Source: Gammaproteobacteria bacterium (GTDB lineage: Bacteria; Pseudomonadota; Gammaproteobacteria; Eutrophobiales; Eutrophobiaceae). From it: 64,000 nt of DNA. Position numbers and translations under genes: made by a program. Positions 1 through 64,000 of this stretch are shown here, piece after piece. Positions within the stretch are counted from its first letter, which is position 1, and every line of letters begins with the position of its first letter. The stretch is taken from contig OZ250183.1 in NCBI GenBank assembly GCA_965238225.1, positions 1,376,001-1,440,000 on the forward strand, read 5' to 3'. The notes under the pieces are model-generated. The model was given only the letters and a program-made list of their open reading frames with translations. It had not been told where the DNA came from and made no database searches.

Positions 1-433
1 TAAAATTACCAATCCGACCACAACCCAATCCTACAGGAACAGCAGGTATGATAAAATCTGTCACATTGAAAATATTGGTGTTTGTTTTTCGAGCAAACCA
101 AGCCATTGCTAGAAAAACACCAATAAGCCCTCCATGAAAAGACATCCCCCCTTGATTGATTTTGAATATATCAATTGGATGATCGAGATAATAAGGCAGA
201 TTGTAAAACAACACCGAACCCAAACGTCCGCCAATAATAATACCCAACATAGCATAAAAAACCATGTCATCAACATGCTTCTGTTTCCATCCTGATAAAG
301 GATTTTTTCTCGCGCGCCAGCGTAATAAGAGCCATGCAGTGACGATGCCAATAACATAAGTAACGCCATACCAATGGATCTTTATTGAACTTAAGGTAAA
401 TGCTACGGGATCAATATCTGGATAATTCAACAT
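1..433 (-). CDS. lgt: Prolipoprotein diacylglyceryl transferase, 5' part (runs off the window edge)
   Basis: Manual translation from ATG at 433: MLNYPDIDPVAFTLSSIKIHWYG...IIGGRLGSVLFYN...GGMSFHGGLIG...GCGRIGNF. These are diagnostic Lgt motifs. The ORF track missed it (its 109..369 ORF is another frame). Confidence 0.95.
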   Translation of the reverse strand, partial: MLNYPDIDPVAFTLSSIKIHWYGVTYVIGIVTAWLLLRWRARKNPLSGWKQKHVDDMVFYAMLGIIIGGRLGSVLFYNLPYYLDHPIDIFKINQGGMSFHGGLIGVFLAMAWFARKTNTNIFNVTDFIIPAVPVGLGCGRIGNF

Positions 434-522
434 AGGATTTGGAGTTTATCCATTATACCTGAACTGGATAATTTAGACTGAAAAAATATTGTTTATATAA
501 GGCAGCTGTTATCATCCTTAGC

Positions 523-2571
523 ATGCCCAAGCAAACTAAGAACAATCTAGCTCACGAGACCAGTCCTTATTTATTGCAACATGCAAATAATCCGGTGAAT
601 TGGTATGCGTGGAATAAAGTTGCCTTAAATAAGGCTAGCAAAGAGGATAAGCCTATCCTCCTGTCAATCGGATATTCTGCCTGCCACTGGTGTCATGTGA
701 TGGCGCATGAATCATTTGAAGACGAAAAAACTGCTCAGATAATGAATACTCATTTCATTAATATTAAAGTCGATAGAGAAGAAAGACCGGATATCGATAA
801 AATATATCAGACGGCACAACAAATCTTGACAGGAAAACCCGGCGGCTGGCCTTTAACGATGTTTCTTACGCCAAAAGGCCATATCCCTTTTTTTGGCGGC
901 ACCTATTTCCCCGTGGAATCAAGATATGGGTTGCCGGGCTTTGCTGGGCTCTTAACAAGAATTTCAGAGTTTTATAAACAAAAAAAAGATTCTATTGCAA
1001 AACAAAATGATTCTTTTTTAACAAGCCTGCACAATGTAAATCAGCAATTAGCGCCAGATAAAACAGCAAAATTAAACCCCGAACCTCTACAGATAGCGAC
1101 ACAACAACTACAGCAAAATTTTGACCTGCAACATGGCGGGTTTGGTGATGCACCCAAATTTCCCCATTCTTCCAATCTTGAGCATTTACTTCGGCAACAC
1201 CTGAAAACAAATTATTTACAGAGTCAGGCTATCAATATGGCGGAACTCACGCTACGCAAAATGGCGCTTGGCGGTCTGTACGATCAGCTTGGCGGTGGCT
1301 TCTATCGCTATAGTGTTGACAAAGAATGGATGATTCCGCATTTTGAAAAGATGCTTTATGACAATGGTCTGTTGCTCACGCTTTATAGTCAGGCCTGGCA
1401 AGTTACAAAAACACCGCTGTTTAAACATATAGCTATTGGCACTGCCGATTGGATTATCAAGGAAATGCAAAGTCCTGAAGGAGGCTATTACTCCAGCCTA
1501 GATGCCGACTCTGAAGGAGTGGAAGGAAAATTTTATATTTGGGAAAAAGAAGAAGTCAGATCCCTGTTAAATACAGAAGAGTTTGAAGCCTTTGCAAAAT
1601 ATTTTGGCTTGGATCAAGTATCTAACTTTGAAGGTAAATGGCACCTTCGCCTCATGCAGGAAACTACTGATACAGGAGTATTAGAACTACTTGAGCAAGC
1701 CAAAGCAAAATTATTATTACAACGGGAAGCACGTGTCCGACCTAGCTGCGATAACAAGATACTGACTTCATGGAATGCGCTCGTGGTAAAAGGCATGGCA
1801 ACCGCAGCCTTTACCTTTAATGATGATAGATATCTCGCATCAACAGAAAATGCTCTGGAATTTATTTATCAAAACCTGTACACGGACGGGAAATTACTTG
1901 CCACATATAGAGAAGGTAAGGCGCATTTAAATGCCTATCTTGATGACTATGCCTTTCTCATTGATGCCATTTTAGCTTATTTACAATGTCGCTGGGATAA
2001 AAAATGGTTGAACATAGCAATTCGTCTGGCAGATGAACTGCTATGTTCATTTGAAGACAAAGAACATGGCGGCTTCTTTTTCACTGCCCATGATCATGAA
2101 AAACTAATCCAAAGAAGCAAGTCTTTTATGGATGATTCACTTCCATCTGGCAATGGGGTAGCAGCCTTGGCCTTTGAAAATTTAGGTCATCTATTAGGTA
2201 ACGCCCGCTATCTACAAGCATCAGAGTCGGCGCTTCGAGCCGCCTGGTTCTCAATTGAGAGATACCCATCCACTCATAATGCCCTCCTGCATGCGTTGGA
2301 AGAAAATATTTCCCCTGCAACAAGAATCGTCATTTTAGGAGAAGAAAATGAAAATACTCAATGGTTAGAGAAATACAGAACATTTCATAACCCATTTAAC
2401 AAGCTCATGTTTCTTCCTAAGAATGTTTCCGAACTTCCTGGAATCCTTAGTAAATACAGAACTGATAAATTGCCTGTTGCCTACATCTGTGCAGGGCATG
2501 CCTGCGCAGAACCTATATTTGATCTTGATTTCATTGGCAAAAGCCTGAACAATCCCCGCACGATAATATAA
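523..2571 (+). CDS. Thioredoxin-domain protein, YyaL/SSP411 (DUF255) family
   Basis: [21 protein letters not shown], [41 protein letters not shown] motifs. Confidence 0.93.
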
Positions 2572-2856
2572 TGTTTTACGGGTAATATGTGTTTTGTTGG
2601 TTGAGACCGTGGCAAAACGTGGTGTTTGGACTGTGGAAAAGCGCCCAGATGTGGCAGCTTGACACAGAAGAGTAATAAAAGTTTCTTCGCAAGCGACATG
2701 TTTGGACTGACTTTGAAATAATCGGCATCTGAAACAGGCCTGACTTAAAGAAAACAATAAATTTTTAACCCGATAATTTGCCATCAAAAACAAATCTTTA
2801 CCATTTTAAATGATTGTTGTTTAATAAATTAAAGTGTATCTGAGAGGTTTTAATTT

Positions 2857-4668
2857 ATGAGTTCTAATTCTAACAATAAAAGGTTACTGACTTGGGTTGA
2901 CGAAATGGCTACCCTCTGTCAACCAGACAATATCGTGTGGTGCGATGGCTCAGACGCAGAGTGGGATGCCATGTGGGACATTCTGGTCAAAAGCAAAACT
3001 GCTAGAAAAATAAATGAAGACAAACGTCCCAATAGCTACCACGTTAATTCGATCCCTGCTGATGTAGCACGTGTTGAAGACCGCACATACATCTGTTCTC
3101 TAAAGGAAGAAGATGCTGGACCTACCAATAACTGGTTTGATCCATCTATGATGCGTGAAAAAATGAACAGTATGTTTGCCCAGTGTATGAAAGGTCGCAC
3201 CATGTATGTCGTTCCTTTCAGTATGGGTCCTGTCGGATCAGACATTGCTCAAATTGGCGTTGAATTATCTGACTCTCCTTATGTTGTCACAAACATGCAC
3301 ATCATGGCTCGCGTAGGTCAGGATGTGCTTGATGTGCTTGGTGAAGATGGTGAATTCGTTCCTTGTATGCATTCTGTTGGTGTGCCTCTGGCTGAAGGTG
3401 AGAAAGATATGCCCTGGCCTTGTAACCCTGACAATCGTTATATCGTTCATTACCCGGAAACCCGCGAGATATGGTCTTTTGGTTCTGGTTATGGGGGTAA
3501 TGCGCTTTTAGGTAAAAAATGTTTTGCGTTGAGGATTGCGTCTACCATGGCGCGTGATGCAGGCTGGATGGCTGAGCACATGCTTATTCTCAAGCTGACA
3601 AGCCCTGAAGGCGTGGTTAAATTCATTGCTGGCGCTTTTCCAAGTGCCTGCGGCAAGACCAACCTAGCCATGCTGACACCGACTATACCAGGATGGAAAG
3701 TGGAAACCATTGGTGATGACATCTGCTGGATGAAGTTTGGTGAAGATGGTCAGCTTTATGCGATCAATCCTGAAGCAGGCTTCTTTGGTGTTGCTCCTGG
3801 TACAAGCATGCATTCAAATGCCAATGCTATGCTGTCTATGGAATCCAATGCCATTTTCACCAACGTCGCCAAAACCGATGATGGTGATGTCTGGTGGGAA
3901 GGAATGACCAAAGAGTTGCCTGCGCACCTCGTTGACTGGAAAGGTAATGACTGGACGCCGGATTCAGACGAACCTTCTTCGCACCCAAATGCTCGCTTCA
4001 CAGCACGCGCAGGTCAATGCCCTGTCATCGCTGATGAATGGGAAGACCCTAAAGGTGTCCCTATAAGTGCAATCTTATTTGGCGGGCGTCGTGCCTCTGT
4101 TGTGCCTTTGGTTGCAGAGGCTCTGGACTGGAATCACGGTACCTTTCTGGGCACCATTATCGCTTCTGAAATGACAGCGGCAGCTTTTGGTGCCATCGGC
4201 AAGTTACGTCGTGACCCTATGGCTATGCTGCCATTTTGTGGCTATAACATGGCTGATTACTGGAATCATTGGCTCGATATGGGTAAGAGAGAAGGCGCCA
4301 AAATGCCGAAGATATACTACGTCAACTGGTTCCGTAAAAATGATGCTGGTAAATTCATGTGGCCTGGTTTCGGCGAAAATAGCCGCGTACTAAAATGGGT
4401 ATTTGAACGTTGTACTGGCACTGCCGATGCTGTTAAAACAGCAATTGGTTACATGCCTACACTGAATAGCATCGATTTTGATGGCTTAGATATGACTAAA
4501 GAAGATATTGCCAATCTGATGCGGGTTGATACTGATGGTTGGTTGTCTGAACTCGCAGGTATAGAAGAATACTATGCAACATTCGGCAATCACCTGCCTA
4601 CAGAACTAAATAGTCAAGTGAAAGCTCTGCGTAAGCGTTTAGAAGATTCGAAACAGGCTGTTGCTTAA
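2857..4668 (+). CDS. pckG: Phosphoenolpyruvate carboxykinase (GTP)
   Basis: [64 protein letters not shown]. Confidence 0.97.
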
Positions 4669-4747
4669 TCGTTTCTCGTAAGGCACAGATTAAAATCTGA
4701 AAAACCCGCTAGTGGTGAATAGATGATAAGCAGGCCACTTAACTGTG

Positions 4748-5680
4748 TTATATGTCTCGTGCAAACGCTTCCTTGAATCTGACTTTGAATTCTTCTGTAG
4801 TGAAAAAATGATTCTGTGTACCATGGTTTTCAATTTTTATTGCCCCCATCAGTGAGGCAATTCGTCCTGTGGTTTCCCAATCCATATCATTCATCAGACC
4901 ATATAACAAGCCGGCACGATAAGCATCTCCACAGCCTGTGGGATCTTCAAGTTTTGATGGTGTTGCGACAGGTATTTCATAACATTTTTCCTTTGTATAA
5001 ATTAATGATCCTTCGCCTCCTTTGGTAACGATTAATGCATTTACCGATTCTAAAACATCACGAAGAATTATATCAGTACGATCCTGCATCATCTGCCACT
5101 CATAATCATTGACAGTCACCCACGTTGCCTGATTAAGAAAAGTTTTTAAATCTTCAGATTCAAACATTGCTAGACCTTGGCCTGGATCAAATATAAAAGG
5201 AATATCTGCTTCAGCAAACTGACTAGCATGTTGAATCATGCCATCGCGACCATCAGGAGAGATAATTCCGATATCTATTTCTTTAGTATAAGACACCTTA
5301 TTTTGATGGGAAAAATACATAGCTCCCGGATGAAATGCGGTAATCTGATTATCATCTATATCCGTGATGATAAACGCCTGAGCAGTAAATGATTCCTCTA
5401 TAATTTTTAAATACGTCTGATCAATATTATTTTTCTGCATCCAGTAACGGTACGGATCAAAATCCTTACCTACCGTACCCATAGGCACGGCATTGCCTTC
5501 CAATAGCTTCAGATTAAAAGCAATATTGCCTGCGCAGCCACCAAATTCTCGCCTTATATCTGGCACCATAAAACAAACATTCAGCATATGTACCTTGTCC
5601 GGCAATATATGGCTCTTGAACTTATCAGGAAAGATCATGATATTATCATAGGCAAATGAGCCACAGATAAGCGCTAACAT
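4748..5680 (-). CDS. PfkB-family carbohydrate kinase (adenosine kinase-like)
   Basis: GGCAGNIA, FIFDPGQ, DPTGCGDAYRAG PfkB signature. Confidence 0.9.
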   Translation of the reverse strand: MLALICGSFAYDNIMIFPDKFKSHILPDKVHMLNVCFMVPDIRREFGGCAGNIAFNLKLLEGNAVPMGTVGKDFDPYRYWMQKNNIDQTYLKIIEESFTAQAFIITDIDDNQITAFHPGAMYFSHQNKVSYTKEIDIGIISPDGRDGMIQHASQFAEADIPFIFDPGQGLAMFESEDLKTFLNQATWVTVNDYEWQMMQDRTDIILRDVLESVNALIVTKGGEGSLIYTKEKCYEIPVATPSKLEDPTGCGDAYRAGLLYGLMNDMDWETTGRIASLMGAIKIENHGTQNHFFTTEEFKVRFKEAFARDI

Positions 5681-5710
5681 TAAATATTATTTCTTTAAAT
5701 TATTATTTTT

Positions 5711-6301
5711 TTAGAAAAATACTGCGCGTCCAAACAGAAATTTGTGCGACCATAGGAGCAATATAAAACCGAACATGGCTATACCGATGACAATTGCGTC
5801 TTTATTTGCTGGCATCTTTTCCTGAACATCTTGATCAGTGCTTTCATCATACGTACGTCTATTTGCTAATATGATGGCTGTAACTGAATAAACTACAAAG
5901 CTACCAAACAAAATGAGCGAGACAATATCGCCATTGGTTATCATGTGCATCACACCCCAGATAATAATACCAGTTAACATAGGGTGTGGGACATAATGCT
6001 TAATATTATTCGGCATATAAGCAGAAACCATTAAGACAAACGACACAAAAATTAAAATAACAGAGATATATCGAGAAATTCCTGAAGTCTCCCAAAGACC
6101 AATAAATTCTGTCGAACCTTTACCAACACCAATAAAGATTAATCCAATCAGTGCAACAACGCTGAAAATAATTTTATACATATCTTCAGAATCAATTGTC
6201 TCATTATCTATTTTCTCTATCAGCTGTTTTCTATATTCAGGATAGAAGGGCAGCATGTGTACACCGAAAAATAGCACCAAACCTAATATAAAAAATAACA
6301 T
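5711..6301 (-). CDS. NnrU family membrane protein
   Basis: GLVLFFGVH N-terminus, HPMLTGIIIWGVMH..NGD motif, several TM helices. Confidence 0.85.
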   Translation of the reverse strand: MLFFILGLVLFFGVHMLPFYPEYRKQLIEKIDNETIDSEDMYKIIFSVVALIGLIFIGVGKGSTEFIGLWETSGISRYISVILIFVSFVLMVSAYMPNNIKHYVPHPMLTGIIIWGVMHMITNGDIVSLILFGSFVVYSVTAIILANRRTYDESTDQDVQEKMPANKDAIVIGIAMFGFILLLWSHKFLFGRAVFF

Positions 6302-6318
6302 TTCAACTCTCCTTTTAT

Positions 6319-7533
6319 TTACTTGATATAACTTACACGCCAGATTTTGCCTGCTCCATCGTCACTGATCAAGAGTGATCCATCAGGCATTTGCAATACT
6401 GCCACAGGTCGACCCCACACTTCGACCTTGTCCTCAGCCAACATCCAGCCAGTCAAAAAATCTTCAGGCTCTGATACTGGCTTACCATCTTTAAAAGGCA
6501 CGAAGACAATCTTATAACCAGTACGCTTTGATCGATTCCACGAGCCATGCAAAGCTATAAATGCACCGCCTCGATATTTTTCTGGGAATTGTGTGCCCGT
6601 GTAAAATGTAAAGTCCAGCGAACCGACATGTGCGCCCAACAAAACGCTTGGATAGAGTGTTTGCTTGACTTTGTCCGGTGCAACACCTGTATGACGAGGA
6701 TCTTCATGTGGCCCAATATAAGCATACGGCCAACCATAGAATCCACCTTCTTGTACTTTGGTGAAATAATCCGGCACCAGATCATCTCCTAAACCATCCC
6801 GTTCATGAGATGTAACCCATAATGTTTTCCCAGAAAAGCTATTTGAACTGGCATTTTTCGTATCTGGATACCATTGCAGTCCAATGGGATTTCGAATACC
6901 GGTGGCAACCAGTTCAAAACCTGTTCCATCTGGATTAAAGCGACTCACTGCTGCTCGAATCGGAGGCTCGTCTCGATCAACATTCGAACCTGAACCCACG
7001 GTAAGATAGAGTTTTTGAGCAGTCTCATCAAACAGGATAGAGCGTGTATTATGTCCACTAACATAACGATGTAAAGAGATCACTTCTTCGCCTTTTCTTA
7101 CGCTTCCCTGTTTTAACGGGTATTTGTAACGCTTCACCGAACTGGTCTCAGCGACATATAACCAATCTTTATAGAATGCCATACCATAAGGACGATGTAA
7201 GTGTGTAATTAATGGCAACGCCTTTCTATCGCGTATGACATGGACAATCCCCGCCGACATATCTGAGAGCAGAATTTCATTATCAGAGCCAAGCAACATG
7301 AATCTAGGTCTCAAGAAACCAGATAAATATTCTTCGACAACAAAGCCTCGCGGCACTAAAAGAGACGCTTTTTTCGGTTGCGATATCAATTTGGGTGGAT
7401 TGATTGCAGATTTGGTATGATAAGGTTCTGGGAGGCCTTGCCAATTTACAGGCAATTCAGAGTGCATATCAGCAACACTGAGACGAGTCAAAATCAGTAG
7501 AAGAAAGAAGCAAATGATTATTTTCAATTTCAT
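6319..7533 (-). CDS. Secreted PQQ-dependent sugar/sorbosone dehydrogenase family protein
   Basis: Signal peptide; [39 protein letters not shown]...DGSLLISDD. Confidence 0.88.
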
Positions 7534-10511
7534 GATGTCAGTACTATATCTTTTCCGGCTATTTTGCTTTTGCTTGTTTTTTTCTTACTTGTCTTTTTTT
7601 TATTCTTCGATGTTTTTCTATTTCGTTTCTTTACCAAATTAACACACGCCTTATCATTTCGTTCAAACAAGGGTTTTAAATAATGTCCAGTATATGATCT
7701 TTTGTTAACTGCAACTTCTACAGGCGATCCTACAGCAACAATCTCGCCACCACCATCACCACCTTCCGGGCCTAAGTCAATGATCCAGTCAGCTGTCTTT
7801 ATCACATCCAGATTGTGTTCAATCACCACCACGGTATTCCCATGCTCACGAAGCCGATACAATACCTGCAATAATTGTTCAATATCATGAAAATGTAAAC
7901 CAGTAGTTGGTTCATCCAGTATATACAAAGTCTGACCTGTATCTCTTTTTGATAATTCGCGAGAGAGTTTAATTCGTTGTGCCTCACCGCCAGATAATGT
8001 CGTCGCGTTCTGCCCTAATTTAATGTAGGCAAGTCCTACATCGATAAGCGTCTGCAATTTACGCGCAATCACTGGAACTGGATCAAAAAATACTCTGGCC
8101 TCCTCAACCGTCATATCCAATGTTTGGCGAATATTTTTACCTTTATACAGAACATCCAGCGTTTCTCTATTATAGCGTTGGCCTTGACATATATCACAAG
8201 CCACGTAGATATCTGGTAGAAAATGCATTCCCACTTTAATAACGCCATCGCCTTGACAGGCTTCACAACGTCCACCTTTAACATTAAAGCTGAAGCGCCC
8301 CGGCTTATAACCGCGCGAGCGTGCTTCATGAGTGGCAGAAAATAATTCCCGAATAGGAGTAAAAAGTCCTGTATAAGTTGCTGGATTTGAACGCGGCGTT
8401 CTTCCTATTGAACTTTGATTGATATCGACAACCTTATCAAGCCAATCAAGACCCGTGACAGATTTGAATGGCGCTGGTTCAAGGCTGGATCCATTAATCT
8501 CACGTGCAACAATCTTATACAAGGTTTCGTTAATTAAGGTTGATTTTCCTGAGCCTGAAACACCAGTGACACAAGTCATTAAACCAATGGGTAATTCGAT
8601 GTTTACATCTTTTAAGTTGTTTCCAGTCGCACCTTTTAACTTAAGCACTTTGGCATTGTCAAACGGCGTTGTTTGTGCAGGAATATTAATTTGTCTTGTT
8701 CTTGACAAAAACTGTCCAGTCACTGATTGCTTGCTTTTGATGATATCCTTGGGTAAACCTTGCGCTATAACATTGCCGCCATGTGCTCCAGCACCAATAC
8801 CTATATCAATAACGTGATCTGCTGCAAGAATCGCTTCTTCATCATGCTCAACAACGATTATAGTATTACCCATGTCTCTTAGGTGTTCTAAAGTTGTCAG
8901 CAAGCGTCGATTATCACGCTGATGTAAGCCAATAGAAGGTTCGTCCAATACATACATAACACCGACCAGACCTGCGCCAATCTGGCTCGCCAAGCGAATA
9001 CGTTGCGCCTCTCCTCCTGATAAAGTTTCAGCGCTGCGATTCAAAGTTAAATAATCCAAGCCGACATTAACCAAAAATTGCAAACGAGCAATTACTTCTT
9101 TTAAAATCTTGCCAGCAATCTCAGCACGGTGACCTTCCATCTTTAATTCTAAAAAAAACTTTCTTGCAACATCAACTGGCATTGCAGTGATATCAGGCAG
9201 GATGCAATCATTAACAAAGACATGGCGTGCGGCTACATTTAATCGAGTGCCATGACACGCTGGGCATGATCGGCTATTCATATATTTGGCTAGCTGTTCA
9301 CGTACCATGCCTGATTCAGTTTCATGATAACGACGACGCATGTTTGGGATCACCCCTTCAAAGACATGCCTTTTCTTAATTACACCTTGCCTATCATTTA
9401 AATATTTGAAATTAATTTCTTCATCACCGCTGCCGTAGAGAATAATATCTTGAATTTCATCTGCAAGATCGCAAAAAGGTGTATCTATATGAAATTTATA
9501 GTGGCTGGCTAAAGATTTAATTAATTGAAAATAATAGGCATTGCGTCTATCCCAACCGCGAATTGCACCACCAGGTAAAGTTAGTTGTTTATGCTGAACA
9601 ACACGGGCAGGATCAAAAAATTGTTCAACACCAAGACCATCACAACCAGTACAGGCTCCGGCGGGATTGTTAAATGAGAATATGCGAGGCTCCAGCTCAT
9701 TTAGACTATATCCGCATTGACGACAGGCAAAGCGAGAAGAAAAAATCATCTCCTCTGCGAGCGTTATTTTTGCTTTATGCTCCTGCCTGTTTGAATCTGG
9801 CATAGGCACAACCATGGCAACACCATCCGAAAGACGGATAGCCGTTTCAAATGATTCTGACAAGCGCAGTTTTAGATCAGAATGTACTTTAAAACGATCA
9901 ATCACAGCTTCGATATCGTGTTTCTTGTGTAAATCCAGTTCCGGCACGTCGTCCAATTCTCTCACAATGCCATTGATACGTGCACGCACAAAACCCTCGC
10001 TGCGCAAACGATCAATTAATTGCAAATGTTCTCCCTTACGTCCTTGCACTACAGGCGCGAGCAACATGAAACGTCTGCCTTCTGGCTCTTCTAATACATG
10101 ATCCACCATCTGGCTGATGGTCTGTGCTGCTAAGGGGATATTATGTTTTGGGCAACGCGGCTCACCGACTCTGGCAAACAACAATCTAAGATAGTCATAA
10201 ATCTCTGTAATGGTGCCCACGGTAGAACGCGGATTATACAATGTTGATTTTTGTTCAATAGAAATAGCAGGTGACAGACCTTCAATTAAATCAACATCCG
10301 GTTTTTCCATAATAGACAGAAACTGTCTGGCATAGGTAGAAAGTGACTCGACATAACGACGCTGACCTTCGGCATAAATCGTATCAAATGCCAGAGAAGA
10401 TTTGCCCGAACCTGACAAACCTGTGATAACAATCAGCTTGTCACGAGGGATATCAAGATCAACATTCTTCAGGTTATGCGTACGTACACCGCGTAATCGG
10501 ATTGTGTCCAT
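7530..10511 (-). CDS. uvrA: Excinuclease ABC subunit A
   Basis: GVRTHNLKN, two Walker A motifs ([18 protein letters not shown]), zinc fingers, LSGGEAQR twice. Confidence 0.99.
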
Positions 10512-10633
10512 GAATGCGTTTTGTCTTCACTGGTATAAACCTCTAAGTATATAACATTGTTTAAAGAAGTCGTTACTGGCAATATGTGCTTTTTTTTAAA
10601 CGCTTGGACTAGATTAAAAGACATAATTAAGGC

Positions 10634-11857
10634 ATGCAACCTAATGAAAAAATGACAGCGATAGAACTTAAGGGAAGCTTAAGTCTGGCGTCTGTCTTGT
10701 TCTTTAGAATGCTGGGGCTGTTTCTGATATTGCCAGTTTTTACCCTCTATGCCAGAACCCTGGCTGAGGCAACACCTATATTAATAGGGCTTGCCTTTGG
10801 CATATACGGGCTCACTCAAGCATCTCTACAAATCCCCTTTGGTATGTTGTCAGATAAGCTTGGCAGAAAACCTATTATCTTTGCTGGCCTATTAATATTC
10901 GCAACAGGTAGTCTGATTGCAAGTTGTGCTGATTCCATCTGGGTAATGATCATAGGGCGTGCATTACAAGGTGCAGGTGCAATTTCTGCCGCACTCATGG
11001 CCTTGGCTGCAGACATCACCCGTGAACAACAAAGAATCAAAGCTATGACCTTGATTGGTATCAGTATTGGTTTTGCATTTTCACTGGCATTTATTGCTGG
11101 CCCATTACTGAGTGCGTCGATTGGTGTTTCCGGGATATTTATGCTTAGTGCAATCTTTTCTGTGTTAGCTATCATCGTGCTTTACTGCCTAGTGCCTACA
11201 CCGAAATCTTCTTCTTTCCACGCTGACACAGAAGTCTCTTTAAAAATGTTGAGAAATATATTAAGGGATCGAAATCTTCTTAGATTAAATATTGGCATCT
11301 TTATCCTGCATACCGTGTTGATGGCTAATTTTATTGTGATACCTATAGCCATGCAAGATTACGCGGGGCTTACATCAGTGCAACATTGGAAGATATATCT
11401 GCCTGTATTACTCGCATCTCTTGTGTTTATGGCACCGGCGATTATGCTGGGAGCGCGCAAAAAAGAATTGCTGGAACTAAGCCATAATAATCACGATATT
11501 GGCATTTATTTCAAGGCAGCCGTGCTCATGCTTGCAGCCTCACAAATAGGTTACTTTTTCTGTCATAATACATTAATAACATTAGCGTTTATGCTGCTTA
11601 TGTTTTTCACAGCTTTCAACTATCTGGAGGCATCATTGCCTTCACTGATTTCAATAATGTCATCAAAAAACAGCAAAGGCACAGCGCTTGGAGTCTATGC
11701 TTCATCTCAGTTCATGGGAACATTTACGGGCGGGCTAATTGGTGGCATGATCCATGAATATTTTGGACTATCTGCGGTATTCATTTTTGGGGCTGCCTTG
11801 GCATTGATTTGGTTTTTGCTGGTCTTGCTGCCAGCAAATGAATCCACAAGAAATTGA
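10634..11857 (+). CDS. MFS transporter (YajR-like)
   Basis: RMLGLFLILPV, LSDKLGRKP motif A, ~12 TM; usual uvrA-MFS-ssb position. Confidence 0.9.
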   Translation: MQPNEKMTAIELKGSLSLASVLFFRMLGLFLILPVFTLYARTLAEATPILIGLAFGIYGLTQASLQIPFGMLSDKLGRKPIIFAGLLIFATGSLIASCADSIWVMIIGRALQGAGAISAALMALAADITREQQRIKAMTLIGISIGFAFSLAFIAGPLLSASIGVSGIFMLSAIFSVLAIIVLYCLVPTPKSSSFHADTEVSLKMLRNILRDRNLLRLNIGIFILHTVLMANFIVIPIAMQDYAGLTSVQHWKIYLPVLLASLVFMAPAIMLGARKKELLELSHNNHDIGIYFKAAVLMLAASQIGYFFCHNTLITLAFMLLMFFTAFNYLEASLPSLISIMSSKNSKGTALGVYASSQFMGTFTGGLIGGMIHEYFGLSAVFIFGAALALIWFLLVLLPANESTRN

Positions 11858-11898
11858 CCCAAAACAAGCAATAATAAAAATTTAAGAGGAAATAAAAA

Positions 11899-12360
11899 AT
11901 GGCCAGAGGCGTAAACAAAGCAATTATTTTAGGATCACTGGGACAGGATCCTGACATCAGATACACTGCTGCCGGCGCGACCGTTGCAAATATAAGTATC
12001 GCAACGAACGAACAATGGAAAGACAAAGAATCTGGGGAAATGCAAGAACGTACTGAGTGGCATCGTGTTGTTTTTTTCGGTCGTCTGGCTGAAATCGTTG
12101 GCGAATATTTGCGCAGGGGTTCTCAGGTTTATGTTGAAGGTCGAATACAGACCAGAAAATGGCAGGACAAAGAAGGGCATGACCGCTATACCACAGAAAT
12201 TGTCGCCAGCGAGATGCAAATGCTGGGCAGTAAAAGTGGTGGGTCAACTGAGAGTTTTGACCAAACACCCAAGGCAGAGCAATCAACATCGACAACATCA
12301 AGCCCTACGGACTCAAGCAATCAATCGAATAATGATTTTGATGATGATATTCCGTTTTAG
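11899..12360 (+). CDS. ssb: Single-stranded DNA-binding protein
   Basis: [25 protein letters not shown]-terminal DFDDDIPF. Confidence 0.99.
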
Positions 12361-12437
12361 AACCCACTTTACAATAACCATACCTGTCGAGAGTATCCGC
12401 GAAACCAGATAGCTTACATAGTGCCAAGACTGTGCGG

Positions 12438-13754
12438 TTAATTAAAACCTATGTATTTGATAAATTGATTGATAAATTCTGGTTCTTGTGTGGCAACAAT
12501 CACCATAATGATAATATTGAACACAGCGATAATAAAAAAGATATGTGGAATATCTGCGCCTGCTTTAGTGAGCAAAATGATTGATATTGCGGAAACCACC
12601 ATAAATAATGCATTAATAATATTATTTGCTGCGATGATTCTGGAACGATGACGAGGATTACTTTTTTGCTGCATTGTGGCATACAGAGGAACTATATATA
12701 AGCCTCCAGATAAACCAATCATGCCGAAGTCGATCAACACGTGCCAGTGACTTAAATATTGTAGAAACATACTGGCGCTTAATAACTCACCTTCTGTCAG
12801 TCTTATATCCGGCAATGAAATAAAAGACAGATCAATTGCAAAAAGTGTTAGCCCTATAGCGCCTATCGGCACTAACCCCAGATTGATATGTTTGTATGAT
12901 AATTTTTCACACAGTAATGAGCCTGCGCCTACGCCAATTGAAAATGCAGTAAGTATGATTGTCGCTATTTTTTCATCAGCGTTTAAAATATCTGGCGTAT
13001 AGGTAAATATTAAAGATAAAAAAGTAGCGCCGTAGAACCAGAACCACGAAATACTAATTACTGCCCAAAAAACAATTCGGTTTTCTCTGGAAAATTTAAT
13101 AATTTTGATAGTCTCTGAAAAAAAATTCCAGTTGATGCGAAGTGATGGATCGGGTGCAAGTGCTTTAGGTATAAAAAAGCTGGCAACCCAACCCGCCGCC
13201 GCAAGCAAGATAATCAAGGCAGAAACATAAAGACCCCCATTAGGATTCATTATGATAAGAACGCCACCAATAACCGTCCCCGATAATATAGCCAGATATG
13301 TGCCCATCTGAATCATACCATTGCCACCAATCATCTCATCCTCTGATAAAAGTTGCGGGAGAATGCTGTATTTTAAAGGGCCAAATAATGCTGACTGCAT
13401 CCCCATAAAAAATAAAACTGTTAGTAGTATAGGGACACTCATAAAATAAAATCCCAGACTTGCCACGCACATAATTATAATCTCGATGAACTTGATTCGA
13501 CGGATTAACATAGATTTTTCAAATTTGTCGGCCAATTGACCGGCTGTGGCAGAAAAAAGAAAGAAAGGCAATATGAATATACCTGACGCAATAGTCACTA
13601 AAATAGTACCGTTGGCTCCTATCTGTTTGGCAAGAGAGAATGCTATTAAAATGGCGATTGCATTTTTAAAAACATTATCATTAAGCGCACCTAGAAACTG
13701 AGTGCTGAATATAGGTAAAAATCGATTGTATTTTAATAAGCTAAACTGGTTCAT
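12438..13754 (-). CDS. MFS transporter, LplT/Aas-associated type
   Basis: TQFLGALNDNVFKN, GQLADKFEKS, SALFGPLKYSILP, RSRIIAANNIINALFMV. Confidence 0.88.
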   Translation of the reverse strand: MNQFSLLKYNRFLPIFSTQFLGALNDNVFKNAIAILIAFSLAKQIGANGTILVTIASGIFILPFFLFSATAGQLADKFEKSMLIRRIKFIEIIIMCVASLGFYFMSVPILLTVLFFMGMQSALFGPLKYSILPQLLSEDEMIGGNGMIQMGTYLAILSGTVIGGVLIIMNPNGGLYVSALIILLAAAGWVASFFIPKALAPDPSLRINWNFFSETIKIIKFSRENRIVFWAVISISWFWFYGATFLSLIFTYTPDILNADEKIATIILTAFSIGVGAGSLLCEKLSYKHINLGLVPIGAIGLTLFAIDLSFISLPDIRLTEGELLSASMFLQYLSHWHVLIDFGMIGLSGGLYIVPLYATMQQKSNPRHRSRIIAANNIINALFMVVSAISIILLTKAGADIPHIFFIIAVFNIIIMVIVATQEPEFINQFIKYIGFN

Positions 13755-13972
13755 AATCAGATCAATTAGATTGAATTCCTGTTAATTTATTCGACAATAT
13801 ATGCTACCGATTCACAATCATATTATCAAATAATTGACCACAAGCTAATTCCGCTTTTCTTCATATAGTTTAATTCCCCATTCTTGTTGCGGGGATTTTT
13901 ATTGGTTTACTTTGGGGTAATATGTAAAATCATACTGACAGAAGAACTCGATAGAGAGAAATAGAACACAAC

Positions 13973-15424
13973 ATGAGTATTATCACAGACATAAAATTAT
14001 TAAAAAACAGGCGTACGAAGATTATTGCCACACTAGGGCCAGCCTCAAATTCAGCAGATATCATCAAGCAATTAATCAAAGCCGGTGCCAATATCTTTCG
14101 TCTGAATATGTCTCATGGTGACCATGCTAGCCATGCGAATACTTATAAACTCGTGCGTAATATTGCCGAAGACTTGGGCAAACCTATTGCTGTACTGGCA
14201 GATCTATGTGGTCCAAAGATTCGTGTAGGAAGGTTTAAGGGTGGGCAAATTACATTGCTTAATGGGCAGTCTGTGACTATCACGACGCGTAATGTTGAAG
14301 GAGATCAAGATCTGATTCCTTCTCAATATAAAGCGCTGGCAAATGATGTTACATCTGGGGATCGTATCTTACTTAACGATGGCAATCTTGAACTTCAAGT
14401 TGAAGATATTCATGGCACTGAAATTTCTTGTAAGATTATCCATGGAGGAGTTCTGAAGGACAACAAAGGTATTAACCTTCCTAATGTTCATGTATCAGCA
14501 ACCTCTCTTACAAACAAAGATCGTGATGATGCACAATTTGTTTTAAATCTCGGAGTAGATTTCCTAGCATTATCTTTTGTCCGCTGTGCTAAGGATATTG
14601 ATGATTTGAGATCGATTGTTAGCAAGGCAGGTGCAAATACAAGTATTATTGCTAAGATCGAGAAATCAGAAGCACTGGAAAATATAGATGCTATCCTCGA
14701 TGCTGCTGATGGCATTATGGTAGCGCGTGGTGATTTGGGGGTTGAACTTAAACCTGAACAAGTTCCAGTTACCCAAAGTCAGCTGATTGGTCATGCTCGA
14801 CAAAAATTTAAATCCGTCATCGTTGCCACTCAGATGTTGGAATCCATGATTGAAAACGCCAGACCAACTCGCGCCGAGGTAACAGATATCTCTTATGCTG
14901 CAACTTTAGGCACTGATGCTGTCATGTTATCTGCTGAATCTGCTGTCGGCAATTTTCCTGTCGAATCAGTGGAAATGATGGATCGGATACTACGTCAAAC
15001 CGAGACTCATCTGTGGCAAAACGGCGAATATAACTCTAACCTTGCTGTCGCAAACACATTCCCTCTGCCCGTATGGGAAGCCATGGCAAATGCAAACAAT
15101 GGCCTAGCAAGAGACTTGATGGTACGTGCCGTTATTGTAATTTCACAAGGAGGTATGTCAGCAATCACCATGAGTGCCGCAAGGCCTGCAGCACCTGTGG
15201 TTGCTATATCAAATAAACTTGGCACCTGTAGAAAAATGGCGATGATGTGGGGTATTATTCCGATGCTGGTGGAGGAAGACAAGATGGGCAACCATTACGA
15301 ACTGACAAAAACGATTGTCAAAAAATTAAATTTGGCGCGATCAGGAGATACCACGTTATTGGTAAAAGGATTCCATCAGGATCCAAAATTGAATTACCCT
15401 TCTGTAACGGTCGTTACCATCTAG
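13973..15424 (+). CDS. pyk: Pyruvate kinase
   Basis: RRTKIIATLGPAS, RLNMSHG, IIAKIE, MVARGDLGVE, ATQMLESM. Confidence 0.98.
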   Translation: MSIITDIKLLKNRRTKIIATLGPASNSADIIKQLIKAGANIFRLNMSHGDHASHANTYKLVRNIAEDLGKPIAVLADLCGPKIRVGRFKGGQITLLNGQSVTITTRNVEGDQDLIPSQYKALANDVTSGDRILLNDGNLELQVEDIHGTEISCKIIHGGVLKDNKGINLPNVHVSATSLTNKDRDDAQFVLNLGVDFLALSFVRCAKDIDDLRSIVSKAGANTSIIAKIEKSEALENIDAILDAADGIMVARGDLGVELKPEQVPVTQSQLIGHARQKFKSVIVATQMLESMIENARPTRAEVTDISYAATLGTDAVMLSAESAVGNFPVESVEMMDRILRQTETHLWQNGEYNSNLAVANTFPLPVWEAMANANNGLARDLMVRAVIVISQGGMSAITMSAARPAAPVVAISNKLGTCRKMAMMWGIIPMLVEEDKMGNHYELTKTIVKKLNLARSGDTTLLVKGFHQDPKLNYPSVTVVTI

Positions 15425-15912
15425 TAACGATATTTATAGACAGGCTCGGCATCATCTGTAGCTGCCTGATATTTTACAGAAATCTCATTAAACGCATTCA
15501 GTGCGTCTTGTGCATCTTTATCTTTTCTTAATTGAAAAGAATTAATGCCACAGCGTTGCATAAAGAAAAGCTGATCACGCAAAACATCACCGACCGCACG
15601 TAATTCTAATTGATAGTGATACCTATCACGCAACAAACGTGCATGCGAGTAACAACGTCCATCAGTAAAGACAGGAAAATCCAGCGCAATCAAATCAAAA
15701 TTCTCAATATCTTTTGCTACTGCGTGAATATCATCATCGCCATTGATACAAACTCCTAACATTCCTTCTCTGTTTGGTAAAACTTCCTTATTATTCAGCC
15801 AATAAGAGAAAGGCACGATAATATCGCCTGCGGGTAAACTTTCGCCTGATGTTATTTCAACAAGACGTTGCCAACTATCTTCAACAATTTTTTTATCTTT
15901 AATTAATTGCAT
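15421..15912 (-). CDS. DUF934 family protein (partner of CysI)
   Basis: IALDFPVFTDGR.YS.ARLLR, RAVGDVLRDQLFFMQRCG; directly downstream of cysI; ATG at 15912 preferred. Confidence 0.9.
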   Translation of the reverse strand: MQLIKDKKIVEDSWQRLVEITSGESLPAGDIIVPFSYWLNNKEVLPNREGMLGVCINGDDDIHAVAKDIENFDLIALDFPVFTDGRCYSHARLLRDRYHYQLELRAVGDVLRDQLFFMQRCGINSFQLRKDKDAQDALNAFNEISVKYQAATDDAEPVYKYRY

Positions 15913-15929
15913 TGTACAGATGCCTATCT

Positions 15930-17612
15930 TCAATGAGGGATAGCAATCTTGTCTGAAGATTGCTCTGGATAAACTCTTTGCTTGTATGGTGCAATGCCAA
16001 CTCGGCGATAAGTATCAAGAAAAGACTCTTTTTCTATGCGATGTTCAACGTAGACATCAAGTAATTGACCTATAGTATCAGCCACCTTCTCTTTCTCGAT
16101 GGCAGGGCCAAGACGATCACCCAAAACCGCATCATTTTCTGCCGAGCCTCCAAGTGTTAATTGATAAAATTCAACCCCTTTTTTATCTACGCCAAGTATA
16201 CCGATATGACCAACGTGGTGATGGCCACAAGCATTCATACAACCTGACATTTTTATCTTGATATCACCAATGTCATGCAGGTAATCCATATCATTAAATT
16301 TTTCGTTAATCTGCTTTGCGATGGGGATAGAGCCGGCATTTGCAAGTGAACAAAAATCCAGCCCAGGACAACAAATCATATCGGTCAATAATCCAATATT
16401 GGGCGTTGCTAAACCCTGCGCAACCAAACCTTCCCATAAAGAAAATAAATCAGCCTGCTTGACATGCGGCATAATAAAATTTTGGTCATGGGTGGTGACT
16501 ATCTCAGAAAAGCTATATTTGTCTATTAAGTCGGCAAGATGATCCATCTGCACATCGGTAACATCTCCAGGGGCAATTGCTGGTGCCTTGAGCGACACCA
16601 CAACCGCACGATAACCATCTGCTCTGTGCGACACAACATTTCGCTCAATCCATACAGAGAATGCCGAGTTGTTGGCTTTATGTACGGCAAAACTCGTGTC
16701 AGCGCCTGCATCTTTTTCATAATCTGGTGCTGAAAATTGTGTGCGAACACGATCGATTTCTTTTTGATCTAACAGCAATACAGAATCTTTGATATGTAGC
16801 CATTCTTCTTCTACCATTTGGGAGAATTTTTCAATACCTGTTGCATTCACCAAAATCTTTATTCTGGCTTTGTATTTGTTGTCGCGCCTACCAAAGCGAT
16901 TATAAATACGCAGGATAGCTTCCATATAAGACAGCATATGTTTCTTTTCAAGAAATTCACGAATAACTTTCCCGATGACTGGTGTGCGACCAAGACCGCC
17001 GCCGACGAGTACCTTGAAACCAACATCACCAACATCATTACGCACTAGATACAAACCAATATCATGTACCTGCACCGCAGCCCTGTCATGTATTGCACCT
17101 GATACAGCAAACTTGAATTTACGAGGCAGGTAAGAAAATTCAGGATGAAAAGTTGACCACTGACGCAGTATTTCACAATAGGGTCTGGGATCTTCCACCT
17201 CGTCTTTGGCAACGCCTGCAAACTGATCGGAAGTAATATTACGGATACAATTACCACTGGATTGAATAGCATGCATTTGCACACTGGCGAGGTCGGCTAG
17301 AATATCAGGGACAGTCTCTAACTTCGGCCAGTTGTATTGTATGTTTTGTCGTGTACTGATATGACCATAATTCTTGTCGTACTTACGAGAGATATGAGCA
17401 AGCATGCGTAGTTGTCTGGAAGATAATAATCCATAAGGAATATCCACACGTAACATTGGCGCATGTGTCTGGATATATAAACCATTCATCAATCGCAATG
17501 GTCTAAATTCATCCTCCGACAATTCACCCGCAAGATAACGTCGAGTTTGATCTCGATATTGTTCTACGCGTTCATCTACTATCTTCTGATCGTAATTATC
17601 ATACTGATACAT
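15930..17612 (-). CDS. cysI: Sulfite/nitrite reductase hemoprotein (Pseudomonas-type CysI)
   Basis: MYQYD..DQ N-terminus, LPRKFK, RRDNKYKARIKILV, CCPGLDFCSLAN and SGCMNACGHHH siroheme/4Fe-4S ligands. Confidence 0.92.
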   Translation of the reverse strand: MYQYDNYDQKIVDERVEQYRDQTRRYLAGELSEDEFRPLRLMNGLYIQTHAPMLRVDIPYGLLSSRQLRMLAHISRKYDKNYGHISTRQNIQYNWPKLETVPDILADLASVQMHAIQSSGNCIRNITSDQFAGVAKDEVEDPRPYCEILRQWSTFHPEFSYLPRKFKFAVSGAIHDRAAVQVHDIGLYLVRNDVGDVGFKVLVGGGLGRTPVIGKVIREFLEKKHMLSYMEAILRIYNRFGRRDNKYKARIKILVNATGIEKFSQMVEEEWLHIKDSVLLLDQKEIDRVRTQFSAPDYEKDAGADTSFAVHKANNSAFSVWIERNVVSHRADGYRAVVVSLKAPAIAPGDVTDVQMDHLADLIDKYSFSEIVTTHDQNFIMPHVKQADLFSLWEGLVAQGLATPNIGLLTDMICCPGLDFCSLANAGSIPIAKQINEKFNDMDYLHDIGDIKIKMSGCMNACGHHHVGHIGILGVDKKGVEFYQLTLGGSAENDAVLGDRLGPAIEKEKVADTIGQLLDVYVEHRIEKESFLDTYRRVGIAPYKQRVYPEQSSDKIAIPH

Positions 17613-17808
17613 CTTTTTTCGCCATATAAGTAGCTAATTAACTTAATATATTTTGCTCTAACGTCGAGGAAAATAGCAATAACTTCTTATACTTAAAAGG
17701 AATTAATTTAACTAAAGTTATACTATTTAGTTATTAACTTGACTCTGAAAAATGAATTGCTATGCGCTGGCGTGGCTATAGAAAAAGCCATAAATGCAGG
17801 GGAATATT

Positions 17809-18051
17809 TTATGGGTATCGTGCAAGGAGCGTTCGTCCTTTGCGCGTAATGTAACCTTCAGCGTCAATAAATCCACCATTTTTAGCAATGGATAAAAGTT
17901 GCACAGGCTTTGTTTTAGAAAGATACACCATACCATCGCCATAGTGGCACTTTAAAAACTCAGCGACCTGCTGCTCTTCTATTTTCAACCCATCTAAGGA
18001 TACAACGGTACTCAAATCGGTACTCAAATCGGTGTTCAAATCGGTGTTCAA
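17809..18051 (-). CDS. Small hypothetical protein with an N-terminal 12-bp repeat (N/S-T-D-L)
   Basis: GGAGG Shine-Dalgarno at ~18059-18063 before a TTG start; protein-like C-terminus GFIDAEGYITRKGRTLL. Confidence 0.6.
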   Translation of the reverse strand: MNTDLNTDLSTDLSTVVSLDGLKIEEQQVAEFLKCHYGDGMVYLSKTKPVQLLSIAKNGGFIDAEGYITRKGRTLLARYP

Positions 18052-18243
18052 ATCAAATCCTCCAAAAAAATAATTTACTGTTCTTTTTATTGCTCTTTAC
18101 ACCCAATACTTTGACTTAAGAATTCGTAAATAATGAGCCAACAAGTCTTACATATCATAAACCACCTAAACCAACCTCAAGTTATATACATTATCTAAAA
18201 ACTATGTCAAGTATTTATTGTAATTAATTGATTAATCTATATT

Positions 18244-19341
18244 TTATTGAATATGCTGTTTTGCAAGGTAAGTGCGTGTACGCATCTCTTCTAGGCGGCT
18301 AATCGTCCTTAAAAATGGCTTAGCCAAGCGCTTGCCTGTGTAAAGTTTGCAGGGTTTTTCTGCTGCAGACACAATTAACTTAACATTTCTGTCATAAAAT
18401 TCGTCTATCAAAGTCATAAATCTCCTAGCCTTATCGTTTGTCAATTCATCCATTACTGGGATATCTGATATCAAAACCGTTTGAAATAATCTAGCGATTT
18501 CAATGTAGTCTGCGGAACCTCTTGGTTCATCACAAACGGCATCAAAATTAAACCACACGACACCATCTGCATGGCAGACAGTTTGAATCATCCTGCCTAC
18601 TATCTCAATAGACAAACTATTCGTGACTTCGTTCGGTGCAATGTGATTAAAATTAGTTTTCAGCATTTGCCTTGCCTTGTCATCTAGGGGCGAATGATAA
18701 ATTTCCGTTTTATCCAAAAATTGTAAACGATAATCAATACCTGAATCCACATTAACTACTTCTGTATATTTTTTTATCAGGTGAATCGCGGGTAAAAATT
18801 GTTCTCTTTGCAATCCATCCCAATACAATTGATCCGGTGCCTCATTAGAGCTTGTAACCAGAACCACGCCTCGCTCGAACAAACCTTTGAGCAAACCACT
18901 CAACAACATAGCATCCGTGATATCAGGCACATAAAATTCATCAAAACATAATACTTTGGTTTTGGAGGCAATGTTGTCTGCCACAATTTTTAATGGGTCA
19001 TTTATATTATGAAGATTTTTTAATTGTGTATGCACCATTTGCATAAAACGATAAAAATGGACTCTTTGTTTTTCCTTGAAAGGCAAACTATCAAAGAAGG
19101 AATCAAGAAGATAGGTTTTACCTCGCCCAACTCCACCCCAAAAATACAGTCCTTTGATAATATTTGATTTATCTTTTGCAAATTTCTGTCTGATCTTTTT
19201 AAAGAAATTATTTTTAATATCGTCATAAAATAGTAATTCATCAAAAAGTTTTTGAGTGTGTCGCACAGCATTTTCTTGCGCCTTATCTAAATGAAAATCT
19301 TCGCGCAATAAATCTGCCTGATACTTTTCTAGAGGCGTCAT
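18244..19341 (-). CDS. zapE: Cell division ATPase ZapE (AFG1 family)
   Basis: GLYFWGGVGRGKT, LCFDEF, DITDAMLL, RRFMTLIDEFYDR, RTISRLEEM. Confidence 0.95.
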   Translation of the reverse strand: MTPLEKYQADLLREDFHLDKAQENAVRHTQKLFDELLFYDDIKNNFFKKIRQKFAKDKSNIIKGLYFWGGVGRGKTYLLDSFFDSLPFKEKQRVHFYRFMQMVHTQLKNLHNINDPLKIVADNIASKTKVLCFDEFYVPDITDAMLLSGLLKGLFERGVVLVTSSNEAPDQLYWDGLQREQFLPAIHLIKKYTEVVNVDSGIDYRLQFLDKTEIYHSPLDDKARQMLKTNFNHIAPNEVTNSLSIEIVGRMIQTVCHADGVVWFNFDAVCDEPRGSADYIEIARLFQTVLISDIPVMDELTNDKARRFMTLIDEFYDRNVKLIVSAAEKPCKLYTGKRLAKPFLRTISRLEEMRTRTYLAKQHIQ

Positions 19342-19457
19342 AGTCAACCAGTGTTATTATGAATATAATAATGCTAAATAAAAAAATAAGTTCTCATTAG
19401 ATTGCGGTTAAAGTATAACCGAAAACAATCAAGCATAAGCTAGGAATAACATAATTC

Positions 19458-20144
19458 ATGATATTTACCATCGCTATAATCTCTATTATCTTGCTTATCT
19501 TCGGGCCGCAAATATGGGCTAGGCATGTGTTTAAAAAATATGCAGTAGAGATTGATGCTTTCCCGGGCACAGGCGGTGAGCTTGCTGAACATTTAGTCGA
19601 ATATCTTAAACTTACCAATGTTCGCGTTGAAGCAGGTGAGAAAAACGACAATTATTATGATCCAGACAATAAACTGGTAAAACTATCTCCAGATAATTTC
19701 AATGGAAAATCATTAACCGCTGTTACTGTTGCTGCACATGAAATAGGTCATGCCATACAACATCAGAGCAATTATCTGCCTTTATTTCTACGCACTCGAC
19801 TTAGCAAATTTTCATGTTTTTCAGAAAAAATTGCTTCTATACTTCTGGTTACATGCCCTTTTATATCATTACTCACACATTATCCCATCGTAGGCGTTAT
19901 TACACTTGTCTGTGGCTTGGCTATTTTACTTTTACCCGTATTAATTCATCTAACCACATTACCAGTAGAATGGGATGCCAGTTTCAAACGGGCACTGCCC
20001 GTATTAATTGCTGGGGAATATATTCCTGAATCTGCTGTGCCTGCCGCAAAAAAAATCCTGACAGCAGCTGCGCTCACTTATCTAGCTGCATCACTTGCCA
20101 GTATTTTAAATTTCTATAGATGGATGATCTTCCTAAGACGTTAA
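19458..20144 (+). CDS. Neutral zinc metallopeptidase (YugP-like)
   Basis: VAAHEIGHAIQ (HExxH), TLPVEWDAS, LTAAALTY. Confidence 0.9.
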   Translation: MIFTIAIISIILLIFGPQIWARHVFKKYAVEIDAFPGTGGELAEHLVEYLKLTNVRVEAGEKNDNYYDPDNKLVKLSPDNFNGKSLTAVTVAAHEIGHAIQHQSNYLPLFLRTRLSKFSCFSEKIASILLVTCPFISLLTHYPIVGVITLVCGLAILLLPVLIHLTTLPVEWDASFKRALPVLIAGEYIPESAVPAAKKILTAAALTYLAASLASILNFYRWMIFLRR

Positions 20145-20202
20145 GCATTTCATTCGCCTTTATAGCATTGAAATTATCATTATCACTATGATCTTGTCAC
20201 CA

Positions 20203-21570
20203 TTATTTTGATTTATCATTTATTTTTGGTGCTTCAACATCATCACTTTGCTCGTCGATAAGCTCTTCATCTAATCTTTTATTAGTTTGCAGACCTAGTT
20301 CATAGATGGCTTCCGCCCTCCCAACAAGATTTCCTCTGCCAGATATCAAACGTTTATGGGCAAGCTCGTAGGCTTTCTGCGCCTTATCTAATTTTTCACC
20401 TACCTCTTCAAGTGCTTTCACAAAATCAACAAACTTGTCGTACATACCGCCCGCCTGTTTGGCGATTTTCTGGGCGTTTTTATTTTGATCTTCATAACGC
20501 CATATATTATGAATGAGCCGCAAAGTCATGTGTAGGGTAGTTGGACTGACTAAAACTATTCCGCGGTTAAAAGCATCATGATAAATACGCTCATCTCGTT
20601 CAAAAGCCAACATCAACGCAGGCTCAATGGGCACAAACATTAATACCATATCTAATGAGTTTATTCTGCTCAATTCTTTATAATTCTTTCCCTGTAACTC
20701 GGCAATATGTTTACGAATAGCTTTGAGGTGTTCAGCTAAGGCATGTTTCTGTTCTTCATTATCTTCTGAGGAACAAAATTTCTCATACGCATTAAGTGAA
20801 ACTTTGGAATCTATCACAACATATTTATTATCAGGTAAATGAACAACTACATCAGGATAAAATGACTTACCATTCTCATCATGATAGCTTTTTTGAAATT
20901 CATATTCACGTCCATTTTTTAGGCCGGAATCTTCCAACACTCTTTGCAAAATTACCTCGCCCCAGTTGCCGCGTATCTTGCTTTCGCCTTTAAGTGCCTT
21001 GGTCAAGTTTATTGCATCTTTACTCATTTTCTCATTTAAAGAGCGCAAATTGGTAATTTCTTCAAATAAAGACACCCTATCTCTAGTTTCTTTATCATAG
21101 ACATCATCAATTCTTTTTTTAAATTCCCTCAATTGCTCGCGCAATGGAACCAAGGTCTCGTTAATATTTGATTTATTTTGTTCGGTAAATTTTTTACTTT
21201 TTTCCTCCATAATTTTGTTGGATAGATTTTCAAATGCTAAAGTCATATTCTTTTCCATGCTCTTTTTGGCATCTTCCAACAAGGTTAATTTTTCCTGAAA
21301 TGATTTCTTTTCATCTTCAAGCAAAGTATTTAGTTTAGTTTTTTCTACATTGGCTTCCTGCGTCTGTTTTTGTTGTTGTTGATACAAGGACTCCTGCTGC
21401 CGAATTTCTTCCTTTAATTCATCAATTTCTATTGTTTTACGCTCAGACCGATCGTTTTCAACTGCCAGTTTGATATCCAACTGTTGCTGTTTTCGCCTAG
21501 AAAATAACCATGCCAAAAGGCCGCCAACGGTCAATCCAATTATTCCTGAGACAATAACAATTCCGTTCAT
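20203..21570 (-). CDS. rmuC: DNA recombination protein RmuC
   Basis: N-terminal TM and coiled coil, RGNWGEVIL, PDVVVHLP, IDSKVSL, MFVPIEPA, VSPTTL. Confidence 0.96.
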   Translation of the reverse strand: MNGIVIVSGIIGLTVGGLLAWLFSRRKQQQLDIKLAVENDRSERKTIEIDELKEEIRQQESLYQQQQKQTQEANVEKTKLNTLLEDEKKSFQEKLTLLEDAKKSMEKNMTLAFENLSNKIMEEKSKKFTEQNKSNINETLVPLREQLREFKKRIDDVYDKETRDRVSLFEEITNLRSLNEKMSKDAINLTKALKGESKIRGNWGEVILQRVLEDSGLKNGREYEFQKSYHDENGKSFYPDVVVHLPDNKYVVIDSKVSLNAYEKFCSSEDNEEQKHALAEHLKAIRKHIAELQGKNYKELSRINSLDMVLMFVPIEPALMLAFERDERIYHDAFNRGIVLVSPTTLHMTLRLIHNIWRYEDQNKNAQKIAKQAGGMYDKFVDFVKALEEVGEKLDKAQKAYELAHKRLISGRGNLVGRAEAIYELGLQTNKRLDEELIDEQSDDVEAPKINDKSK

Positions 21571-21848
21571 AATAGTTGTATTTAACTAACATAAAAATTG
21601 ATTTAAAATGTGGCTTTCAAGCATATCTAATCTAACCAGAAAAATCAGTTCCCGCTTCAAAAAAATCGAACAGGTGGAACTTGAAAATACCCCGCCCGCC
21701 TCATTAAATACAGATGATCAGAAAAAAATGTCCTAAGTATTGCATTACATAAATTTTTTCTTTATATCGATCAAGTAGCAGCCATTGAAAGCAAAAGATA
21801 TCGAAATATTTTTGATGATTAAAATGCGCAAACTAAAAACATTTTTTA

Positions 21849-23261
21849 TTATTTAATCATAATAAATGCAACACTATTTCCTCTTAAAATTTTCAACAAT
21901 AAAGATTTATTGTTTCCATTTATAAGCTTGAGAAATGTTGATATATTCTGCACTTTCCGACGATTCACAGAAATAATAACATCACCTTTTCTCAGGCCAC
22001 TGCGCCAAATAAGGCTTCCTCTTTCTATCTTAGTGACATAAACACCCTCTATTTTCCCAGAATTTTGAGGCCCCTCCTGAAGTTTGCGAACCGACAGACC
22101 TTGCAGATGCTTATTAATTGCGACCAGCTCCTCATTAGCCTCCTCTTTTCCTTCTGTAGAAACTACAGTTGTAATCTTTTTGGATTTACCCGCACGTAAA
22201 ATATCAAAAATAACCTGTTGGCCAACAGTCAGTAAACCAAAACTATTGCGCACATCGTCTGCATTTTTAACATCTTGACCATTTATTTTTACCAGTATAT
22301 CTCCGGGCTGAAGTCCGTCCTTGCCAGCAGGAGAACCCTCATAAACAGCAGTGACTACCGTGCCTCTATCGTGTCTCAACCCATGCTGCTGCAACCCAAA
22401 GGCTGCAATCAGAGCTGGCGTTAAATTCTGCACAGAGATTCCAAGAAAACCACGTTGCACTCTTCCATATTTCAGCAATTGATCGGCAATTTGCATCACC
22501 AGATTAATTGGTATAGCAAATCCGATACCGATATTTACACCACTGTTCGAAAAGATTGCCGTGCTGATGCCGACCAACTCACCTCTTAAATTCACTAGCG
22601 CGCCGCCAGAATTTCCCGGGTTAATAGAAGCATCTGTTTGAATAAAATTTTCATATTCCTCTATACCGAGACCGCTGCGACTAAGTGCGCTTACAATGCC
22701 AGAGGTTACAGTTTGTCCAAGACCGAACGGTTCGCCAATAGAGACAACAAAATCACCTACTCTGAGCTTGTCAGAGTCTGCTGTTTTTATAGCCACGATA
22801 CCTTCTGCCGGGATCTTAATCACGGCAACATCTGTTTTCGGATCGGCACCGATCAATTCTGCTTGCAGTTGTCTGCCGTCGCTTAATGTCACTATGATCT
22901 TCTCTGCATGAGCGATCACATGGTTGTTGGTAAATACCAAACCTCGCTTGGCATCAATAATCACACCCGAACCTCGGCTTTGGGCTTTTCTTTCTACACG
23001 CTGCTCCGGGATATTAAAAAAACGACGAAAGAATGTATCCGAAAAGATAGGATTTAACCCAGTCGAAACCGCGCCTTCTGTTGAGATATTGACGACTGCT
23101 GATGTAACATGTTCCAACATGGGTGCCAAAGATGGCAATTCTTTGCCATCTGCATAGACTGGCAATACCGCCTGTGCGGGCAAACAAACCAAGCCCAATA
23201 CAAATATTAATAAATTGCGCAGTAATGTGTCCGAAATTAAACTCGTTTTTACTTTATTCAT
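21849..23261 (-). CDS. degQ: Periplasmic HtrA-family serine protease with two PDZ domains (DegQ/DegP)
   Basis: Signal peptide, LPSLAPML, TNNHVI, QTDASINPGNSGGAL, two PDZ-like segments. Confidence 0.88.
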   Translation of the reverse strand: MNKVKTSLISDTLLRNLLIFVLGLVCLPAQAVLPVYADGKELPSLAPMLEHVTSAVVNISTEGAVSTGLNPIFSDTFFRRFFNIPEQRVERKAQSRGSGVIIDAKRGLVFTNNHVIAHAEKIIVTLSDGRQLQAELIGADPKTDVAVIKIPAEGIVAIKTADSDKLRVGDFVVSIGEPFGLGQTVTSGIVSALSRSGLGIEEYENFIQTDASINPGNSGGALVNLRGELVGISTAIFSNSGVNIGIGFAIPINLVMQIADQLLKYGRVQRGFLGISVQNLTPALIAAFGLQQHGLRHDRGTVVTAVYEGSPAGKDGLQPGDILVKINGQDVKNADDVRNSFGLLTVGQQVIFDILRAGKSKKITTVVSTEGKEEANEELVAINKHLQGLSVRKLQEGPQNSGKIEGVYVTKIERGSLIWRSGLRKGDVIISVNRRKVQNISTFLKLINGNNKSLLLKILRGNSVAFIMIK

Positions 23262-23372
23262 TAAAAATTACCTGAAAAATAAAATTATCTGAAAGTCAAA
23301 ATATAAATGCAGAAATGCAAATATATTATTCAATGGAATTAACAATTATACCTCAGTAAAAGTTTATGTTCT

Positions 23373-23405
23373 AAAGAAAGAGGCGGAAAACCTTCGCCTC
23401 TTCTT
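23373..23405 (-). terminator. Probable intrinsic terminator downstream of the hsp20 remnant
   Basis: Stem AAGAGGCG (23378-85) / CGCCTCTT (23395-402), followed by a T-rich tract on the minus strand. Confidence 0.6.
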
Positions 23406-23424
23406 GAAATTACTCAGTTTAAAC

Positions 23425-23518
23425 TTACTGGATTTGGCTTTTGACTGTAATTTTTCTTGGCTGCGCCTTTTTCAATCTATTCAACAAGCCCAATGATTCG
23501 TATCCTATAAAGTGTCAT
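23425..23518 (-). pseudogene. Internally deleted Hsp20/alpha-crystallin gene remnant
   Basis: GGAGA RBS and ATG at 23518. Removing one extra T gives MTLIGYESLGLLNRL-KKAQPRKITVKSQIQ*, which resembles an Hsp20 N-terminus joined to its C-terminal PRKIxV tail. Sigma32-like promoter upstream, terminator downstream. Confidence 0.7.
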
Positions 23519-23565
23519 TATTCTATCTCCTAATTAACTTACAGTGTTTATCTTGCAGTTACAAT

Positions 23566-23593
23566 AAATGGGGGGTGACTTACCATTTTTTAA
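23566..23593 (-). promoter_or_regulatory. Sigma32 (RpoH)-like promoter
   Basis: Minus strand TTAAAA-N14-CCCCATTT versus consensus TTGAAA-N13/14-CCCCATNT. Confidence 0.55.
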
Positions 23594-23654
23594 TGGCTAC
23601 AAAGTTATTTTTTAAAGAAATAAAGTATTTATTTTTGTGAAAATAATAAATACA

Positions 23655-24344
23655 ATGATGCCCATGGCAAAGATTAGTTATTTTTCACATATCTTCGGTA
23701 ACTCTCCAGTCTCACCGCTGCAAAAACATACAGCCAGTGTTATCGCCTGTGTAGAACAGCTCATTCCCTATTTTGAAGCCGTTTTTGAGGGTGATTGGGA
23801 TGCAGCTGCAAATATCCAGAAGAAACTCGCCTTTCTTGAAGGGGAAGCCGATGACACCAAAAATAAATTACGCATGAACCTGTCTACAAGCCTGTTCATG
23901 CCTATCGACCGAGGAGACATCCTTGAGGTTCTGAAGATACAAGATCTGATTGCCAATCGAGCAAAAGATATTTCCGGACTCGTCCTCGGCCGTGAAATGG
24001 CTATCCCAAGCGTTTTGACTGATGATTTCATGGTCTTCCTGCGACGCTGCATTGATGCCGCAGAACAAGCTAAAGTGGCTATTAATGAGCTGGATGAGCT
24101 GGTCGTTACAGGCTTTCGAGGGGATGAGGCAACACGTGTCAGGAAAATGATTGCTGAGCTACATATTACTGAAGGTGAAACCGATGAAATTCAGATCAAA
24201 CTGCGCGCCTCTTTGCATGCGCTTGAAGATGATTTAGCCCCTGTTGATGTCATGTTTATATACAAAATAATCGAATGGATTGGTGATCTTGCTGATGCAG
24301 CACAAAGCACTGGTAATCATTTGCAGTTAATGCTTGCTAAATAA
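23655..24344 (+). CDS. TIGR00153/DUF47 phosphate transport regulator
   Basis: SP.SPLQKH, LFMPIDRGD, QD.IANRAKDISG, PVDVMFIY; upstream of pit. Confidence 0.93.
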   Translation: MMPMAKISYFSHIFGNSPVSPLQKHTASVIACVEQLIPYFEAVFEGDWDAAANIQKKLAFLEGEADDTKNKLRMNLSTSLFMPIDRGDILEVLKIQDLIANRAKDISGLVLGREMAIPSVLTDDFMVFLRRCIDAAEQAKVAINELDELVVTGFRGDEATRVRKMIAELHITEGETDEIQIKLRASLHALEDDLAPVDVMFIYKIIEWIGDLADAAQSTGNHLQLMLAK

Positions 24345-24404
24345 TTTCCAGAATTGAAGCAGATATATTTAACCAAAAACATATTGACCTTAAGGCGCTT
24401 CGTC

Positions 24405-25664
24405 ATGGAACACGCAATATTTTTATTGATACTTGCTGCTGTATTTGGTTTGTTTATGGCTTGGGGTATTGGTGCTAATGACGTTGCTAATGCTATGGCA
24501 ACATCTGTTGGCTCAAAGGCACTGACAATCAAAACAGCCATTATTATTGCTGTAATCTTTGAATTTTCAGGCGCTTTTCTCGCAGGCGGTGAAGTGACTG
24601 CCACTATCCGAAAAGGCATGGTGGATTCTGCCATGTTTGCTCACTCCCCAGAATTGCTTGTCTATGGCATGTTATCGGCACTGCTTGCAGCAGGTATCTG
24701 GTTGTTATTTGCAACGCATTCAGGTCTGCCAGTCTCTACTACCCATTCTATCGTCGGTGCCATTGTTGGGTTTGCGGCAGTAACAATGGGCATACATGCA
24801 GTGCAGTGGGGGCAAGTTGCTTATATTGCAATGAGCTGGATTGTCTCTCCAATCATAGCAGGAGTGATGTCCTACTTACTCTACCGAAGCGTCCAGTTTT
24901 TGATATTAGATAGCGCAGATCCGCTTAAAAACTCCAAACGTTACGTGCCTATATATATCTTTATGACAGGATTTATTATTACACTGATTACTGTATTTAA
25001 AGGTTTTAAGCATATTGATTTAGACATGACATATATTGAATGTTATGGCATCGCAACCATTATCGGAACTGTTTCTACCATTATTGGTATTTTTATGATC
25101 CGTCAGATAAAAAATCAACCAGTGATTACCGATGGATTTCACCTGCATAATGTTGAACTGGTATTTGGCATATTAATGATCTTTACAGCATGTGCCATGG
25201 CCTTTGCGCATGGCTCTAATGATGTTGCTAATGCCATAGGACCTGTTGCTGCGATTGTTGGTATTATAAACAGTGGCGGTATCATTGAACAAAAATCGGT
25301 GCTCCCTGTATGGGTTTTATTGCTGGGCGCAGCCGGCATTGTTGCTGGTCTTGTTATGTATGGACATAAGGTGATTGCAACCGTGGGGGTTGGTATTACA
25401 GAACTAACGCCGAGCCGTGGCTTCTGTTGTAATCTTTCAGCTTCAGCAACCGTCGTCCTTGCCTCAGGAAATGGAATGCCCATTTCGACAACCCATACAT
25501 TAGTTGGTGCGGTGCTCGGAGTGGGTCTTGCGCGAGGAATCTCCGCATTGAATCTGCGTATGATTGGGTCTATTTTCATGTCGTGGATCATCACACTGCC
25601 TGCTGGTGCTATCCTAGCAATTATTTTCTTTTACATCCTAAAGACAATATTTACAATATTTTGA
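24405..25664 (+). CDS. pit: Inorganic phosphate transporter (PiT family)
   Basis: GANDVANAM and HGSNDVANA signatures, PVSTTH/PISTTH; ATG at 24405 preferred. Confidence 0.95.
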   Translation: MEHAIFLLILAAVFGLFMAWGIGANDVANAMATSVGSKALTIKTAIIIAVIFEFSGAFLAGGEVTATIRKGMVDSAMFAHSPELLVYGMLSALLAAGIWLLFATHSGLPVSTTHSIVGAIVGFAAVTMGIHAVQWGQVAYIAMSWIVSPIIAGVMSYLLYRSVQFLILDSADPLKNSKRYVPIYIFMTGFIITLITVFKGFKHIDLDMTYIECYGIATIIGTVSTIIGIFMIRQIKNQPVITDGFHLHNVELVFGILMIFTACAMAFAHGSNDVANAIGPVAAIVGIINSGGIIEQKSVLPVWVLLLGAAGIVAGLVMYGHKVIATVGVGITELTPSRGFCCNLSASATVVLASGNGMPISTTHTLVGAVLGVGLARGISALNLRMIGSIFMSWIITLPAGAILAIIFFYILKTIFTIF

Positions 25665-25701
25665 AAACGATGCCTAGGCAAAATAAGCGCTTGGACACAA
25701 C

Positions 25702-25735
25702 AACCCATGCCAAATAACCCATGCCAAATAACCCA
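25702..25735. repeat. 14-bp tandem repeat AACCCATGCCAAAT, ~2.4 copies
   Basis: Read directly between the convergent pit and coq7 genes. Confidence 0.8.
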
Positions 25736-25746
25736 GCACAAACAAG

Positions 25747-26391
25747 CTAGATCCGATACGCGACCTTGGTCATCACTTTTGCAAGTAATCTCATTGCATT
25801 TTTGACAGGGATTGGTAATGCTTGAGCACCTGCACCTAAAGCGACACTGGCATGATGCGCTTCATCTTCTCGCATTTGTTCTAAAATGGCTCGACTTCTC
25901 AAATCGCTTTTGGGCAGCTTTTTCAGGTGTTGATGCAGATGTTTCACCACTTGATTCTCAGTCTCAACAACAAACCCAAGATTCCATTTATCTCCAAATA
26001 AACCAGCCAAAATACCCAGAGTAAATGAACCAAGAAACCAGAAAGGATGCAGACGGCTCGTGCGTCCGCCAAGCTCAGTTAGACGTTGCTTACACCAAAC
26101 GAGGTGGCATATTTCATCTTCTGCCGAGCATTGCATGGCTTTTTGAATAGCATAAGACCGTGCAGTGAGTGCCTGCGCTTTGTAAAGTGCCTGCGCCCCC
26201 AACTCGCCCGCATGATTTACCCGCATAAGGCTTTCGGATTGACAGCGCTCGGTTTCTGACAGCGCCGAATGTTCGACCTTTTCGGCAGGATAAGCGCGTA
26301 ATGTCTGTTGTGGCTGGTTTAGAAATTTTCTACAACGCGCATCAATGGTATTAATGAGGGCATCTAAAGCAGTGTAATTTCGTTCACTCAT
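25747..26391 (-). CDS. coq7: Demethoxyubiquinone hydroxylase Coq7
   Basis: LMRVNHAGE..AQALY, E..HL.WC, LGFVVETE.QV..HL, MREDE..H di-iron motifs; ATG at 26391 preferred. Confidence 0.93.
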   Translation of the reverse strand: MSERNYTALDALINTIDARCRKFLNQPQQTLRAYPAEKVEHSALSETERCQSESLMRVNHAGELGAQALYKAQALTARSYAIQKAMQCSAEDEICHLVWCKQRLTELGGRTSRLHPFWFLGSFTLGILAGLFGDKWNLGFVVETENQVVKHLHQHLKKLPKSDLRSRAILEQMREDEAHHASVALGAGAQALPIPVKNAMRLLAKVMTKVAYRI

Positions 26392-26495
26392 GCCTTCTAT
26401 AATAACCTCTAATGTGTGCCTGTAATAGCTCAAGGATACATACATACCAAGCTATTTATACCATAAACTCCTCTAAAAGGAATGGCATATCAATA

Positions 26496-26524
26496 TTGAC
26501 AGTCCAGCAGTCAATCCGTACTAT
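26496..26524 (+). promoter_or_regulatory. Sigma70 promoter of rplM-rpsI
   Basis: TTGACA-17 nt-TACTAT, 45 nt upstream of rplM. Confidence 0.8.
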
Positions 26525-26569
26525 TCGATCTCTTTTTGACGGCTTATTGCAACAGTATATTTTAAGTTA

Positions 26570-26998
26570 ATGACAACCTATACAGCAAAACCCTCTGATA
26601 TCAAACGAGATTGGTATATTGTTGATGCCAGCGGTAAAACTTTAGGCAGGCTTGCATCTGAACTTGCCAAGCGTTTGCGCGGCAAACATAAACCAGAATA
26701 CACGCCGCACATGGATACTGGCGACCATATTATTGTCATCAATGCCAAAGAAGTGAAAGTGACTGGCAATAAATTCACAGACAAAACCTATAATCACTAT
26801 ACTGGATTCCAAGGCGGCTTAAAATCAATCACCTTTGACAAACTGATTAACAAGAAACCGGAAATGATTATCGAAAAAGCAGTAAAAGGTATGCTTCCCA
26901 AAGGCCCCCTTGGCAGAGACATGTACCGCAAGCTCAAGGTATATCCTGGCGCAGAACACAAGCATTCTGCACAACAACCAAAGGTATTGGAAATTTAA
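26570..26998 (+). CDS. rplM: 50S ribosomal protein L13
   Basis: [41 protein letters not shown]. Confidence 0.99.
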
Positions 26999-27001
26999 TC
27001 A

Positions 27002-27394
27002 ATGGCAACAGACATCTATTACAGCACAGGACGGCGTAAAAGCTCGGCGGCGCGTGTATTCATCCAGCTTGGTAACGGCACCATAACGATTAACAATAGA
27101 AAACTTGATGAATATTTTGGGCGTGAAACAAGCGGCATGGTCGTCCGTCAGCCATTAGAAACAGTTAAATTGCTCGGTCAAATGGATGTTAATGCCACGG
27201 TTAAAGGTGGCGGTATTACTGGTCAGGCAGGCGCAGTCCGCCATGGCATCGCCAGAGCCTTGATTAGATATGATGAAACGCTGCGTAAACCACTACGACA
27301 GGCAAAATTTGTAACTCGCGATGCACGTGAGGTTGAACGTAAGAAAGTCGGTCTACATAAAGCACGCAAACGTCCACAATTCTCAAAACGTTAA
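27002..27394 (+). CDS. rpsI: 30S ribosomal protein S9
   Basis: [37 protein letters not shown]. Confidence 0.99.
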
Positions 27395-27412
27395 GTTCTC
27401 CAAGTTGCTTGG

Positions 27413-27438
27413 AAAAAGAGACTAAGCCCTCTTTTTTT
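27413..27438 (+). terminator. Possible intrinsic terminator after rpsI
   Basis: AAAAAGAG ... CTCTTTTTTT inverted repeat with T-tract; weak stem. Confidence 0.5.
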
Positions 27439-27485
27439 GTCGCTGTGATTCCTGTCAAGTTAAATACATAATGCCCTATAATAAT

Positions 27486-27559
27486 TGGGGGTTCGTCTAA
27501 CGGCAGGACTGCGGACTCTGACTCCGCCAGTAGAGGTTCGAATCCTCTACCCCCAGCCA
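27486..27559 (+). tRNA. tRNA-Gln(CTG)
   Basis: Acceptor stem TGGGGGT/ACCCCCA, anticodon arm GCGGA-CT-CTG-AC-TCCGC, GGTTCGAATCC T-loop, encoded CCA. Confidence 0.97.
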
Positions 27560-27660
27560 TTTTTGCCAATAACACTTTGGCGATGAGTTCTGTAAAGATT
27601 GCATTCCAATTTAACGAGGCTTAAGATACAAATTATCACAAGCATAATTCATCACAAGCA

Positions 27661-27701
27661 CAGGCAAACAGGCACAGGCAAACAGGCACAGGCAAATAGG
27701 C
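27661..27701. repeat. 14-bp tandem repeat CAGGCAAACAGGCA, ~3 copies
   Basis: Read directly upstream of the pilin gene. Confidence 0.85.
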
Positions 27702-27815
27702 GATGGATTAAAATATGCCCGAACGATTATGCACAGCTGTAGGCTGAATATATGGTGACAAGCCTAAGTTTAATGTAAAATTAAGATCCGATGACGAGCT
27801 TAAGGCAATGCCAAC

Positions 27816-28271
27816 ATGAACAACAAACAACAGGGTTTTACCTTGATAGAACTGATGATGGTGTTAGCGATCATCGGTATCTTGGCCTCAACCGCACTGC
27901 CAGCCTATCAGAATTACATCAAAAAAGCGCAGCTGGCGACTGTTGCCTTAGAGATTAAAAACATCAAAAGAAGGTTTCAACTGGCAAAAGAGACAGGGGT
28001 GAATATGCCTAAGGGCACATATTACAATGACAGCTTGAGCGGCACAAGCGCTCTTGGTATAGACATCAGCACCAGCGCTAGAAACATGTGTGCGTGGACA
28101 ATTATAATAAGCGCGCCCGCACCAAACTCGATTGATGCTCTGATGTGTGATATCACCAGAGGGCACTATCATAATGGCAGGGTTGTATTGTACTACCATC
28201 CTTGGCGTTGTCAGATGGGTCTTATGCCTCCTGATGAAGATTTGGATGATTTAAAGAAATTTCTCTGCTGA
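27816..28271 (+). CDS. Type IVa pilin-like protein
   Basis: Class III signal KQQG|[25 protein letters not shown]; four Cys in the globular part. Confidence 0.92.
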
Positions 28272-28335
28272 GATTAGCCGAATCTGCGTTCTATAGGATT
28301 GAACGCTGTGGCTTACACACCGTGCGCTACACAAT

Positions 28336-28406
28336 AAAACTTAAAAACACGGAAAACTTAGAAACACGGAAAACTTAGAAAGCACGGAAAACTTAAAAAG
28401 CACCGG
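28336..28406. repeat. 17/18-bp tandem repeat AAAACTTAGAAACACGG, ~4 copies, overlapping the stop codon of gene A
   Basis: Read directly; the last copy contains the TTA stop at 28393. Confidence 0.8.
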
Positions 28407-28899
28407 CTGTGCTGTCTACTGTAAGTGTTGAGCTGGCTGTACTGGCACTGCCTCCTGCATCAGTGATTGTTGCAATGACTTGGTAAGTGCCTTCATTAAG
28501 TGCATTAAAAACTGCTACTTGCGCACGCCATGTGTTTGGGGTTACGCTGGCATCAACAACAGGTGTATTGGTAGCAACACTGTTTACTGTTACAGAGTTT
28601 AGTGTCTCACCTGTCGCAAGTGTGCCGGTGATTTCCGGGGTGTCGTCGTTGGTCGTTAGTGCGTCCACCGTGACAGCTTGAGCCGCCTGTGTAAAAAGAC
28701 CTGTAAAAAGCCCTGCAAAAAGACCTACAAGAAGAAAGACCAGCACCAAGCGTTTTGGATTATTGTCTGTGGTGGTGCTTAATCTACTCATAATTAATCT
28801 ACTCATAATTAATCTACTCATAATTAATCTACTCATAATTAATCTACTCATAATTAATCTACTCATTAACTGCATAGGCTTACTGTTCAGTATTACCAT
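28393..28899 (-). CDS. Array gene A: truncated adhesin paralogue (signal peptide plus one Ig-like domain)
   Basis: Start MVILNSK after GAGGAATGTT, as in genes B and C. The Ig domain is nearly identical to the first domain of B. Ends abruptly at TVDSTAGAF*. Confidence 0.7.
   Translation of the reverse strand: MVILNSKPMQLMSRLIMSRLIMSRLIMSRLIMSRLIMSRLSTTTDNNPKRLVLVFLLVGLFAGLFTGLFTQAAQAVTVDALTTNDDTPEITGTLATGETLNSVTVNSVATNTPVVDASVTPNTWRAQVAVFNALNEGTYQVIATITDAGGSASTASSTLTVDSTAGAF
28779..28868. repeat. 15-bp in-frame VNTR TTAATCTACTCATAA x6 (MSRLI) in the gene A signal region
   Basis: Five perfect copies and one near-perfect copy read directly. Confidence 0.95.
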
Positions 28900-29003
28900 A
28901 ACATTCCTCAACCTTGCGATTATAGCGAACATCTTGTTGTAGAATACAATTCCTTGAGCAGTAGAATACAATTACTTGAAAGATGCAAGTATTACTCTAA
29001 AGT

Positions 29004-32000
29004 CTAAAACTCAAGACCAAGCTCGAAGTCAAAACTGTCGGTGTGCCCTGAGTCTATGATCTCAGTGCGCTCATAGCCTACTGAACCATAAGCGCCGGTT
29101 TGGGCTTTATATTCAACACCGATACCAAACTTCAAGTTGTGTGTGGCACTGCCGTCTGTAGACAGGGTGTATATTTGTCTGGTCGGGTCGCTCAGGTAAT
29201 AAAGTTCAGCGTCAGAGCTCGGACTTATATCAACACCGTATTCAGCCACACCGAAGGGTCTCAGTGCGCCTTGATTAAGCTCAATGAGACCGTCTATATC
29301 AAGCCCTGTGTACAACACTAGGGTATTTATATCTTGTTTGTTGTAAGTCAGTGCAAAGTCTGAACCAGATTCAGCAAAGTCTCCCAGACTGCTGTATGAC
29401 ACATTAACCCTGCCATAGGGAGAGAGGTTTATATCCTCTTCTTGGAATTTACCTCTGAAGGTCAAGGATGCAAATATTTGTTTTATGTCACGGCTGCCTG
29501 TGAGTAATATATTGTCATTGCCACGGCGTTTTGTATCTACATTAATGCCGCCTACACCTATCATACCTTCAATGGCAGTGTTGTTGTGCAAGTCTAGGGC
29601 AGTGTAGACCGCAAAGCTTATGGCATCTGAATTCAGTGTTGTGTCGTTATTGCCAATCTCAACATCACCTGTACCTAAGCTTACGGCAACACCTAAAAGC
29701 TGTTTGTCATTGGCTGTATATCTGTCTACGCCTAGGGAGATGTTTTGTGAGAAGCTGTCCTGTGCAGATGTGGTGGTGGTTGCATCATAATCACCTAGGG
29801 TGATATTGCCGGCAGTCCAGATTGCCCAAGTATCACTGATGCTGTTACCGCTTAAGGGGTTTAGGGCAGTCAGATGGCCTAAAGTATTGTCTAGGGTATT
29901 GTGTGCCAGTTTGGCAAATTCATTGGCGGCACGGTCGCTAAGCTCTTGTTTGAGCGCAGCAAACACAGACGTGCTGTGGTCGGCGTTATGCTTGGTATTA
30001 TTGGCCAGTGTTCTTGCCATGTTGGCAAGGCGTGCTTGGCTCACAAGGCTATTTTCTTTGGGATTATTGGCCTTATATTCTGCCTTAAAGAGTGCGTCCA
30101 GTGTCGGATGTGCAAAGTTTAAGGTTATGCCTTGATGAGACAGGTTGTTGCTGCCTTTGTGGCGGCGTAACCAGTTCATGCGGTTGGTAATGGTGGTTAC
30201 TGAGGTCTTAGTCCAGTCGACTGCTATATCAGCTTGCATGTTAACACCAGACACAACATCTTTAACTGTTGCAGGGTCAGGGGTGGGCGGTGTTGCTGAT
30301 ACGCTAAAGCTAAAAGTAGCTTGCGTCGCATCACGGCTTGCGCGGTCTACAAATGCGCCTGCTGGGATATTGACTGTGTATTCTGTACTCAGATCAAGAT
30401 TGTTGGACGGGTTGATGGTGACAGCATCAGTATCATTGGCTGTGACTTGTGCACCTGTCACATCAAGTGCTATGGCGGTGCCGCCTGTAGGGGTTAAGGT
30501 GATGGTACCTGTGCCGGCGCTGACTCGCTCACTGAAATTCAGGATAATATCAACATTGGCTGGCACCTCTGTGGCACTGTCTGTCAGTGCGTAGCTTGTA
30601 TTGTCTCTACCAAATGCGTAGGTAGTTAAGCTCGGACTGGTGGTATCAGCGGTGACAGTCAAGACAGCATTCGATGGGCTGGAAACATTACCAGCGCGGT
30701 CTTGTACAAATAATCTATAAGTGCCACTGGCTTGTGGGGCGTAAATAGAAGTAGCATTACCCGCAGCACGGGTGATGGTGGCGCCTTCTGTAAAGTTTTG
30801 CGTGCCTTCTGGTGCAAACCAGATGCTATTGCCGGCATTGCCAGAACTTGTAATGGTGACTTTTTCGTTAGCCATAGCACTTACCGCGCTGGCAAAGACT
30901 GTATCTTGAACCGTGTGGGTAGGCGCTGTGGCTGATACAGTAAAGGTAAAGATACTAGGCAGATTTGGCACAATGTTGCCGGCAAGGTCAGAGAATGATG
31001 ATGAGCCGGCGGATACTGTAACACTTTCACTCGCAACAAAGTCAACGCTTGGATTAATGCTCACCGTATTGCCCACAACTGTGATGCGTGGGTCTGCGCT
31101 GGGAATGGTTTCAGATATAACTGCGGATGTATGAAGAATGATACTGCCTGCACCGCCCGCCACTTTCATGACCACCTCATCAAAGGTCAAGATAATATTG
31201 GCATCGGTGGCAACATTTGTTGCTTGCTCGCTAATTAGATATTGCCTGCCATCTCCGAATGAATAGAATACCAATGCCGGCGCTGTGCTGTCTATGGCGA
31301 GTTCGTTGCTTGTGGTGTCTGTGCCGATATTGCCGGCTGCATCGGTGAATGTTGCACTAACCTCATAGCTGCCATCAGCAAGTGCATTGGCACTTGCCAC
31401 TGTAAAAGACCAAGTGCCATCTGTAGCAACAGTGGGTGTGTAGGTAATAGAGTTTAGCGTCACAGAAAGACTTTCTCCTGTGCCAAGCCCTACGCCTGTG
31501 TCTGTTGTGCCGGTGATGGTTGGGGTGGTGTCATTGCTGCTTAGTGCGTCAACTGTGGGTATAGGCACTGTGTTGTCTACGGTAATGGTAGTACCTGTGA
31601 TAGGGGTTGTGGTGATGGCATTGCCTGCTAAGTCTTGCCCTGTACTTAAGGTAAAGCTTTGTGCACCATCACCAGTACCGACTGTCCAGTCATAGGTATA
31701 GGTTGTTGTATTGACCCTTGTCATGTTGGCGGCAGCAATGCTCTCTACACCAGTGCCTGTAATCTGCGGGATAGGGTTAACTTTTATAGACTCAGAAAAG
31801 GCAGCAGTGATGGTAATGCTATCTCCTGCTTTTACCAGTGTGGCAGTATTAGTGCCTGTGCCATAGGTATAAGCAAGGGTGGCTGTCGGGGCTGTGGTAT
31901 CAATGGTCAGTTCGTCTGTTGAGGAGTCTGTTAGTACACTGCCTCCTGCATCAGTGATTGTTGCAACGACTTGGTAAGTGCCTTCATTAAGTGCATTAAA

Positions 32001-32246
32001 AACCACTACTTGCGCACGCCATGTGGTTGGGGTTACGCTGGCATCAATAACAGGTGTATTGGTAGTAACACTGTTTACTGTTACAGAGTTTAGTGTCTCA
32101 CCTGTCGCAAGGGTGCCGGTGATTTCTGGGGTGGTATCGTTGGTTGTTAGTGCGTCCACCGTGACAGCTTGAGCTGCCTGTGTAGAAAGACCTGTAAAAA
32201 GACCTACAAGAAAAAAGACCAGTGCCTTACTGTTCAGTATTACCAT
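29004..32246 (-). CDS. Array gene B: autotransporter adhesin with Ig-like passenger and C-terminal beta-barrel (~1080 aa)
   Basis: Signal peptide ending AAQA; Thr-rich Ig-like repeats (NDTTPTITGT, DLAGN); C-terminal domain with amphipathic strands ending FDFELGLEF; RBS favours ATG at 32246. Confidence 0.88.
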   Translation of the reverse strand: MVILNSKALVFFLVGLFTGLSTQAAQAVTVDALTTNDTTPEITGTLATGETLNSVTVNSVTTNTPVIDASVTPTTWRAQVVVFNALNEGTYQVVATITDAGGSVLTDSSTDELTIDTTAPTATLAYTYGTGTNTATLVKAGDSITITAAFSESIKVNPIPQITGTGVESIAAANMTRVNTTTYTYDWTVGTGDGAQSFTLSTGQDLAGNAITTTPITGTTITVDNTVPIPTVDALSSNDTTPTITGTTDTGVGLGTGESLSVTLNSITYTPTVATDGTWSFTVASANALADGSYEVSATFTDAAGNIGTDTTSNELAIDSTAPALVFYSFGDGRQYLISEQATNVATDANIILTFDEVVMKVAGGAGSIILHTSAVISETIPSADPRITVVGNTVSINPSVDFVASESVTVSAGSSSFSDLAGNIVPNLPSIFTFTVSATAPTHTVQDTVFASAVSAMANEKVTITSSGNAGNSIWFAPEGTQNFTEGATITRAAGNATSIYAPQASGTYRLFVQDRAGNVSSPSNAVLTVTADTTSPSLTTYAFGRDNTSYALTDSATEVPANVDIILNFSERVSAGTGTITLTPTGGTAIALDVTGAQVTANDTDAVTINPSNNLDLSTEYTVNIPAGAFVDRASRDATQATFSFSVSATPPTPDPATVKDVVSGVNMQADIAVDWTKTSVTTITNRMNWLRRHKGSNNLSHQGITLNFAHPTLDALFKAEYKANNPKENSLVSQARLANMARTLANNTKHNADHSTSVFAALKQELSDRAANEFAKLAHNTLDNTLGHLTALNPLSGNSISDTWAIWTAGNITLGDYDATTTTSAQDSFSQNISLGVDRYTANDKQLLGVAVSLGTGDVEIGNNDTTLNSDAISFAVYTALDLHNNTAIEGMIGVGGINVDTKRRGNDNILLTGSRDIKQIFASLTFRGKFQEEDINLSPYGRVNVSYSSLGDFAESGSDFALTYNKQDINTLVLYTGLDIDGLIELNQGALRPFGVAEYGVDISPSSDAELYYLSDPTRQIYTLSTDGSATHNLKFGIGVEYKAQTGAYGSVGYERTEIIDSGHTDSFDFELGLEF

Positions 32247-32337
32247 AACATTCCTCAACCTTGCGATTACAGCAAACATCTTGTTGTTAAGAATGTTAAT
32301 GATTAAAAGATGCAGTATTACACTAAAACTCTAAAGT

Positions 32338-35300
32338 CTAAAACTCAAGACCAAGCTCTAAGTCAAAACTGTCGGTGTGCCCTGAGTCTATGATCTCAGT
32401 GCGCTCATAGCCTACTGAACCATAAGCGCCGGTTTGGGATTTATATTCAACACCGATACCAAACTTCAAGTTGTGTGTGGCACTGCCGTCTGTAGACAGG
32501 GTGTATATTTGTCTGGTTGGGTCGCTCAGGTAATAAAGTTCAGCGTCAGAGCTCGGACTTATATCAGCACCGTATTCAACCACACCGAAGGGTCTCAGTG
32601 CGCCTTGATTAAGCTCAATGAGATAGTCTACATCAAGCCCTGTGTACAGCACTAGGTTATTTATATCTTGTTTGTTGTAAGTCAGTGCAAAGTCTGAACC
32701 AGATTCAGCAAAGTCTCCCAGACTGCTGTATGACACATTAACCCTGCCATAGGGAGAGAGGTTTATATCCTTTTGTTGGAATTTACCTCTGAAGGTCAAG
32801 GATGCAAATATTTGTTTTATGTCACGGCTGCCTGTGAGTAATATATTGTCATTGCCACGGCGTTTTGTATCTACATTAATGCCGCCTACACCTATCATAC
32901 CTTCAATGGCAGTGTTGTTGTGCAAGTCTAGGGCAGTGTAGACCGCAAAGCTTATGGCATCTGAATTCAGTGTTGTGTCGTTATTGCCAATCTCAACATC
33001 ACCTGTACCTAAGCTTACGGCAACACCTAAAAGCTGTTTGTCATTGGCTGTATATCTGTCTACGCCTAAGGAGATGTTTTGTGAGAAGCTGTCCTGTGCA
33101 GATGTGGTGGTGGTTGCATCATAATCACCTAGGGTGATATTGCCGGCAGTCCAGATTGCCCAAGTATCACTAATACTATCACTGATGCTGTTACCGCTTA
33201 AGGGGTTTAGGGCAGTCAGATGGCCTAAAGTATTGTCTAAAGTATTGTGTGCCAGTTTGGCAAATTCATTGGCGGCACGGTCGCTAAGCTCTTGTTTGAG
33301 CGCAGCAAACACAGACGTGCTGTGGTCGGCGTTATGCTTGGTATTATTGGCCAGTGTTCTTGCCATGTTGGCAAGGCGTGCTTGGCTCACAAGGCTATTT
33401 TCTTTGGGATTATTGGCCTTATATTCTGCCTTAAAGAGTGCGTCCAGTGTCGGATGTGCAAAGTTTAAGGTTATGCCTTGATGAGACAGGTTGTTGCTGC
33501 CTTTGTGGCGGCGTAACCAGTTCATGCGGTTGGTAATGGTGGTTACTGAGGTCTTAGTCCAGTCGACTGCTATATCAGCTTGCATGTTAACACCAGACAC
33601 AACATCTTTAACTGTTGCAGGGTCAGGGGTGGGCGGTGTTGCTGATACGCTAAAGCTAAAAGTAGCTTGCGTGGCATCACGGCTTGCGCGGTCTACAAAT
33701 GCGCCTACTGGGATATTGACTGTGTATTCTGCACTCAGATCAAGATTGTTGGACGGGTTGATGGTGACAGCATCAGTATCATTGGCTGTGACTTGTGCAC
33801 CTGTCACATCAAGTGCTATGGCGGTGCCGCCTGTAGGGGTTAAGGTGATGGTACCTGTGCCGGCGCTGACTCGCTCACTGAAATTCAGGATAATATCAAC
33901 ATTGGCTGGCACCTCTGTGGCACTGTCTGTAAGTGCATAGCTTGTATTGTCTCTACCAAATGCGTAGGTAGTTAAGCTCGGACTGGTGGTATCAGCGGTG
34001 ACAGTCAAGACAGCATTCGATGGGCTGGAAACATTACCAGCGCGGTCTTGTACAAATAATCTATAAGTGCCACTGGCTTGTGGTGCGTAAATAGCAGTAG
34101 CATTGCCCGCAGCACGGGTGATGGTGGTGCCTTCTGTAAAGTTTTGCGTAGATTGCGGTGCAAACCAGATGATATCATCAGCATTACCAGAACCTACAAC
34201 AGTAATCGCTGCGTTAGCCATGCCACTGACCGCACTGGCAAAGACTGTGTCTTGATCGGTGGGGGTAGCCGCTGTGGCTGATGTACCAAAGCGAAGGACT
34301 TCCACTATAGATGTAAAAGCGTTGCCGGCAAGGTCAGAGAATAATGATCCGATACTTAATACAACATCTCTACCCGCAATAAAGTTGATGCTTGGATCGA
34401 TGGTCACTGTATTGCCAGCCACTGTGATGCGTGGGTCTGCGCTGAGAATGGTTTCAGCTATAGGTGTAAGACCTAATGATACGCCTGATTGAATTAGGAT
34501 ATCGCCGCCCGCCACTTTCATGACTGCCTCATTAAAGGTCAAGATAATATTGGCATTGGTGGCAGCATTTGTTACTGTTTCGCTCTCGGTAAATAGATAT
34601 TGCCTGCCATCTCCGATGGCATAGGAGACCAATGCTGGTCTTGTGCCGTCAATGGCGAGTTCGTTGCTGGTGGTGTCTGTGCCGATATTGCCAGTTGCAT
34701 CGGTGAATGTTGCACTAACCTCATAGCTGCCATCAGCAAGTGCATTGGCACTTGCCACTGTAAAAGACCAAGTGCCATCTGTAGCAACAGTGGGTGTGTA
34801 GGTAACAGCGTTTAGCGTCACAGAAAGGCTTTCTCCTGTGCCAAGTGCTATGCCTGTGTCTGTTGTGCCGGTGATGGTTGGGGTGGTGTCATTGGTGGCT
34901 AGTGCGTCAACTGTGGGTACAGGCGCTGTGTTGTCTATGGTAATGGTGGTCCCTGCGGTAGGGGTTGCGGTGATGGTGTTGCCTGCTAAGTCTGTGCCTG
35001 TGCTTAGGGTGAAGCTTTGTGCACCATCACCTGCGCCTACTGTCCAGTCATAGTTATAGGTTGTTGCATTGTGTTTTGTCATGTTGGCGGCAGCAATGTT
35101 CTCTACACCAGAGCCTGTGATTTGCATGACAGGGCTATCTGCCATGGGCTCGTCGAATTTGGCATTAACAATTATGGCATCCCCTGCTTTTACGACACTG
35201 ACAATGATATTACCGCCAGTTTGTTTCAAGTAATAGCGCAGGTAGGCTGTGGGGGCTGTATTGTCTACGCTTAAGGTGGCGGTTGATGGGCTAGAGACAT

Positions 35301-37819
35301 TGCCTACGCTGTCTTGTATAAATAATTTATAGTCGCCTGTGGTTGTGGGGGCTGTAATTGAAGTGGCAGTGCCTGTGGCACGGGTGATGGTGTTGCCTAT
35401 GACAAAGTTTGTGGTGCCTGCTGGGGCAAACCAAACGCTGTTACTTGCATCGCCCGAGCTTGTCGATGGGGACTGTCGCACTGCCGGCAACAGCCCTGCT
35501 GGTAGCAAAGACTGTGTTTTGATTGGTGGGCGCTTGTGTGTCTACGCTTAAGCTCGCGGTTGATGGGCTAGAGACATTACCTGCGCTGTCTTGTACAAAT
35601 AATTTATAGTCGCCTGCTGTTGCAGGGGCTGCAATTGAAGTGGCAGTGCCTGTGGCGCGGGTGATGGTGTTGCCTGCAACAAAGTTTGTGGTGCCTGTTG
35701 GGGCAAACCAAACGCTGTTACTGGCTACGCCTGAGCTTATGATGGGGACTGTCGCACTGCCGGCAACAGCCCTGATATTAGAATTAAAGACTGTGTTTTG
35801 ATTGCTGGGGCTTAAGTTGTCTACGGTGATGCTGGCACCAGATGTGGGGGTTGCGGTGACTGTATTGCCTGTTAAGTCTTGCCCTTGGCTTAAAGTGAAT
35901 GTTTGTGTGCCATCGCCAGTACCGACTGTCCAAGCATAGGTGTAGGTTGTTGCATTGACCCTTGTCATGGTGGCGGCAGAGACAGTATGTGCGCCAGTGC
36001 CGGCAATGCGCATGGCAGGGCTACCTTTCATAGACTCAGAAAAGGCAGCAGTGATGGTGATGTTGGTGCCTTGGTTTACCTGTGTGGCAGTATTAGTGCT
36101 TGTGCCATAGGTATAAGCAAGGGTGGCTGTGGGGGCTGTGTTGTCTACGATGATGCTGGCACCTGAGACAGGGGTCGCGGTGATGGTATTGCCTGCTAAG
36201 TCTGTGCCGTCGCTTAGGGTGAATGTTTGTGTGCCATCACCAGTACCGACTGTCCAAACATAGGTATAGCTTGTTGCATCAACCCTTGTCATGTTGGCGG
36301 CAGAGACAGTATGTGCACCAGTGCCTGTAATCTGCGGGATAGGGAATAATGCTATGTCCTCATTAAAGTCAGCAGTGATGGTGATGCTGGTGCCTTGGCT
36401 TACGCGTGTGGCAGTATTAGTGCTTGTACCATAGGCATAAGTAAGGATGGTTATCGGGCTTAGGTTGTCTACGGTTAAGGTGGCCGTTGATGGGCTAGAA
36501 ACATTGCCTACGCTGTCTTGTACAAATAATTTATAGTCGCCTGCTGTTGCAGGGGCTGTAATCGAAGTGGCAGTGCCGCTTGCAGCGCGGGTTATGGTGC
36601 TACTTGCACTAAAGTTTGTAGTGGTGGCTGGGGCAAACCAAACGCTGTTACTGGCTACGCCTGAGCTTATGATGGGGACTGTCGCACTGCCGGCAACAGC
36701 CCTGCTGGTAGCAAAGACTGTGTTTTGATTGGTGGGGGCTGTATTGTCTACAGTAATGCTGGCACCAGATGTGGGGGTTGCGGTGACTGTATTGCCTGTT
36801 AAGTCTTGCCCTTGGCTTAGAGTGAATGTTTGTGTGCCATCACCAGTACCGACTGTCCAAGCATAGGTATAGCTTGTTGCATTGACCCTTGTCATGTTGG
36901 TGGCAGAGACAGTATGTGCGCCAGTGCCGGCAATGCGCATGGCAGGGCTACCTTTCATAGACTCAGAAAAGGCAGCAGTGATGGTAATGCTATCTCCTGC
37001 TTTTACCCGTGTGGCAGTATTAGTGCTTGCGCCATAGGTATAAGCAAGGGTGGCTGTTGGGGCTGTGTTGTCTACGATGATGCTGGCACCTGAGACAGGG
37101 GTCGCGGTGATGGTATTGCCTGCTAAGTCTGTGCCGTCGCTTAGGGTGAATGTTTGTGTGCCATCATTTGCGCCTACTGTCCAAGCATAGGTATAGCTTG
37201 TTGCATCAACCCTTGTCATATCTGTTGCAGAGACAGTATGTGCGCCAGTGCCTGTAATCTGCGGGACAGGGAGTAATGCCATGTCCTCATTAAAGGTGGC
37301 GGTGATGGTGATGCTGGTGCCTTGGCTTACGCGCGTGGCAGTATTAGTACCCGTACCATAGGTATAAGCGAGGGTGGCTGTGGGGGTTGTGGTATCTATT
37401 GTAAGTGTTGCGTTGGTTGCACTGACAATGCCTCCTGCAAAGATTGTTGCAACGACTGCGTAAGTGCCTTCATTAAGTGCATTAAGAACCGCTACTTGCG
37501 CACGCCATGTGTTTGGGGTTACGCTGTTATCAATAACAGGTGTATTGGTAGCAACACCGTTTACCGTTACACCGACTAGTCCATCACCTGTCGCAAGTGT
37601 GCCGGTGATTGTTGGCGTTGTATCGTTGGTTGTTAGTGTATCAACCGTAATAGCTCGAGCCGCCTGTGCAGACAAAGCTGCAAGAAAAAAGACCAGCGCC
37701 AAGCGTTTTGTTAAGTTTATCATGCTGCCAAGACCCCCAAGCGTATTACTTGGAATCTTGTTTGTGGTGGTGCTTAATTTACCAATTAACTGCATAGGTT
37801 TACTCTTCAGTATTACCAT
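32338..37819 (-). pseudogene. Array gene C: autotransporter adhesin (~1826 aa if joined), split by a +1 frameshift near 35464 (ORF pieces 35441..37819 and 32338..35508)
   Basis: GAGCTTGTCGATGGGG at ~35456-71 versus GAGCTTATGATGGGG in two sister repeats. The N-part has the signal peptide; the C-part has the barrel ending FDLELGLEF. Confidence 0.85.
35520..37390. repeat. ~927-bp internal duplication (three-domain block) in gene C
   Basis: Shadow ORFs at 35903 and 36830 are near-identical at offset 927; the protein block repeats. Confidence 0.85.
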
Positions 37820-37946
37820 AACATTCCTCGAAATAGGCTGTAGTCGATGACTTTAAGAGTTCTGCACGACTTTGCATGACTTTGCGATTATAGCGAACAT
37901 CTGCTGTAGAATACAATACTTAAAGATGCAAGTATTACACTAAAGC

Positions 37947-38010
37947 CTAAAACTCCAAGGTCAACTTCTAAATCGAAACTGTCTGTATGTCTTGAGTTTA
38001 TGGCTTCAAT
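37947..38010 (-). pseudogene. Vestige of the last autotransporter beta-strand downstream of gene D
   Basis: Translates IEAINSRHTDSFDLEVDL(g)EF* versus TEIIDSGHTDSFDLELGLEF* in C; out of frame with D. Confidence 0.8.
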
Positions 38011-38056
38011 ACATGTAGCTTGCCGTGCCCACAGATCGTGTTCCTAGGTAGGTTGG

Positions 38057-41000
38057 TTATGTGTCGTACCGTCCTGCAAATGACTTGCAATTGTTTAAAT
38101 ACACTTCTATTGTGCCGCCGGATGTAGGTTCGCTCACCACCACATTGCCTGCTAAGTCTGTGCCTCGGCTTAGTGTGAATGTTTGTGTGCCACCATCAGT
38201 GTTCACCGCAGTCCAGAGATAGTAATAGGTTCTTACGTTGATAACTCTTGTCATGCTGGCAGCAGCAATGCTATCTACACCAGTGCCTGTAATTTGCGCG
38301 GTAGGGAATAATGCCATGTCCTCATTAAAGGTGGCGGTGATACGTACCACATCCCCTACGTTTACTCGAGTCACAGCCCTGTCATCTACAGAATAAGTGA
38401 GTACGGCAGTAGGAGACGTGGTATCTTTTACTGTAATTGTAGCACCAGATGTAGGTTCGCTAACTACCATATTACCAAATAAGTCCATGGCATGGCTTAG
38501 TGTAAATGCCTGTATGCCACCACCTGTGCCTACTGTCCATTCATAAATGAATGTTTGTATATAGGCGTAGGGCCATCTATCTAGATCTGCCCATGCCATG
38601 TTTGTTGCCGGAATGTTATTTGCACCAGTGCCTGTGATTTTTATGCCATCACTACCTTCCGTGATATCTACTACCAATTCACTGAAGGTAGCAACAACGG
38701 TGACGACATCCCCTGCTGTTACTTGACTTACAGGAGTACCATAGGGACCATCTATGAAATAACGGAGTCCAACTGTTGGGTTTGTAGTATCTTTTTTTGA
38801 ATTAAAGCCAAACGTTGTGAAGCCGAAAGAGTTGCCTGTAAGATCATCAAATGCTGTCGCTTGAATATTCACTTGAATATATTCACCATTCTGCCTATCA
38901 AAGGGGATTAATGGGTCAATGGTGAGTGTATTAGTACCATAACCTGTGATCTGTCTGACGGATGCGTTGAGGTCTTCGAGGGTGGGGGGATACTTCAAGT
39001 TCACTTCTCTCCTGCTGCTGTGAATAATATGGACATTACCTGAACCTTTGGCGACTGGCTCATCAAAGATCAGAACAATATTGTTGAATGCAGCAACACC
39101 TGTTGCACCATCTGCAGGTGAGTGTGATACAAGTGTCGGCGCTATGGTATCTATCATAAGTTCGTTTGTTGTAGTGTCTGCGCCAGTGTCACCTGCTGCA
39201 TCAGTGATTGTTGCAGTGATGTCGTAAGTGCCATCAGCAAGTGTATTGGCTGTCAAACTCCATGTGCCATCTGTAGCAACAGTGGGTGTATAGGAAACAG
39301 AGTATATTTCTACAGAAAGGGTTTCGCTTGAACTAAGTGCTGTGCCTGTGCCTGTAGTGCCTGTGATTGTTGGTGTTGGGTCATTGGTTTCTTGTGTATT
39401 AACCGTGGGTGTAGACTTAGCAGCATTATTATTCACTGTAATGGTGACACTAGATGTGGGTTCCATCACATTACCTGCTAAGTCTGTGCCTTGACTTAGT
39501 ATGAATTTTTGTTCGCCATGGGCATCACCTACTGTCCAAAAATAGTAATAGGTTGTTGCGTTGAATTTTGTCATGTTGGTGGTGGCAGTAGGATCTACGC
39601 CAGTACCTGTAATTTGCATGGCAGGCGTATCTGCTATGTCCTCACTAAACGTAGCATTGACAATGATGACATCCCCTGCTTTTACTTCAGTAAAACCGTA
39701 ACTAATGCCGTTTATTCTTTTGTAAGAACGGACATCGGCTGTAGGGGCTATGGTATCTTTTATGGTAAGTTCATTTGTTGTAGTGTCTGTGCTGATATTA
39801 CCTGCTGCATTTGTGATTGTTGCAATGACGTTATAGGTGCCATCAACAAGTGGTGTATTGGCTGTAAAAGACCATGTGCCATCTGTAGCAACAGTGGGTG
39901 TATAGCTTGTGCCATCTAACGCTACAGAAAGGGTTTCTCCTGTAGTAAGTGCTATGCCTGTGCCCGTAGTGCCTGTGATGACAGGGGTTGTGTCATTGCT
40001 GGTTTGTGCATTAACCGTGGGTGTCGCAGGGGCTATGTTATCCACTGTAATTGTGGCAGATGCAGGTGTTATTACATTGCCTGCTAAGTCTGTGCCTTGG
40101 CTTAAGCGAAATGTTTGTGTGCCATCACCTGTGCCTACTGTCCAAAAATAGCGAAAGGTTCTATTGCTATATCTTATCATATCGGTGGTAGCAATAAAAT
40201 TTACCCCCGTGCCTGTGATTTGTATGGGAGGACTATCTGCTATGTCCTTATTGAATTCGGCATTGATAATGATGACATCCCCTGCTTTTACCTTAGAAAA
40301 CTCGGTAAGACCGTAACTAATGCCGTTTATACTGAGGTAAGCATGAACATCGGCTGTAGGGGCTGTGGTGTCTATGGTAAGTTCGTTTGATGTAGTGTCT
40401 GTGCTGATATTGCCTGTTGCATCTGTGAATGTTGCAACGACTTCGTAGGTTCCGCTGGTAAGTGCATTAGCATTACTTACTGTAAAAGACCATGTGCCAT
40501 CTGTAGCAACAGTAGGTGTGTAGCTTGTGCCATCTAACGCTACAGAAAGGGTTTCTCCTGTAGTAAGTGCGCTACCTGTGCCTGTTGTGCCTGTGATGAT
40601 AGGGGTTGTGTCATTGCTGGTTTGTGCATTAACCGTGGGTGTCGTAACAGGGGCTGTGGTATCTACGGTAAGCTCGTTTGATGTAGTATCTGTGCTGACA
40701 TTGCCTGCTGTGTCTGTGGCTGTTGCAGTGATGTCGTAAGTACCATCAGCAAGTGTATTTGCTGTAAAGTGCCATGTGCCATCTGTAGCAACAGTGGCTG
40801 TGTAGGTTTCACCATTTAAGGCAACAGAGAGTGTCTCACCTGTAAGAAGTGCGCTACCTGTGCCTGTTGTGCCTGTGATGACAGGTGTGCTGTTGTTGCT
40901 GGTTTGTGCATTAACCGTGGGTGTCGCAGGCGCTATGGTATCTACTGTAAGTTCGTTTGATGTAGTGTCTGTGCTGATATTGCCTGCTGCATCTGTGAAT

Positions 41001-42853
41001 GTTGCAACGACTTCGTAGGTTCCGCTGGTAAGTGCATTAGCATTACTTACTGTAAAAGACCATGTGCCATCTGTAGCAACAGTAGGTGTATAGGTTTCAC
41101 CATTTAAGGCAACAGAGAGTGTCTCACCTGTAAGAAGTGAGTTACCTGTGCCTGTTGTGCCTGTGATTTCAGGGGTTGTGTCATTGCTGGTTAGTGTATT
41201 GACTGTAGGGGTAGCAGGGGCTGTGGTGTCTATTATAAGCTCGTTTGATGTAGTGTCTGTGCTTACATTACCTGCTGTGTCTGTGACTGTTGCAGTGATG
41301 TCGTAAGTACCATCAGCAAGTGTATTGGCTGTAAAAGACCATGTGCCATCTGTAGCAACAGTGGGTGTGTAGGTTTCACCATTTAAGGTAATAGAGAGTG
41401 TCTCACCTGTAAGAAGTGAGTTACCTGTGCCTGTTGTGCCTGTGATGACAGGGGTTGTGTCATTGCTGGTTAGTGTATTAATCGTGGGTGTAGTAACAGG
41501 GGCTGTGCCTATCACTGTAATGGTGTTAGACGTGGTTTCGACAGTGTCCGTGCCTTGGTGGGTTAAAGTAAATGTTTGTATGCCAACAGCACCATCGTTG
41601 ATTGTCCATGAATAGTAATAGAGCTCTCCGAGACTATCACTAGAGTATCTCATCATACTGGTTGCAGGAAAGCTATGTGCGCCAGTACCTGTGATTTCTA
41701 TACTAGGACTATCTGCCCATACTATTCCTCCAAGGTCTGTGGCAATGACAAATGCAGTATTCCCTGCTTCTACTTGAGTAACAGGCTGACCATTCATCAA
41801 ATAAATGAGTGTAGCTTCGGGTGCTGTGGTATCTGTTGTTATGGTTGTAATGCTTATACTGATACCAGCATAAGCATTACCTGCGCTGTCTGTGAAAGCT
41901 GTGTTGGGGGCAGTAATGCTATAGCTGGTATTTGCCAACAGAATATTTGTTGGATCAATGGTAATTTTATTAGTACCTTCTCCTGTTACCTGTGTGCTTG
42001 TTATAGGAATATTTATAGCAGTACCACCTTGAGGTGCTAGGGTGATATTGCCTGTGCCTATGGTAATTTCTTCATTAAAGGTCAGCACAATATTACTGTC
42101 TAATGGAACATTAGTTGCATTATTTGCAGGTGTAAAGGATGTTAATGTCGGAGCTGTGTTGTCTACGGTAAGTTCGTTTGATGTAGTGTCTGTGCTGACA
42201 TTGCCTGTTGCATTAGTGAATGTTGCAGTGATGTTGTAAGTGCCATCAGCAAGTGTATTGGCTGTAAAAGACCATGTGCCATCTGTAGCAACAGTAGGTG
42301 TATAGGTTGTACCATTTAAGGTAATAGAGAGTGTCTCACCTGTAAGAAGTGCGCTACCTGTGCCTGTTGTGCCTGTGATGACAGGGGTTGGGTCATTGCT
42401 GGTTTGTGTATTAATCGTGGGTGTAGTAACAGGGGTTATGCCTATCACTGTAATGGTGTTAGACGTGGTTTCGACAGTGTCCGTGCCTTGGTGGGTTAAA
42501 GTAAATGTTTGTATGCCAATAGCACCATCGTTGATGATCCATGAATAGTAATAGATCTCTCCGAGACTATCACTAGAGTATCTCGTCATACTGGTTGCAG
42601 GAAAGCTATGTGCGCCAGTACCTGTGATTTCTATGCTAGGATTATCTGCCCATACTATATCCATGCATGAGTTTCTTCCAAGGTCTTTGGCAATGACAAA
42701 TACATTATTCCCTGCTTCTACTTGAGTAACAGGCTGACCATTCATCAAATAAATGAGCTTAGCTGTGAGTGCTGCCTGTGCTACCTGTGCAGAAAATCCT
42801 GCAAGGAGAAAGACCAGTGTGAGACGTTTTAGTAGATTAGCTTTGCCTAACAT
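38057..42853 (-). CDS. Array gene D: 1598-aa secreted Ig-like repeat protein without beta-barrel
   Basis: Signal peptide MLGKANLLKRL...AQVAQA; Big_13-like and Big_5-like repeats; ends NNCKSFAGRYDT*. Confidence 0.88.
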   Translation of the reverse strand: MLGKANLLKRLTLVFLLAGFSAQVAQAALTAKLIYLMNGQPVTQVEAGNNVFVIAKDLGRNSCMDIVWADNPSIEITGTGAHSFPATSMTRYSSDSLGEIYYYSWIINDGAIGIQTFTLTHQGTDTVETTSNTITVIGITPVTTPTINTQTSNDPTPVITGTTGTGSALLTGETLSITLNGTTYTPTVATDGTWSFTANTLADGTYNITATFTNATGNVSTDTTSNELTVDNTAPTLTSFTPANNATNVPLDSNIVLTFNEEITIGTGNITLAPQGGTAINIPITSTQVTGEGTNKITIDPTNILLANTSYSITAPNTAFTDSAGNAYAGISISITTITTDTTAPEATLIYLMNGQPVTQVEAGNTAFVIATDLGGIVWADSPSIEITGTGAHSFPATSMMRYSSDSLGELYYYSWTINDGAVGIQTFTLTHQGTDTVETTSNTITVIGTAPVTTPTINTLTSNDTTPVITGTTGTGNSLLTGETLSITLNGETYTPTVATDGTWSFTANTLADGTYDITATVTDTAGNVSTDTTSNELIIDTTAPATPTVNTLTSNDTTPEITGTTGTGNSLLTGETLSVALNGETYTPTVATDGTWSFTVSNANALTSGTYEVVATFTDAAGNISTDTTSNELTVDTIAPATPTVNAQTSNNSTPVITGTTGTGSALLTGETLSVALNGETYTATVATDGTWHFTANTLADGTYDITATATDTAGNVSTDTTSNELTVDTTAPVTTPTVNAQTSNDTTPIITGTTGTGSALTTGETLSVALDGTSYTPTVATDGTWSFTVSNANALTSGTYEVVATFTDATGNISTDTTSNELTIDTTAPTADVHAYLSINGISYGLTEFSKVKAGDVIIINAEFNKDIADSPPIQITGTGVNFIATTDMIRYSNRTFRYFWTVGTGDGTQTFRLSQGTDLAGNVITPASATITVDNIAPATPTVNAQTSNDTTPVITGTTGTGIALTTGETLSVALDGTSYTPTVATDGTWSFTANTPLVDGTYNVIATITNAAGNISTDTTTNELTIKDTIAPTADVRSYKRINGISYGFTEVKAGDVIIVNATFSEDIADTPAMQITGTGVDPTATTNMTKFNATTYYYFWTVGDAHGEQKFILSQGTDLAGNVMEPTSSVTITVNNNAAKSTPTVNTQETNDPTPTITGTTGTGTALSSSETLSVEIYSVSYTPTVATDGTWSLTANTLADGTYDITATITDAAGDTGADTTTNELMIDTIAPTLVSHSPADGATGVAAFNNIVLIFDEPVAKGSGNVHIIHSSRREVNLKYPPTLEDLNASVRQITGYGTNTLTIDPLIPFDRQNGEYIQVNIQATAFDDLTGNSFGFTTFGFNSKKDTTNPTVGLRYFIDGPYGTPVSQVTAGDVVTVVATFSELVVDITEGSDGIKITGTGANNIPATNMAWADLDRWPYAYIQTFIYEWTVGTGGGIQAFTLSHAMDLFGNMVVSEPTSGATITVKDTTSPTAVLTYSVDDRAVTRVNVGDVVRITATFNEDMALFPTAQITGTGVDSIAAASMTRVINVRTYYYLWTAVNTDGGTQTFTLSRGTDLAGNVVVSEPTSGGTIEVYLNNCKSFAGRYDT

Positions 42854-43251
42854 AACGTTAATACTCCGTCATCTTGTTTGCATTATACTTACACCTAAAA
42901 TTTATACCACTTAAATATCTAACTTAGATTAATTACACCTGATGATTCTATACCCATCTGCTGCATACTCATCTGCTGGTTGATTGCCAATTACTTGTTA
43001 GTATTGACCAATCCTTAACTGGCATAGATTTTAAATAATTTCAAGTGCCTTTTTAAACTGTGCTGCATCCTACAAAAATTCTTTTAGCTTGTTTTAAACC
43101 CTTAGTCTCGTTTTGGTTACAATAAGTTCCTAAAAGATAAAGAGGGCTACCCCAGATAAGTAGGTTATAGTTACCTTAAGGCATTGTTTTAACTGTTTTA
43201 ATTAGTTTAATTGCTTATTATGTGACAGCCCTTAATAGATCGATATTAAGC

Positions 43252-43316
43252 CTAAAAACTCCAAGGTCAACTTCTAAATCGAAACTGTCTGTGTGTCTTG
43301 AGTTTATGGCTTTAAT
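43252..43316 (-). pseudogene. Vestige of the last autotransporter beta-strand downstream of gene E
   Basis: Near-identical to 37947-38010 (IKAINSRHTDSFDLEVDL...). Confidence 0.8.
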
Positions 43317-44036
43317 ACATGTAGAGCTTGCTGTGCCCATAGATCGTGTTCCTAGGTAGATTGGTTATGTGTCGTACCGTCCTGCAAATGACTTGCAATT
43401 GTTTAAATCCACTTCTATTGTGCCGCCGGATGTAGGTTCGCTCACCACCACATTGCCTGCTGAGTCTTCGCCTCGGCTTAGTGTAAATGTTTGTGTGCCG
43501 CCATCAGTGCTCACCACAGTCCAGAGATAGTAATAGGTTCTTGCATTGGCTCTTGTCATGCTGGCAGCAGCAATGCTATCTACACCAGTGCCTGTAATTT
43601 GCGCGGTAGGGAATAATGCCATGTCCTCATTAAAGGTGGCGGTGATACGTACCACATCCCCTACGTTTACTCGAGTCACAGGACTTCCATCTACGGTATA
43701 GGTGAGTTCGGCTGTGGGCGCTGTGCTATCCACTATAATTGTAGTAGATGTGGATGCCATTACATTGCCTGCTAAGTCTGTGCCTTGGCTTAGTGTAAAT
43801 GTTTGTGTGCCATCACCTGTGCTTGCTGTCCAGAAATAGTGAAAGGTTCTATTACTATCTCTTGTCATATTGGTGGCAGCAATGGGCTCTAAACCGGTAC
43901 CTGTGATTTGTATGGGGGGCGTATCTACTATGTCCTCATTGAAGGTAGCAATAACAATCATGTTATCTCCTTGTTTTACTTGGGTGACAACAACAGCAAT
44001 ACCATTAATGCTTTTGTAATAAGTGAGTGTAGCGGT

Positions 44037-47000
44037 AGGGGCTGTGGTGTCTACGGTAAGTTCGTTTGATGTAGTATCTGTGCTGACATTGCCTGCTGTA
44101 TCTGTGGCTGTTGCAATGACGTTATAGGTGCCATCAGCAAGTGTATTGGCTGTAAAAGACCATGTGCCATCTGTAGCAACAGTGGGTGTGTAGCTTGTGC
44201 CATCTAACGCTACAGAAAGGGTTTCGCTTAAGCTAAGTGCTGTGCTTGCGCCTATTGTGCCTGTGATTTCAGGGGTTGTGTCATTGCTGGTTAGTGTATT
44301 GACTGTAGGGGTAGCAGGGGCTGTGGTGTCTACGGTAAGTTCGTTTGATGTAGTATCTGTGCTGACATTGCCTGCTGTATCTGTGGCTGTTGCAATGACG
44401 TTATAGGTGCCATCAGCAAGTGTATTGGCTGTAAAAGACCATGTGCCATCTGTAGCAACAGTGGGTGTGTAGCTTGTGCCATCTAACGCTACAGAAAGGG
44501 TTTCGCTTAAGCTAAGTGCTGTGCTTGCGCCTATTGTGCCTGTGATTTCAGGGGTTGTGTCATTGCTGGTTAGTGTATTGACTGTAGGGGTAGCAGGGGC
44601 TGTGGTGTCTACGGTAAGTTCGTTTGATGTAGTATCTGTGCTGACATTGCCTGCTGTATCTGTGGCTGTTGCAATGACGTTATAGGTGCCATCAGCAAGT
44701 GTATTGGCTGTAAAAGACCATGTGCCATCTGTAGCAACAGTGGGTGTGTAGCTTGTGCCATCTAACGCTACAGAAAGGGTTTCGCTTAAGCTAAGTGCTG
44801 TGCTTGCGCCTATTGTGCCTGTGATTTCAGGGGTTGTGTCATTGCTGGTTAGTGTATTGACTGTAGGGGTAGCAGGGGCTGTGGTGTCTACGGTAAGTTC
44901 GTTTGATGTAGTATCTGTGCTGACATTGCCTGCTGTATCTGTGGCTGTTGCAATGACGTTATAGGTGCCATCAGCAAGTGTATTGGCTGTAAAAGACCAT
45001 GTGCCATCTGTAGCAACAGTGGGTGTGTAGCTTGTGCCATCTAACGCTACAGAAAGGGTTTCGCTTAAGCTAAGTGCTGTGCTTGCGCCTATTGTGCCTG
45101 TGATTTCAGGGGTTGTGTCATTGCTGGTTAGTGTATTGACTGTAGGGGTAGCAGGGGCTGTGGTGTCTACGGTAAGTTCGTTTGATGTAGTATCTGTGCT
45201 GACATTGCCTGCTGTATCTGTGGCTGTTGCAATGACGTTATAGGTGCCATCAGCAAGTGTATTGGCTGTAAAAGACCATGTGCCATCTGTAGCAACAGTG
45301 GGTGTGTAGCTTGTGCCATCTAACGCTACAGAAAGGGTTTCGCTTAAGCTAAGTGCTGTGCTTGCGCCTATTGTGCCTGTGATTTCAGGGGTTGTGTCAT
45401 TGCTGGTTAGTGTATTGACTGTAGGGGTAGCAGGGGCTGTGGTGTCTACGGTAAGTTCGTTTGATGTAGTATCTGTGCTGACATTGCCTGCTGTATCTGT
45501 GGCTGTTGCAATGACGTTATAGGTGCCATCAGCAAGTGTATTGGCTGTAAAAGACCATGTGCCATCTGTAGCAACAGTGGGTGTGTAGCTTGTGCCATCT
45601 AACGCTACAGAAAGGGTTTCGCTTAAGCTAAGTGCTGTGCTTGCGCCTATTGTGCCTGTGATTTCAGGGGTTGTGTCATTGCTGGTTAGTGTATTGACTG
45701 TAGGGGTAGCAGGGGCTGTGGTGTCTACGGTAAGTTCGTTTGATGTAGTATCTGTGCTGACATTGCCTGCTGTATCTGTGGCTGTTGCAATGACGTTATA
45801 GGTGCCATCAGCAAGTGTATTGGCTGTAAAAGACCATGTGCCATCTGTAGCAACAGTGGGTGTGTAGCTTGTGCCATCTAACGCTACAGAAAGGGTTTCG
45901 CTTAAGCTAAGTGCTGTGCTTGCGCCTATTGTGCCTGTGATTTCAGGGGTTGTGTCATTGCTGGTTAGTGTATTGACTGTAGGGGTAGCAGGGGCTGTGG
46001 TGTCTACGGTAAGTTCGTTTGATGTAGTATCTGTGCTGACATTGCCTGCTGTATCTGTGGCTGTTGCAATGACGTTATAGGTGCCATCAGCAAGTGTATT
46101 GGCTGTAAAAGACCATGTGCCATCTGTAGCAACAGTGGGTGTGTAGCTTGTGCCATCTAACGCTACAGAAAGGGTTTCGCTTAAGCTAAGTGCTGTGCTT
46201 GCGCCTATTGTGCCTGTGATTTCAGGGGTTGTGTCATTGCTGGTTAGTGTATTGACTGTAGGGGTAGCAGGGGCTGTGGTGTCTACGGTAAGTTCGTTTG
46301 ATGTAGTATCTGTGCTGACATTGCCTGCTGTATCTGTGGCTGTTGCAATGACGTTATAGGTGCCATCAGCAAGTGTATTGGCTGTAAAAGACCATGTGCC
46401 ATCTGTAGCAACAGTGGGTGCAACAGTGGTGTAGCTTGTGCCATCTAACGCTACAGAAAGGGTTTCGCTTAAGCTAAGTGCTGTGCTTGCGCCTATTGTG
46501 CCTGTGATTTCAGGGGTTGTGTCATTGCTGGTTAGTGTATTGACTGTAGGGGTAGCAGGGGCTGTGGTGTCTACGGTAAGTTCGTTTGATGTAGTATCTG
46601 TGCTGACATTGCCTGCTGTATCTGTGGCTGTTGCAATGACGTTATAGGTGCCATCAGCAAGTGTATTGGCTGTAAAAGACCATGTGCCATCTGTAGCAAC
46701 AGTGGGTGTGTAGCTTGTGCCATCTAACGCTACAGAAAGGGTTTCGCTTAAGCTAAGTGCTGTGCTTGCGCCTATTGTGCCTGTGATTTCAGGGGTTGTG
46801 TCATTGCTGGTTAGTGTATTGACTGTAGGGGTAGCAGGGGCTGTGGTGTCTACGGTAAGTTCGTTTGATGTAGTATCTGTGCTGACATTGCCTGCTGTAT
46901 CTGTGGCTGTTGCAATGACGTTATAGGTGCCATCAGCAAGTGTATTGGCTGTAAAAGACCATGGCCATCTGTAGCAACAGTGGGTGTGTAGCTTGTGCCA

Positions 47001-47136
47001 TCTAACGCTACAGAAAGGGTTTCGCTTAAGCTAAGTGCTGTGCTTGCGCCTATTGTGCCTGTGATTTCAGGGGTTGTGTCATTGCTGGTTAGTGTATTGA
47101 CTGTAGGGGTAGCAGGGGCTGTGGTGTCTACGGTAA
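44037..47136. repeat. 279-bp (93-aa Ig-like domain) tandem repeat, 11 essentially identical copies
   Basis: Shadow ORFs recur from 44197 to 46995 with period 279; one interval is 288 (9-bp insertion) and one is 278 (1-bp deletion). Confidence 0.95.
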
Positions 47137-48110
47137 TGGTGGTAGATGTAGGTGTTATTACATTACCTGCTAAGTCTTCGCCTTGGCTTAGTGTGAATGT
47201 TTGTGTGCCATCACCTGTGCCTGTTGTCCAGAAATAGTGAAAGGTTCTATTACTATCTCTTGTCATATTGGTGGCAGCAATGGGCTCTAAACCAGTGCCT
47301 GTGATTTGCACGGGAGGCGTATTTGCCATGTCCTCACTAAACTCAGCACTGATGATGATGACATCCCCTGCGTTTGCTTCAGTAATACCGTAACTAATGC
47401 CGTTTATTCTTTTGTAATAAGAAAGTTCGACAGTGGGGGCTGTGGTATCCACGGTAACGATAATAACAGTGCTTACGGGTACCACCGCATTACCTGCTAA
47501 GTCTTCGCCTTGGCTTAGTGTGAATGTTTGTGTGCGACCATCACCTATGCCTGCTGTCCAGAAATAGTGAAAGGTTCTATCACTATCTCTTGTCATATTG
47601 GTGGCAGCAATGGGCTCTAAACCAGTGCCTGTGATTTGCACGGGAGGCGTATTTGCCATGTCCTCACTAAACTCAGCACTGATGATGATGACATCCCCTG
47701 CGTTTGCTTCAGTAATACCGTAACTAATGCCGTTTATTCTTTTGTAATAAGAAAGTTCGACAGTGGGGGCTGTGGTATCCGCGGTAACGATAATAATAGT
47801 GCTTACGGGTACCACCGCATTACCTGCTAAGTCTTCGCCTTGGCTTAGTGTGAATGTTTGTGTGCGGCCATCACTTATGCTTGCTGTCCAGAAATAGTGA
47901 AAGGTTCTATTACTATCTCTTGTCATATTGGTGGCAGCAATGGGCTCTAAACCAGTGCCTGTGATTTGCACGGGAGGACTATTTGCCATGTCCTCACTAA
48001 ACTCAGCACTGATGATGATGACATCCCCTGCGTTTGCTTCAGTAATACCGTAACTAATGCCGTTTATTCTTTTGTAATAAGAAAGTTCGACAGTAGGGGC
48101 TGTGGTATCT
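47130..48110. repeat. 330-bp (110-aa) tandem repeat, 3 copies, in gene E
   Basis: Shadow ORFs at 47306, 47636, 47966; YYKRINGISYGITE domain three times. Confidence 0.9.
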
Positions 48111-51100
48111 ATTATGGTAAGTTCGTTTGTTGTAGTGTCTGTACTGACATTGCCTGCTGCATCAGTAATTGTTGCAATGACGTTATGGATGCCACCGGTA
48201 AGTGGTGTATTGGCTGTAAAAGACCATGTGCCATCTGTAGCAACAGTGGGTGTGTAGGTTGTGCCATTTAAGGCAACAGAGAGTGTCTCACCTGTAAGAA
48301 GTGCGTTACCTGTGCCTGTTGTGCCTGTGATTACAGCAGGTGTGCTGGTGTTGCTGGTTAGTGTATTGACTGTGGGAGTCGCAGGGGCTGTGCTATCCAC
48401 TGTAATTGTAGCAGATGCGGGTTCCATCACATTGCCTGCTAAGTCTGTGCCGTTACTCAAAGAAAATGTTTGTATGCCATCACCAGTACCCACTGTCCAA
48501 GAATAGCGAAAGGTTCTATTGCTATATCTTATCATATCGGTGGTAGCAATAAAATTTACCCCCGTGCCTGTGATTTTCATGGGAGGACTATCTGCTATGT
48601 CCTCATTGAATTCGGTATTGATAATGATGACATCCCCTGCTTTTACCTTAGAAAACTCGGTAAGACCGTAACTAATGCCGTTTATACTGAGGTAAGAACG
48701 AACATCGGCTGTAGGGGCTGTGCTATCCACTGTAATTATAGTAGCTGTGGATGCCATCACATTGCCTGCTAAGTCTGTACCTTGGCTTAAGCGAAATGTT
48801 TGTATGCCATCACCTGTGCCTACTGTCCAGAAATAGTGAAAGGTTCTATTACTATCTCTTGTCATATTGGTGGCAGCAATAGGATCTACACCAGTACCTG
48901 TGATTTGTATGGGGGGCGTATCTCCTATGTCCTCATTGAATTCGGCACTGACAATGATGACATCCCCTACTTTTGCTTCGGTAAAACCATAACTAATGCC
49001 GTTTATTCTTTTGTAATAAGAAAGTTCGACAGTAGGGACTGTGGTGTCTACGGTAAGCTCGTTTGATGTAGTATCTGTGCTGACATTGCCTGCTGCATCT
49101 GTGGCTGTTGCAATGACGTTATAGGTGCCATCAGCAAGTGGTGTATTGGCTGTAAAAGACCATGTGCCATCTGTAGCAACAGTGGGTGTGTAGGTTGTAC
49201 CATTTAAGGCAACAGAGAGTGTCTCACCTGTAAGAAGTGCGTTACCTGTGCCTGTTGTGCCTGTGATTTGTGGTGTTGTGTCATTGCTGGTTAGTGTATT
49301 GACTGTAGGGGTAGCAGGGGCTGTGTTGTCTACGGTAATAGTGGTAGATGTAGGTGTTATTACATTACCTGCTAAGTCTGTGGCTTGGCTTAGTGTAAAT
49401 GTTTGTGTGCCATCGCCTGTGCCTACTGTCCATCTATGGTAATAGGTTATTGCATTGAATCTTGTCATGTTGGTGGTGGCGGTAGGATCTACGCCAGTGC
49501 CTGTGATTTGTATGGCAGGCGTATCTGCTATGTCCTCACTAAACGTAGCATTGACAATGATGACATCCCCTGCTTTTACCTTAGAAAACTCGGTAAGACC
49601 GTAACTAATGCCGTTTATACTGAGGTAAGAATGAACATCGGCTGTAGGGGCTGTGGTGTCTATGGTAAGTTCGTTTGATGTAGTGTCTGTGCTGATATTG
49701 CCTGCTGCATCTGTGAATGTTGCAACGACTTCGTAGGTTCCGCTGGTAAGTGCATTAGCATTACTTACTGTAAAAGACCATGTGCCATCTGTAGCAACAG
49801 TAGGTGTGTAGCTTGTGCCATCTAACGCTACAGAAAGGGTTTCTCCTGTAGTAAGTGCTATGCCTGTGCCTGTTGTGCCTGTGATGATAGGGGTTGTGTC
49901 ATTGCTGGTCAGTGTATTGACTGTAGGGGTAGCAGGGGCTGTGTTGTCTACGGTAATGGCAGCAGATGTAGATGCCATTACATTGCCTGCTAAGTCTGTG
50001 CCGTCGCTTAGTGTAAATGTTTGTGTGCCATCGCCTGTGCCTACTGTCCAAAAATAGTAATAGGTTATTGCATTGAATCTTGTCATGCTAGTTACAGCAA
50101 TGGGATCTACGCCAGTACCTGTGATCTGCATATGAGGCGTATATGCGATGTCCTCATTGAAGGTAGCAATAACAATCATGTTATCTCCTTGTTTTACTTG
50201 GGTGACAACAACAGCAATGCCATTAATGCTTTTGTAATAAGTGAGTGTAGCGGTAGGGGCTGTGGTATCTATGGTAAGTTCGTTTGATGTAGTGTCTGTA
50301 CTGACATTGCCTGCTGTGTCTGTGGCTGTTGCAATGACGTTATAGGTGCCACCAGTAAGTGCATTAGCATTACTTACTGTAAAAGACCATGTGCCATCTG
50401 TAGCAACAGTAGGTGTATAGGTTGTGCCATCTAACGCTACAGAAAAGGTTTCGCTTAAGCTAAGTGCTGTGCTTGTGCCTATTGTGCCTGTGATTTGTGG
50501 TGTTGTGTCATTGCTGGTTAGTGTATTGACTGTAGGGGTAGCAGGGGCTGTGTTGTCTACGGTAATGGCAGTAGATGTAGATGCCATTACATTGCCTGCT
50601 AAGTCTGTACCTTGGCTTAGTGTAAATGTTTGTGTGCCATCGCCTGTGCCTACTGTCAATCTATAGGTGTAGATTGTTGTATTGAATTTTGTCATGTTGG
50701 TGGCAGCAATGGGATTTACACCAGTACCTGTAATTTGCATGGCAGGCGTATCTGCTATAGGTTCGCTGAATCTAGCATGGACGATGACGGCATCCCCTGC
50801 TTTTACTGCAGGTATACGATAATTAGCTCCTATACGATAACTCATGCCGTTTACTCTTAGCCAAGAACGGACATCGGCTGTGGGGGCTGTGGTGTCTACG
50901 GTCAGCTCGTTTGATGTAGTGTCTGTGCTGACATTGCCTGCTGTGTCTGTGACTGTTGCAATGACGTTATAGGTGCCACCAGTAAGTGCATTAGCATTAC
51001 TTACTGTAAAAGACCATGTGCCATCTGTAGCAACAGTAGGTGTATAGGTTTCACCATTTAAGGCAACAGAGAGTGTCTCACCTGTAAGAAGTGTGCTACC

Positions 51101-53430
51101 TGTGCCTATTGTGCCTGTGATTTGATAGGGGTTGTGTCATTGCTGGTCAGTGTATTGACTGTAGGGGTAACAGGGGCTGTGTTGTCTACGGTAATGGCAG
51201 TAGATGTAGGTGTTATTACATTGCCTGCAAAGTCTGTGCCTTGGCTTAGTGTGAATGTTTGTGTGCCATCACCTGAGCCGACTTCCCAAAGATAGTAAGT
51301 GCGTCGATAGGAATCTTGTATCATTCTGCTTGTAGCGATGGTGTTTGCCCCTGTGCCTGTGATCTGCATGGGAGGGTCTCTTGTGATGTCCTCATTGAAG
51401 GTAGCAATAACAATCATGTTATCTCCTTGTTTTACTTGGGTGACAACAACAGCAGTGCCGTTAATGTGTTTGTAATAAATGAATGTAGCGGTAGGGGCTG
51501 TGGTATCTATGGTAAGTTCGTTTGATGTAGTATCTGTGCTGACATTGCCTGCTGTGTCTGTGGCTGTTGCAGTGACGTTATAGGTGCCACCAGTAAGTGG
51601 TGTATTGGCTGTAAAAGACCATGTGCCATCTGTAGCAACAGTGGGTGTGTAGCTTGTGCCATCTAACGCTACAGAAAAGGTTTCGCTTAAGCTAAGTGCT
51701 GTGCTTGTGCCTATTGTGCCTGTGATTTCAGGGGTTGTGTCATTGCTGGTTAGTGTATTGACTGTAGGGGTAGCAGGGGCTGTGGTGTCTACGGTCAGTT
51801 CGTTTGATGTAGTATCTGTGCTGACATTGCCTGCTGTGTCTGTGACTGTTGCAGTGATGTCGTAAGTGTCATCAGCAAGTGTATTGACTGTAAAAGACCA
51901 TGTGCCATCTGTAGCAACAGTAGGTGTATAGGTTTCACCATTTAAGGCAACAGAGAGTGTCTCACCTGTAAGAAGTGTGCTACCTGTGCCTATTGTGCCT
52001 GTGATTTGTGGTGTTGGGTCATTGCTGGTTAGTGTATTGACTGTAGGGGTAACAGGGGCTGTGTTGTCTACGGTAATGGCAGTAGATGTAGATGCCATTA
52101 CATTGCCTGCTAAGTCTGTGCCGCCGCTTAGTGTGAATGTTTGTGTGCCATCACCTGAGCCGACTTCCCAAAGATAGTAAGTGTGTCGATAGGAATCTTG
52201 TATCATCCTGCTTGTAGCGATGGTGTTTGCCCCTGTGCCTGTGATCTGCATGGGAGGGTCTCTTGCGATGTCCTCATTGAAAGTGACATCGACAATCATG
52301 TTATCTCCTTGTTTTACTTGGGTGACAACAACAGCAGTGCCGTTAATGTGTTTGTAATAAATGAATGTAGCGGTAGGGGCTGTGGTATCTATGGTAAGTT
52401 CGTTTGATGTAGTGTCTGTGCTGACATTGCCTGCTGTGTCTGTGGCTGTTGCAATGACGTTATAGGTGCCATCAGCAAGTGGTGTATTGGCTGTAAAAGA
52501 CCATGTGCCATCTGTAGCAACAGTGGGTGTATAGGTTTCACCATTTAAGGCAACAGAGAGTGTCTCACCTGTAAGTAGTGTGCTACCTGTGCCTATTGTG
52601 CCTGTGATTTCAGGGGTTGTGTCATTGCTGGTTAGTGTATTGACTGTAGGGGTAATAGGGGCTGTGGTGTCTATTATAAGTTCGTTTGATGTAGTGTCTG
52701 TACTTACATTGCCTGCTGTGTCTGTGGCTGTTGCAGTGATGTCGTAAGTACCATCAGCAAGTGTATTGGCTGTAAAAGACCATGTGCCATCTGTAGCAAC
52801 AGTAGGTGTATAGGTTTCACCATTTAAGGTAATAGAGAGTGTCTCACCTGTAAGAAGTGTGCTACCTGTGCCTGTTGTGCCTGTGATGACAGGGGTTGTG
52901 TCATTGCTGGTTTGTGTATTAATCGTGGGTGTAGTAACAGGGGTTATGCCTATCACTGTAATGGTGTTAGACGTGGTTTCGACAGTGTCCGTGCCTTGGT
53001 GGGTTAAAGTAAATGTTTGTATGCCAACAGCATCATCGTTGATGATCCATGAATAGTAATAGATCTCTCCGAACACTACACTAGAGTATCTCGTCATACT
53101 GGTTGCAGGAAAGCTATGTGCACCAGTACCCGTGATTTCTATGCTAGGATTATCTGCCCATACTATTCCTCCAAGGTCTGTGGCGATGATAAATACATTA
53201 TTCCCTGCTTCTACTTGAGTAACAGTCCGACCATTCATCAAATAAATGAGTGTAGCTTCGGGTGCTGCCTGTGCTACCTGTGCAGAAAATCCTGCAAGGA
53301 AAAAGACCAGTATGAGACGTTTTAGTAGATTAGCTTTGCCTAACATAACGTTAATATTCCGTCATCTGTTTGCGTTATATTTACACCTAAATTTATACCA
53401 CTTATATCTAACATAGTATAACTACACCTT

Positions 53431-53973
53431 AAAACCTTAGCCTGTCTTTATGCAAGCAGAATGCAAGCAAATAGTAATGATTAAATCCTATTACCAATAA
53501 CCATATTGACTCCTGAACTATAACAACTATACAACTATACAACTATACAACTATATACAACTATATAACTATATTGACTCTGACTGCCTGAACCGATACA
53601 GGTTCAATAACATCTAAAATATAGAACATCTAAAATATAGCTTTAAATCTTGTTTTATTCCCCTAAGTCCTACTCTAGATTATTATTATTATACGAGAAC
53701 CTGAGAATACCAAAGTGCTGATTGGCAGCGTCGGTGATGTTGATTCGAATATACCGAACTCCTGTTGGATCATTCTTGATGAGTACATCACTGGTAGACT
53801 GCTTGGTAGTCAGTGTTTGCGTTTCAGAAACCGAAGATTGCCCGTATCCACCTTGGTACATAGTCTGAGCAGTCCAGTTTGTGCCATCTGCTGATGTCTG
53901 GATCTGATAAGTAATATTTTGCCTGGTGTAGTTTGGGCTGCCATCTGCATTCGCTCGACCAAAAGCAAGTCCT
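53431..53973. repeat. Copy 1 of a direct duplication (3' end of gene F plus downstream spacer with short CAACTATA tract); copy 2 at ~56169-57222
   Basis: AAAACCTTAGCCTGTCTTTATGCAAGC...CAAAAGCAAGTCCT shared by both copies. Confidence 0.9.
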
Positions 53974-56063
53974 ATCCTATTTAGAGTGATTGGATTTTCC
54001 ACGTCTATTTGCCACCAAGCCGAATTAGTGCCACTGCCTGCATCCCAGTAGGTAGATCGATAACCATCAATTGCGCCACATGCTGTGGATGAGTTTATGG
54101 ATGCGCTGGCGGTTTTACCAATAGCCAGCCCTTTAATTGGCACAGCTACAGACTCAAGTTCCTCAGGCAAACTGGCAATAATACTGCTGATGGTTCTAGG
54201 GGCAGTAATACTGCTCTGTTGACCCGCATTGGCTACCAGAGCCTCGGGCATATCTGCTAGGGTGCCACTGCCATTGCTATAAATTATGTTGTTGTCTCCT
54301 TGGGTGACATTACACCCATTACAAAAATATCCGCTCAGGCGACCATAGTAATTTGAGGAGATATTATAGACACCGTTTGAATCGAACTGTGCCCCGCGAG
54401 TGCCGTTATCCATGTAGATTCCAAGAGTCATCCTAGTCCCTGATGACGGGAGTTTGCCATCGTGAATCAAATTGGACAGGATTCTCATTTTAGGAGATGC
54501 GCCCAGATTGTAAATGCCGGCGGTATCTCCAAGTTTCTGTGTATAATTATAAATCCTGTTATGGAGAATCAGATTGTCTCGTACAACCGTCGCTGAATTG
54601 TAGGCCTTACCCGTATTGTCCGTAATAAAATTGAAATTATTTACATCATAACGACCCCAGCCCCAGCCGATTGAGATCCCACCAGCAGGCAGATTATGGA
54701 TAGTATTGTTAATGATGACCGTTCGTTCGGTGTAATTCACCTTTAACCCTACTGCATCGTAATATTCTACGCCTACATTATGGATCAGATTATTATCTAT
54801 CAGATTGTCTTTCACTGCCTTGTCTCGGGGGATATGGTGATCCTGCAGGTTACCAATAACCACGGAAGAAGCCGATATATCGGTGAAGGTGTTATTGAAG
54901 ACAGTATTGTATTGAGATGATCTACCCAAACGTAAGCCATTGGCACCTAGGTGTTTGAAGGTATTATCTTCAAACAACAAATAGGATGATTTTTCAAAAT
55001 GTACATTGCCTGGTGTTTCTTCCAAGCCATCGAAAGCATCTTCGATGGTAATATAATCAGGGTCTGTCAAGACAGCACCGGATTGAATGCTGACATAGCC
55101 TTTCGGTGAGCTGGGGAGCAGCCAAGTCGCATAAGAAAACTGTAAGCCTTCAAAGGTGATATCTCGCACACCGATACCATTCACCAGTTTCTCCAGCCTT
55201 GGCAGCACAACCGATACGGCATTTGCACCGGTCATCGATTCACCGCTGCGCGGTTTGTAGTAAAGTGTGTCTGTACTGCGATTGAGATACCATTCTCCTG
55301 CGACATTCAGTTCCTCAAAGACATTTTCCACCCAGGCTGGGTTTACTCCATAAGTCCAGCTGGGAGCTGCGCCTACATTGCCAAAAGGACCCAACTTAGC
55401 CAGCGCCCAATGTTCATCTGTAACTGTTGCCACGCCTCCTGATATAGACTTGATCAGTCCACGATCCATTTTCCAGTTGTGCAGTATTACCAATTCAATA
55501 TCACTTTGATTGGCCCAGTTAGCCGTCCCCGCAGGTGCTCCATATTCACCAGTGCCTCTGTCTTTGTAGTACCACCCACCACCACCGCCAGTTCTGGCGC
55601 GCGTAGCACGCTTACCATTAACATAAAGCTGGCGGGCATGGGACTCCGAAGACACGGATGCCTGCCAGATACCATCATTGTCGGGGTCTGTCCAAGCAGT
55701 GATCACACTGCCGCCACTGATAATTACTTGCCCTGGATTTTGAGCCTTATATATGACCTTATAGCCGTCTTTTCCTGAATCTAGGGAAGTCAGACTAAAA
55801 GTCTTTGACAATTCATAGGTGCCATCCTGCAAAATAACATACACGTCACCGCTGAAACTGTCGGTTTGTCGACCATCACGAATGTAATCTCGAGCTTTCT
55901 CCAGTGTCTTCCAAGGCGAAGCACTGGTACCCGTATTTGAATCACTGCCAGACGGCGCAAGGTAGAGGGTTGTTTCTGCCATTGAGGCTGTACTGAATAA
56001 TACGCAAACAGTGCACAATGCACAAACAACACTGACTGGAGATGCCTTATTCCAACTAGTCAT
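53670..56063 (-). CDS. Gene F: secreted right-handed beta-helix protein (GH141-like glycosidase candidate) with C-terminal F5/8-type C (discoidin)-like domain
   Basis: Signal peptide; YLAPSGSDSNTGT...PWKTLEKARD; ARQLYVNGKRATRAR; GEWYLNR; Asn/Ile beta-helix repeats; GISIGWGW; AIDG...TYW...WWQIDV...YIRINIT. Confidence 0.8.
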   Translation of the reverse strand: MTSWNKASPVSVVCALCTVCVLFSTASMAETTLYLAPSGSDSNTGTSASPWKTLEKARDYIRDGRQTDSFSGDVYVILQDGTYELSKTFSLTSLDSGKDGYKVIYKAQNPGQVIISGGSVITAWTDPDNDGIWQASVSSESHARQLYVNGKRATRARTGGGGGWYYKDRGTGEYGAPAGTANWANQSDIELVILHNWKMDRGLIKSISGGVATVTDEHWALAKLGPFGNVGAAPSWTYGVNPAWVENVFEELNVAGEWYLNRSTDTLYYKPRSGESMTGANAVSVVLPRLEKLVNGIGVRDITFEGLQFSYATWLLPSSPKGYVSIQSGAVLTDPDYITIEDAFDGLEETPGNVHFEKSSYLLFEDNTFKHLGANGLRLGRSSQYNTVFNNTFTDISASSVVIGNLQDHHIPRDKAVKDNLIDNNLIHNVGVEYYDAVGLKVNYTERTVIINNTIHNLPAGGISIGWGWGRYDVNNFNFITDNTGKAYNSATVVRDNLILHNRIYNYTQKLGDTAGIYNLGASPKMRILSNLIHDGKLPSSGTRMTLGIYMDNGTRGAQFDSNGVYNISSNYYGRLSGYFCNGCNVTQGDNNIIYSNGSGTLADMPEALVANAGQQSSITAPRTISSIIASLPEELESVAVPIKGLAIGKTASASINSSTACGAIDGYRSTYWDAGSGTNSAWWQIDVENPITLNRIGLAFGRANADGSPNYTRQNITYQIQTSADGTNWTAQTMYQGGYGQSSVSETQTLTTKQSTSDVLIKNDPTGVRYIRINITDAANQHFGILRFSYNNNNLE

Positions 56064-56253
56064 GAGAAATACCTCTGTCTTTGAACTTACCTTAAAACCT
56101 TAGCCCTTACATGTTTTATATTGTATTGCCTATATAAACAGCAATACCTACATAAACAACCAACTGCAAAAACCTTAGCCTGTCTTTATGCAAGCAAAAT
56201 GCAAGCAAATAGTAATGATTAAATCCTATTACCAATAACCATATTGACTCCTG

Positions 56254-56790
56254 AACTATACAACTATACAACTATACAACTATACAACTATACAACTATA
56301 CAACTATAAACTACAATATACAACTATACAATATACAACTATACAACTATACAACTATACAACTATACAACTATACAACTATACAACTATACAACTATAC
56401 AACTATACAACTATACAACTATACAACTATACAACTATACAACTATACAACTATACAACTATACAACTATACAACTATACAACTATACAACTATACAACT
56501 ATACAACTATACAACTATACAACTATACAACTATACAACTATACAACTATACAACTATACAACTATACAACTATACAACTATACAACTATACAACTATAT
56601 ACAACTATACAACTATACAACTATACAACTATACAACTATACAACTATACAACTATACAACTATACAACTATACAACTATACAACTATACAACTATACAA
56701 CTATACAACTATACAACTATACAACTATACAACTATACAACTATACAACTATACAACTATACAACTATACAACTATACAACTATACAACT
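56254..56790. repeat. 8-bp microsatellite (CAACTATA)n, ~67 units, non-coding
   Basis: 537 bp read directly, with a few imperfect units. Confidence 0.97.
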
Positions 56791-56924
56791 GACTCTGACT
56801 GCCTGAACCGATACAGGTTCAATAACATCTAAAATATAGAACATCTAAAATATAGCTTTAAATCTTGTTTTATTCCCCAGATCCTACTCTACGCCTGAAC
56901 CATTTAACTTACAACACCCATCAA

Positions 56925-57491
56925 TCAACCATTATTATTATACGAGAACCTGAGAATACCAAAGTGCTGATTGGCAGCGTCGGTGATGTTGACTCGAATA
57001 TACCGAACTCCTGTTGGATTATTCTTGATGAGTACATCACTGGTAGACTGCTTGGTAGTCAGTGTTTGCGTTTCAGAAACCGAAGATTGCCCGTATCCAC
57101 CTTGGTACATAGTCTGAGCAGTCCAGTTTGTGCCATCTGCTGATGTCTGGATCTGATAAGTAATATTTTGCCTGGTGTAGTTTGGGCTGCCATCTGCATT
57201 CGCTCGACCAAAAGCAAGTCCTGCAGTGCCTGTGATGACAGGGGTTGTTGCAACGACTTGAAGAACGCCTACTTGCGCACTCCATGTGTTTCCACTAACA
57301 ACAGGTGTATTGGTAGCAACACCGTTTACCGTTACAGAGTCTAGTGTCTCGCTGGCAGTAATAAGTGTGCCTGTGATTGTTGGTGTTGTATCGTTGGTCG
57401 TTAGTTTATCCACCGTGACAGCATGTGCCGCCTGCGTAAACAAAACTGCAGACACTACAACCAGCACTAAACGTTTCAGTAATTTCGTCAT
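56925..57491 (-). CDS. Array gene G: chimera of adhesin signal peptide and partial Ig domain fused to the last ~95 aa of gene F
   Basis: N-terminus VTVDKLTTNDTTPTITGT resembles A/B/C; C-terminus GLAFGRANADG...FSYNNN is nearly identical to F; GAGG RBS upstream. Confidence 0.75.
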   Translation of the reverse strand: MTKLLKRLVLVVVSAVLFTQAAHAVTVDKLTTNDTTPTITGTLITASETLDSVTVNGVATNTPVVSGNTWSAQVGVLQVVATTPVITGTAGLAFGRANADGSPNYTRQNITYQIQTSADGTNWTAQTMYQGGYGQSSVSETQTLTTKQSTSDVLIKNNPTGVRYIRVNITDAANQHFGILRFSYNNNG

Positions 57492-57803
57492 ACAGTATAA
57501 AGTCCTCTTCTTATACAGTTATATGTTACCTTCATACAAGATATGTAAATATAAAATATTCTCAAAGGTCTTGTAATTGTTCTGTCGTTTGCTTCTTAAG
57601 CCAATTATTCTGAAGTATAGCCTTTTAGTATCGTTTGAATGGTAATAGTTCCAAAAATATTGATGAAAAATCCAAAAAATTTAATGAAAAGAACATCTTA
57701 CAGCTGGCCAAACAGGTCTCCGAGTTCAGGCTTATTATTCTCGTGAATTTAACTTGTAAATTTCATTTAATCATTTTTAAGGGTATGTTAATGAGGGGCT
57801 TGC

Positions 57804-59945
57804 TTAAACTAACTCAAAATCAATTTTTTTATCATCTAAACTGACGTTCATTACCTTGACTTTTGCCCTATTTCCCAAGCAATAATTTTTTCCTGTGCGC
57901 TCTCCGGTGAGCCTGTGTCCGATGGGGTCAAAATGGTAATAATCTTCAGGTAATTCTGTAATATGAATAAGTCCTTCAACATAAGTGCTGTCTAACTCAA
58001 CAAATAATCCAAATGAAGTCACGCCACTGATTGTGCCCTCGTAGCACGAGCCCACTTTGCCTTGCATGAATTCACATTTATACCATTGAATCACATCTCT
58101 ACTGGCTTCTTCAGCGCGCCTGTCCGTTGCAGAACAATGTTTCGCAATACTGCGCATGTCTTTATTTGAATAAATAAAATCTGTTGTATTTTTATTGTGA
58201 ATCAAATGTCGAATTGCTCTATGTATTATTAAATCTGGATAACGCCTGATGGGGGATGTGAAATGTGTATAGGCTGGAAATGATAATCCGAAATGACCCT
58301 CGTTTTTCTCACTGTAAATGGCTAGCTGCATACTACGCAATAATACTGTTTCGATTAAATGCGCATCTTCCCTGTCTTTTACCTTATTGATAAGGTTAGC
58401 ATACTCTTTCGCAGTAGGCTGTGCAGTGCTTTCCAGACTCAGACCCAATTGACTAAGAAACCCATGCAATGCTTCTAGTTTTTCTGCCTTGGGTGTTTCA
58501 TGCACTCTGTAAATGCAAGGAATTTTATGCTTTAAAAGAAATTCTGCTGCTGCAATATTTGCTGCTAACATAAATTCTTCAATCAGACGATGGGCATCAT
58601 TTCTTTCAAGCGCATATATAGAAGACACAGTATGCTCATCAGTAAACTCAAAACAGGGTTCAACTGATCTAAAATCAAGAACGCCGTTCTTTTCTCTGTG
58701 TTTGTTTAATGATTTGTATAAATCATAGAGATTCTCTAAGTGCGGAATACATTTTTTATATTGCTTGCGTAGTTGTTTGTCTTGATTTATTAAGATGTTG
58801 GCGACTTTGGTGTAAGTGAGTCTTTCTGCGGACTGCATAACGCCCTCAAAGAAACGATAACGTGTGACCTTGCCCTGCTTATTAACATGAAGCTCGCAGG
58901 CAAGACATAATCGATCTATTTTTGGGTTCAAGGAACACAATTCATTGGAAAGTATTTCAGGCAGCATAGGAACTACATGCTTAGGAAAATAAGTAGAATT
59001 TCCACGATTTAATGCTTCATCATCCATAGCCATGCCCGGACGCACATAGTGAGATACATCTGCAATCGCGACTAATAAACGCCACCCAGAGTTTTGCCGT
59101 TCGCAAAAGACGGCATCATCAAAATCTTGTGCGTCTTCACCGTCAATAGTGAGCAATGGTAGATTTCGTATGTCTTCTCTGCTGCCTAAAGCATCAGCAG
59201 CAACTATATTCGTAAACTTGGCAGTTTCCGTCAACACTTTATTTGGCCATTCATTGGGGATTTCGTGCGATCTAATAGCAATCTCAACAGCCATTCCTGC
59301 TTCTGAATGTTCGCCTAAAATTTCTACGATTTTTCCTACAGGCTGGGTATGTTTATCAGGTTGTTTGGTAATATCTACTACCACATATTGTCCTGTTTTT
59401 GCTTGCCGTGCTGTTGGTTTAGGAATCAAGATATCTTGATGAATACGTTTGTTTTGAGGCACTACAAAAGCAACGCCATGTTCTTCAAAAAAACGTCCGA
59501 CGATGGACTGGTTTGCACGTTGCAAAATTTCAACCATAGCGCCTTCTTTGCGACCACGTTTGTCGATGCCAATAAGGCGCGCAATAATTCTGTCGCCATG
59601 CAATAAACCCTGCATTTGTCGAGGCGATAAATAAAAATCATCCGCTTCATCTTCAATATTGAGAAACCCATAGCCTTTGCTATGACCAATCACCGTGCCT
59701 TGATATAAGTCCATTTTATGCACTAAGCCATAAGCTCCACGACGATTAAGGACGATTTGACCATCACGCTGCATGGCTTTAATGCGTCGCAATAGTGCTT
59801 GTCGTGCCTCGCTGCCATTAACGCCCAAGGCATCTGCAATCTTTTTTAATGTTCTGGGTCGGTTACATTCTGTGAGGTGAGTAAGTATCTCTTGCCGTTT
59901 CGGCAAACTAATTTTGTAAGTATTTTTTTTATAATCTGATTTCAT
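57804..59945 (-). CDS. rnr: Ribonuclease R
   Basis: TIDGEDAQDFDDAV, HFTSPIRRYPDL, S1 domain; ATG at 59945 preferred (the longer ORF call runs through the tRNA). Confidence 0.97.
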   Translation of the reverse strand: MKSDYKKNTYKISLPKRQEILTHLTECNRPRTLKKIADALGVNGSEARQALLRRIKAMQRDGQIVLNRRGAYGLVHKMDLYQGTVIGHSKGYGFLNIEDEADDFYLSPRQMQGLLHGDRIIARLIGIDKRGRKEGAMVEILQRANQSIVGRFFEEHGVAFVVPQNKRIHQDILIPKPTARQAKTGQYVVVDITKQPDKHTQPVGKIVEILGEHSEAGMAVEIAIRSHEIPNEWPNKVLTETAKFTNIVAADALGSREDIRNLPLLTIDGEDAQDFDDAVFCERQNSGWRLLVAIADVSHYVRPGMAMDDEALNRGNSTYFPKHVVPMLPEILSNELCSLNPKIDRLCLACELHVNKQGKVTRYRFFEGVMQSAERLTYTKVANILINQDKQLRKQYKKCIPHLENLYDLYKSLNKHREKNGVLDFRSVEPCFEFTDEHTVSSIYALERNDAHRLIEEFMLAANIAAAEFLLKHKIPCIYRVHETPKAEKLEALHGFLSQLGLSLESTAQPTAKEYANLINKVKDREDAHLIETVLLRSMQLAIYSEKNEGHFGLSFPAYTHFTSPIRRYPDLIIHRAIRHLIHNKNTTDFIYSNKDMRSIAKHCSATDRRAEEASRDVIQWYKCEFMQGKVGSCYEGTISGVTSFGLFVELDSTYVEGLIHITELPEDYYHFDPIGHRLTGERTGKNYCLGNRAKVKVMNVSLDDKKIDFELV

Positions 59946-59974
59946 TGACAAGCTTTCTATGGTTATATTAGAAT
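59945..59974 (+). promoter_or_regulatory. Sigma70 promoter of tRNA-Leu, overlapping the rnr start codon
   Basis: TTGACA-18 nt-TAGAAT, 30 nt upstream of the tRNA. Confidence 0.6.
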
Positions 59975-60004
59975 CCACCGCTTTTTCTAAACATAACACT
60001 TCAT

Positions 60005-60091
60005 GCCGAGGTGGCGGAATTGGTAGACGCGCCAGCTTCAGGTGCTGGTATGGGTAACCATGTGGAGGTTCAAGTCCTCTTCTCGGCACCA
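60005..60091 (+). tRNA. tRNA-Leu(CAG)
   Basis: GCCGAGG acceptor, GGAATTGGTAGAC D-loop, CCAGC-TT-CAG-GT-GCTGG anticodon arm, long variable arm, GGTTCAAGTCC, CCA. Confidence 0.97.
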
Positions 60092-60231
60092 TTTAATTGC
60101 TTTGTTTAATTGCTTTGTTAGATTCGGCTGCATTTATTTAATTCCATTATATCTGATTCCGCCGGGTTTAATTTTCATAAAATTAACGCTCAAACGAGAA
60201 AAATCAGGGGCTATGATTAGAAATCCGCTGA

Positions 60232-61536
<1,305 letters not shown>

Positions 61537-61577
61537 TTAAAGTAGTGCGATTAGTCTTGGAATGATTGGTGGTGATT

Positions 61578-62759
61578 TTATTGTAAGACAACAGTCCATT
61601 TTTTATCTTTATACTCAAGCTGCCTGTCGCAACCCATAGCTTCTGGCGTATCATTTTGCTGTGGTAACTCACAAATAACGATTTCACCTTGGCTGCGTAA
61701 GTTGTTGATTGCTTCCATCTGGTCAGGCTCATCACTGTATGGTGCGTAGATACCCATTCTGTTCTCAGGCGCAAACTCGCTCAAACCAAGCAATGTTTTA
61801 ATGTCTGTACTAAACCCAGTGGCTGGACGCGCGCGCCCAAAGGCGCTGCCAATATCATCATATCTCCCGCCGAAGGCAATGCCTTGGCCATTGCCTGGCA
61901 TATAGGCTGTAAAAACGATGCCTGTGTGGTAGTGATAACCGCGTAACTCGGAACAATCAAAATTAAATGTTACATCAAGCATTCTTTTACTTACCAAACC
62001 AATGATGTTTTGCAATTCGTCCAGATACTCCTTTGCCTCTGGATTAATACCTTCAAAACACACTCTGGCTTCTTTGAATTCATTGATTGAACCATGCAGA
62101 GTAATTAATGCCTTAAACATCTGCCCTGTTTCGCTGGATAAAGACCCTGAAAAAATCATATCATCTAATTCTGACATTGCCTTACGTTGGAACACATCAA
62201 ATAATTCCGCCTCTAAATCATTATCCAAATTTGCTAATTTAAGTAAATTGTTATAAACACCAACATGCCCAAGATCAACATGAATATTTTTTATGCCTGC
62301 TTTCTTTAGTGTTTCAATCATAAGACACAAGACTTCTGCATCACTTTCAAATCCTTTATGTCCGTATAATTCAGCGCCTATTTGTAATGGGCTGCGATTA
62401 CCGCCTGTATTTTCAGGGCGTGTATGCAAAACTGTTCCGAAATAACATAATCTTGTCGGTACTTGTCGTTTTAAGATATGCGCATCAATCCTTGCAATCT
62501 GTGGTGTTGTATCTGCACGTACGCCCATTAAGCGACCGCTTATCTGATCAGTTAATTTAAATATTTGCAAATCTAAATCTTCTCCCGTTCCCGTCAGCAA
62601 GGAGTCCATATACTCAATCATCGGTGGAATGACCAGCTGATAACCACAGCTCGTATATAGATCAATAATTTCACGACACAGCCTATCCATTTGCTCAGAA
62701 CAAGGCGGCAGAATCTCCTCTATTCCTTCAGGTAATATCCAACTATTCTTAGTTCTCAT
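61578..62759 (-). CDS. hisZ: ATP phosphoribosyltransferase regulatory subunit
   Basis: WILPEGIEEILP, RADTTPQIARIDAH, ELRGYHYHTG, GGRYD, RPATGFS; upstream of purA. Confidence 0.96.
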   Translation of the reverse strand: MRTKNSWILPEGIEEILPPCSEQMDRLCREIIDLYTSCGYQLVIPPMIEYMDSLLTGTGEDLDLQIFKLTDQISGRLMGVRADTTPQIARIDAHILKRQVPTRLCYFGTVLHTRPENTGGNRSPLQIGAELYGHKGFESDAEVLCLMIETLKKAGIKNIHVDLGHVGVYNNLLKLANLDNDLEAELFDVFQRKAMSELDDMIFSGSLSSETGQMFKALITLHGSINEFKEARVCFEGINPEAKEYLDELQNIIGLVSKRMLDVTFNFDCSELRGYHYHTGIVFTAYMPGNGQGIAFGGRYDDIGSAFGRARPATGFSTDIKTLLGLSEFAPENRMGIYAPYSDEPDQMEAINNLRSQGEIVICELPQQNDTPEAMGCDRQLEYKDKKWTVVLQ

Positions 62760-62798
62760 TACATCGTTTTTTCAAACTGATTAATTTTTATTTGGAAA

Positions 62799-62984
62799 TT
62801 AACGAACCAGATAAAGCAACACTAAACCGGATAACATGCTTGTTAATCCCATAAATCGCATTTTTTTATCTTCCATATTTGCAAAGAGAATCAACATCTT
62901 CCGAAAACTATCAGGATTGCAAAACGGCATAAAACCTTCGATGATGAAAACCAGAGCTATTGCCGTTAAAAACTCACTCCACAT
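62799..62984 (-). CDS. DUF2065 (YjeT) family membrane protein
   Basis: AIALVFIIEGFMPF..P motif; position between hflC and hisZ. Confidence 0.9.
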   Translation of the reverse strand: MWSEFLTAIALVFIIEGFMPFCNPDSFRKMLILFANMEDKKMRFMGLTSMLSGLVLLYLVR

Positions 62985-63084
62985 AAAACCTTCCTGCAAT
63001 CATTTTTGTTGCTCACACAAAGCCTGTCAAAGACGCCTTGGTTCCATCTCAAGGGTCTCCTTAGGTTTGATCCGGAGTTTAGAT

Positions 63085-63948
63085 TTATCGACCTTGTGGA
63101 TGAGTAAAATATTTAAAGAAATCCGAGTCAGGAGATATTAACAGGATATCGTTTTTTCCATCAAAACTGTTCTGATATGCCGAGAAACTTCTATACATGG
63201 CATAAAATTCTTTATCTTTGCTAAAGGCAACCGCATAAGTTTCAGTGGCTTGTGCATCACCCTCACCTCGGACTATTTCAGCATCACGATAAGCGTTGGC
63301 CAAGATTATTTCTCGTTCCCTGTCAGCTGCTGCGCTAATTCTTTCCGCCGCTTCTTCGCCTCGCGCACGGAAGTCTTTAGCAACCCGCAAACGCTCCGCA
63401 CGCATTCTCTCATAAACAGAATCGCTAACTTCTTCTGGCAAATCAATTCTCTTGGTTCTGATATCAATTACAGTTATCCCCAGTTCCTGCGGTAATTGAG
63501 ATATTGTTGATGCAACTGCATCAAATATTTCACCGCGTTCACCAGCCACCACTTCTTGCACAGTTTTCTTTCCGAACTCGTCACGCAGTGCTCGAGTAAT
63601 TCTCTGTTCAAGCAATTCATTTGCGTATGGGACATCGCCGCCAAGAGATATTGTATAAAATTTACTAACGTCAGAAATACGCCATTTAACGTAATAGTCA
63701 ACAATTACATCTTTTTTCTCTTTCGTTAGAAAACGCTGTGGTGCCTGGTCGAGATTTAACAGTCTCGCTTCAAAGGTCTGTGATGTATTTACACCGGGCA
63801 TCTTAAGATGCAGACCTGATTTGTAATCTGCTCTCTCTATTTCACGGAATTTAAAAACAATTGCCTGTTCCCATTGTTCAACTTTAAACAAAGACACCGA
63901 AGCAAGCAACGTCAACACAACAATCGAAATAATAATCTTTGGTATCAT
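63085..63948 (-). CDS. hflC: FtsH modulator HflC
   Basis: SPFH domain, KRIDLPEEVS..VYERMRAER, RGEGDA. Confidence 0.97.
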   Translation of the reverse strand: MIPKIIISIVVLTLLASVSLFKVEQWEQAIVFKFREIERADYKSGLHLKMPGVNTSQTFEARLLNLDQAPQRFLTKEKKDVIVDYYVKWRISDVSKFYTISLGGDVPYANELLEQRITRALRDEFGKKTVQEVVAGERGEIFDAVASTISQLPQELGITVIDIRTKRIDLPEEVSDSVYERMRAERLRVAKDFRARGEEAAERISAAADREREIILANAYRDAEIVRGEGDAQATETYAVAFSKDKEFYAMYRSFSAYQNSFDGKNDILLISPDSDFFKYFTHPQGR

Positions 63949-63950
63949 AA

Positions 63951-64000
63951 TTAACGTACCTCTCTATTTCTATTTCTACTTCTAATCTGTTTAGAGGCGG
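63951..64000 (-). CDS. hflK: 3' end of HflK (partial)
   Basis: ...ASKQIRSRNRNREVR* Arg-rich tail ending 2 nt before hflC; assigned by synteny. Confidence 0.75.
   Translation of the reverse strand, partial: ASKQIRSRNRNREVR

Follow-up and report, generated by a model that had tools for sequence, protein, structure and literature searches.

Modular Ig-stalk surface-protein genes with signs of recombination among copies in a gammaproteobacterial genome

Organization of the array

We analyzed a 64,000-nt stretch (the window, to which all coordinates refer unless given in kb) of G000, our label for the source genome, a closed 1.72 Mb gammaproteobacterial genome. A sequence-only reading had described six co-oriented paralogous adhesin genes plus an enzyme, F, and this was confirmed: seven genes (G, F, E, D, C, B, and A) lie within 28393..57491, all on the minus strand (Table 1). 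The array is real. The family to which it belongs has 11 genes, spread over four loci. Because five further family genes sit at the three other loci, the window does not hold the whole system.

The enzyme F carries the Pfam domains GH141_M, Beta_helix, and F5_F8, matches BT_1002 (PDB 5MQP, E 1e-42), and is not a paralogue of the module-built adhesin genes. The microsatellite between G and F has the highest copy number in the genome among tandem repeats of period 5-60.

Table 1. Features of the array and its edge (window coordinates)
Feature	Position	Strand	Description
G	57491-56925	-	Putative signal peptide and partial Big_13-type module fused to a copy of the C-terminal F5/8 (CBM32-like) region of F
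8-bp microsatellite x67.5	56254..56790		Between G and F
F	56063-53670	-	Secreted beta-helix glycoside hydrolase, GH141-like, C-terminal F5/8 domain
8-bp microsatellite x6.9	53516..53573		Between F and E; unit as between G and F
E	53346-43365	-	Barrel-less Q/B/P gene, ~3,300 codons, three frames, broken near 51126 and 46963
330-bp P-module repeat x2.9 (97%)	47161..48109	-	Inside E
279-bp Big_13 repeat x11.1 (99%)	44037..47136	-	Inside E; missing from E allele P0165
Decayed barrel-gene last codons	43246..43312	-	Behind E stop; 76-80% to six barrel-gene ends
D	42853-38057	-	Barrel-less, intact, 1598 aa
Decayed barrel tail	37940..38007	-	Behind D stop; 78-81% to six barrel-gene ends
C	37819-32338	-	Ig-passenger autotransporter; two frames, one frameshift near 35462
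Hypervariable Big_5-type module of C	34273..34650	-	61-76% between paralogues; dN/dS 0.60-1.47
Constant block of C	32338..33993	-	Last Big_5, helical linker, and barrel; 96.7-99.1% among B, C, H, I
B	32279-29004	-	Ig-passenger autotransporter, intact, 1091 aa
Hypervariable Big_5-type module of B	30927..31292	-	
Constant block of B	29004..30647	-	
A	28971-28393	-	Putative signal peptide and one Big_13 module
15-bp repeat x5.9	28779-28866		Within leader of A
Type IV pilin-like gene	27816..28271	+	Bounds array, behind tRNA-Gln
tRNA-Gln	27486-27559		Precedes pilin-like gene at array edge

Passenger modules and shared blocks

Using coordinate-seeded HMMs, we distinguished five passenger module types plus the barrel, with 34 B, 22 P, 6 S, 5 W, and 3 Q modules and 2 barrels in the window. 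The passengers carry Big_13 and Big_5 domains (Pfam), and the B module matches NCBIfam NF033510 (Ca_tandemer). The genes had been read as built from about four domain types; the modular paralogy stands, but there are five passenger types plus the barrel, and F is not module-built.

Genes B and C have a block of 2950 nt in common at 91% identity, and their barrel-proximal 1.6 kb is mostly 98-100% identical per 150-column window. Further common blocks join the ends of D and E (600 nt, 88%), A and B (298 nt, 91%), and G and F (496 nt, 90%, covering the 3′ end of F and the spacer; 7 mismatches were also counted). Sharing described earlier as almost base for base is thus limited to B/C, since the other blocks, including those of D/E and A/B, are only 88-91% identical.

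The copies hold distinct modules (55-100% identity), and for 130 of 134 modules the nearest neighbor in another gene belongs to the same pool. D and E have their pool in common with genes K and L, not with B and C; between D/E and B/C/H/I, the top module identity is 76%. Median dN/dS was 0.47 for B modules and 0.60 for P modules, and most values from stalk and barrel modules were under 1, which indicates apparent purifying selection on the stalk.

Barrel genes and barrel-less copies

The two barrel genes expected in the window are B and C, the only ones there with a Pfam autotransporter barrel (PF03797 at the C-terminus, E 8e-29 and 9e-30). In an AlphaFold model of the C-terminal 551 residues of B (mean pLDDT 81.7), the constant block consists of an Ig domain, a 34-residue linker helix (core pLDDT above 90), and a barrel of 12 long strands, with ~110 extra residues between helix and barrel modelled at low confidence. 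The top Foldseek matches of the barrel model were 9OQA, 3KVN, 8BNZ, and 1UYO, with EstA, EspP, and NalP among them, and the stalk model matched SiiE (2YN5) and an extender domain (6XI3). By module order, the passenger is N-terminal to the barrel in both genes. B and C are therefore predicted to be classical-order (type Va) autotransporters with an Ig passenger; the inverse type Ve was rejected, as the barrel is C-terminal and not N-terminal.

No Pfam match to PF03797 was obtained in D, E, A, or G, in agreement with the description of D and E as barrel-less giants. From the decayed tails left behind their stops, D and E appear to have lost the barrel by deletion, and P0165, an E allele from another assembly, ends in the same barrel-less C-terminus. 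No export route was evident for D and E: a type II system is unsupported, with GspD and GspE models under the cut-off and a weak T2SSK match as the only hit. A T1SS/RTX Ig-repeat adhesin was rejected, as the Pfam matches include no RTX family and Sec-like leaders are present. Of the two supposed terminal stubs, A is one (a putative signal peptide and a single module), whereas G joins an adhesin start to a copy of the 3′ end of F and is evidently a chimera of the two.

Across the genome, six of the 11 genes end in a classical autotransporter barrel, at least four of them intact (B, H, I, and J), and every gene has a signal-peptide-like N-terminus (basic-hydrophobic-AxA, judged by eye). Gene L carries a GH16 domain, and the 5′ 2 kb of D plus upstream DNA is 96% identical to it (1,575-1,577 kb), with ~380 nt of upstream DNA in common. 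Read depth summed to ~41 across the barrel block, compared with ~10 at the pilin gene; this would suit four copies, as a hint only, because depth is not copy number. The GC skew gave no sign of an inversion between H/I and B/C, two loci in opposed orientation. A further expectation, a D/E passenger fused to a B/C barrel, was not borne out: none of seven proteins with a B/C-type barrel (four in G000, three in other assemblies) has a D/E-type passenger, and gene K carries one on a barrel only 58-60% identical to that of B.

Variation between assemblies

Orthologues of C, E, I, and J were found in other assemblies; these sequences (P0001, P0004, P0005, P0012, P0165, P0167, and P0169) were available as proteins and compared at the protein level. 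P0165 matches E at 99-100% through a run of nine modules, has no 11x279 array, and contains two P modules whose best G000 counterparts reach just 64% and 73%. In P0167 and P0012, D modules (81-93%) are joined to distal modules of L (76-92%), a gene ~150 kb away from D in G000, and P0169 places the allele of the second B module of D inside E. P0001 matches C at 99% in its P, B, and W modules and at 66% in the variable module between them, and C itself closely resembles gene I in its upstream part and P0001 in its downstream part.

Read contigs gave a similar picture. Of 18 joints tested, 12 were explained elsewhere in the four G000 loci and six were not found there; among these six, only 39722->38392 was corroborated, being present in runs X1 and X2. 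At this junction, 7 of the 10 listed X1 variants fall in codons that differ between P0167 and D. Five further joints lay outside the tested set, and one loose contig end was not found in G000. Runs X3 and X4 yielded no contigs on the examined stretch. A 940-nt barrel contig from X1 differs from C at five places, all variable among G000 paralogues, so X1 is not the source of P0001, P0004, or P0005.

In the constant block (557 columns), 50 columns vary and nine are fixed between four G000 and three other-assembly paralogues. Identity is 96.7-99.1% within G000 and 97.4-98.7% within the other assembly, but 94.5-96.4% between them. We read this as a concertedly evolving multigene family, in which paralogues of one lineage carry putatively derived states absent from the other; barrels appear homogenised within each strain, and module number, order, and alleles evidently differ between strains. 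The proposed accordion-like change with recombinational shuffling of modules is borne out by the other-assembly proteins and by the junction absent from G000, and the same proteins and independent-run junction contradict a single invariant arrangement.

The mosaics might instead stem mainly from DNA exchange between co-occurring strains rather than within the chromosome. G000 offers no close template (64-76%) for the variable-module alleles carried by P0001 and P0004 or for several P modules in P0165 and P0167, and the meningococcal tpsA/tpsC genes, whose cassette-like layout in a type V system once suggested antigenic variation, proved to exchange rarely and to draw on outside DNA (PMC3848433). 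We take that outcome as a caution for reading this locus. Against such an origin, strain-specific states are fixed in all paralogues at different loci, and D/L and D/E identity blocks occur within G000. These require copying inside the lineage, so we consider strain exchange an unlikely main source. The two processes can coexist, and exchange between strains could give some of the same mosaics as ectopic recombination.

Frameshifts and assembly quality

The module DNA contained 12 frame switches in 48.7 kb, compared with 7 in 197 kb of ordinary genes, and at two of the three window breaks the sequence looks like a mixture of two paralogous alleles. The other E allele lacks certain blocks of E, and each of the two E frameshifts falls on or next to a border of such a block. 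None of the X1/X2 contigs shown spans the C frameshift. The window frameshifts are probably in part consensus errors. For individual frameshifts we regard an artefact as fairly likely, a judgment that does not extend to the family.

The same counts, together with the putative copy number of the 11x279 array, would also suit a mis-assembly of one or two genes into many. This is very improbable: modules are distinct between copies, orthologues of four genes exist in other assemblies, an X2 contig bridges the E barrel remnant to the D upstream region (43008-43339), and the GC skew of G000 is a clean two-replichore curve. Polishing may homogenise near-identical copies within an assembly and collapse the 279-bp array.

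Recombination and repair genes

The absence of a recombinase or reverse transcriptase from the array held up: genome-wide, we found no reverse transcriptase or serine resolvase, and only two tyrosine recombinases, both distant. A shufflon or diversity-generating retroelement was rejected, with no linked invertase/recombinase or reverse transcriptase.

G000 has recA, and mutS, mutL, and nucS were not found in it. Among relatives, 55 of the 60 genomes from the family and 8 of the 10 from the genus have mutS, and mutL exceeds the cut-off in 8 of 10 genus genomes. MutS is missing in G000 and G004 and kept in G052 and G054. Since barrels are homogenised in all four, mismatch-repair loss is not required and was rejected as a necessary cause, and the differing MutS status makes these genomes a natural comparison for its effect. 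In Bacillus subtilis, losing MutSL changes little when divergence is under 15% (PMC6382021).

The missing repair genes fit a decaying genome in which repeats turn over non-adaptively and most copies are pseudogenes in the course of being lost. Truncations or breaks affect D, E, A, G, and K, and a comparison of 185 ordinary genes with congeners gave 4 frameshifted genes and 14 alignments with in-frame stops. We nevertheless think this quite unlikely, as most dN/dS values for stalk and barrel modules stay under 1, no frame switch occurs in 9.8 kb of modules at the H/I/J locus, and three other family genomes show an independent recurrence of the design (constant barrel and variable passenger, with unrelated barrels, two of the genomes with MutS).

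Proposed mechanism and the silent-cassette question

We favor, as rather probable, a lineage-specific Ig-stalk surface-protein family evolving by unprogrammed, probably RecA-dependent ectopic recombination, a case built on sequence comparison. Gene conversion would keep the export and anchor block uniform, while unequal exchange between repeated modules would alter stalk length and move tips between genes, such as the GH16 domain of L. Loss of MutS/MutL may make it easier for modules of 75-95% identity to exchange sequence and may let microsatellites expand. The products would be Sec-exported, self-displayed adhesins or glycan-binding stalks, adhesion being suggested by domain type only. D, E, A, and G would have arisen through this process by deletion or fusion, as by-products able to donate sequence to K and L without being dedicated silent cassettes, and most frameshifts would be consensus errors or recent lesions rather than switches.

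The earlier reading had barrel-less and frameshifted copies serving as a reservoir for a shared barrel, and one expressed barrel gene fed by silent copies and varying within the population (as in pilE/pilS or vlsE) does find some echo here. The hypervariable module lies between conserved flanks, the seven proteins hold six distinct alleles of it, and dN/dS exceeds 1.4 in two of the pairwise comparisons; the positions of the E frameshifts are what mixed populations would give; and F and E each have an 8-bp microsatellite upstream. Yet each of the 11 copies begins with its own start and a signal-like leader, so there are no donors lacking a start or 5′ coding end; the barrel genes B, H, I, and J are intact; no second near-identical copy of any variable-module allele was found in G000; and no module is shared above 76% between D/E and B/C/H/I, high-identity flanks between donor and recipient being restricted to the D/E/K/L pool. 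A scan of two stretches found promoter-like sites no more often than in shuffled sequence, an outcome uninformative either way. Because of the signal-like starts, the D/E pool with K/L, and frameshifts that are probably partly consensus errors, the reservoir model is unsupported, and we give silent-cassette variation a low probability. A near-identical anchor with differing outer modules points to ongoing recombination among complete genes, not to a programmed switch.

Comparison with known systems

Type Va autotransporters (EstA, AaaA, EspP, NalP) resemble B and C in N-terminal passenger, linker helix, and C-terminal 12-stranded PF03797 barrel, and their signal peptide may have its counterpart in the signal-peptide-like start of B and C; here the passenger is an Ig-domain chain, and ~110 extra residues, modelled at low confidence, lie between the linker helix and the barrel. 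Beta-helices are the usual type Va passenger, and Ig chains are typical of inverse type Ve (PMC6555100). T1SS Ig-repeat adhesins (SiiE, MpIBP-type extenders) share the Ca_tandemer-type module, stalk fold match, and varying repeat number, but here there is a Sec-like leader, an own barrel, and a multi-gene family instead of a single giant gene.

Bartonella iba/badA and the pbhR repeats are likewise tandem autotransporter copies with copy-number and size variation and proposed barrel-less derivatives (PMC3610622). Bartonella iba/badA have beta-helix or trimeric passengers and gene transfer agent linkage, whereas the G000 family has Ig modules, occupies four loci, and sits in a genome where MutS and MutL were not found. 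Silent-cassette systems (Neisseria pilE/pilS, Borrelia vlsE, Anaplasma msp2) are alike in having a variable segment between conserved flanks, and show RecA-type conversion and sensitivity to mutS loss (PMC4534519); 5′-truncated donors like theirs are absent from this family, which probably also lacks a single expression site.

Our literature search, which reached few subscription papers and no supplements, found no paper on this family. To our knowledge, most surface-protein families known to recombine come from cultured pathogens. Here, a uniform anchor, a single hypervariable module, and cross-locus module exchange occur in an uncultured lineage with Ig-passenger classical autotransporters, and the hypervariable Big_5-type module is a likely candidate binding site. 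More speculatively, this uncultured family may have repeatedly evolved surface repertoires that pair a constant barrel with variable passengers, with G000 an active generator of diversity in which diversifying selection acts on a hypervariable Big_5 binding module exchanged as a cassette between its conserved flanks, stalks trade their enzymatic tips, and MutS/MutL loss speeds within-population exchange without a dedicated recombinase; we hold this extension to be possible but doubtful.

Neither the barrel region nor D was matched in any of 10 congeners, several of them incomplete, and a JGI metagenome scan with the barrel region returned 80 pattern matches and no relatives. Ig-type Pfam domains occur in 24 of 30 relatives scanned, and the Ig-passenger classical autotransporter class, as predicted from sequence, is common in metagenomes.

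A dispersed family of predicted Ig-module surface proteins

The closed genome studied (G000) is a single contig of 1,722,049 bases rated 100% complete, and its closest named relatives by HisZ (76-81% identity) are mostly uncultured Gammaproteobacteria or Proteobacteria MAGs. Its size and gene decay make a host-associated lifestyle plausible. We confirmed the positions that the sequence-only reading had given for seven window genes (A to G; F is a GH141-like enzyme, the others Ig-module adhesins). The array it described holds as a set of genes but not as the whole system, since five further family genes (H to L) lie outside the window. The gene that follows rnr in both closed congeners has its G000 counterpart at 1,289 kb, and this different neighbor places the array at a G000-specific synteny break. 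Neither the barrel region nor D had a match in any of ten congeners. Pilin-like genes flank two of the family loci, with 10 matches in G000 versus 4 and 3 in two other genomes (G004 and G005). Elsewhere in G000, a 1004-codon frame has a beginning that we take to resemble Cas9.

Several copies look derived. The ends of D and E are 88% alike and each is followed by a decayed copy of a barrel gene's last codons, so both would be deletion derivatives of barrel genes. G joins an adhesin start to a duplicate of the 3' end of F and spacer, including an 8-bp microsatellite, which is a possible slippage-driven tuner of F and E expression. The isolated barrel-gene tail near H is a remnant of a deleted copy.

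Features of the family and other loci (window positions count within G000:C1:1376001-1440000)
Feature	Position	Description
Genes H, I, J	1,030-1,046 kb	intact, with barrels
Gene K	1,103-1,113 kb	D/E-type passenger on divergent barrel; 7 frame switches
Gene L	1,568-1,577 kb (G000:C1:1568525-1576698)	long Ig stalk without barrel; C-terminal GH16 tip (weak kappa-carrageenase model match); 2 frame switches
Isolated barrel-gene tail	G000:C1:1030023-1030178	~50 codons, directly upstream of H
8-bp microsatellite	window 56254-56790; 53516-53573	67.5 copies upstream of F, 6.9 upstream of E
15-bp in-frame repeat	window 28779-28866	leader of A; other copy numbers in H, I
17-bp repeat	window 28336-28403	at stop of A; skipped by one X1 contig
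Loose ends, X1/X2	window 30411, 33757, 34398	long, inside barrel genes
Pilin-like, window array	window 27816-28271	flanking
Pilin-like, H/I/J locus	G000:C1:1043154-1050917	flanking
RTX-repeat genes	G000:C1:796572-814177, 1174039-1181085, 1654039-1660164	common 3' ends
Possible Cas9-like beginning	G000:C1:209139-212153	1004-codon frame

Module architecture

HMMs seeded from coordinates resolved a barrel block and five passenger modules, B (Big_13), S (Big_5), P, W, and Q, with Pfam assignments weak or absent for the last three. A structure model of five consecutive modules of gene C (none of them a Q) is all-beta and matches Ig tandems, e.g. SiiE and titin. In the model of the C-terminal block of gene B, an Ig domain is followed by a 34-residue helix, an insert of low confidence, and a 12-stranded barrel; the barrel is matched best by AaaA, EstA, EspP, and NalP. 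On this architecture, genes B and C are predicted to be classical-order autotransporters with Ig passengers. Their domain order is the classical one, whereas their passenger is an Ig chain; a review describes the classical order mainly with beta-helix passengers and names Ig chains as typical of the inverse type (PMC6555100). A search with the linker-barrel unit gave 1,268 relatives (E up to 0.001). Of 30 taken from the top 150 and scanned, 24 have Big_5, Big_12, or He_PIG domains, frequently with lectin, vWA, or DUF285 tips, so the class as such is widespread.

A constant barrel block and rearranging modules

The last S module and barrel span 557 columns, of which 50 vary. Nine of the 557 are fixed differences between the four G000 paralogues and the three proteins of other assemblies (P0001, P0004, and P0005), and 17 are polymorphic in both sets. 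Such fixed columns read as a signature of concerted evolution, a pattern that polishing can mimic. Two steps upstream of the last S module, another S module is only 61-76% identical between paralogues, the exception being I and P0005 (96%). P0001 and C are 99% identical on both flanks of the variable S module and 66% inside it. Across six pairs each, without a significance test, dN/dS was 0.60-1.47 in the variable S module, compared with 0.20-0.55 in W and 0.36-0.56 in the barrel.

The proposal that modules are rearranged was borne out by alleles in proteins from other ENA assemblies and by a junction in independent sequencing runs. Compared with E, P0165 has nine modules at 99-100% identity, lacks eleven 279-bp repeats, and keeps the barrel-less end; its extra P modules reach at best 64% and 73% in G000. 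Repeat collapse could account for the missing array but not for the new modules. In P0169, the second module of E is a D-type allele, and the break site differs from that in E of G000. In P0167 and P0012, modules 9-14 or 10-14 of D precede the distal modules of L. Runs X1 and X2, both from a single sample of one study (words shared 56% and 54%), have contigs with the corresponding D/L junction, where 7 of 10 listed variants fall within codons at which P0167 and D differ. The loose ends in this related population may reflect an insertion or an allele not yet seen; the one searched for in G000 was not found there.

That this is a recombining, concertedly evolving surface-protein family is well supported; its function, expression, and recombination rate we infer. 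In Bartonella, tandem autotransporters are described that vary in size and include proposed barrel-less forms (PMC3610622). A type V locus of meningococci with a cassette-like layout proved to recombine rarely (PMC3848433). Literature listings showed no paper on this Ig-stalk family.

Silent copies and frame breaks

The suggestion that barrel-less or frameshifted copies serve as a reservoir for genes B and C fails in that form. Modules form two pools, A/B/C/H/I/J and D/E/K/L, with the nearest other-gene neighbor in the same pool for 130 of 134; D and E reach at most 76% module identity to B, C, H, and I. Each of the 11 genes has retained a signal-like leader, whereas pilS donors are described as lacking promoters and ribosome-binding sites (PMC4534519).

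Frame switches number 12 in 48.7 kb of module DNA versus 7 in 197 kb of ordinary genes (in 4 of 185), an approximately sevenfold density. Two of the three window breaks look like mixtures of two paralogous alleles; at the third, one base is missing from the first of eleven near-identical repeats. For these breaks we lean toward consensus errors over lesions.

Recombination, mismatch repair, and parallel families

The gene recA is intact. Searches turned up no recombinase, resolvase, or reverse transcriptase linked to the array, which for the first and last agrees with the sequence-only reading. The simplest reading would be ectopic homologous recombination with relaxed fidelity. Searches of this closed, complete genome did not find mutS, mutL, or nucS; by contrast, MutS turned up in 55 of 60 genomes of the family and in 8 of 10 congeners. 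In E. coli-Salmonella crosses, recombination across 16% divergence rises about a thousandfold once MutS or MutL is lost; in B. subtilis, the effect is small below 15% divergence (PMC6382021).

The constant-barrel, variable-passenger layout recurs in G004, G052, and G054 (loci L047-L066) with barrels unrelated to those of G000. In the closed congener G004, where mutS and mutL were also not found, a ~1.1-kb block is common to 8 of 9 fetched loci at 96-99.5%. G052 has a near-identical barrel block in all five fetched loci (mostly 97.7-99.9%), and G054 has two groups at 89-95% among 6 fetched of 12 barrel matches. Because both of these genomes encode MutS, loss of mismatch repair is not required for the layout. 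These three are independent dispersed autotransporter families with near-identical barrel blocks and differing passengers.

In another genome, G073, weak barrel matches fall on open frames that reach 21,139 codons. The RTX-repeat genes of G000, a T1SS-type family, show this constant-end pattern too: over 600 nt, two copies separated by 850 kb have 99.8% identity.

What the first reader, a model, noticed from the sequence alone, without database searches (positions are those of the whole stretch)
31560..53270. Antibody-like design: ~25 copies of one Ig-like domain with a fixed framework and two hypervariable segments that are combinatorially reassorted
Seen: framework APTA-x-L-x-Y-[V1]-V(K)xGDxIxxxAxFxExxxxxPxxQITGTG...M-[V2]-WTVGxGDGxQTFTLSxGxDLAGN occurs about 1x in B, 5x in C, 6x in D and 13x in E (three N-terminal-type copies are more divergent). 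V1 varies in length and sequence: TYGTGTNTATR, YLKQTGGNIIVSV, LSINGISYGLTEFSK, YKRINGISYGFTE, YKSINGIAVVVTQ, WLRVNGMSYRIGANYRIPA, FIDGPYGTPVSQ, SVDDRAVTR, LMNGQPVTQ. V2 does too: RVNATSY, KHNATTY, RYSNRTFRY, RDSNRTFHY, RFNAITYY, QDSYRHTYY, RYSSDSLGEIYYY, WADLDRWPYAYIQTFIY. They are Tyr/Arg/aromatic-rich in an otherwise Thr/Gly/Ala protein. The same V1 pairs with different V2: LSINGISYGLTEFSK with RYSNRTFRY (~40150-40340, ~48500-48700) or RFNAITYYH (~49430-49640); YKSINGIAVVVTQ with RFNAITYYY (~50050-50240) or RDSNRTFHY (~43830-44020); YKRINGISYGFTE with KFNATTYYY (~39540-39730) or RDSNRTFHY (~48830-49020). Inference: crossovers in the conserved mid-domain generate a combinatorial repertoire of CDR-like binding surfaces, displayed between invariant spacer domains. 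I know of no description of this for this domain family.
Basis: partly seen in the sequence, partly recalled or inferred. Interest (0 to 1): 0.88.

Follow-up and report, generated by a model that had tools for sequence, protein, structure and literature searches.

The report
Mosaic Ig-like repeats in giant adhesins
A small-genome gammaproteobacterium carries a cluster of giant repetitive surface proteins whose unclassified Ig-like domain copies have swapped short DNA tracts with one another, which is the usual behaviour of repeated adhesin genes and not an antibody-like diversity system.

Summary
There are exactly 25 copies of a 107-122 aa Ig-like domain at 31566-53262 on the minus strand. They are distributed 1/5/6/13 once three frame breaks are read through, and every quoted V1/V2 pairing sits at the stated place. 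The whole 1.72 Mb genome has 49-50 copies in four loci, about 3% of the genome; 0 of 40 relatives have the domain.

Recombination is real. The PHI test gave 0 of 1000 permutations, half-domain trees reject each other, and mosaic tracts differ by 0-4 mismatches per 50-150 nt.

"Fixed framework plus two hypervariable segments" is overstated. Only 11 of the 25 most variable positions lie in V1 or V2, and the B-C loop and exposed A/B/E-strand residues vary as much. pN/pS is about 0.6-1.5, and silent divergence is 0.3-0.5 everywhere.

Coevolution contacts and strand order place the V2 tip at the N-terminal pole and the V1 hairpin towards the C-terminal pole.

No reverse transcriptase or recombinase is present. 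The promiscuous V2 type is also the genome's commonest, as untargeted gene conversion would predict.

The domain has no Pfam, NCBIfam or PDB sequence match, although its profile finds 1031 proteins elsewhere.

Verdict: mosaic repeat adhesins, a variant of a known kind.

The parts
29004..32279 (-). Gene A: autotransporter adhesin (signal peptide, 1 V copy, Big_13, two Big_5, C-terminal beta-barrel)
   Evidence: Pfam hits: Autotransporter E 7.9e-29, Big_5, Big_13; translation
32338..37819 (-). Gene C+B: one autotransporter adhesin read as two ORFs (C 35441-37819, B 32338-35508). It is split by a +1 nt frame break near 35480 and holds 5 V copies.
   Evidence: 43 nt at the break against 42 nt in two intact paralogous sites. 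The barrel of B matches that of A.
38057..42853 (-). Gene D: signal peptide, 6 V copies, 7 Big_13/Ca_tandemer spacers, 2 Big_5. It has no barrel and ends in a short Cys-containing tail.
43365..53346 (-). Gene E as three ORFs: F 51106-53346, E1 46850-51136, E2 43365-47030. Frame breaks are +2 nt near 51125 and -1 nt near 46963. It holds 13 V copies and has the same tail as D.
   Evidence: A Logan contig of run X1 shows the intact frame at 46963, but it may come from paralogous spacers.
44037..47136 (-). 11.1 tandem copies of a 279-bp Big_13/Ca_tandemer spacer, 99% identical at DNA level (stalk)
   Evidence: Tandem Repeats Finder; NCBIfam Ca_tandemer hit E 2.9e-76 on the homologous Big_13 spacers of gene D; E2 itself was not scanned
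52942..53262 (-). V copy F_29 (N-terminal cap type)
52057..52377 (-). V copy F_324 (V1 YKHING.. / V2 QDSYR..)
51175..51495 (-). V copy F_618 (same type as F_324)
50546..50884 (-). V copy E1_85 (WLRVNG.. type, the commonest type in the genome)
   Evidence: AlphaFold model pLDDT 92.1
49937..50257 (-). V copy E1_294, a mosaic: V1 module as E2_998, V2 of the FNA class
   Evidence: 1 mismatch in 137 nt to E2_998 over columns 1-46
49319..49648 (-). V copy E1_497, a mosaic: V1 module as D_832, middle as D_1037, V2 as E1_294
   Evidence: 1/96, 4/152 and 0/54 mismatches. About 100% identical to D_832 from -250 to +80 nt relative to the domain start.
48716..49036 (-). V copy E1_701
48386..48715 (-). V copy E1_808 (directly tandem to E1_701)
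47768..48097 (-). V copy E1_1014
47438..47767 (-). V copy E1_1124
47117..47437 (-). V copy E1_1234
43719..44039 (-). V copy E2_998, a mosaic: V1 module as E1_294, remainder as E1_701 and E1_1234
   Evidence: 1/132, 1/89 and 4/148 mismatches
43392..43718 (-). V copy E2_1105 (C-terminal type)
42434..42769 (-). V copy D_29 (N-terminal cap type)
41501..41821 (-). V copy D_345 (cap type, internal)
40031..40360 (-). V copy D_832 (reference copy for residue numbering)
   Evidence: AlphaFold model pLDDT 91.5
39422..39745 (-). V copy D_1037, a mosaic
   Evidence: 1/73 to E1_1234 in V1; 1/71 to a copy of the 1.57 Mb locus in V2
38414..38779 (-). V copy D_1359 (longest copy, unique V1 and V2)
38084..38413 (-). 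V copy D_1481 (C-terminal type)
37061..37384 (-). V copy C_146 (canonical short-hairpin type)
36737..37060 (-). V copy C_254
36134..36457 (-). V copy C_455
35810..36133 (-). V copy C_563
34924..35253 (-). V copy B_86
31566..31889 (-). V copy A_131

Best explanation
The region is a cluster of four giant, Sec-exported, repeat-built surface proteins. Two are classical autotransporters and two, as assembled, lack a barrel.

ARCHITECTURE. The proteins alternate Ca-tandemer/Big_13 stalk domains with an unclassified Ig-like beta-sandwich, the 'V domain'. The genome holds about 50 V copies in four loci.

AGE AND CONSTRAINT. The copies are old paralogues; silent-site difference is 0.3-0.5. The hydrophobic core, both poles and the exposed side of the C/F/G sheet are held by purifying selection. 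The exposed side of strands A/B/E, the B-C loop and two hairpins drift at about the neutral rate and also change in length. The two hairpins are V1 (A-A' plus its connector) and V2 (the C'-E tip).

EXCHANGE. Because the copies share stretches of near-identical DNA, ordinary homologous recombination moves tracts of roughly 50-330 nt between copies. This happens both within a gene and between loci hundreds of kb apart. Gene conversion or unequal crossing-over would both do this. The result is that V1-, middle-, V2- and tail-modules appear in several combinations.

SHOWN. The copies, the fold class, the mosaic tracts, the site-class pattern and the absence of dedicated diversity machinery.

INFERRED.
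- The Tyr/Arg-rich hairpins and the variable side are ligand-contact surfaces of a multivalent adhesin.
- The reassortment is a by-product of repeat recombination, partly homogenising, and not a selected combinatorial mechanism.
- V1 and V2 of one domain lie towards opposite poles.
For: COPIES AND ARCHITECTURE.
- establish the copies and the domain architecture.
- There are 50 matches in the own genome. In stop-to-stop ORFs at four loci, 49 exceed 60 bits.
- The four loci total 51,534 bp, or 2.99% of the genome.

FOLD.
- Two AlphaFold models have pLDDT 91.5 and 92.1 and pTM 0.82.
- The Foldseek search gives only generic Ig-like/E-set neighbours, with best query TM 0.66.

RECOMBINATION.
- PHI gave 0/1000 and 0/500 permutations.
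- The copying model gives tracts with 0-4 mismatches per 52-153 nt flanked by 10-30% divergence.
- D_832 and E1_497 are about 100% identical from -250 to +80 nt and 70-83% after that.
- Donors include copies of the loci at 1.10 and 1.57 Mb.

SITE CLASSES, pN/pS.
- core: 0.19-0.24
- C/F/G exposed: 0.41-0.65
- A/B/E exposed: 1.19-1.49
- B-C loop: 1.06-1.41
- V1: 0.59-0.94
- V2 loop: 0.75-0.84
Entropy of A/B/E exposed positions against C/F/G exposed positions is 2.03 vs 0.99, Mann-Whitney p 0.002.

TOPOLOGY. Coevolution ladders are B-E, C-F, F-G and the C'-E hairpin. The V2 stem and tip contact the B-C loop (42-63, 39-66). P1 contacts the DLAGN and B-C loops. K25 contacts residues 107/108.

COMPOSITION.

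NO DEDICATED MACHINERY. No reverse transcriptase in a 100% complete genome. Flanking genes are housekeeping.

V1/V2 FORMS ARE DERIVED. External homologues have the short canonical hairpin and copies that are nearly uniform within a protein.
Against: - The asymmetry between a variable and a conserved face, together with Tyr/Arg enrichment, is what a selected binding surface would look like. pN/pS of 1.2-1.5 on the A/B/E side is compatible with weak diversifying selection.
- My structural site classes were drawn from strand alternation and coevolution ladders, but I had already seen the entropies when I drew them, so the contrast is partly post hoc.
- V1-V2 distance was never measured.
- Coevolution signals for residues 12-23 rest on columns that are 60-100% gaps in the wider family, so they are unreliable.
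- The direction of the exchanges is unknown.
- Three frame breaks in the window, and more in the other loci, leave open whether the genes are expressed as I read them.
Confidence: 0.68

Rival explanations
1. The V domains are a germline repertoire of binding modules, and reassortment of V1 and V2 is selected because it creates new CDR-like binding surfaces.
For: - Mosaicism is real.
- V1 and V2 are Tyr/Arg-rich and vary in length.
- One side of the domain is variable and the other conserved.
- The long V1 and unusual V2 forms are derived relative to external homologues.
- V2 region pN/pS is 1.06 against 0.53 for the flanks.
Against: - V1 and V2 are inferred to lie at opposite poles.
- Only 11 of the 25 most variable positions are in V1 or V2.
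- Few classes exist: 8 of 16 pairs among the 13 copies (my tally).
- Three other loci repeat a single type about 12 times.
- The promiscuous V2 class is the commonest one in the genome.
- There is no dedicated machinery.
- pN/pS is near 1, not well above it.
Confidence: 0.17
2. Purely structural reading. The V domains are stalk or spacer elements with no binding role, the variable segments are simply unconstrained surface, and the mosaic is neutral.
For: - pN/pS is about 1 in the variable classes.
- In the wider family every exposed position varies; entropy is 2.5-2.7 on both sheets.
- The same genes contain an 11-copy, 99% identical stalk array.
Against: - Arg and aromatic residues are concentrated 5- to 12-fold in V1/V2, in proteins otherwise almost free of Arg and Lys.
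- V1 is a confidently folded extended hairpin; block pLDDT is 81-88.
- Domain types are position-specific, with cap, internal and C-terminal types.
Confidence: 0.1
3. Assembly artefact. The mosaic copies and the frame breaks are chimeric consensus errors in a highly repetitive region.
For: - There are three frame breaks in the window and more in the other adhesin loci.
- At 46963 the only X1 contig covering the place has the extra base that restores the frame, 255 of 255 depth.
Against: - The genome is a single closed contig.
- The V modules differ by 10-30%, so they are easily told apart by reads.
- Mosaic tracts are shared by copies in different genes and loci with clean boundaries.
- Several Logan contigs of 110-169 nt match E1 V copies with 0 differences (table 8).
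- The X1 contig at 46963 may derive from the many paralogous spacers.
Confidence: 0.05

Closest known systems
Periscope proteins and other repeat-number-variable surface proteins (SasG, Rib/alpha C, Sgo0707). PMC8201768; I read passages of it.
   Same: - Tandem arrays of folded domains with very high DNA identity; here an 11 x 279 bp array at 99%.
- Intragenic recombination is the engine.
- Surface location.
   Different: - Here the arrays interleave a second, diverged domain type, and exchanges occur at sub-domain scale.
- Length variation between strains was not testable.
Neisseria Opa proteins, in which HV1 and HV2 are reassorted by recombination among several loci. PMC2265424; I read passages of it (124 of 7068 possible HV1/HV2 combinations seen).
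   Same: - Two variable segments in a conserved scaffold.
- Several loci per genome.
- Recombination yields only a fraction of the possible pairs, with dominant 'diagonal' combinations.
   Different: - Opa is an 8-stranded outer-membrane barrel with variable loops, is phase-variable and is under documented immune selection across a population.
- Here the variation is among copies inside one genome and one polypeptide, with no population data.
Ca2+-stabilised giant repeat adhesins (NCBIfam Ca_tandemer NF033510, Pfam Big_13)
   Same: The spacer domains match at E 2.9e-76 and 2.8e-64. The composition is acidic and free of Lys/Arg.
   Different: - Such adhesins are, from my recollection, usually type 1 secreted. 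Here export is by signal peptide plus an autotransporter barrel, or an unknown route.
- The V domain is not part of those families.
Classical (type Va) autotransporter adhesins
   Same: Genes A and C+B have an N-terminal signal peptide, a passenger and a PF03797 barrel.
   Different: - The passenger is a string of Ig-like domains, whereas from my recollection the usual passenger is a beta-helix.
- D and E lack the barrel as assembled.
Antibody V domains, lamprey VLR assembly and diversity-generating retroelements
   Same: The analogy is limited to a conserved scaffold with variable, Tyr-rich segments and, for VLR, gene-conversion-like mosaics (from my recollection).
   Different: - There is no somatic or programmed mechanism and no reverse transcriptase.
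- Variation includes indels and is not adenine-specific.
- V1 and V2 are not inferred to be adjacent.
Giant extracellular proteins of Apilactobacillus kunkeei. PMC12863079; I saw only the search listing and the start of the abstract.
   Same: A small genome spends several percent of its DNA on consecutive genes for giant surface proteins (6% of 1.5 Mb there, 3% of 1.72 Mb here).
   Different: Different phylum and different domains. I did not read the paper's text.

Membership tests
Autotransporter (type Va secretion), genes A and C+B | C-terminal PF03797 beta-barrel | tested here: met
   A: E 7.9e-29, 101.6 bits against a cut-off of 26. The C-terminus of B matches the A barrel at E 7.8e-258.
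Autotransporter (type Va secretion), genes A and C+B | N-terminal signal peptide | tested here: inconclusive
   Hydrophobic N-termini ending in A-x-A are visible in the translations. No signal-peptide predictor was run.
Autotransporter, genes D and F+E1+E2 | C-terminal beta-barrel | tested here: not met
   Both end in a short tail directly after the last V copy. The barrel search hits six other ORFs and neither of these.
Big_13 / Ca_tandemer (spacer domains) | Match above the curated cut-off | tested here: met
   Big_13 gives 214.4 bits (cut-off 27) with 7 stretches in D. Ca_tandemer gives 251.9 bits (cut-off 50).
Any curated Ig-like family (Pfam, NCBIfam) for the V domain | Match above the curated cut-off over the V copies | tested here: not met
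   - ORF C, which is four V copies plus another unknown domain, has no Pfam hit above cut-off and 0 NCBIfam families.
- The PDB profile search has a best E of 0.62.
- hhalign against the spacer profile gives probability 26%.
Ig-like beta-sandwich fold (V domain) | Two-sheet sandwich of 7-8 strands | tested here: met
   - AlphaFold models have pLDDT 91.5 and 92.1, each with 8 strands.
- Foldseek neighbours are Ig-like/E-set domains with query TM of 0.66 or less.
- Coevolution ladders are B-E, C-F and F-G.
Antibody-like paratope (paired variable loops) | Variable segments adjacent at one pole of the domain | tested here: inconclusive
- Strand order plus coevolution contacts place the V2 tip with the B-C loop and the N-terminus, and the V1 turn after a full-length first strand near the C-terminal pole.
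- This is inference only.
Diversity-generating retroelement target | Reverse transcriptase and template repeat; adenine-specific substitutions | tested here: not met
   PF00078 gives 0 matches in the 100% complete genome; the control search hit 3 of 14 control genomes. The variants differ by indels.
Periscope protein | Tandem array of near-identical folded repeats | tested here: met
   11.1 copies of 279 bp at 99% identity.
Periscope protein | Repeat-number variation between strains | not testable with these tools
   Only one sample holds the region (X1 and X2 are the same sample). X3 laid nothing.

The most novel reading that the evidence does not exclude
The V domain is a previously unclassified Ig-like binding module with one conserved face and one variable face. 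In this lineage, about 50 intragenomic copies form a germline library. Its sub-domain modules are the V1 finger, the B-C loop with the middle, the V2 finger and the tail. These modules are reshuffled by inter-locus gene conversion to retune what the cell sticks to. Composite sites may form between the V1 of one domain and the V2/B-C pole of the next in V-V tandems.
Probability: 0.15. Interest if true: 0.7.

Novelty: new variant of a known kind. Interest (0 to 1): 0.4.

Why it matters
If the ordinary reading is right, this is a clean, quantifiable case of sub-domain gene conversion among about 50 paralogous Ig-like repeats in a 1.72 Mb genome. It also flags a widespread domain family that no curated library covers: 1031 representative proteins in several phyla, all unnamed in the ten I looked up.

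If the bold reading is right, it would be a bacterial, germline-encoded, modular way of diversifying an adhesive surface. That could be tested with recombinant single domains.

Either way, annotation pipelines will call these genes hypothetical and fragmented. The frame breaks need raw-read checks.

Tried and rejected
- Diversity-generating retroelement: no reverse transcriptase in the genome, and the variants differ by indels. Rejected.
- Scan of genome contigs with the V alignment. The first try could not be run because no stretch was conserved enough. With a nine-copy sub-alignment, 218 pattern matches were found but none encoded a relative.
- Naming the organism with the PurA protein: the best listed relatives are only 62-71% identical and belong to many gammaproteobacterial families. 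Genus not established.
- RuBisCO large subunit is absent and SoxZ is present twice. This is only a hint of lifestyle.
- Public runs.
  - Two runs of one sample hold the stretch as short Logan contigs. A third run, from another sample, laid nothing.
  - The many 'other letters' are cross-matches from paralogous copies. The single joint has a 21-letter side. None of this says anything about population variants.
- Coevolution analysis for V1: the columns for residues 12-23 are 60-100% gaps in the family, so contacts such as 15-33 and 17-33 cannot be trusted.
- In one search only the two comparisons between genes D and E1 are valid. In the other six the flanks overlapped or shifted, and I discard them.
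- Profile comparison of the V domain with the spacer gave probability 26%, which is not enough to call them one family.
- The ESM Atlas gave only unnamed clusters, some with Big_12 on 11-14% of members and one on 91%. This is a lead only.
- One MAFFT run timed out and was repeated with faster settings.

Full report
WHAT IS THERE

The minus strand of 29004-53346 is filled by very large ORFs rich in Thr, Gly, Ala and Asp. Read with their frame breaks they make four genes.

- Gene A (29004-32279) is an autotransporter. Pfam gives the Autotransporter barrel at E 7.9e-29, together with Big_5 and Big_13.
- Gene C+B (C 35441-37819, B 32338-35508) is a second autotransporter. It is split by one extra base near 35480: 43 nt against 42 nt at two intact paralogous sites.
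- Gene D (38057-42853) has a signal-peptide-like start and no barrel.
- Gene E is read as F (51106-53346), E1 (46850-51136) and E2 (43365-47030). It has a +2 break near 51125 and a -1 break near 46963. It ends in the same short tail as D.

None of the breaks lies in a simple homopolymer. The +2 site looks like a join of two natural variants of the same codons.

Logan contigs of the sample that holds this sequence show the frame-restoring base at 46963, at 255 of 255 depth in one contig. That contig may come from the many paralogous spacers, so the question stays open.

Flanking genes are housekeeping:
- UvrA, SSB, PEPCK and pyruvate kinase
- sulfite reductase, RmuC, a DegQ-like protease and COQ7
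- a type IV pilin, RNase R and PurA

There is no integrase, transposase or recombinase next to the cluster.

CHECKING THE OBSERVATION

A profile seeded from one copy and iterated on the seven ORF translations returned 70 domain hits. Of these, 25 score 83.6-138.8 bits and the remaining 45 score 52.5 bits or less. The low scorers are the other Ig-like domain types.

The 25 copies are 107-122 aa long and lie at 31566-53262. All seven quoted V1/V2 pairings sit at the quoted coordinates.

The Tyr/Arg/aromatic richness is real:
- V2: 27.4% aromatic, 12.2% Arg
- V1: 11.7% aromatic, 4.9% Arg
- rest of the domain: 5.3% aromatic, 1.0% Arg
- spacers: almost no Arg or Lys

The window holds only half of the story. 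The genome is a single 1,722,049-bp contig, 100% complete. It has 50 profile matches, of which 49 exceed 60 bits, in 15 stop-to-stop ORFs at four loci.

The other three loci lie at about 1.03, 1.10-1.11 and 1.57 Mb. They mostly repeat one type about 12 times, with little change: the long WLRVNG.. V1 paired with the RFNATTYTYRW-like V2.

The four loci add up to 51,534 bp, or 2.99% of the genome. None of 40 relatives searched has the domain at E <= 0.001. Those were 10 of the same genus, 14 of the same family and 16 of the same class; 30 of the 41 genomes searched, the window's own included, were at least 90% complete.

HOW VARIABLE, AND WHERE

The picture of a fixed framework with two hypervariable segments is too sharp.

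- Only 11 columns are invariant among the 25 copies, and mean column identity is 49%.
- Of the 25 most variable positions, 6 lie in V1 (residues 8-23 of the reference copy 40031-40360) and 5 in V2 (62-72). The other 14 are in the B-C loop (42, 43, 45, 46), exposed residues of strand A (4, 6) and strand B (33, 35), the C-C' and E-F turns and the F-G loop.
- Mean entropy is 1.68 for V1, 1.74 for V2 and 1.15 for the rest.
- The V domain as a whole is more variable than the spacers of the same genes. Mean entropy is 0.79 against 0.45, and mean pairwise identity is 66% against 81%.
- Silent-site difference is 0.3-0.5 in all parts of the domain. The copies are therefore old, and the conserved parts are kept by protein-level selection. 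Wholesale DNA homogenisation does not explain them. Only a few short stretches have low silent divergence (0.06-0.08).

pN/pS by structural class, as a range over three copy sets:
- buried strand positions: 0.19-0.24
- exposed positions of strands C, F, G: 0.41-0.65
- exposed positions of strands A, B, E: 1.19-1.49
- B-C loop: 1.06-1.41
- V1: 0.59-0.94
- V2 loop: 0.75-0.84

With the coarser partition, the V2 region gives 1.06 against about 0.53-0.57 elsewhere.

Entropy of the A/B/E exposed set exceeds that of the C/F/G exposed set, 2.03 against 0.99 (Mann-Whitney p 0.002).

In the wider family both sets vary equally, at 2.48 and 2.71. The conserved C/F/G side is therefore a feature of this lineage.

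A caveat applies: I drew the classes from strand alternation and coevolution ladders after I had seen the entropies.

RECOMBINATION

The pairwise homoplasy index is far below its permuted values.
- For the 13 internal copies of D and E, with 149 informative sites, it is 0.227 against a mean of 0.377 (sd 0.010). None of 1000 permutations was as low.
- For all 25 copies it is 0.607 against 0.692. None of 500 permutations was as low.

Maximum-likelihood trees of the 5' and 3' halves, cut at the ITGTG motif, reject each other. The cost is 173.6 and 98.6 lnL for the 13 copies and 241.6 and 182.1 lnL for all 25. AU p is at or below 1e-7 in all four tests.

A copying model was run over 36 representatives of the 49 genome copies. 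It resolves clean tracts.
- The copy at 43719-44039 follows 49937-50257 for columns 1-44 (1 mismatch in 132 nt). It then follows 48716-49036 (1/89), and then 47117-47437 (4/148).
- The copy at 49319-49648 follows 40031-40360 through V1 (1/96), then 39422-39745 (4/152), then 49937-50257 through V2 (0/54).
- Donors include copies at the 1.10 and 1.57 Mb loci.

Breakpoints gather in the conserved stretches after V1, after strand B, before V2, after V2 and at DLAGN. Four or five modules are being exchanged, not two halves.

One tract runs on into the upstream spacer: 40031-40360 and 49319-49648 are about 100% identical from -250 to +80 nt and 70-83% identical after that (only the two D-versus-E1 comparisons of that call are valid).

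Breakpoints in conserved stretches are what any homology-dependent exchange gives, and they can only be seen there.

STRUCTURE

AlphaFold models of two copies are confident, with pLDDT 91.5 and 92.1 and pTM 0.82. They show eight strands:
- a long first strand (2-11)
- a tight Asn-Gly turn
- a short return strand (14-17/18)
- a connector of variable length
- strands B, C, C', E, F and G

V1 is thus the A-A' hairpin plus its connector. V2 is the lower half of the C'-E hairpin.

Foldseek finds only generic Ig-like/E-set neighbours, with best query TM 0.66 and one hit at E <= 0.001.

The tools return no coordinates, so I could not measure the V1-V2 distance. As a substitute I extracted 680 domain instances from the 150 best representative proteins. 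I then ran mean-field coevolution analysis on 651 and 502 aligned instances.

The top-ranked pairs give antiparallel ladders B-E, C-F and F-G and the C'-E hairpin.
- They put the V2 stem and tip against the B-C loop (42-63, 39-66).
- They put the first residue against the DLAGN and B-C loops.
- They put residue 25, just after V1, against the C-terminal residues 107/108.

Taken with the alternation of strand direction, this places V2, the B-C loop, the F-G loop and the N-terminus at one pole. It places the V1 turn, the AGD, GTG and GDG turns and the C-terminus at the other pole.

So V1 and V2 of one domain are probably not neighbouring loops. This is inference and is the weakest link of my reading.

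In V-V tandems, the V1 of one domain could approach the V2/B-C pole of the next. This was not tested.

THE DOMAIN FAMILY

The V domain has no match in the curated libraries.
- It has no Pfam or NCBIfam hit above cut-off. ORF C, made of four V copies and another unknown domain, has none.
- It has no PDB sequence relative; the best E is 0.62.
- Its profile resemblance to the spacer is weak, at hhalign probability 26%.

The V-domain profile nevertheless finds many proteins among 1.84 billion representatives: 1031 at E <= 0.001, 527 at E <= 1e-10 and 86 at E <= 1e-30.
- Of the ten I looked up, three are from Riflebacteria or Wallbacteria bins.
- Of the five I scanned, some carry T9SS sorting domains or SLH domains.
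- None of the ten has a name other than hypothetical.

Most external matches start at profile position about 20. Residues 12-23 of the reference copy are 60-100% gaps in the family.

Close external homologues have a short canonical hairpin and copies that are nearly uniform within a protein. The long, aromatic V1 and the unusual V2 forms of genes D and E are therefore derived in this lineage.

The copies of genes A and C+B, and the C-terminal copies of D and E, are closest to the canonical form.

INTERPRETATION

The best-supported account is that these are mosaic repeat adhesins. Old paralogous Ig-like modules keep their core, their poles and one face. The other face and two fingers are free to vary. 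Ordinary homologous recombination moves short tracts among about 50 copies.

Nothing points to a dedicated diversity mechanism.
- There is no reverse transcriptase.
- There is no nearby recombinase.
- The variation is not adenine-specific.

Among the 13 internal copies I count 8 of the 16 possible pairs of the four V1 and four V2 classes (my tally from the table). Four pairs are dominant and four are singletons. Three of the four singletons carry the V2 class that belongs to the commonest repeat of the genome. This is what untargeted gene conversion would give. It can be read as homogenisation in progress as easily as diversification.

The Tyr/Arg concentration and the one-sided variability still make a binding role for the variable side plausible.

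COMPARISON WITH WHAT IS KNOWN

- The 11 x 279-bp, 99% identical spacer array fits the Periscope-protein idea of length-variable stalks driven by intragenic recombination (PMC8201768, passages read).
- The closest described parallel for two variable segments reassorted among loci is Neisseria Opa HV1/HV2. There, 124 of 7068 possible pairs were seen and diagonal pairs dominate (PMC2265424, passages read). Opa is a different fold and has population-level evidence.
- Three full-text searches found no description of this domain family. Because the family has no name, this does not show that none exists.
- Supplementary files were not consulted.

VERDICT

I class it as a new variant of a known kind, with interest 0.4.

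Noticed in passing
window 53516-53573 and 56254-56790 (with 53574-53660 and 56791-56880): - The regions upstream of gene F and of the beta-helix/F5-8 type C gene G share a duplicated segment of about 250 bp. It contains an octamer microsatellite (unit AACTATAC on the + strand), about 7 copies in one and about 67 in the other, next to a 16-bp direct repeat.
- These are the only arrays of this unit (three or more copies), and the only arrays of 4-9-bp units with six or more copies, in the whole genome.
- This is a candidate hypermutable promoter element.
   Followed up: partly
window 53670-56063 (-): Gene G is a secreted-looking protein with a right-handed beta-helix, a GH141-type insertion domain and a C-terminal F5/8 type C (discoidin) domain. 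It sits directly upstream of the adhesin cluster.
   Followed up: no
window 35525-35758, 36452-36688, 35248-35475, 33976-34227, 30630-30896 (-): A second unclassified domain of about 80 aa (SSG..NSVWFAP..ITRA..LFVQD..GNVSSPS) recurs in genes A and C+B. It has no Pfam or NCBIfam match above cut-off, and it scores 44.6-52.5 bits against the V profile.
   Followed up: no
window 38057-38090 and 43365-43400 (-): Genes D and E end in the same short tail containing a Cys (..NNCKSFAGRYDT) with no barrel or known sorting signal. A gene of the 1.10 Mb locus with the same N-terminus ends in an autotransporter barrel. The gene of the 1.57 Mb locus ends in a different, unidentified C-terminal domain.
   Followed up: partly
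G000:C1 about 1106999-1113495 and 1568528-1576698: The adhesin genes of the other loci are also broken into overlapping or adjacent ORFs, so further frame breaks exist there. One V copy at 1574096 is cut at its N-terminus. Frame breaks seem confined to these repeat genes.
   Followed up: no
window 28336-28403 and 28779-28866: Short tandem repeats lie downstream of gene A: a 17-mer in 3.9 copies, and a perfect 15-mer in 5.9 copies. They overlap an ORF of 192 aa with no family match.
   Followed up: no
V domain residues 42 and 63 of the reference copy (40031-40360): The B-C loop position 42 and the V2 stem position 63 are among the strongest coevolving pairs in the family, and they co-vary among the window's own copies. 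Asp with Arg or Lys is usual; in two copies, Arg at 42 goes with Gln at 63. A salt bridge tying V2 to the B-C loop is likely.
   Followed up: partly

What the first reader, a model, noticed from the sequence alone, without database searches (positions are those of the whole stretch)
37947..43400. Two giant paralogues lost their beta-barrel but keep a fossil last strand after an identical new C-terminus
Seen: D and E both end ...GGTIEV(Y/D)LNNCKSFAGRYDT*. About 46-48 nt later, out of frame, each has a degenerate copy of the barrel terminus (HTDSFDLEVDL.EF*). So the ancestor was an autotransporter, the barrel was deleted once, and the barrel-less gene then duplicated and kept expanding; D remains an intact 1598-codon frame. 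Inference: these Sec-exported passengers are still under selection. They may be exported another way, act with the B/C barrels in trans, use the new C-terminal Cys, or serve as donor cassettes.
Basis: partly seen in the sequence, partly recalled or inferred. Interest (0 to 1): 0.7.

Follow-up and report, generated by a model that had tools for sequence, protein, structure and literature searches.

The report
Barrel-deleted autotransporter adhesin gene relics
Two giant surface-adhesin genes in a marine bacterium lost the membrane pore that normally exports them through one old deletion whose scar is still readable; this looks like ordinary decay and reshuffling of a repetitive gene family, not a new export system.

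Summary
D (38057-42853, minus strand, 1598 codons) and E both end ...GGTIEV(Y/D)LNNCKSFAGRYDT*. 27 nt after each stop lies an 83-nt relic of the 3' end of an autotransporter barrel gene (nhmmer E 3e-11 and 1.5e-9). D and E share the junction, the stop and a +1 G insertion, so the barrel was lost once and the truncated 3' module was copied.

- 'E' is not a separate gene. F+E (53346-43365) is one ~3300-codon gene broken by two frameshifts.
- HTDSF starts 67/69 nt after the stop, not 46-48. In E it is in frame with the ORF.
- D is a mosaic. It shares a 1,295-nt exact tract and its upstream region with a paralogue that ends in a GH16 domain. A related strain's D-like gene ends GH16-type, not with this tail.

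dN/dS for D versus E/F (0.65-0.83) is no lower than in barrel-bearing passengers (0.53-0.87), so selection on D is unproven. No RNA data were available.

Five of the ten family members I catalogued are broken or truncated.

Best reading: gene-family decay plus gene conversion. Barrel-less members of autotransporter families are already described in Rickettsia (Sca4/Sca9), and barrel relics were seen elsewhere in this scan. Interest is modest.

The parts
38057..42853 (-). Gene D: intact 1598-codon ORF. It has a signal-peptide-like N-terminus, Big_13/Big_5/Big_3_3 Ig-like repeats and no PF03797 barrel.
38057..38101 (-). D's 14 new codons (YLNNCKSFAGRYDT) plus TAA, directly after the end of the last Ig domain. 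Origin not demonstrable.
   Evidence: No significant similarity to barrel genes except one colinear exact 12-mer in one paralogue (p about 0.002-0.03).
37947..38029 (-). D's barrel relic: the last ~83 nt (about 27 codons plus stop) of an autotransporter barrel gene. It carries a shared +1 G and a D-specific 2-nt deletion.
37820..37946 (-). Normal 'downstream of a barrel gene' intergenic region, shared with B and C. It holds a TTGTAT-18-TATAAT promoter-like site seen by eye and leads into gene C.
   Evidence: The promoter-like site was not listed by the consensus scan.
42854..43233 (-). D's upstream region, 92.7% identical to the upstream region of the GH16-ended paralogue. Only the last 87 nt are shared with F's upstream region. 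GGAG lies 10 nt before the ATG.
43365..53346 (-). Gene F+E: one gene of about 3,326 codons with a D-type signal peptide, broken by two frameshifts. It has the same truncated tail as D.
51118..51129 (-). First frameshift in F/E: a complex change, net +2 nt relative to sister repeats, not in a homopolymer.
46959..46966 (-). Second frameshift in F/E: 1 nt missing relative to sister repeats, not in a homopolymer.
44037..47136 (-). 11.1 tandem copies of a 279-nt (93-codon Ig domain) unit, 99% identical. This is a recent expansion inside E.
43255..43337 (-). E's barrel relic, in frame with the E ORF. It carries the shared +1 G and an E-specific extra T. Homology to D and to barrel genes ends at 43248.
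32338..37819 (-). Gene C: autotransporter with an intact PF03797 barrel and one +1 frameshift at about 35464.
29004..32279 (-). Gene B: intact 1091-codon autotransporter with Ig-like passenger, linker and PF03797 barrel.
28393..28899 (-). Gene A: a 168-codon 5' fragment of a B-type family member (signal region plus one Ig domain) at the end of the array.

Best explanation
D and F/E are barrel-deleted members of a lineage-specific, actively recombining family of Ig-repeat type Va autotransporter adhesins.

History. One deletion in a gene that sat directly upstream of C removed the linker and almost the whole beta-barrel, at least about 400 codons. The cut ran from the end of an Ig domain to about 83 nt before the barrel's stop. 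It left 14 new codons, a TAA, a 27-nt spacer, the barrel's last ~27 codons and the normal downstream promoter region. This truncated 3' module (last Ig domain, new tail, relic) was then copied once, so it now ends two genes. The bodies of those genes kept changing by domain expansion and by gene conversion with paralogues.

Function. Without a barrel the products cannot use the type Va route. F/E is already dead, with two frameshifts. D is still an open frame with a Sec-type signal and, if made, would be delivered to the periplasm. Its intactness owes at least partly to recent conversion from paralogues.

Most likely these are relics of gene-family decay that persist as recombination partners, not proteins selected for a new barrel-less role.

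Shown: the relic, the single origin, the frameshifts, the mosaicism. Inferred: loss of surface display, lack of selection.
For: - Relic significance: nhmmer E 3.3e-11 and 1.5e-9; blastn to all six barrel ends.
- Single origin: the same junction, the same TAA and the same +1 G in both copies; 95% identity over 220 nt.
- D's relic is contiguous with the usual downstream region of barrel genes, whereas E's homology stops 5 nt after the relic's stop.
- Pfam finds PF03797 in B and C but not in D, E or F.
- F/E has two frameshifts. C has one. A is a 5' stump. The 1.10-Mb and 1.57-Mb paralogues lie in at least 5 and at least 2 pieces. That makes 5 of the 10 family members I catalogued broken or truncated.
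- dN/dS of D versus E/F is 0.65-0.83, against 0.53-0.87 for passengers and 0.19-0.53 for barrels of intact paralogues.
- D shares a 1,295-nt exact tract with the GH16-ended gene 150 kb away.
- The tail is not conserved: the D-like gene of a related strain (82% identical over 876 colinear residues) runs on into a GH16-type end.
- Earlier scan notes report other decayed genes in this genome.
Against: - D is an uninterrupted 1598-codon frame. In a neutral simulation since the D/E split it stays free of new stops in only 0.5-9.5% of runs, and jointly free of frameshifts in 1e-3 or fewer.
- The 114-nt non-coding tail collected 2 indels between D and E. The 14,773 coding nt of D plus F/E hold only 2 frame-breaking ones (binomial p 3.5e-4).
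- D codons 1101-1500 have no close paralogue (80% or less) that could have refreshed them, yet are open. Joint neutral probability is 0.17 down to below 1e-4, depending on the assumed indel rate.
- D keeps a start codon, GGAG and a 380-nt upstream region 93% identical to that of a paralogue.
- The genome has two secretins, so another outer-membrane route is conceivable.
- Barrel-less Sca4 of Rickettsia is reported on the cell surface (PMC3415449, passages read).
Confidence: 0.6

Rival explanations
1. D is a functional barrel-less protein kept by selection. It is exported by Sec, then either retained in the periplasm, released through a type II system or vesicles, or carried out with the help of a paralogue's barrel. 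This is analogous to AT-domain-less Sca4/Sca9 of Rickettsia.
For: - The 1598-codon frame is open, which is improbable under strict neutrality since the D/E split.
- Frame-breaking indels are under-represented in coding DNA relative to the adjacent relic (p 3.5e-4).
- The start, GGAG and upstream region are intact.
- Another D-type family member ends in a GH16-like domain instead of a barrel, so barrel-less architectures exist in the family.
- The genome has two secretin genes.
- Sca4 precedent (PMC3415449, passages).
Against: - The sister copy F/E, with the same tail, is broken twice.
- dN/dS is no lower than in ordinary passengers.
- A 1,295-nt exact conversion tract shows that D's body is being refreshed from paralogues.
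- The 14-residue tail and its Cys are absent from the related strain's D-like gene.
- The GH16-ended paralogue is itself frameshifted.
- No expression data.
Confidence: 0.2
2. D and F/E serve mainly as sequence reservoirs. Their Ig-domain cassettes are copied by gene conversion into expressed family members, including barrel-bearing ones, to vary the adhesin repertoire. Their own products are irrelevant.
For: - The family is mosaic. D windows find their best matches in the GH16-type gene (100%), F (96%), E (98%) and the 1.10-Mb barrel gene (83%). F/E windows match D, the GH16-type gene and the 1.10-Mb gene at up to 98.7%.
- Exact shared runs with D are 1,295 nt (GH16-type), 181 nt (1.10-Mb barrel gene) and 153 nt (F/E).
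Against: - D and F have complete 5' ends with start codon, signal peptide and upstream region, unlike classical promoterless silent cassettes.
- Exact runs shared with the intact barrel genes B, C, AT_1033723 and AT_1038784 are only 26-33 nt.
- The only barrel-bearing D-type partner is itself broken in at least 4 places.
- The direction of transfer is unknown.
Confidence: 0.15
3. D was never itself an autotransporter. Recombination placed the body of a GH16-type (barrel-less) family gene next to the 3' stump of a destroyed barrel gene. On this view the relic records the death of a neighbour, not barrel loss by D's own ancestor.
For: - D's upstream 380 nt and first ~500 codons match the GH16-type gene at 91-100%.
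- The related strain's gene, colinear with D 713-1584, continues into five more Ig domains and a GH16-type end.
- Similarity to that gene falls off after about D codon 1483, at a conserved domain boundary.
Against: - A gene with the D-type N-terminus and a barrel exists at 1.10 Mb. D's relic is marginally closest to that barrel, 74% against 70-71% for the other five.
- F/E carries the same tail on a different body.
- Either way a barrel gene was truncated once at this spot. This rival changes the history, not the functional verdict.
Confidence: 0.25
4. The truncations or frameshifts are assembly artefacts of a repeat-rich region.
For: - The region is highly repetitive.
Against: - The junction occurs twice, with diverged copies (5 substitutions and 2 indels in 114 nt).
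- None of the three frameshifts examined lies in a homopolymer.
- A 207-nt contig of public run X1 spans 37949-38153, covering stop, spacer and relic, in the E-like version. That run may come from the same sample as the assembly, so it is not independent.
Confidence: 0.03

Closest known systems
Classical (type Va) autotransporters, Pfam PF03797 beta-domain (here: paralogues B, C and four others in the same genome)
   Same: D and F/E share the Ig-repeat passenger modules with these genes. Their signal-peptide type matches the 1.10-Mb barrel-bearing paralogue. The last ~83 nt of the barrel gene and its downstream region are also shared.
   Different: D and F/E have no linker and no barrel, so the defining export module is missing. 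From my own knowledge, an all-Ig-domain passenger is unusual for type Va, where beta-helices dominate.
Rickettsia Sca4 and Sca9: members of the Sca autotransporter paralogue family that lack the AT domain (PMC3415449, passages read)
   Same: These are barrel-less members of an autotransporter gene family whose paralogues occur as complete, fragmented or split genes. That paper mentions the same idea of export through another member's AT domain and found no support for it.
   Different: Sca4 is conserved across species, expressed, and reported on the surface and under positive selection. D's tail is confined to this genome as far as I could search, its sister copy is broken, and no expression data exist. 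No barrel relic is described for Sca4 in the passages I read.
Decayed autotransporter genes: Campylobacter capC/capD lineage-specific decay (PMC7168839, passages read) and Brucella type Va pseudogenisation (PMC8111173, search listing and abstract start only)
   Same: Autotransporter adhesin families that lose members by frameshift and deletion, with recombination between lineages.
   Different: Those cases are mostly frameshifts or truncations within otherwise recognisable genes. Here a clean internal deletion removed only the export module, and the truncated end was then duplicated.
Barrel relics found earlier in this scan (e1-1206391, e1-113871; AI notes, unchecked)
   Same: A deletion that leaves the last codons of an autotransporter barrel joined to, or lying behind, another gene's body. 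Those notes read it as ordinary decay.
   Different: Those relics are longer (143 and 114 codons) and single-copy. Here the relic is 27 codons and present twice.

Membership tests
Type Va autotransporter (PF03797) | N-terminal Sec signal peptide | tested here: met
   By eye only, as no signal-peptide predictor was available. D and F begin with a basic n-region, a hydrophobic core and an AQA-A cleavage-like site.
Type Va autotransporter (PF03797) | C-terminal 12-stranded beta-barrel domain | tested here: not met
   Pfam scan at E<=0.01: PF03797 found in B (7.9e-29) and C (9e-30), but not in D, the E pieces or F.
Type Va autotransporter (PF03797) | Linker between passenger and barrel | tested here: not met
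   blastn and nhmmer of the D and E tails against barrel genes align only the last 83 nt. Nothing matches the ~130-residue linker.
Type Va autotransporter (PF03797) | Descent from a barrel-bearing gene (relic of barrel DNA) | tested here: met
   nhmmer E 3.3e-11 and 1.5e-9. The relic is contiguous with the usual post-barrel intergenic region in D.
Pseudogene / gene relic | Loss of an essential part relative to intact paralogues | tested here: met
   Barrel and linker are missing in D and F/E.
Pseudogene / gene relic | Disrupted reading frame | tested here: inconclusive
   F/E has two frameshifts. D has none in 1598 codons.
Pseudogene / gene relic | Neutral evolution | tested here: inconclusive
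   dN/dS is 0.65-0.83, the same range as functional paralogues' passengers. The open-frame simulation argues against long neutrality, but gene conversion confounds it.
Pseudogene / gene relic | No expression | not testable with these tools
   No RNA run lists the stretch.
AT-domain-less members of autotransporter families (Sca4/Sca9-like) | Intact ORF of an autotransporter paralogue family without an AT domain | tested here: met
   True for D. Not for F/E.
AT-domain-less members of autotransporter families (Sca4/Sca9-like) | Conserved across strains or species, and exported | tested here: inconclusive
   - 0 of 30 relatives' genomes match by DNA.
- 0 of 10 same-genus genomes and 1 weak hit in 120 family genomes by protein.
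- The one close metagenomic relative has a different, GH16-type end.
- Export is not testable.
Silent donor cassettes for gene conversion | Long identical tracts shared with paralogues | tested here: met
   1,295-nt exact run with the GH16-type gene and 181 nt with the 1.10-Mb barrel gene.
Silent donor cassettes for gene conversion | No start or promoter of their own | tested here: not met
   D and F have ATG, GGAG, a signal peptide and a conserved upstream region.

The most novel reading that the evidence does not exclude
D is a selected, working barrel-less passenger: a 1598-residue Ig-repeat protein that reaches the cell surface or medium without its own pore. It would do so either through a paralogue's barrel in trans or through the type II pathway. 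On this reading the family is caught in the act of switching export route, with barrel, GH16-type and tail-less ends on interchangeable passenger bodies.
Probability: 0.15. Interest if true: 0.6.

Novelty: new member of a known kind. Interest (0 to 1): 0.3.

Why it matters
This is a clean, datable example of how a repetitive adhesin family decays and reshuffles. A single deletion removed only the export module, its scar was duplicated, and the truncated genes went on exchanging kilobase tracts with paralogues.

It warns annotators that a long open 'Ig-like domain protein' next to autotransporters may be an ex-autotransporter. If D were shown to be exported, it would give a tractable non-pathogen model for the unresolved question of how barrel-less members of autotransporter families (Sca4/Sca9) leave the cell.

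Tried and rejected
- Extending the relic upstream into the 14 new codons. Local alignment with 500 shuffles of the 72-nt stretch against four barrel genes gave p 0.64-0.99. The exception is one exact colinear 12-mer in the 1045912 paralogue (p 0-0.002 adjacent, 0.02-0.03 over the whole C-terminal part). Global alignments gave mutually inconsistent placements. Origin left open.
- My eyeballed similarity of the P0005 tail to the autotransporter linker was not supported by blastp or by alignment to the D/E tail frames (p 0.2-0.99). tblastn instead showed it is a frameshifted read of the GH16-type end (E 1.3e-12).
- Orthologues in relatives. DNA search of 30 relatives found 0 matches. Protein search of 120 family genomes found 1 weak match, E 6.9e-5. 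The JGI metagenome protein scan had 153 pattern hits, none confirmed. An exact 22-mer of the tail in JGI metagenomes gave 0.
- Sequencing runs. No RNA holder is listed. The three runs laid (X1-X3, one study) gave only short Logan contigs. No piece spans the whole stretch and no barrel-bearing variant of the D end was seen. A contig with the E-like version spans the stop-relic junction. The run may be the assembly's own sample.
- The consensus promoter/terminator scan of 37700-43500 found no more sites than shuffles (8 against 12.6 expected; 6 against 4.4) and none behind D's stop.
- One search failed because my coordinates were out of frame. I corrected them.
- Not done: structure prediction, complex prediction, a genome-contig scan, and a phylogeny of the 83-nt relic (too short to resolve; identities 69-74%).
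Full report
LAYOUT. All relevant genes lie on the minus strand. In the direction of transcription the order is:
- a beta-helix/F5-F8 type C protein (56063-53670)
- F (53346-51106)
- E (to 43365)
- D (42853-38057)
- C (37819-32338)
- B (32279-29004)
- a 168-codon stump, A (28899-28393)

Pfam finds Ig-like repeats (Big_13, Big_5, Big_3_3) in all of them. It finds the autotransporter beta-domain PF03797 only in B (E 7.9e-29) and C (9e-30). The window is part of a complete 1.72-Mb single-contig genome that holds six PF03797 barrels in all: B, C and four elsewhere. A housekeeping protein's best named relatives are uncultured marine Gammaproteobacteria. The flanks are ordinary chromosome: uvrA, pyruvate kinase, rplM-rpsI and others.

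THE OBSERVATION. D and E end with the same peptide...GGTIEV(Y/D)LNNCKSFAGRYDT*. I built a DNA profile from the last 900 nt of the six intact barrel genes. It matches D at 38029-37948 (profile positions 817-899, E 3.3e-11) and E at 43337-43255 (E 1.5e-9). Genome-wide blastn with the D end also hits the 3' ends of all six barrel genes (E 3e-18 to 5e-4). So the relic is real.

HTDSF begins 67 nt (D) and 69 nt (E) after the stop, not 46-48. D's relic is out of frame because of a D-specific 2-nt deletion. E's relic is in the same frame as the E ORF, separated from it only by the TAA, until a +1 G that both copies share just before the final E-F-stop. In D the relic runs straight into the intergenic region that normally follows a barrel gene and precedes the next family member. 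In E all homology stops 5 nt after the relic's stop.

WHAT 'E' IS. F ends where a sister repeat reads on, and the frame that holds E is open from 51136, upstream of F's stop. It continues F's interrupted Ig domain. A second break lies at about 46964. F+E is therefore one gene of about 3,326 codons with D's type of signal peptide and two frameshifts, neither in a homopolymer. It contains 11.1 copies of a 279-nt unit at 99% identity. C has one +1 frameshift at about 35464. A is a 5' stump.

Elsewhere in the genome, a gene with a D-type N-terminus and a barrel at 1.10-1.11 Mb lies in at least five pieces. A D-type gene at 1.57 Mb, which ends in a GH16-like domain instead of a barrel, lies in at least two. 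By my count 5 of the 10 family members are broken or truncated. Earlier notes of this scan describe other decayed genes in this genome.

HISTORY. D and E share the junction after the last Ig domain, the 14 new codons, the TAA, the spacer and the +1 G. They are 95% identical over the last 220 nt. One deletion followed by one copying event is the simplest account. Because only D's relic is contiguous with the normal post-barrel DNA, D's position is probably the original site.

The relic is 69-74% identical to intact barrel ends, which themselves range from 70 to 100%. It is marginally closest (74%) to the barrel of the 1.10-Mb D-type gene, but 83 nt cannot resolve this. I could not show that the 14 new codons derive from barrel sequence.

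A third relic exists outside the window: about 150 nt of barrel 3' end, 99% identical to intact copies, at genome 1030098-1030183. It is preceded by unrelated AT-rich DNA and followed by the first gene of another array. Such stumps seem to mark the boundaries of rearrangements in this family.

MOSAICISM. D's upstream 380 nt is 92.7% identical to the upstream region of the GH16-type gene. D nt 196-1490 are identical, base for base over 1,295 nt, to that gene 150 kb away. Other D and F/E segments find their best matches in each other, in the GH16-type gene or in the 1.10-Mb gene, at 73-99%.

The only close relative outside the genome is a pair of metagenomic proteins, P0005 and P0065. P0065 is 82% identical to D 713-1584 over 876 colinear residues. 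It continues with five more Ig domains and ends like the GH16-type gene. P0005's odd tail is a frameshifted read of that end (tblastn E 1.3e-12). So D's body is not tied to this tail in other strains, and the tail with its Cys is not conserved.

SELECTION. dN/dS for D versus E/F is 0.65 (last 105 codons), 0.67 and 0.83 (two 5' blocks). Passengers of barrel-bearing paralogues give 0.53-0.87 and barrels give 0.19-0.53. The test does not discriminate.

Two results favour constraint:
- The 114-nt non-coding tail differs between D and E by 5 substitutions and 2 indels, while 14,773 coding nt carry only 2 frame-breaking indels (binomial p 3.5e-4).
- In a neutral simulation D stays free of stops in only 0.5-9.5% of runs.

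Both are weakened by the demonstrated gene conversion and by the recent repeat expansion. For D codons 1101-1500, which have no paralogue above 80% identity, the joint neutral probability ranges from 0.17 to below 1e-4 depending on the assumed indel rate. I regard selection on D as unproven, not excluded.

MECHANISM. What is shown: the type Va export module is gone; F/E is dead; D is an open frame with a start codon, GGAG and a signal-like N-terminus. What is inferred: D's product, if made, would cross the inner membrane and be stranded in the periplasm. It could leave only by another route (two secretin genes exist) or through a paralogue's barrel.

The Rickettsia Sca family offers the closest parallel. 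It has complete, fragmented and split members, and AT-domain-less Sca4/Sca9. Export through another Sca's AT domain has been proposed for these two without supporting data (PMC3415449, passages). Decay of autotransporter families is well described (PMC7168839, passages; PMC8111173, listing only). This scan has already seen barrel relics in other genomes.

LIMITS.
- No RNA run lists the stretch. The laid contigs are short and possibly from the assembly's own sample.
- Relatives in the genome collection lack the family: 0 of 30 by DNA; 0 of 10 same-genus and 1 weak hit of 120 family genomes by protein. Two metagenome scans found nothing.
- The DNA behind P0005/P0065 could not be fetched.
- Signal peptides and the intergenic promoter were judged by eye.

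VERDICT. The single-deletion-then-copy history is supported. Continued selection or an alternative export route is not shown. This is a new example of a known kind: a barrel-deleted autotransporter relic inside a decaying, recombining adhesin family.

Noticed in passing
window 28393-28899 (-), repeats at 28779-28866: Gene A is a 168-codon 5' stump of a B-type family member. Its N-terminal extension holds 5.9 exact copies of a 15-nt unit encoding LIMSR. The same motif occurs in different copy numbers in the N-termini of the paralogues at genome 1033823 and 1030271, and not at all in B. This suggests a variable-length extended signal region.
   Followed up: partly
genome G000:C1:1030098-1030183 (outside the window): A third barrel relic: about 150 nt of a barrel gene's 3' end, 99-100% identical over its last 86 nt to intact copies. 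It is preceded by unrelated AT-rich DNA and followed by the usual intergenic region and the first gene of a second autotransporter array.
   Followed up: partly
window 41364-42658 (D nt 196-1490) and genome 1568525-1577100: A 1,295-nt tract of D is identical base for base to a paralogue 150 kb away that ends in a GH16-like glycoside hydrolase domain instead of a barrel. This points to very recent gene conversion. That paralogue is itself split into 734- and 1942-codon pieces.
   Followed up: partly
genome 1102984-1113495 (outside the window): The only family member that combines the D-type N-terminus with a barrel lies in at least five reading-frame pieces (1500, 329, 386, 252 and 937 codons).
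   Followed up: no
window 28336-28403 and 53516-53640: Short tandem repeats at both ends of the array. One is a 17-nt unit x3.9 just behind A's stop. The others are 8/16/18-nt units (AACTATAC-type) in the region upstream of F.
   Followed up: no
window 53670-56063 (-): A 797-residue protein with right-handed beta-helix, GH141 insertion-like and F5/8 type C domains sits directly upstream of the adhesin array.
   Followed up: no
window 29004-37819 and paralogues: These type Va autotransporters have passengers built entirely of Ig-like domains (Big_13/Big_5/Big_3_3) rather than a beta-helix. From memory this is uncommon for classical autotransporters. The family was not found in 10 same-genus genomes.
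   Followed up: partly
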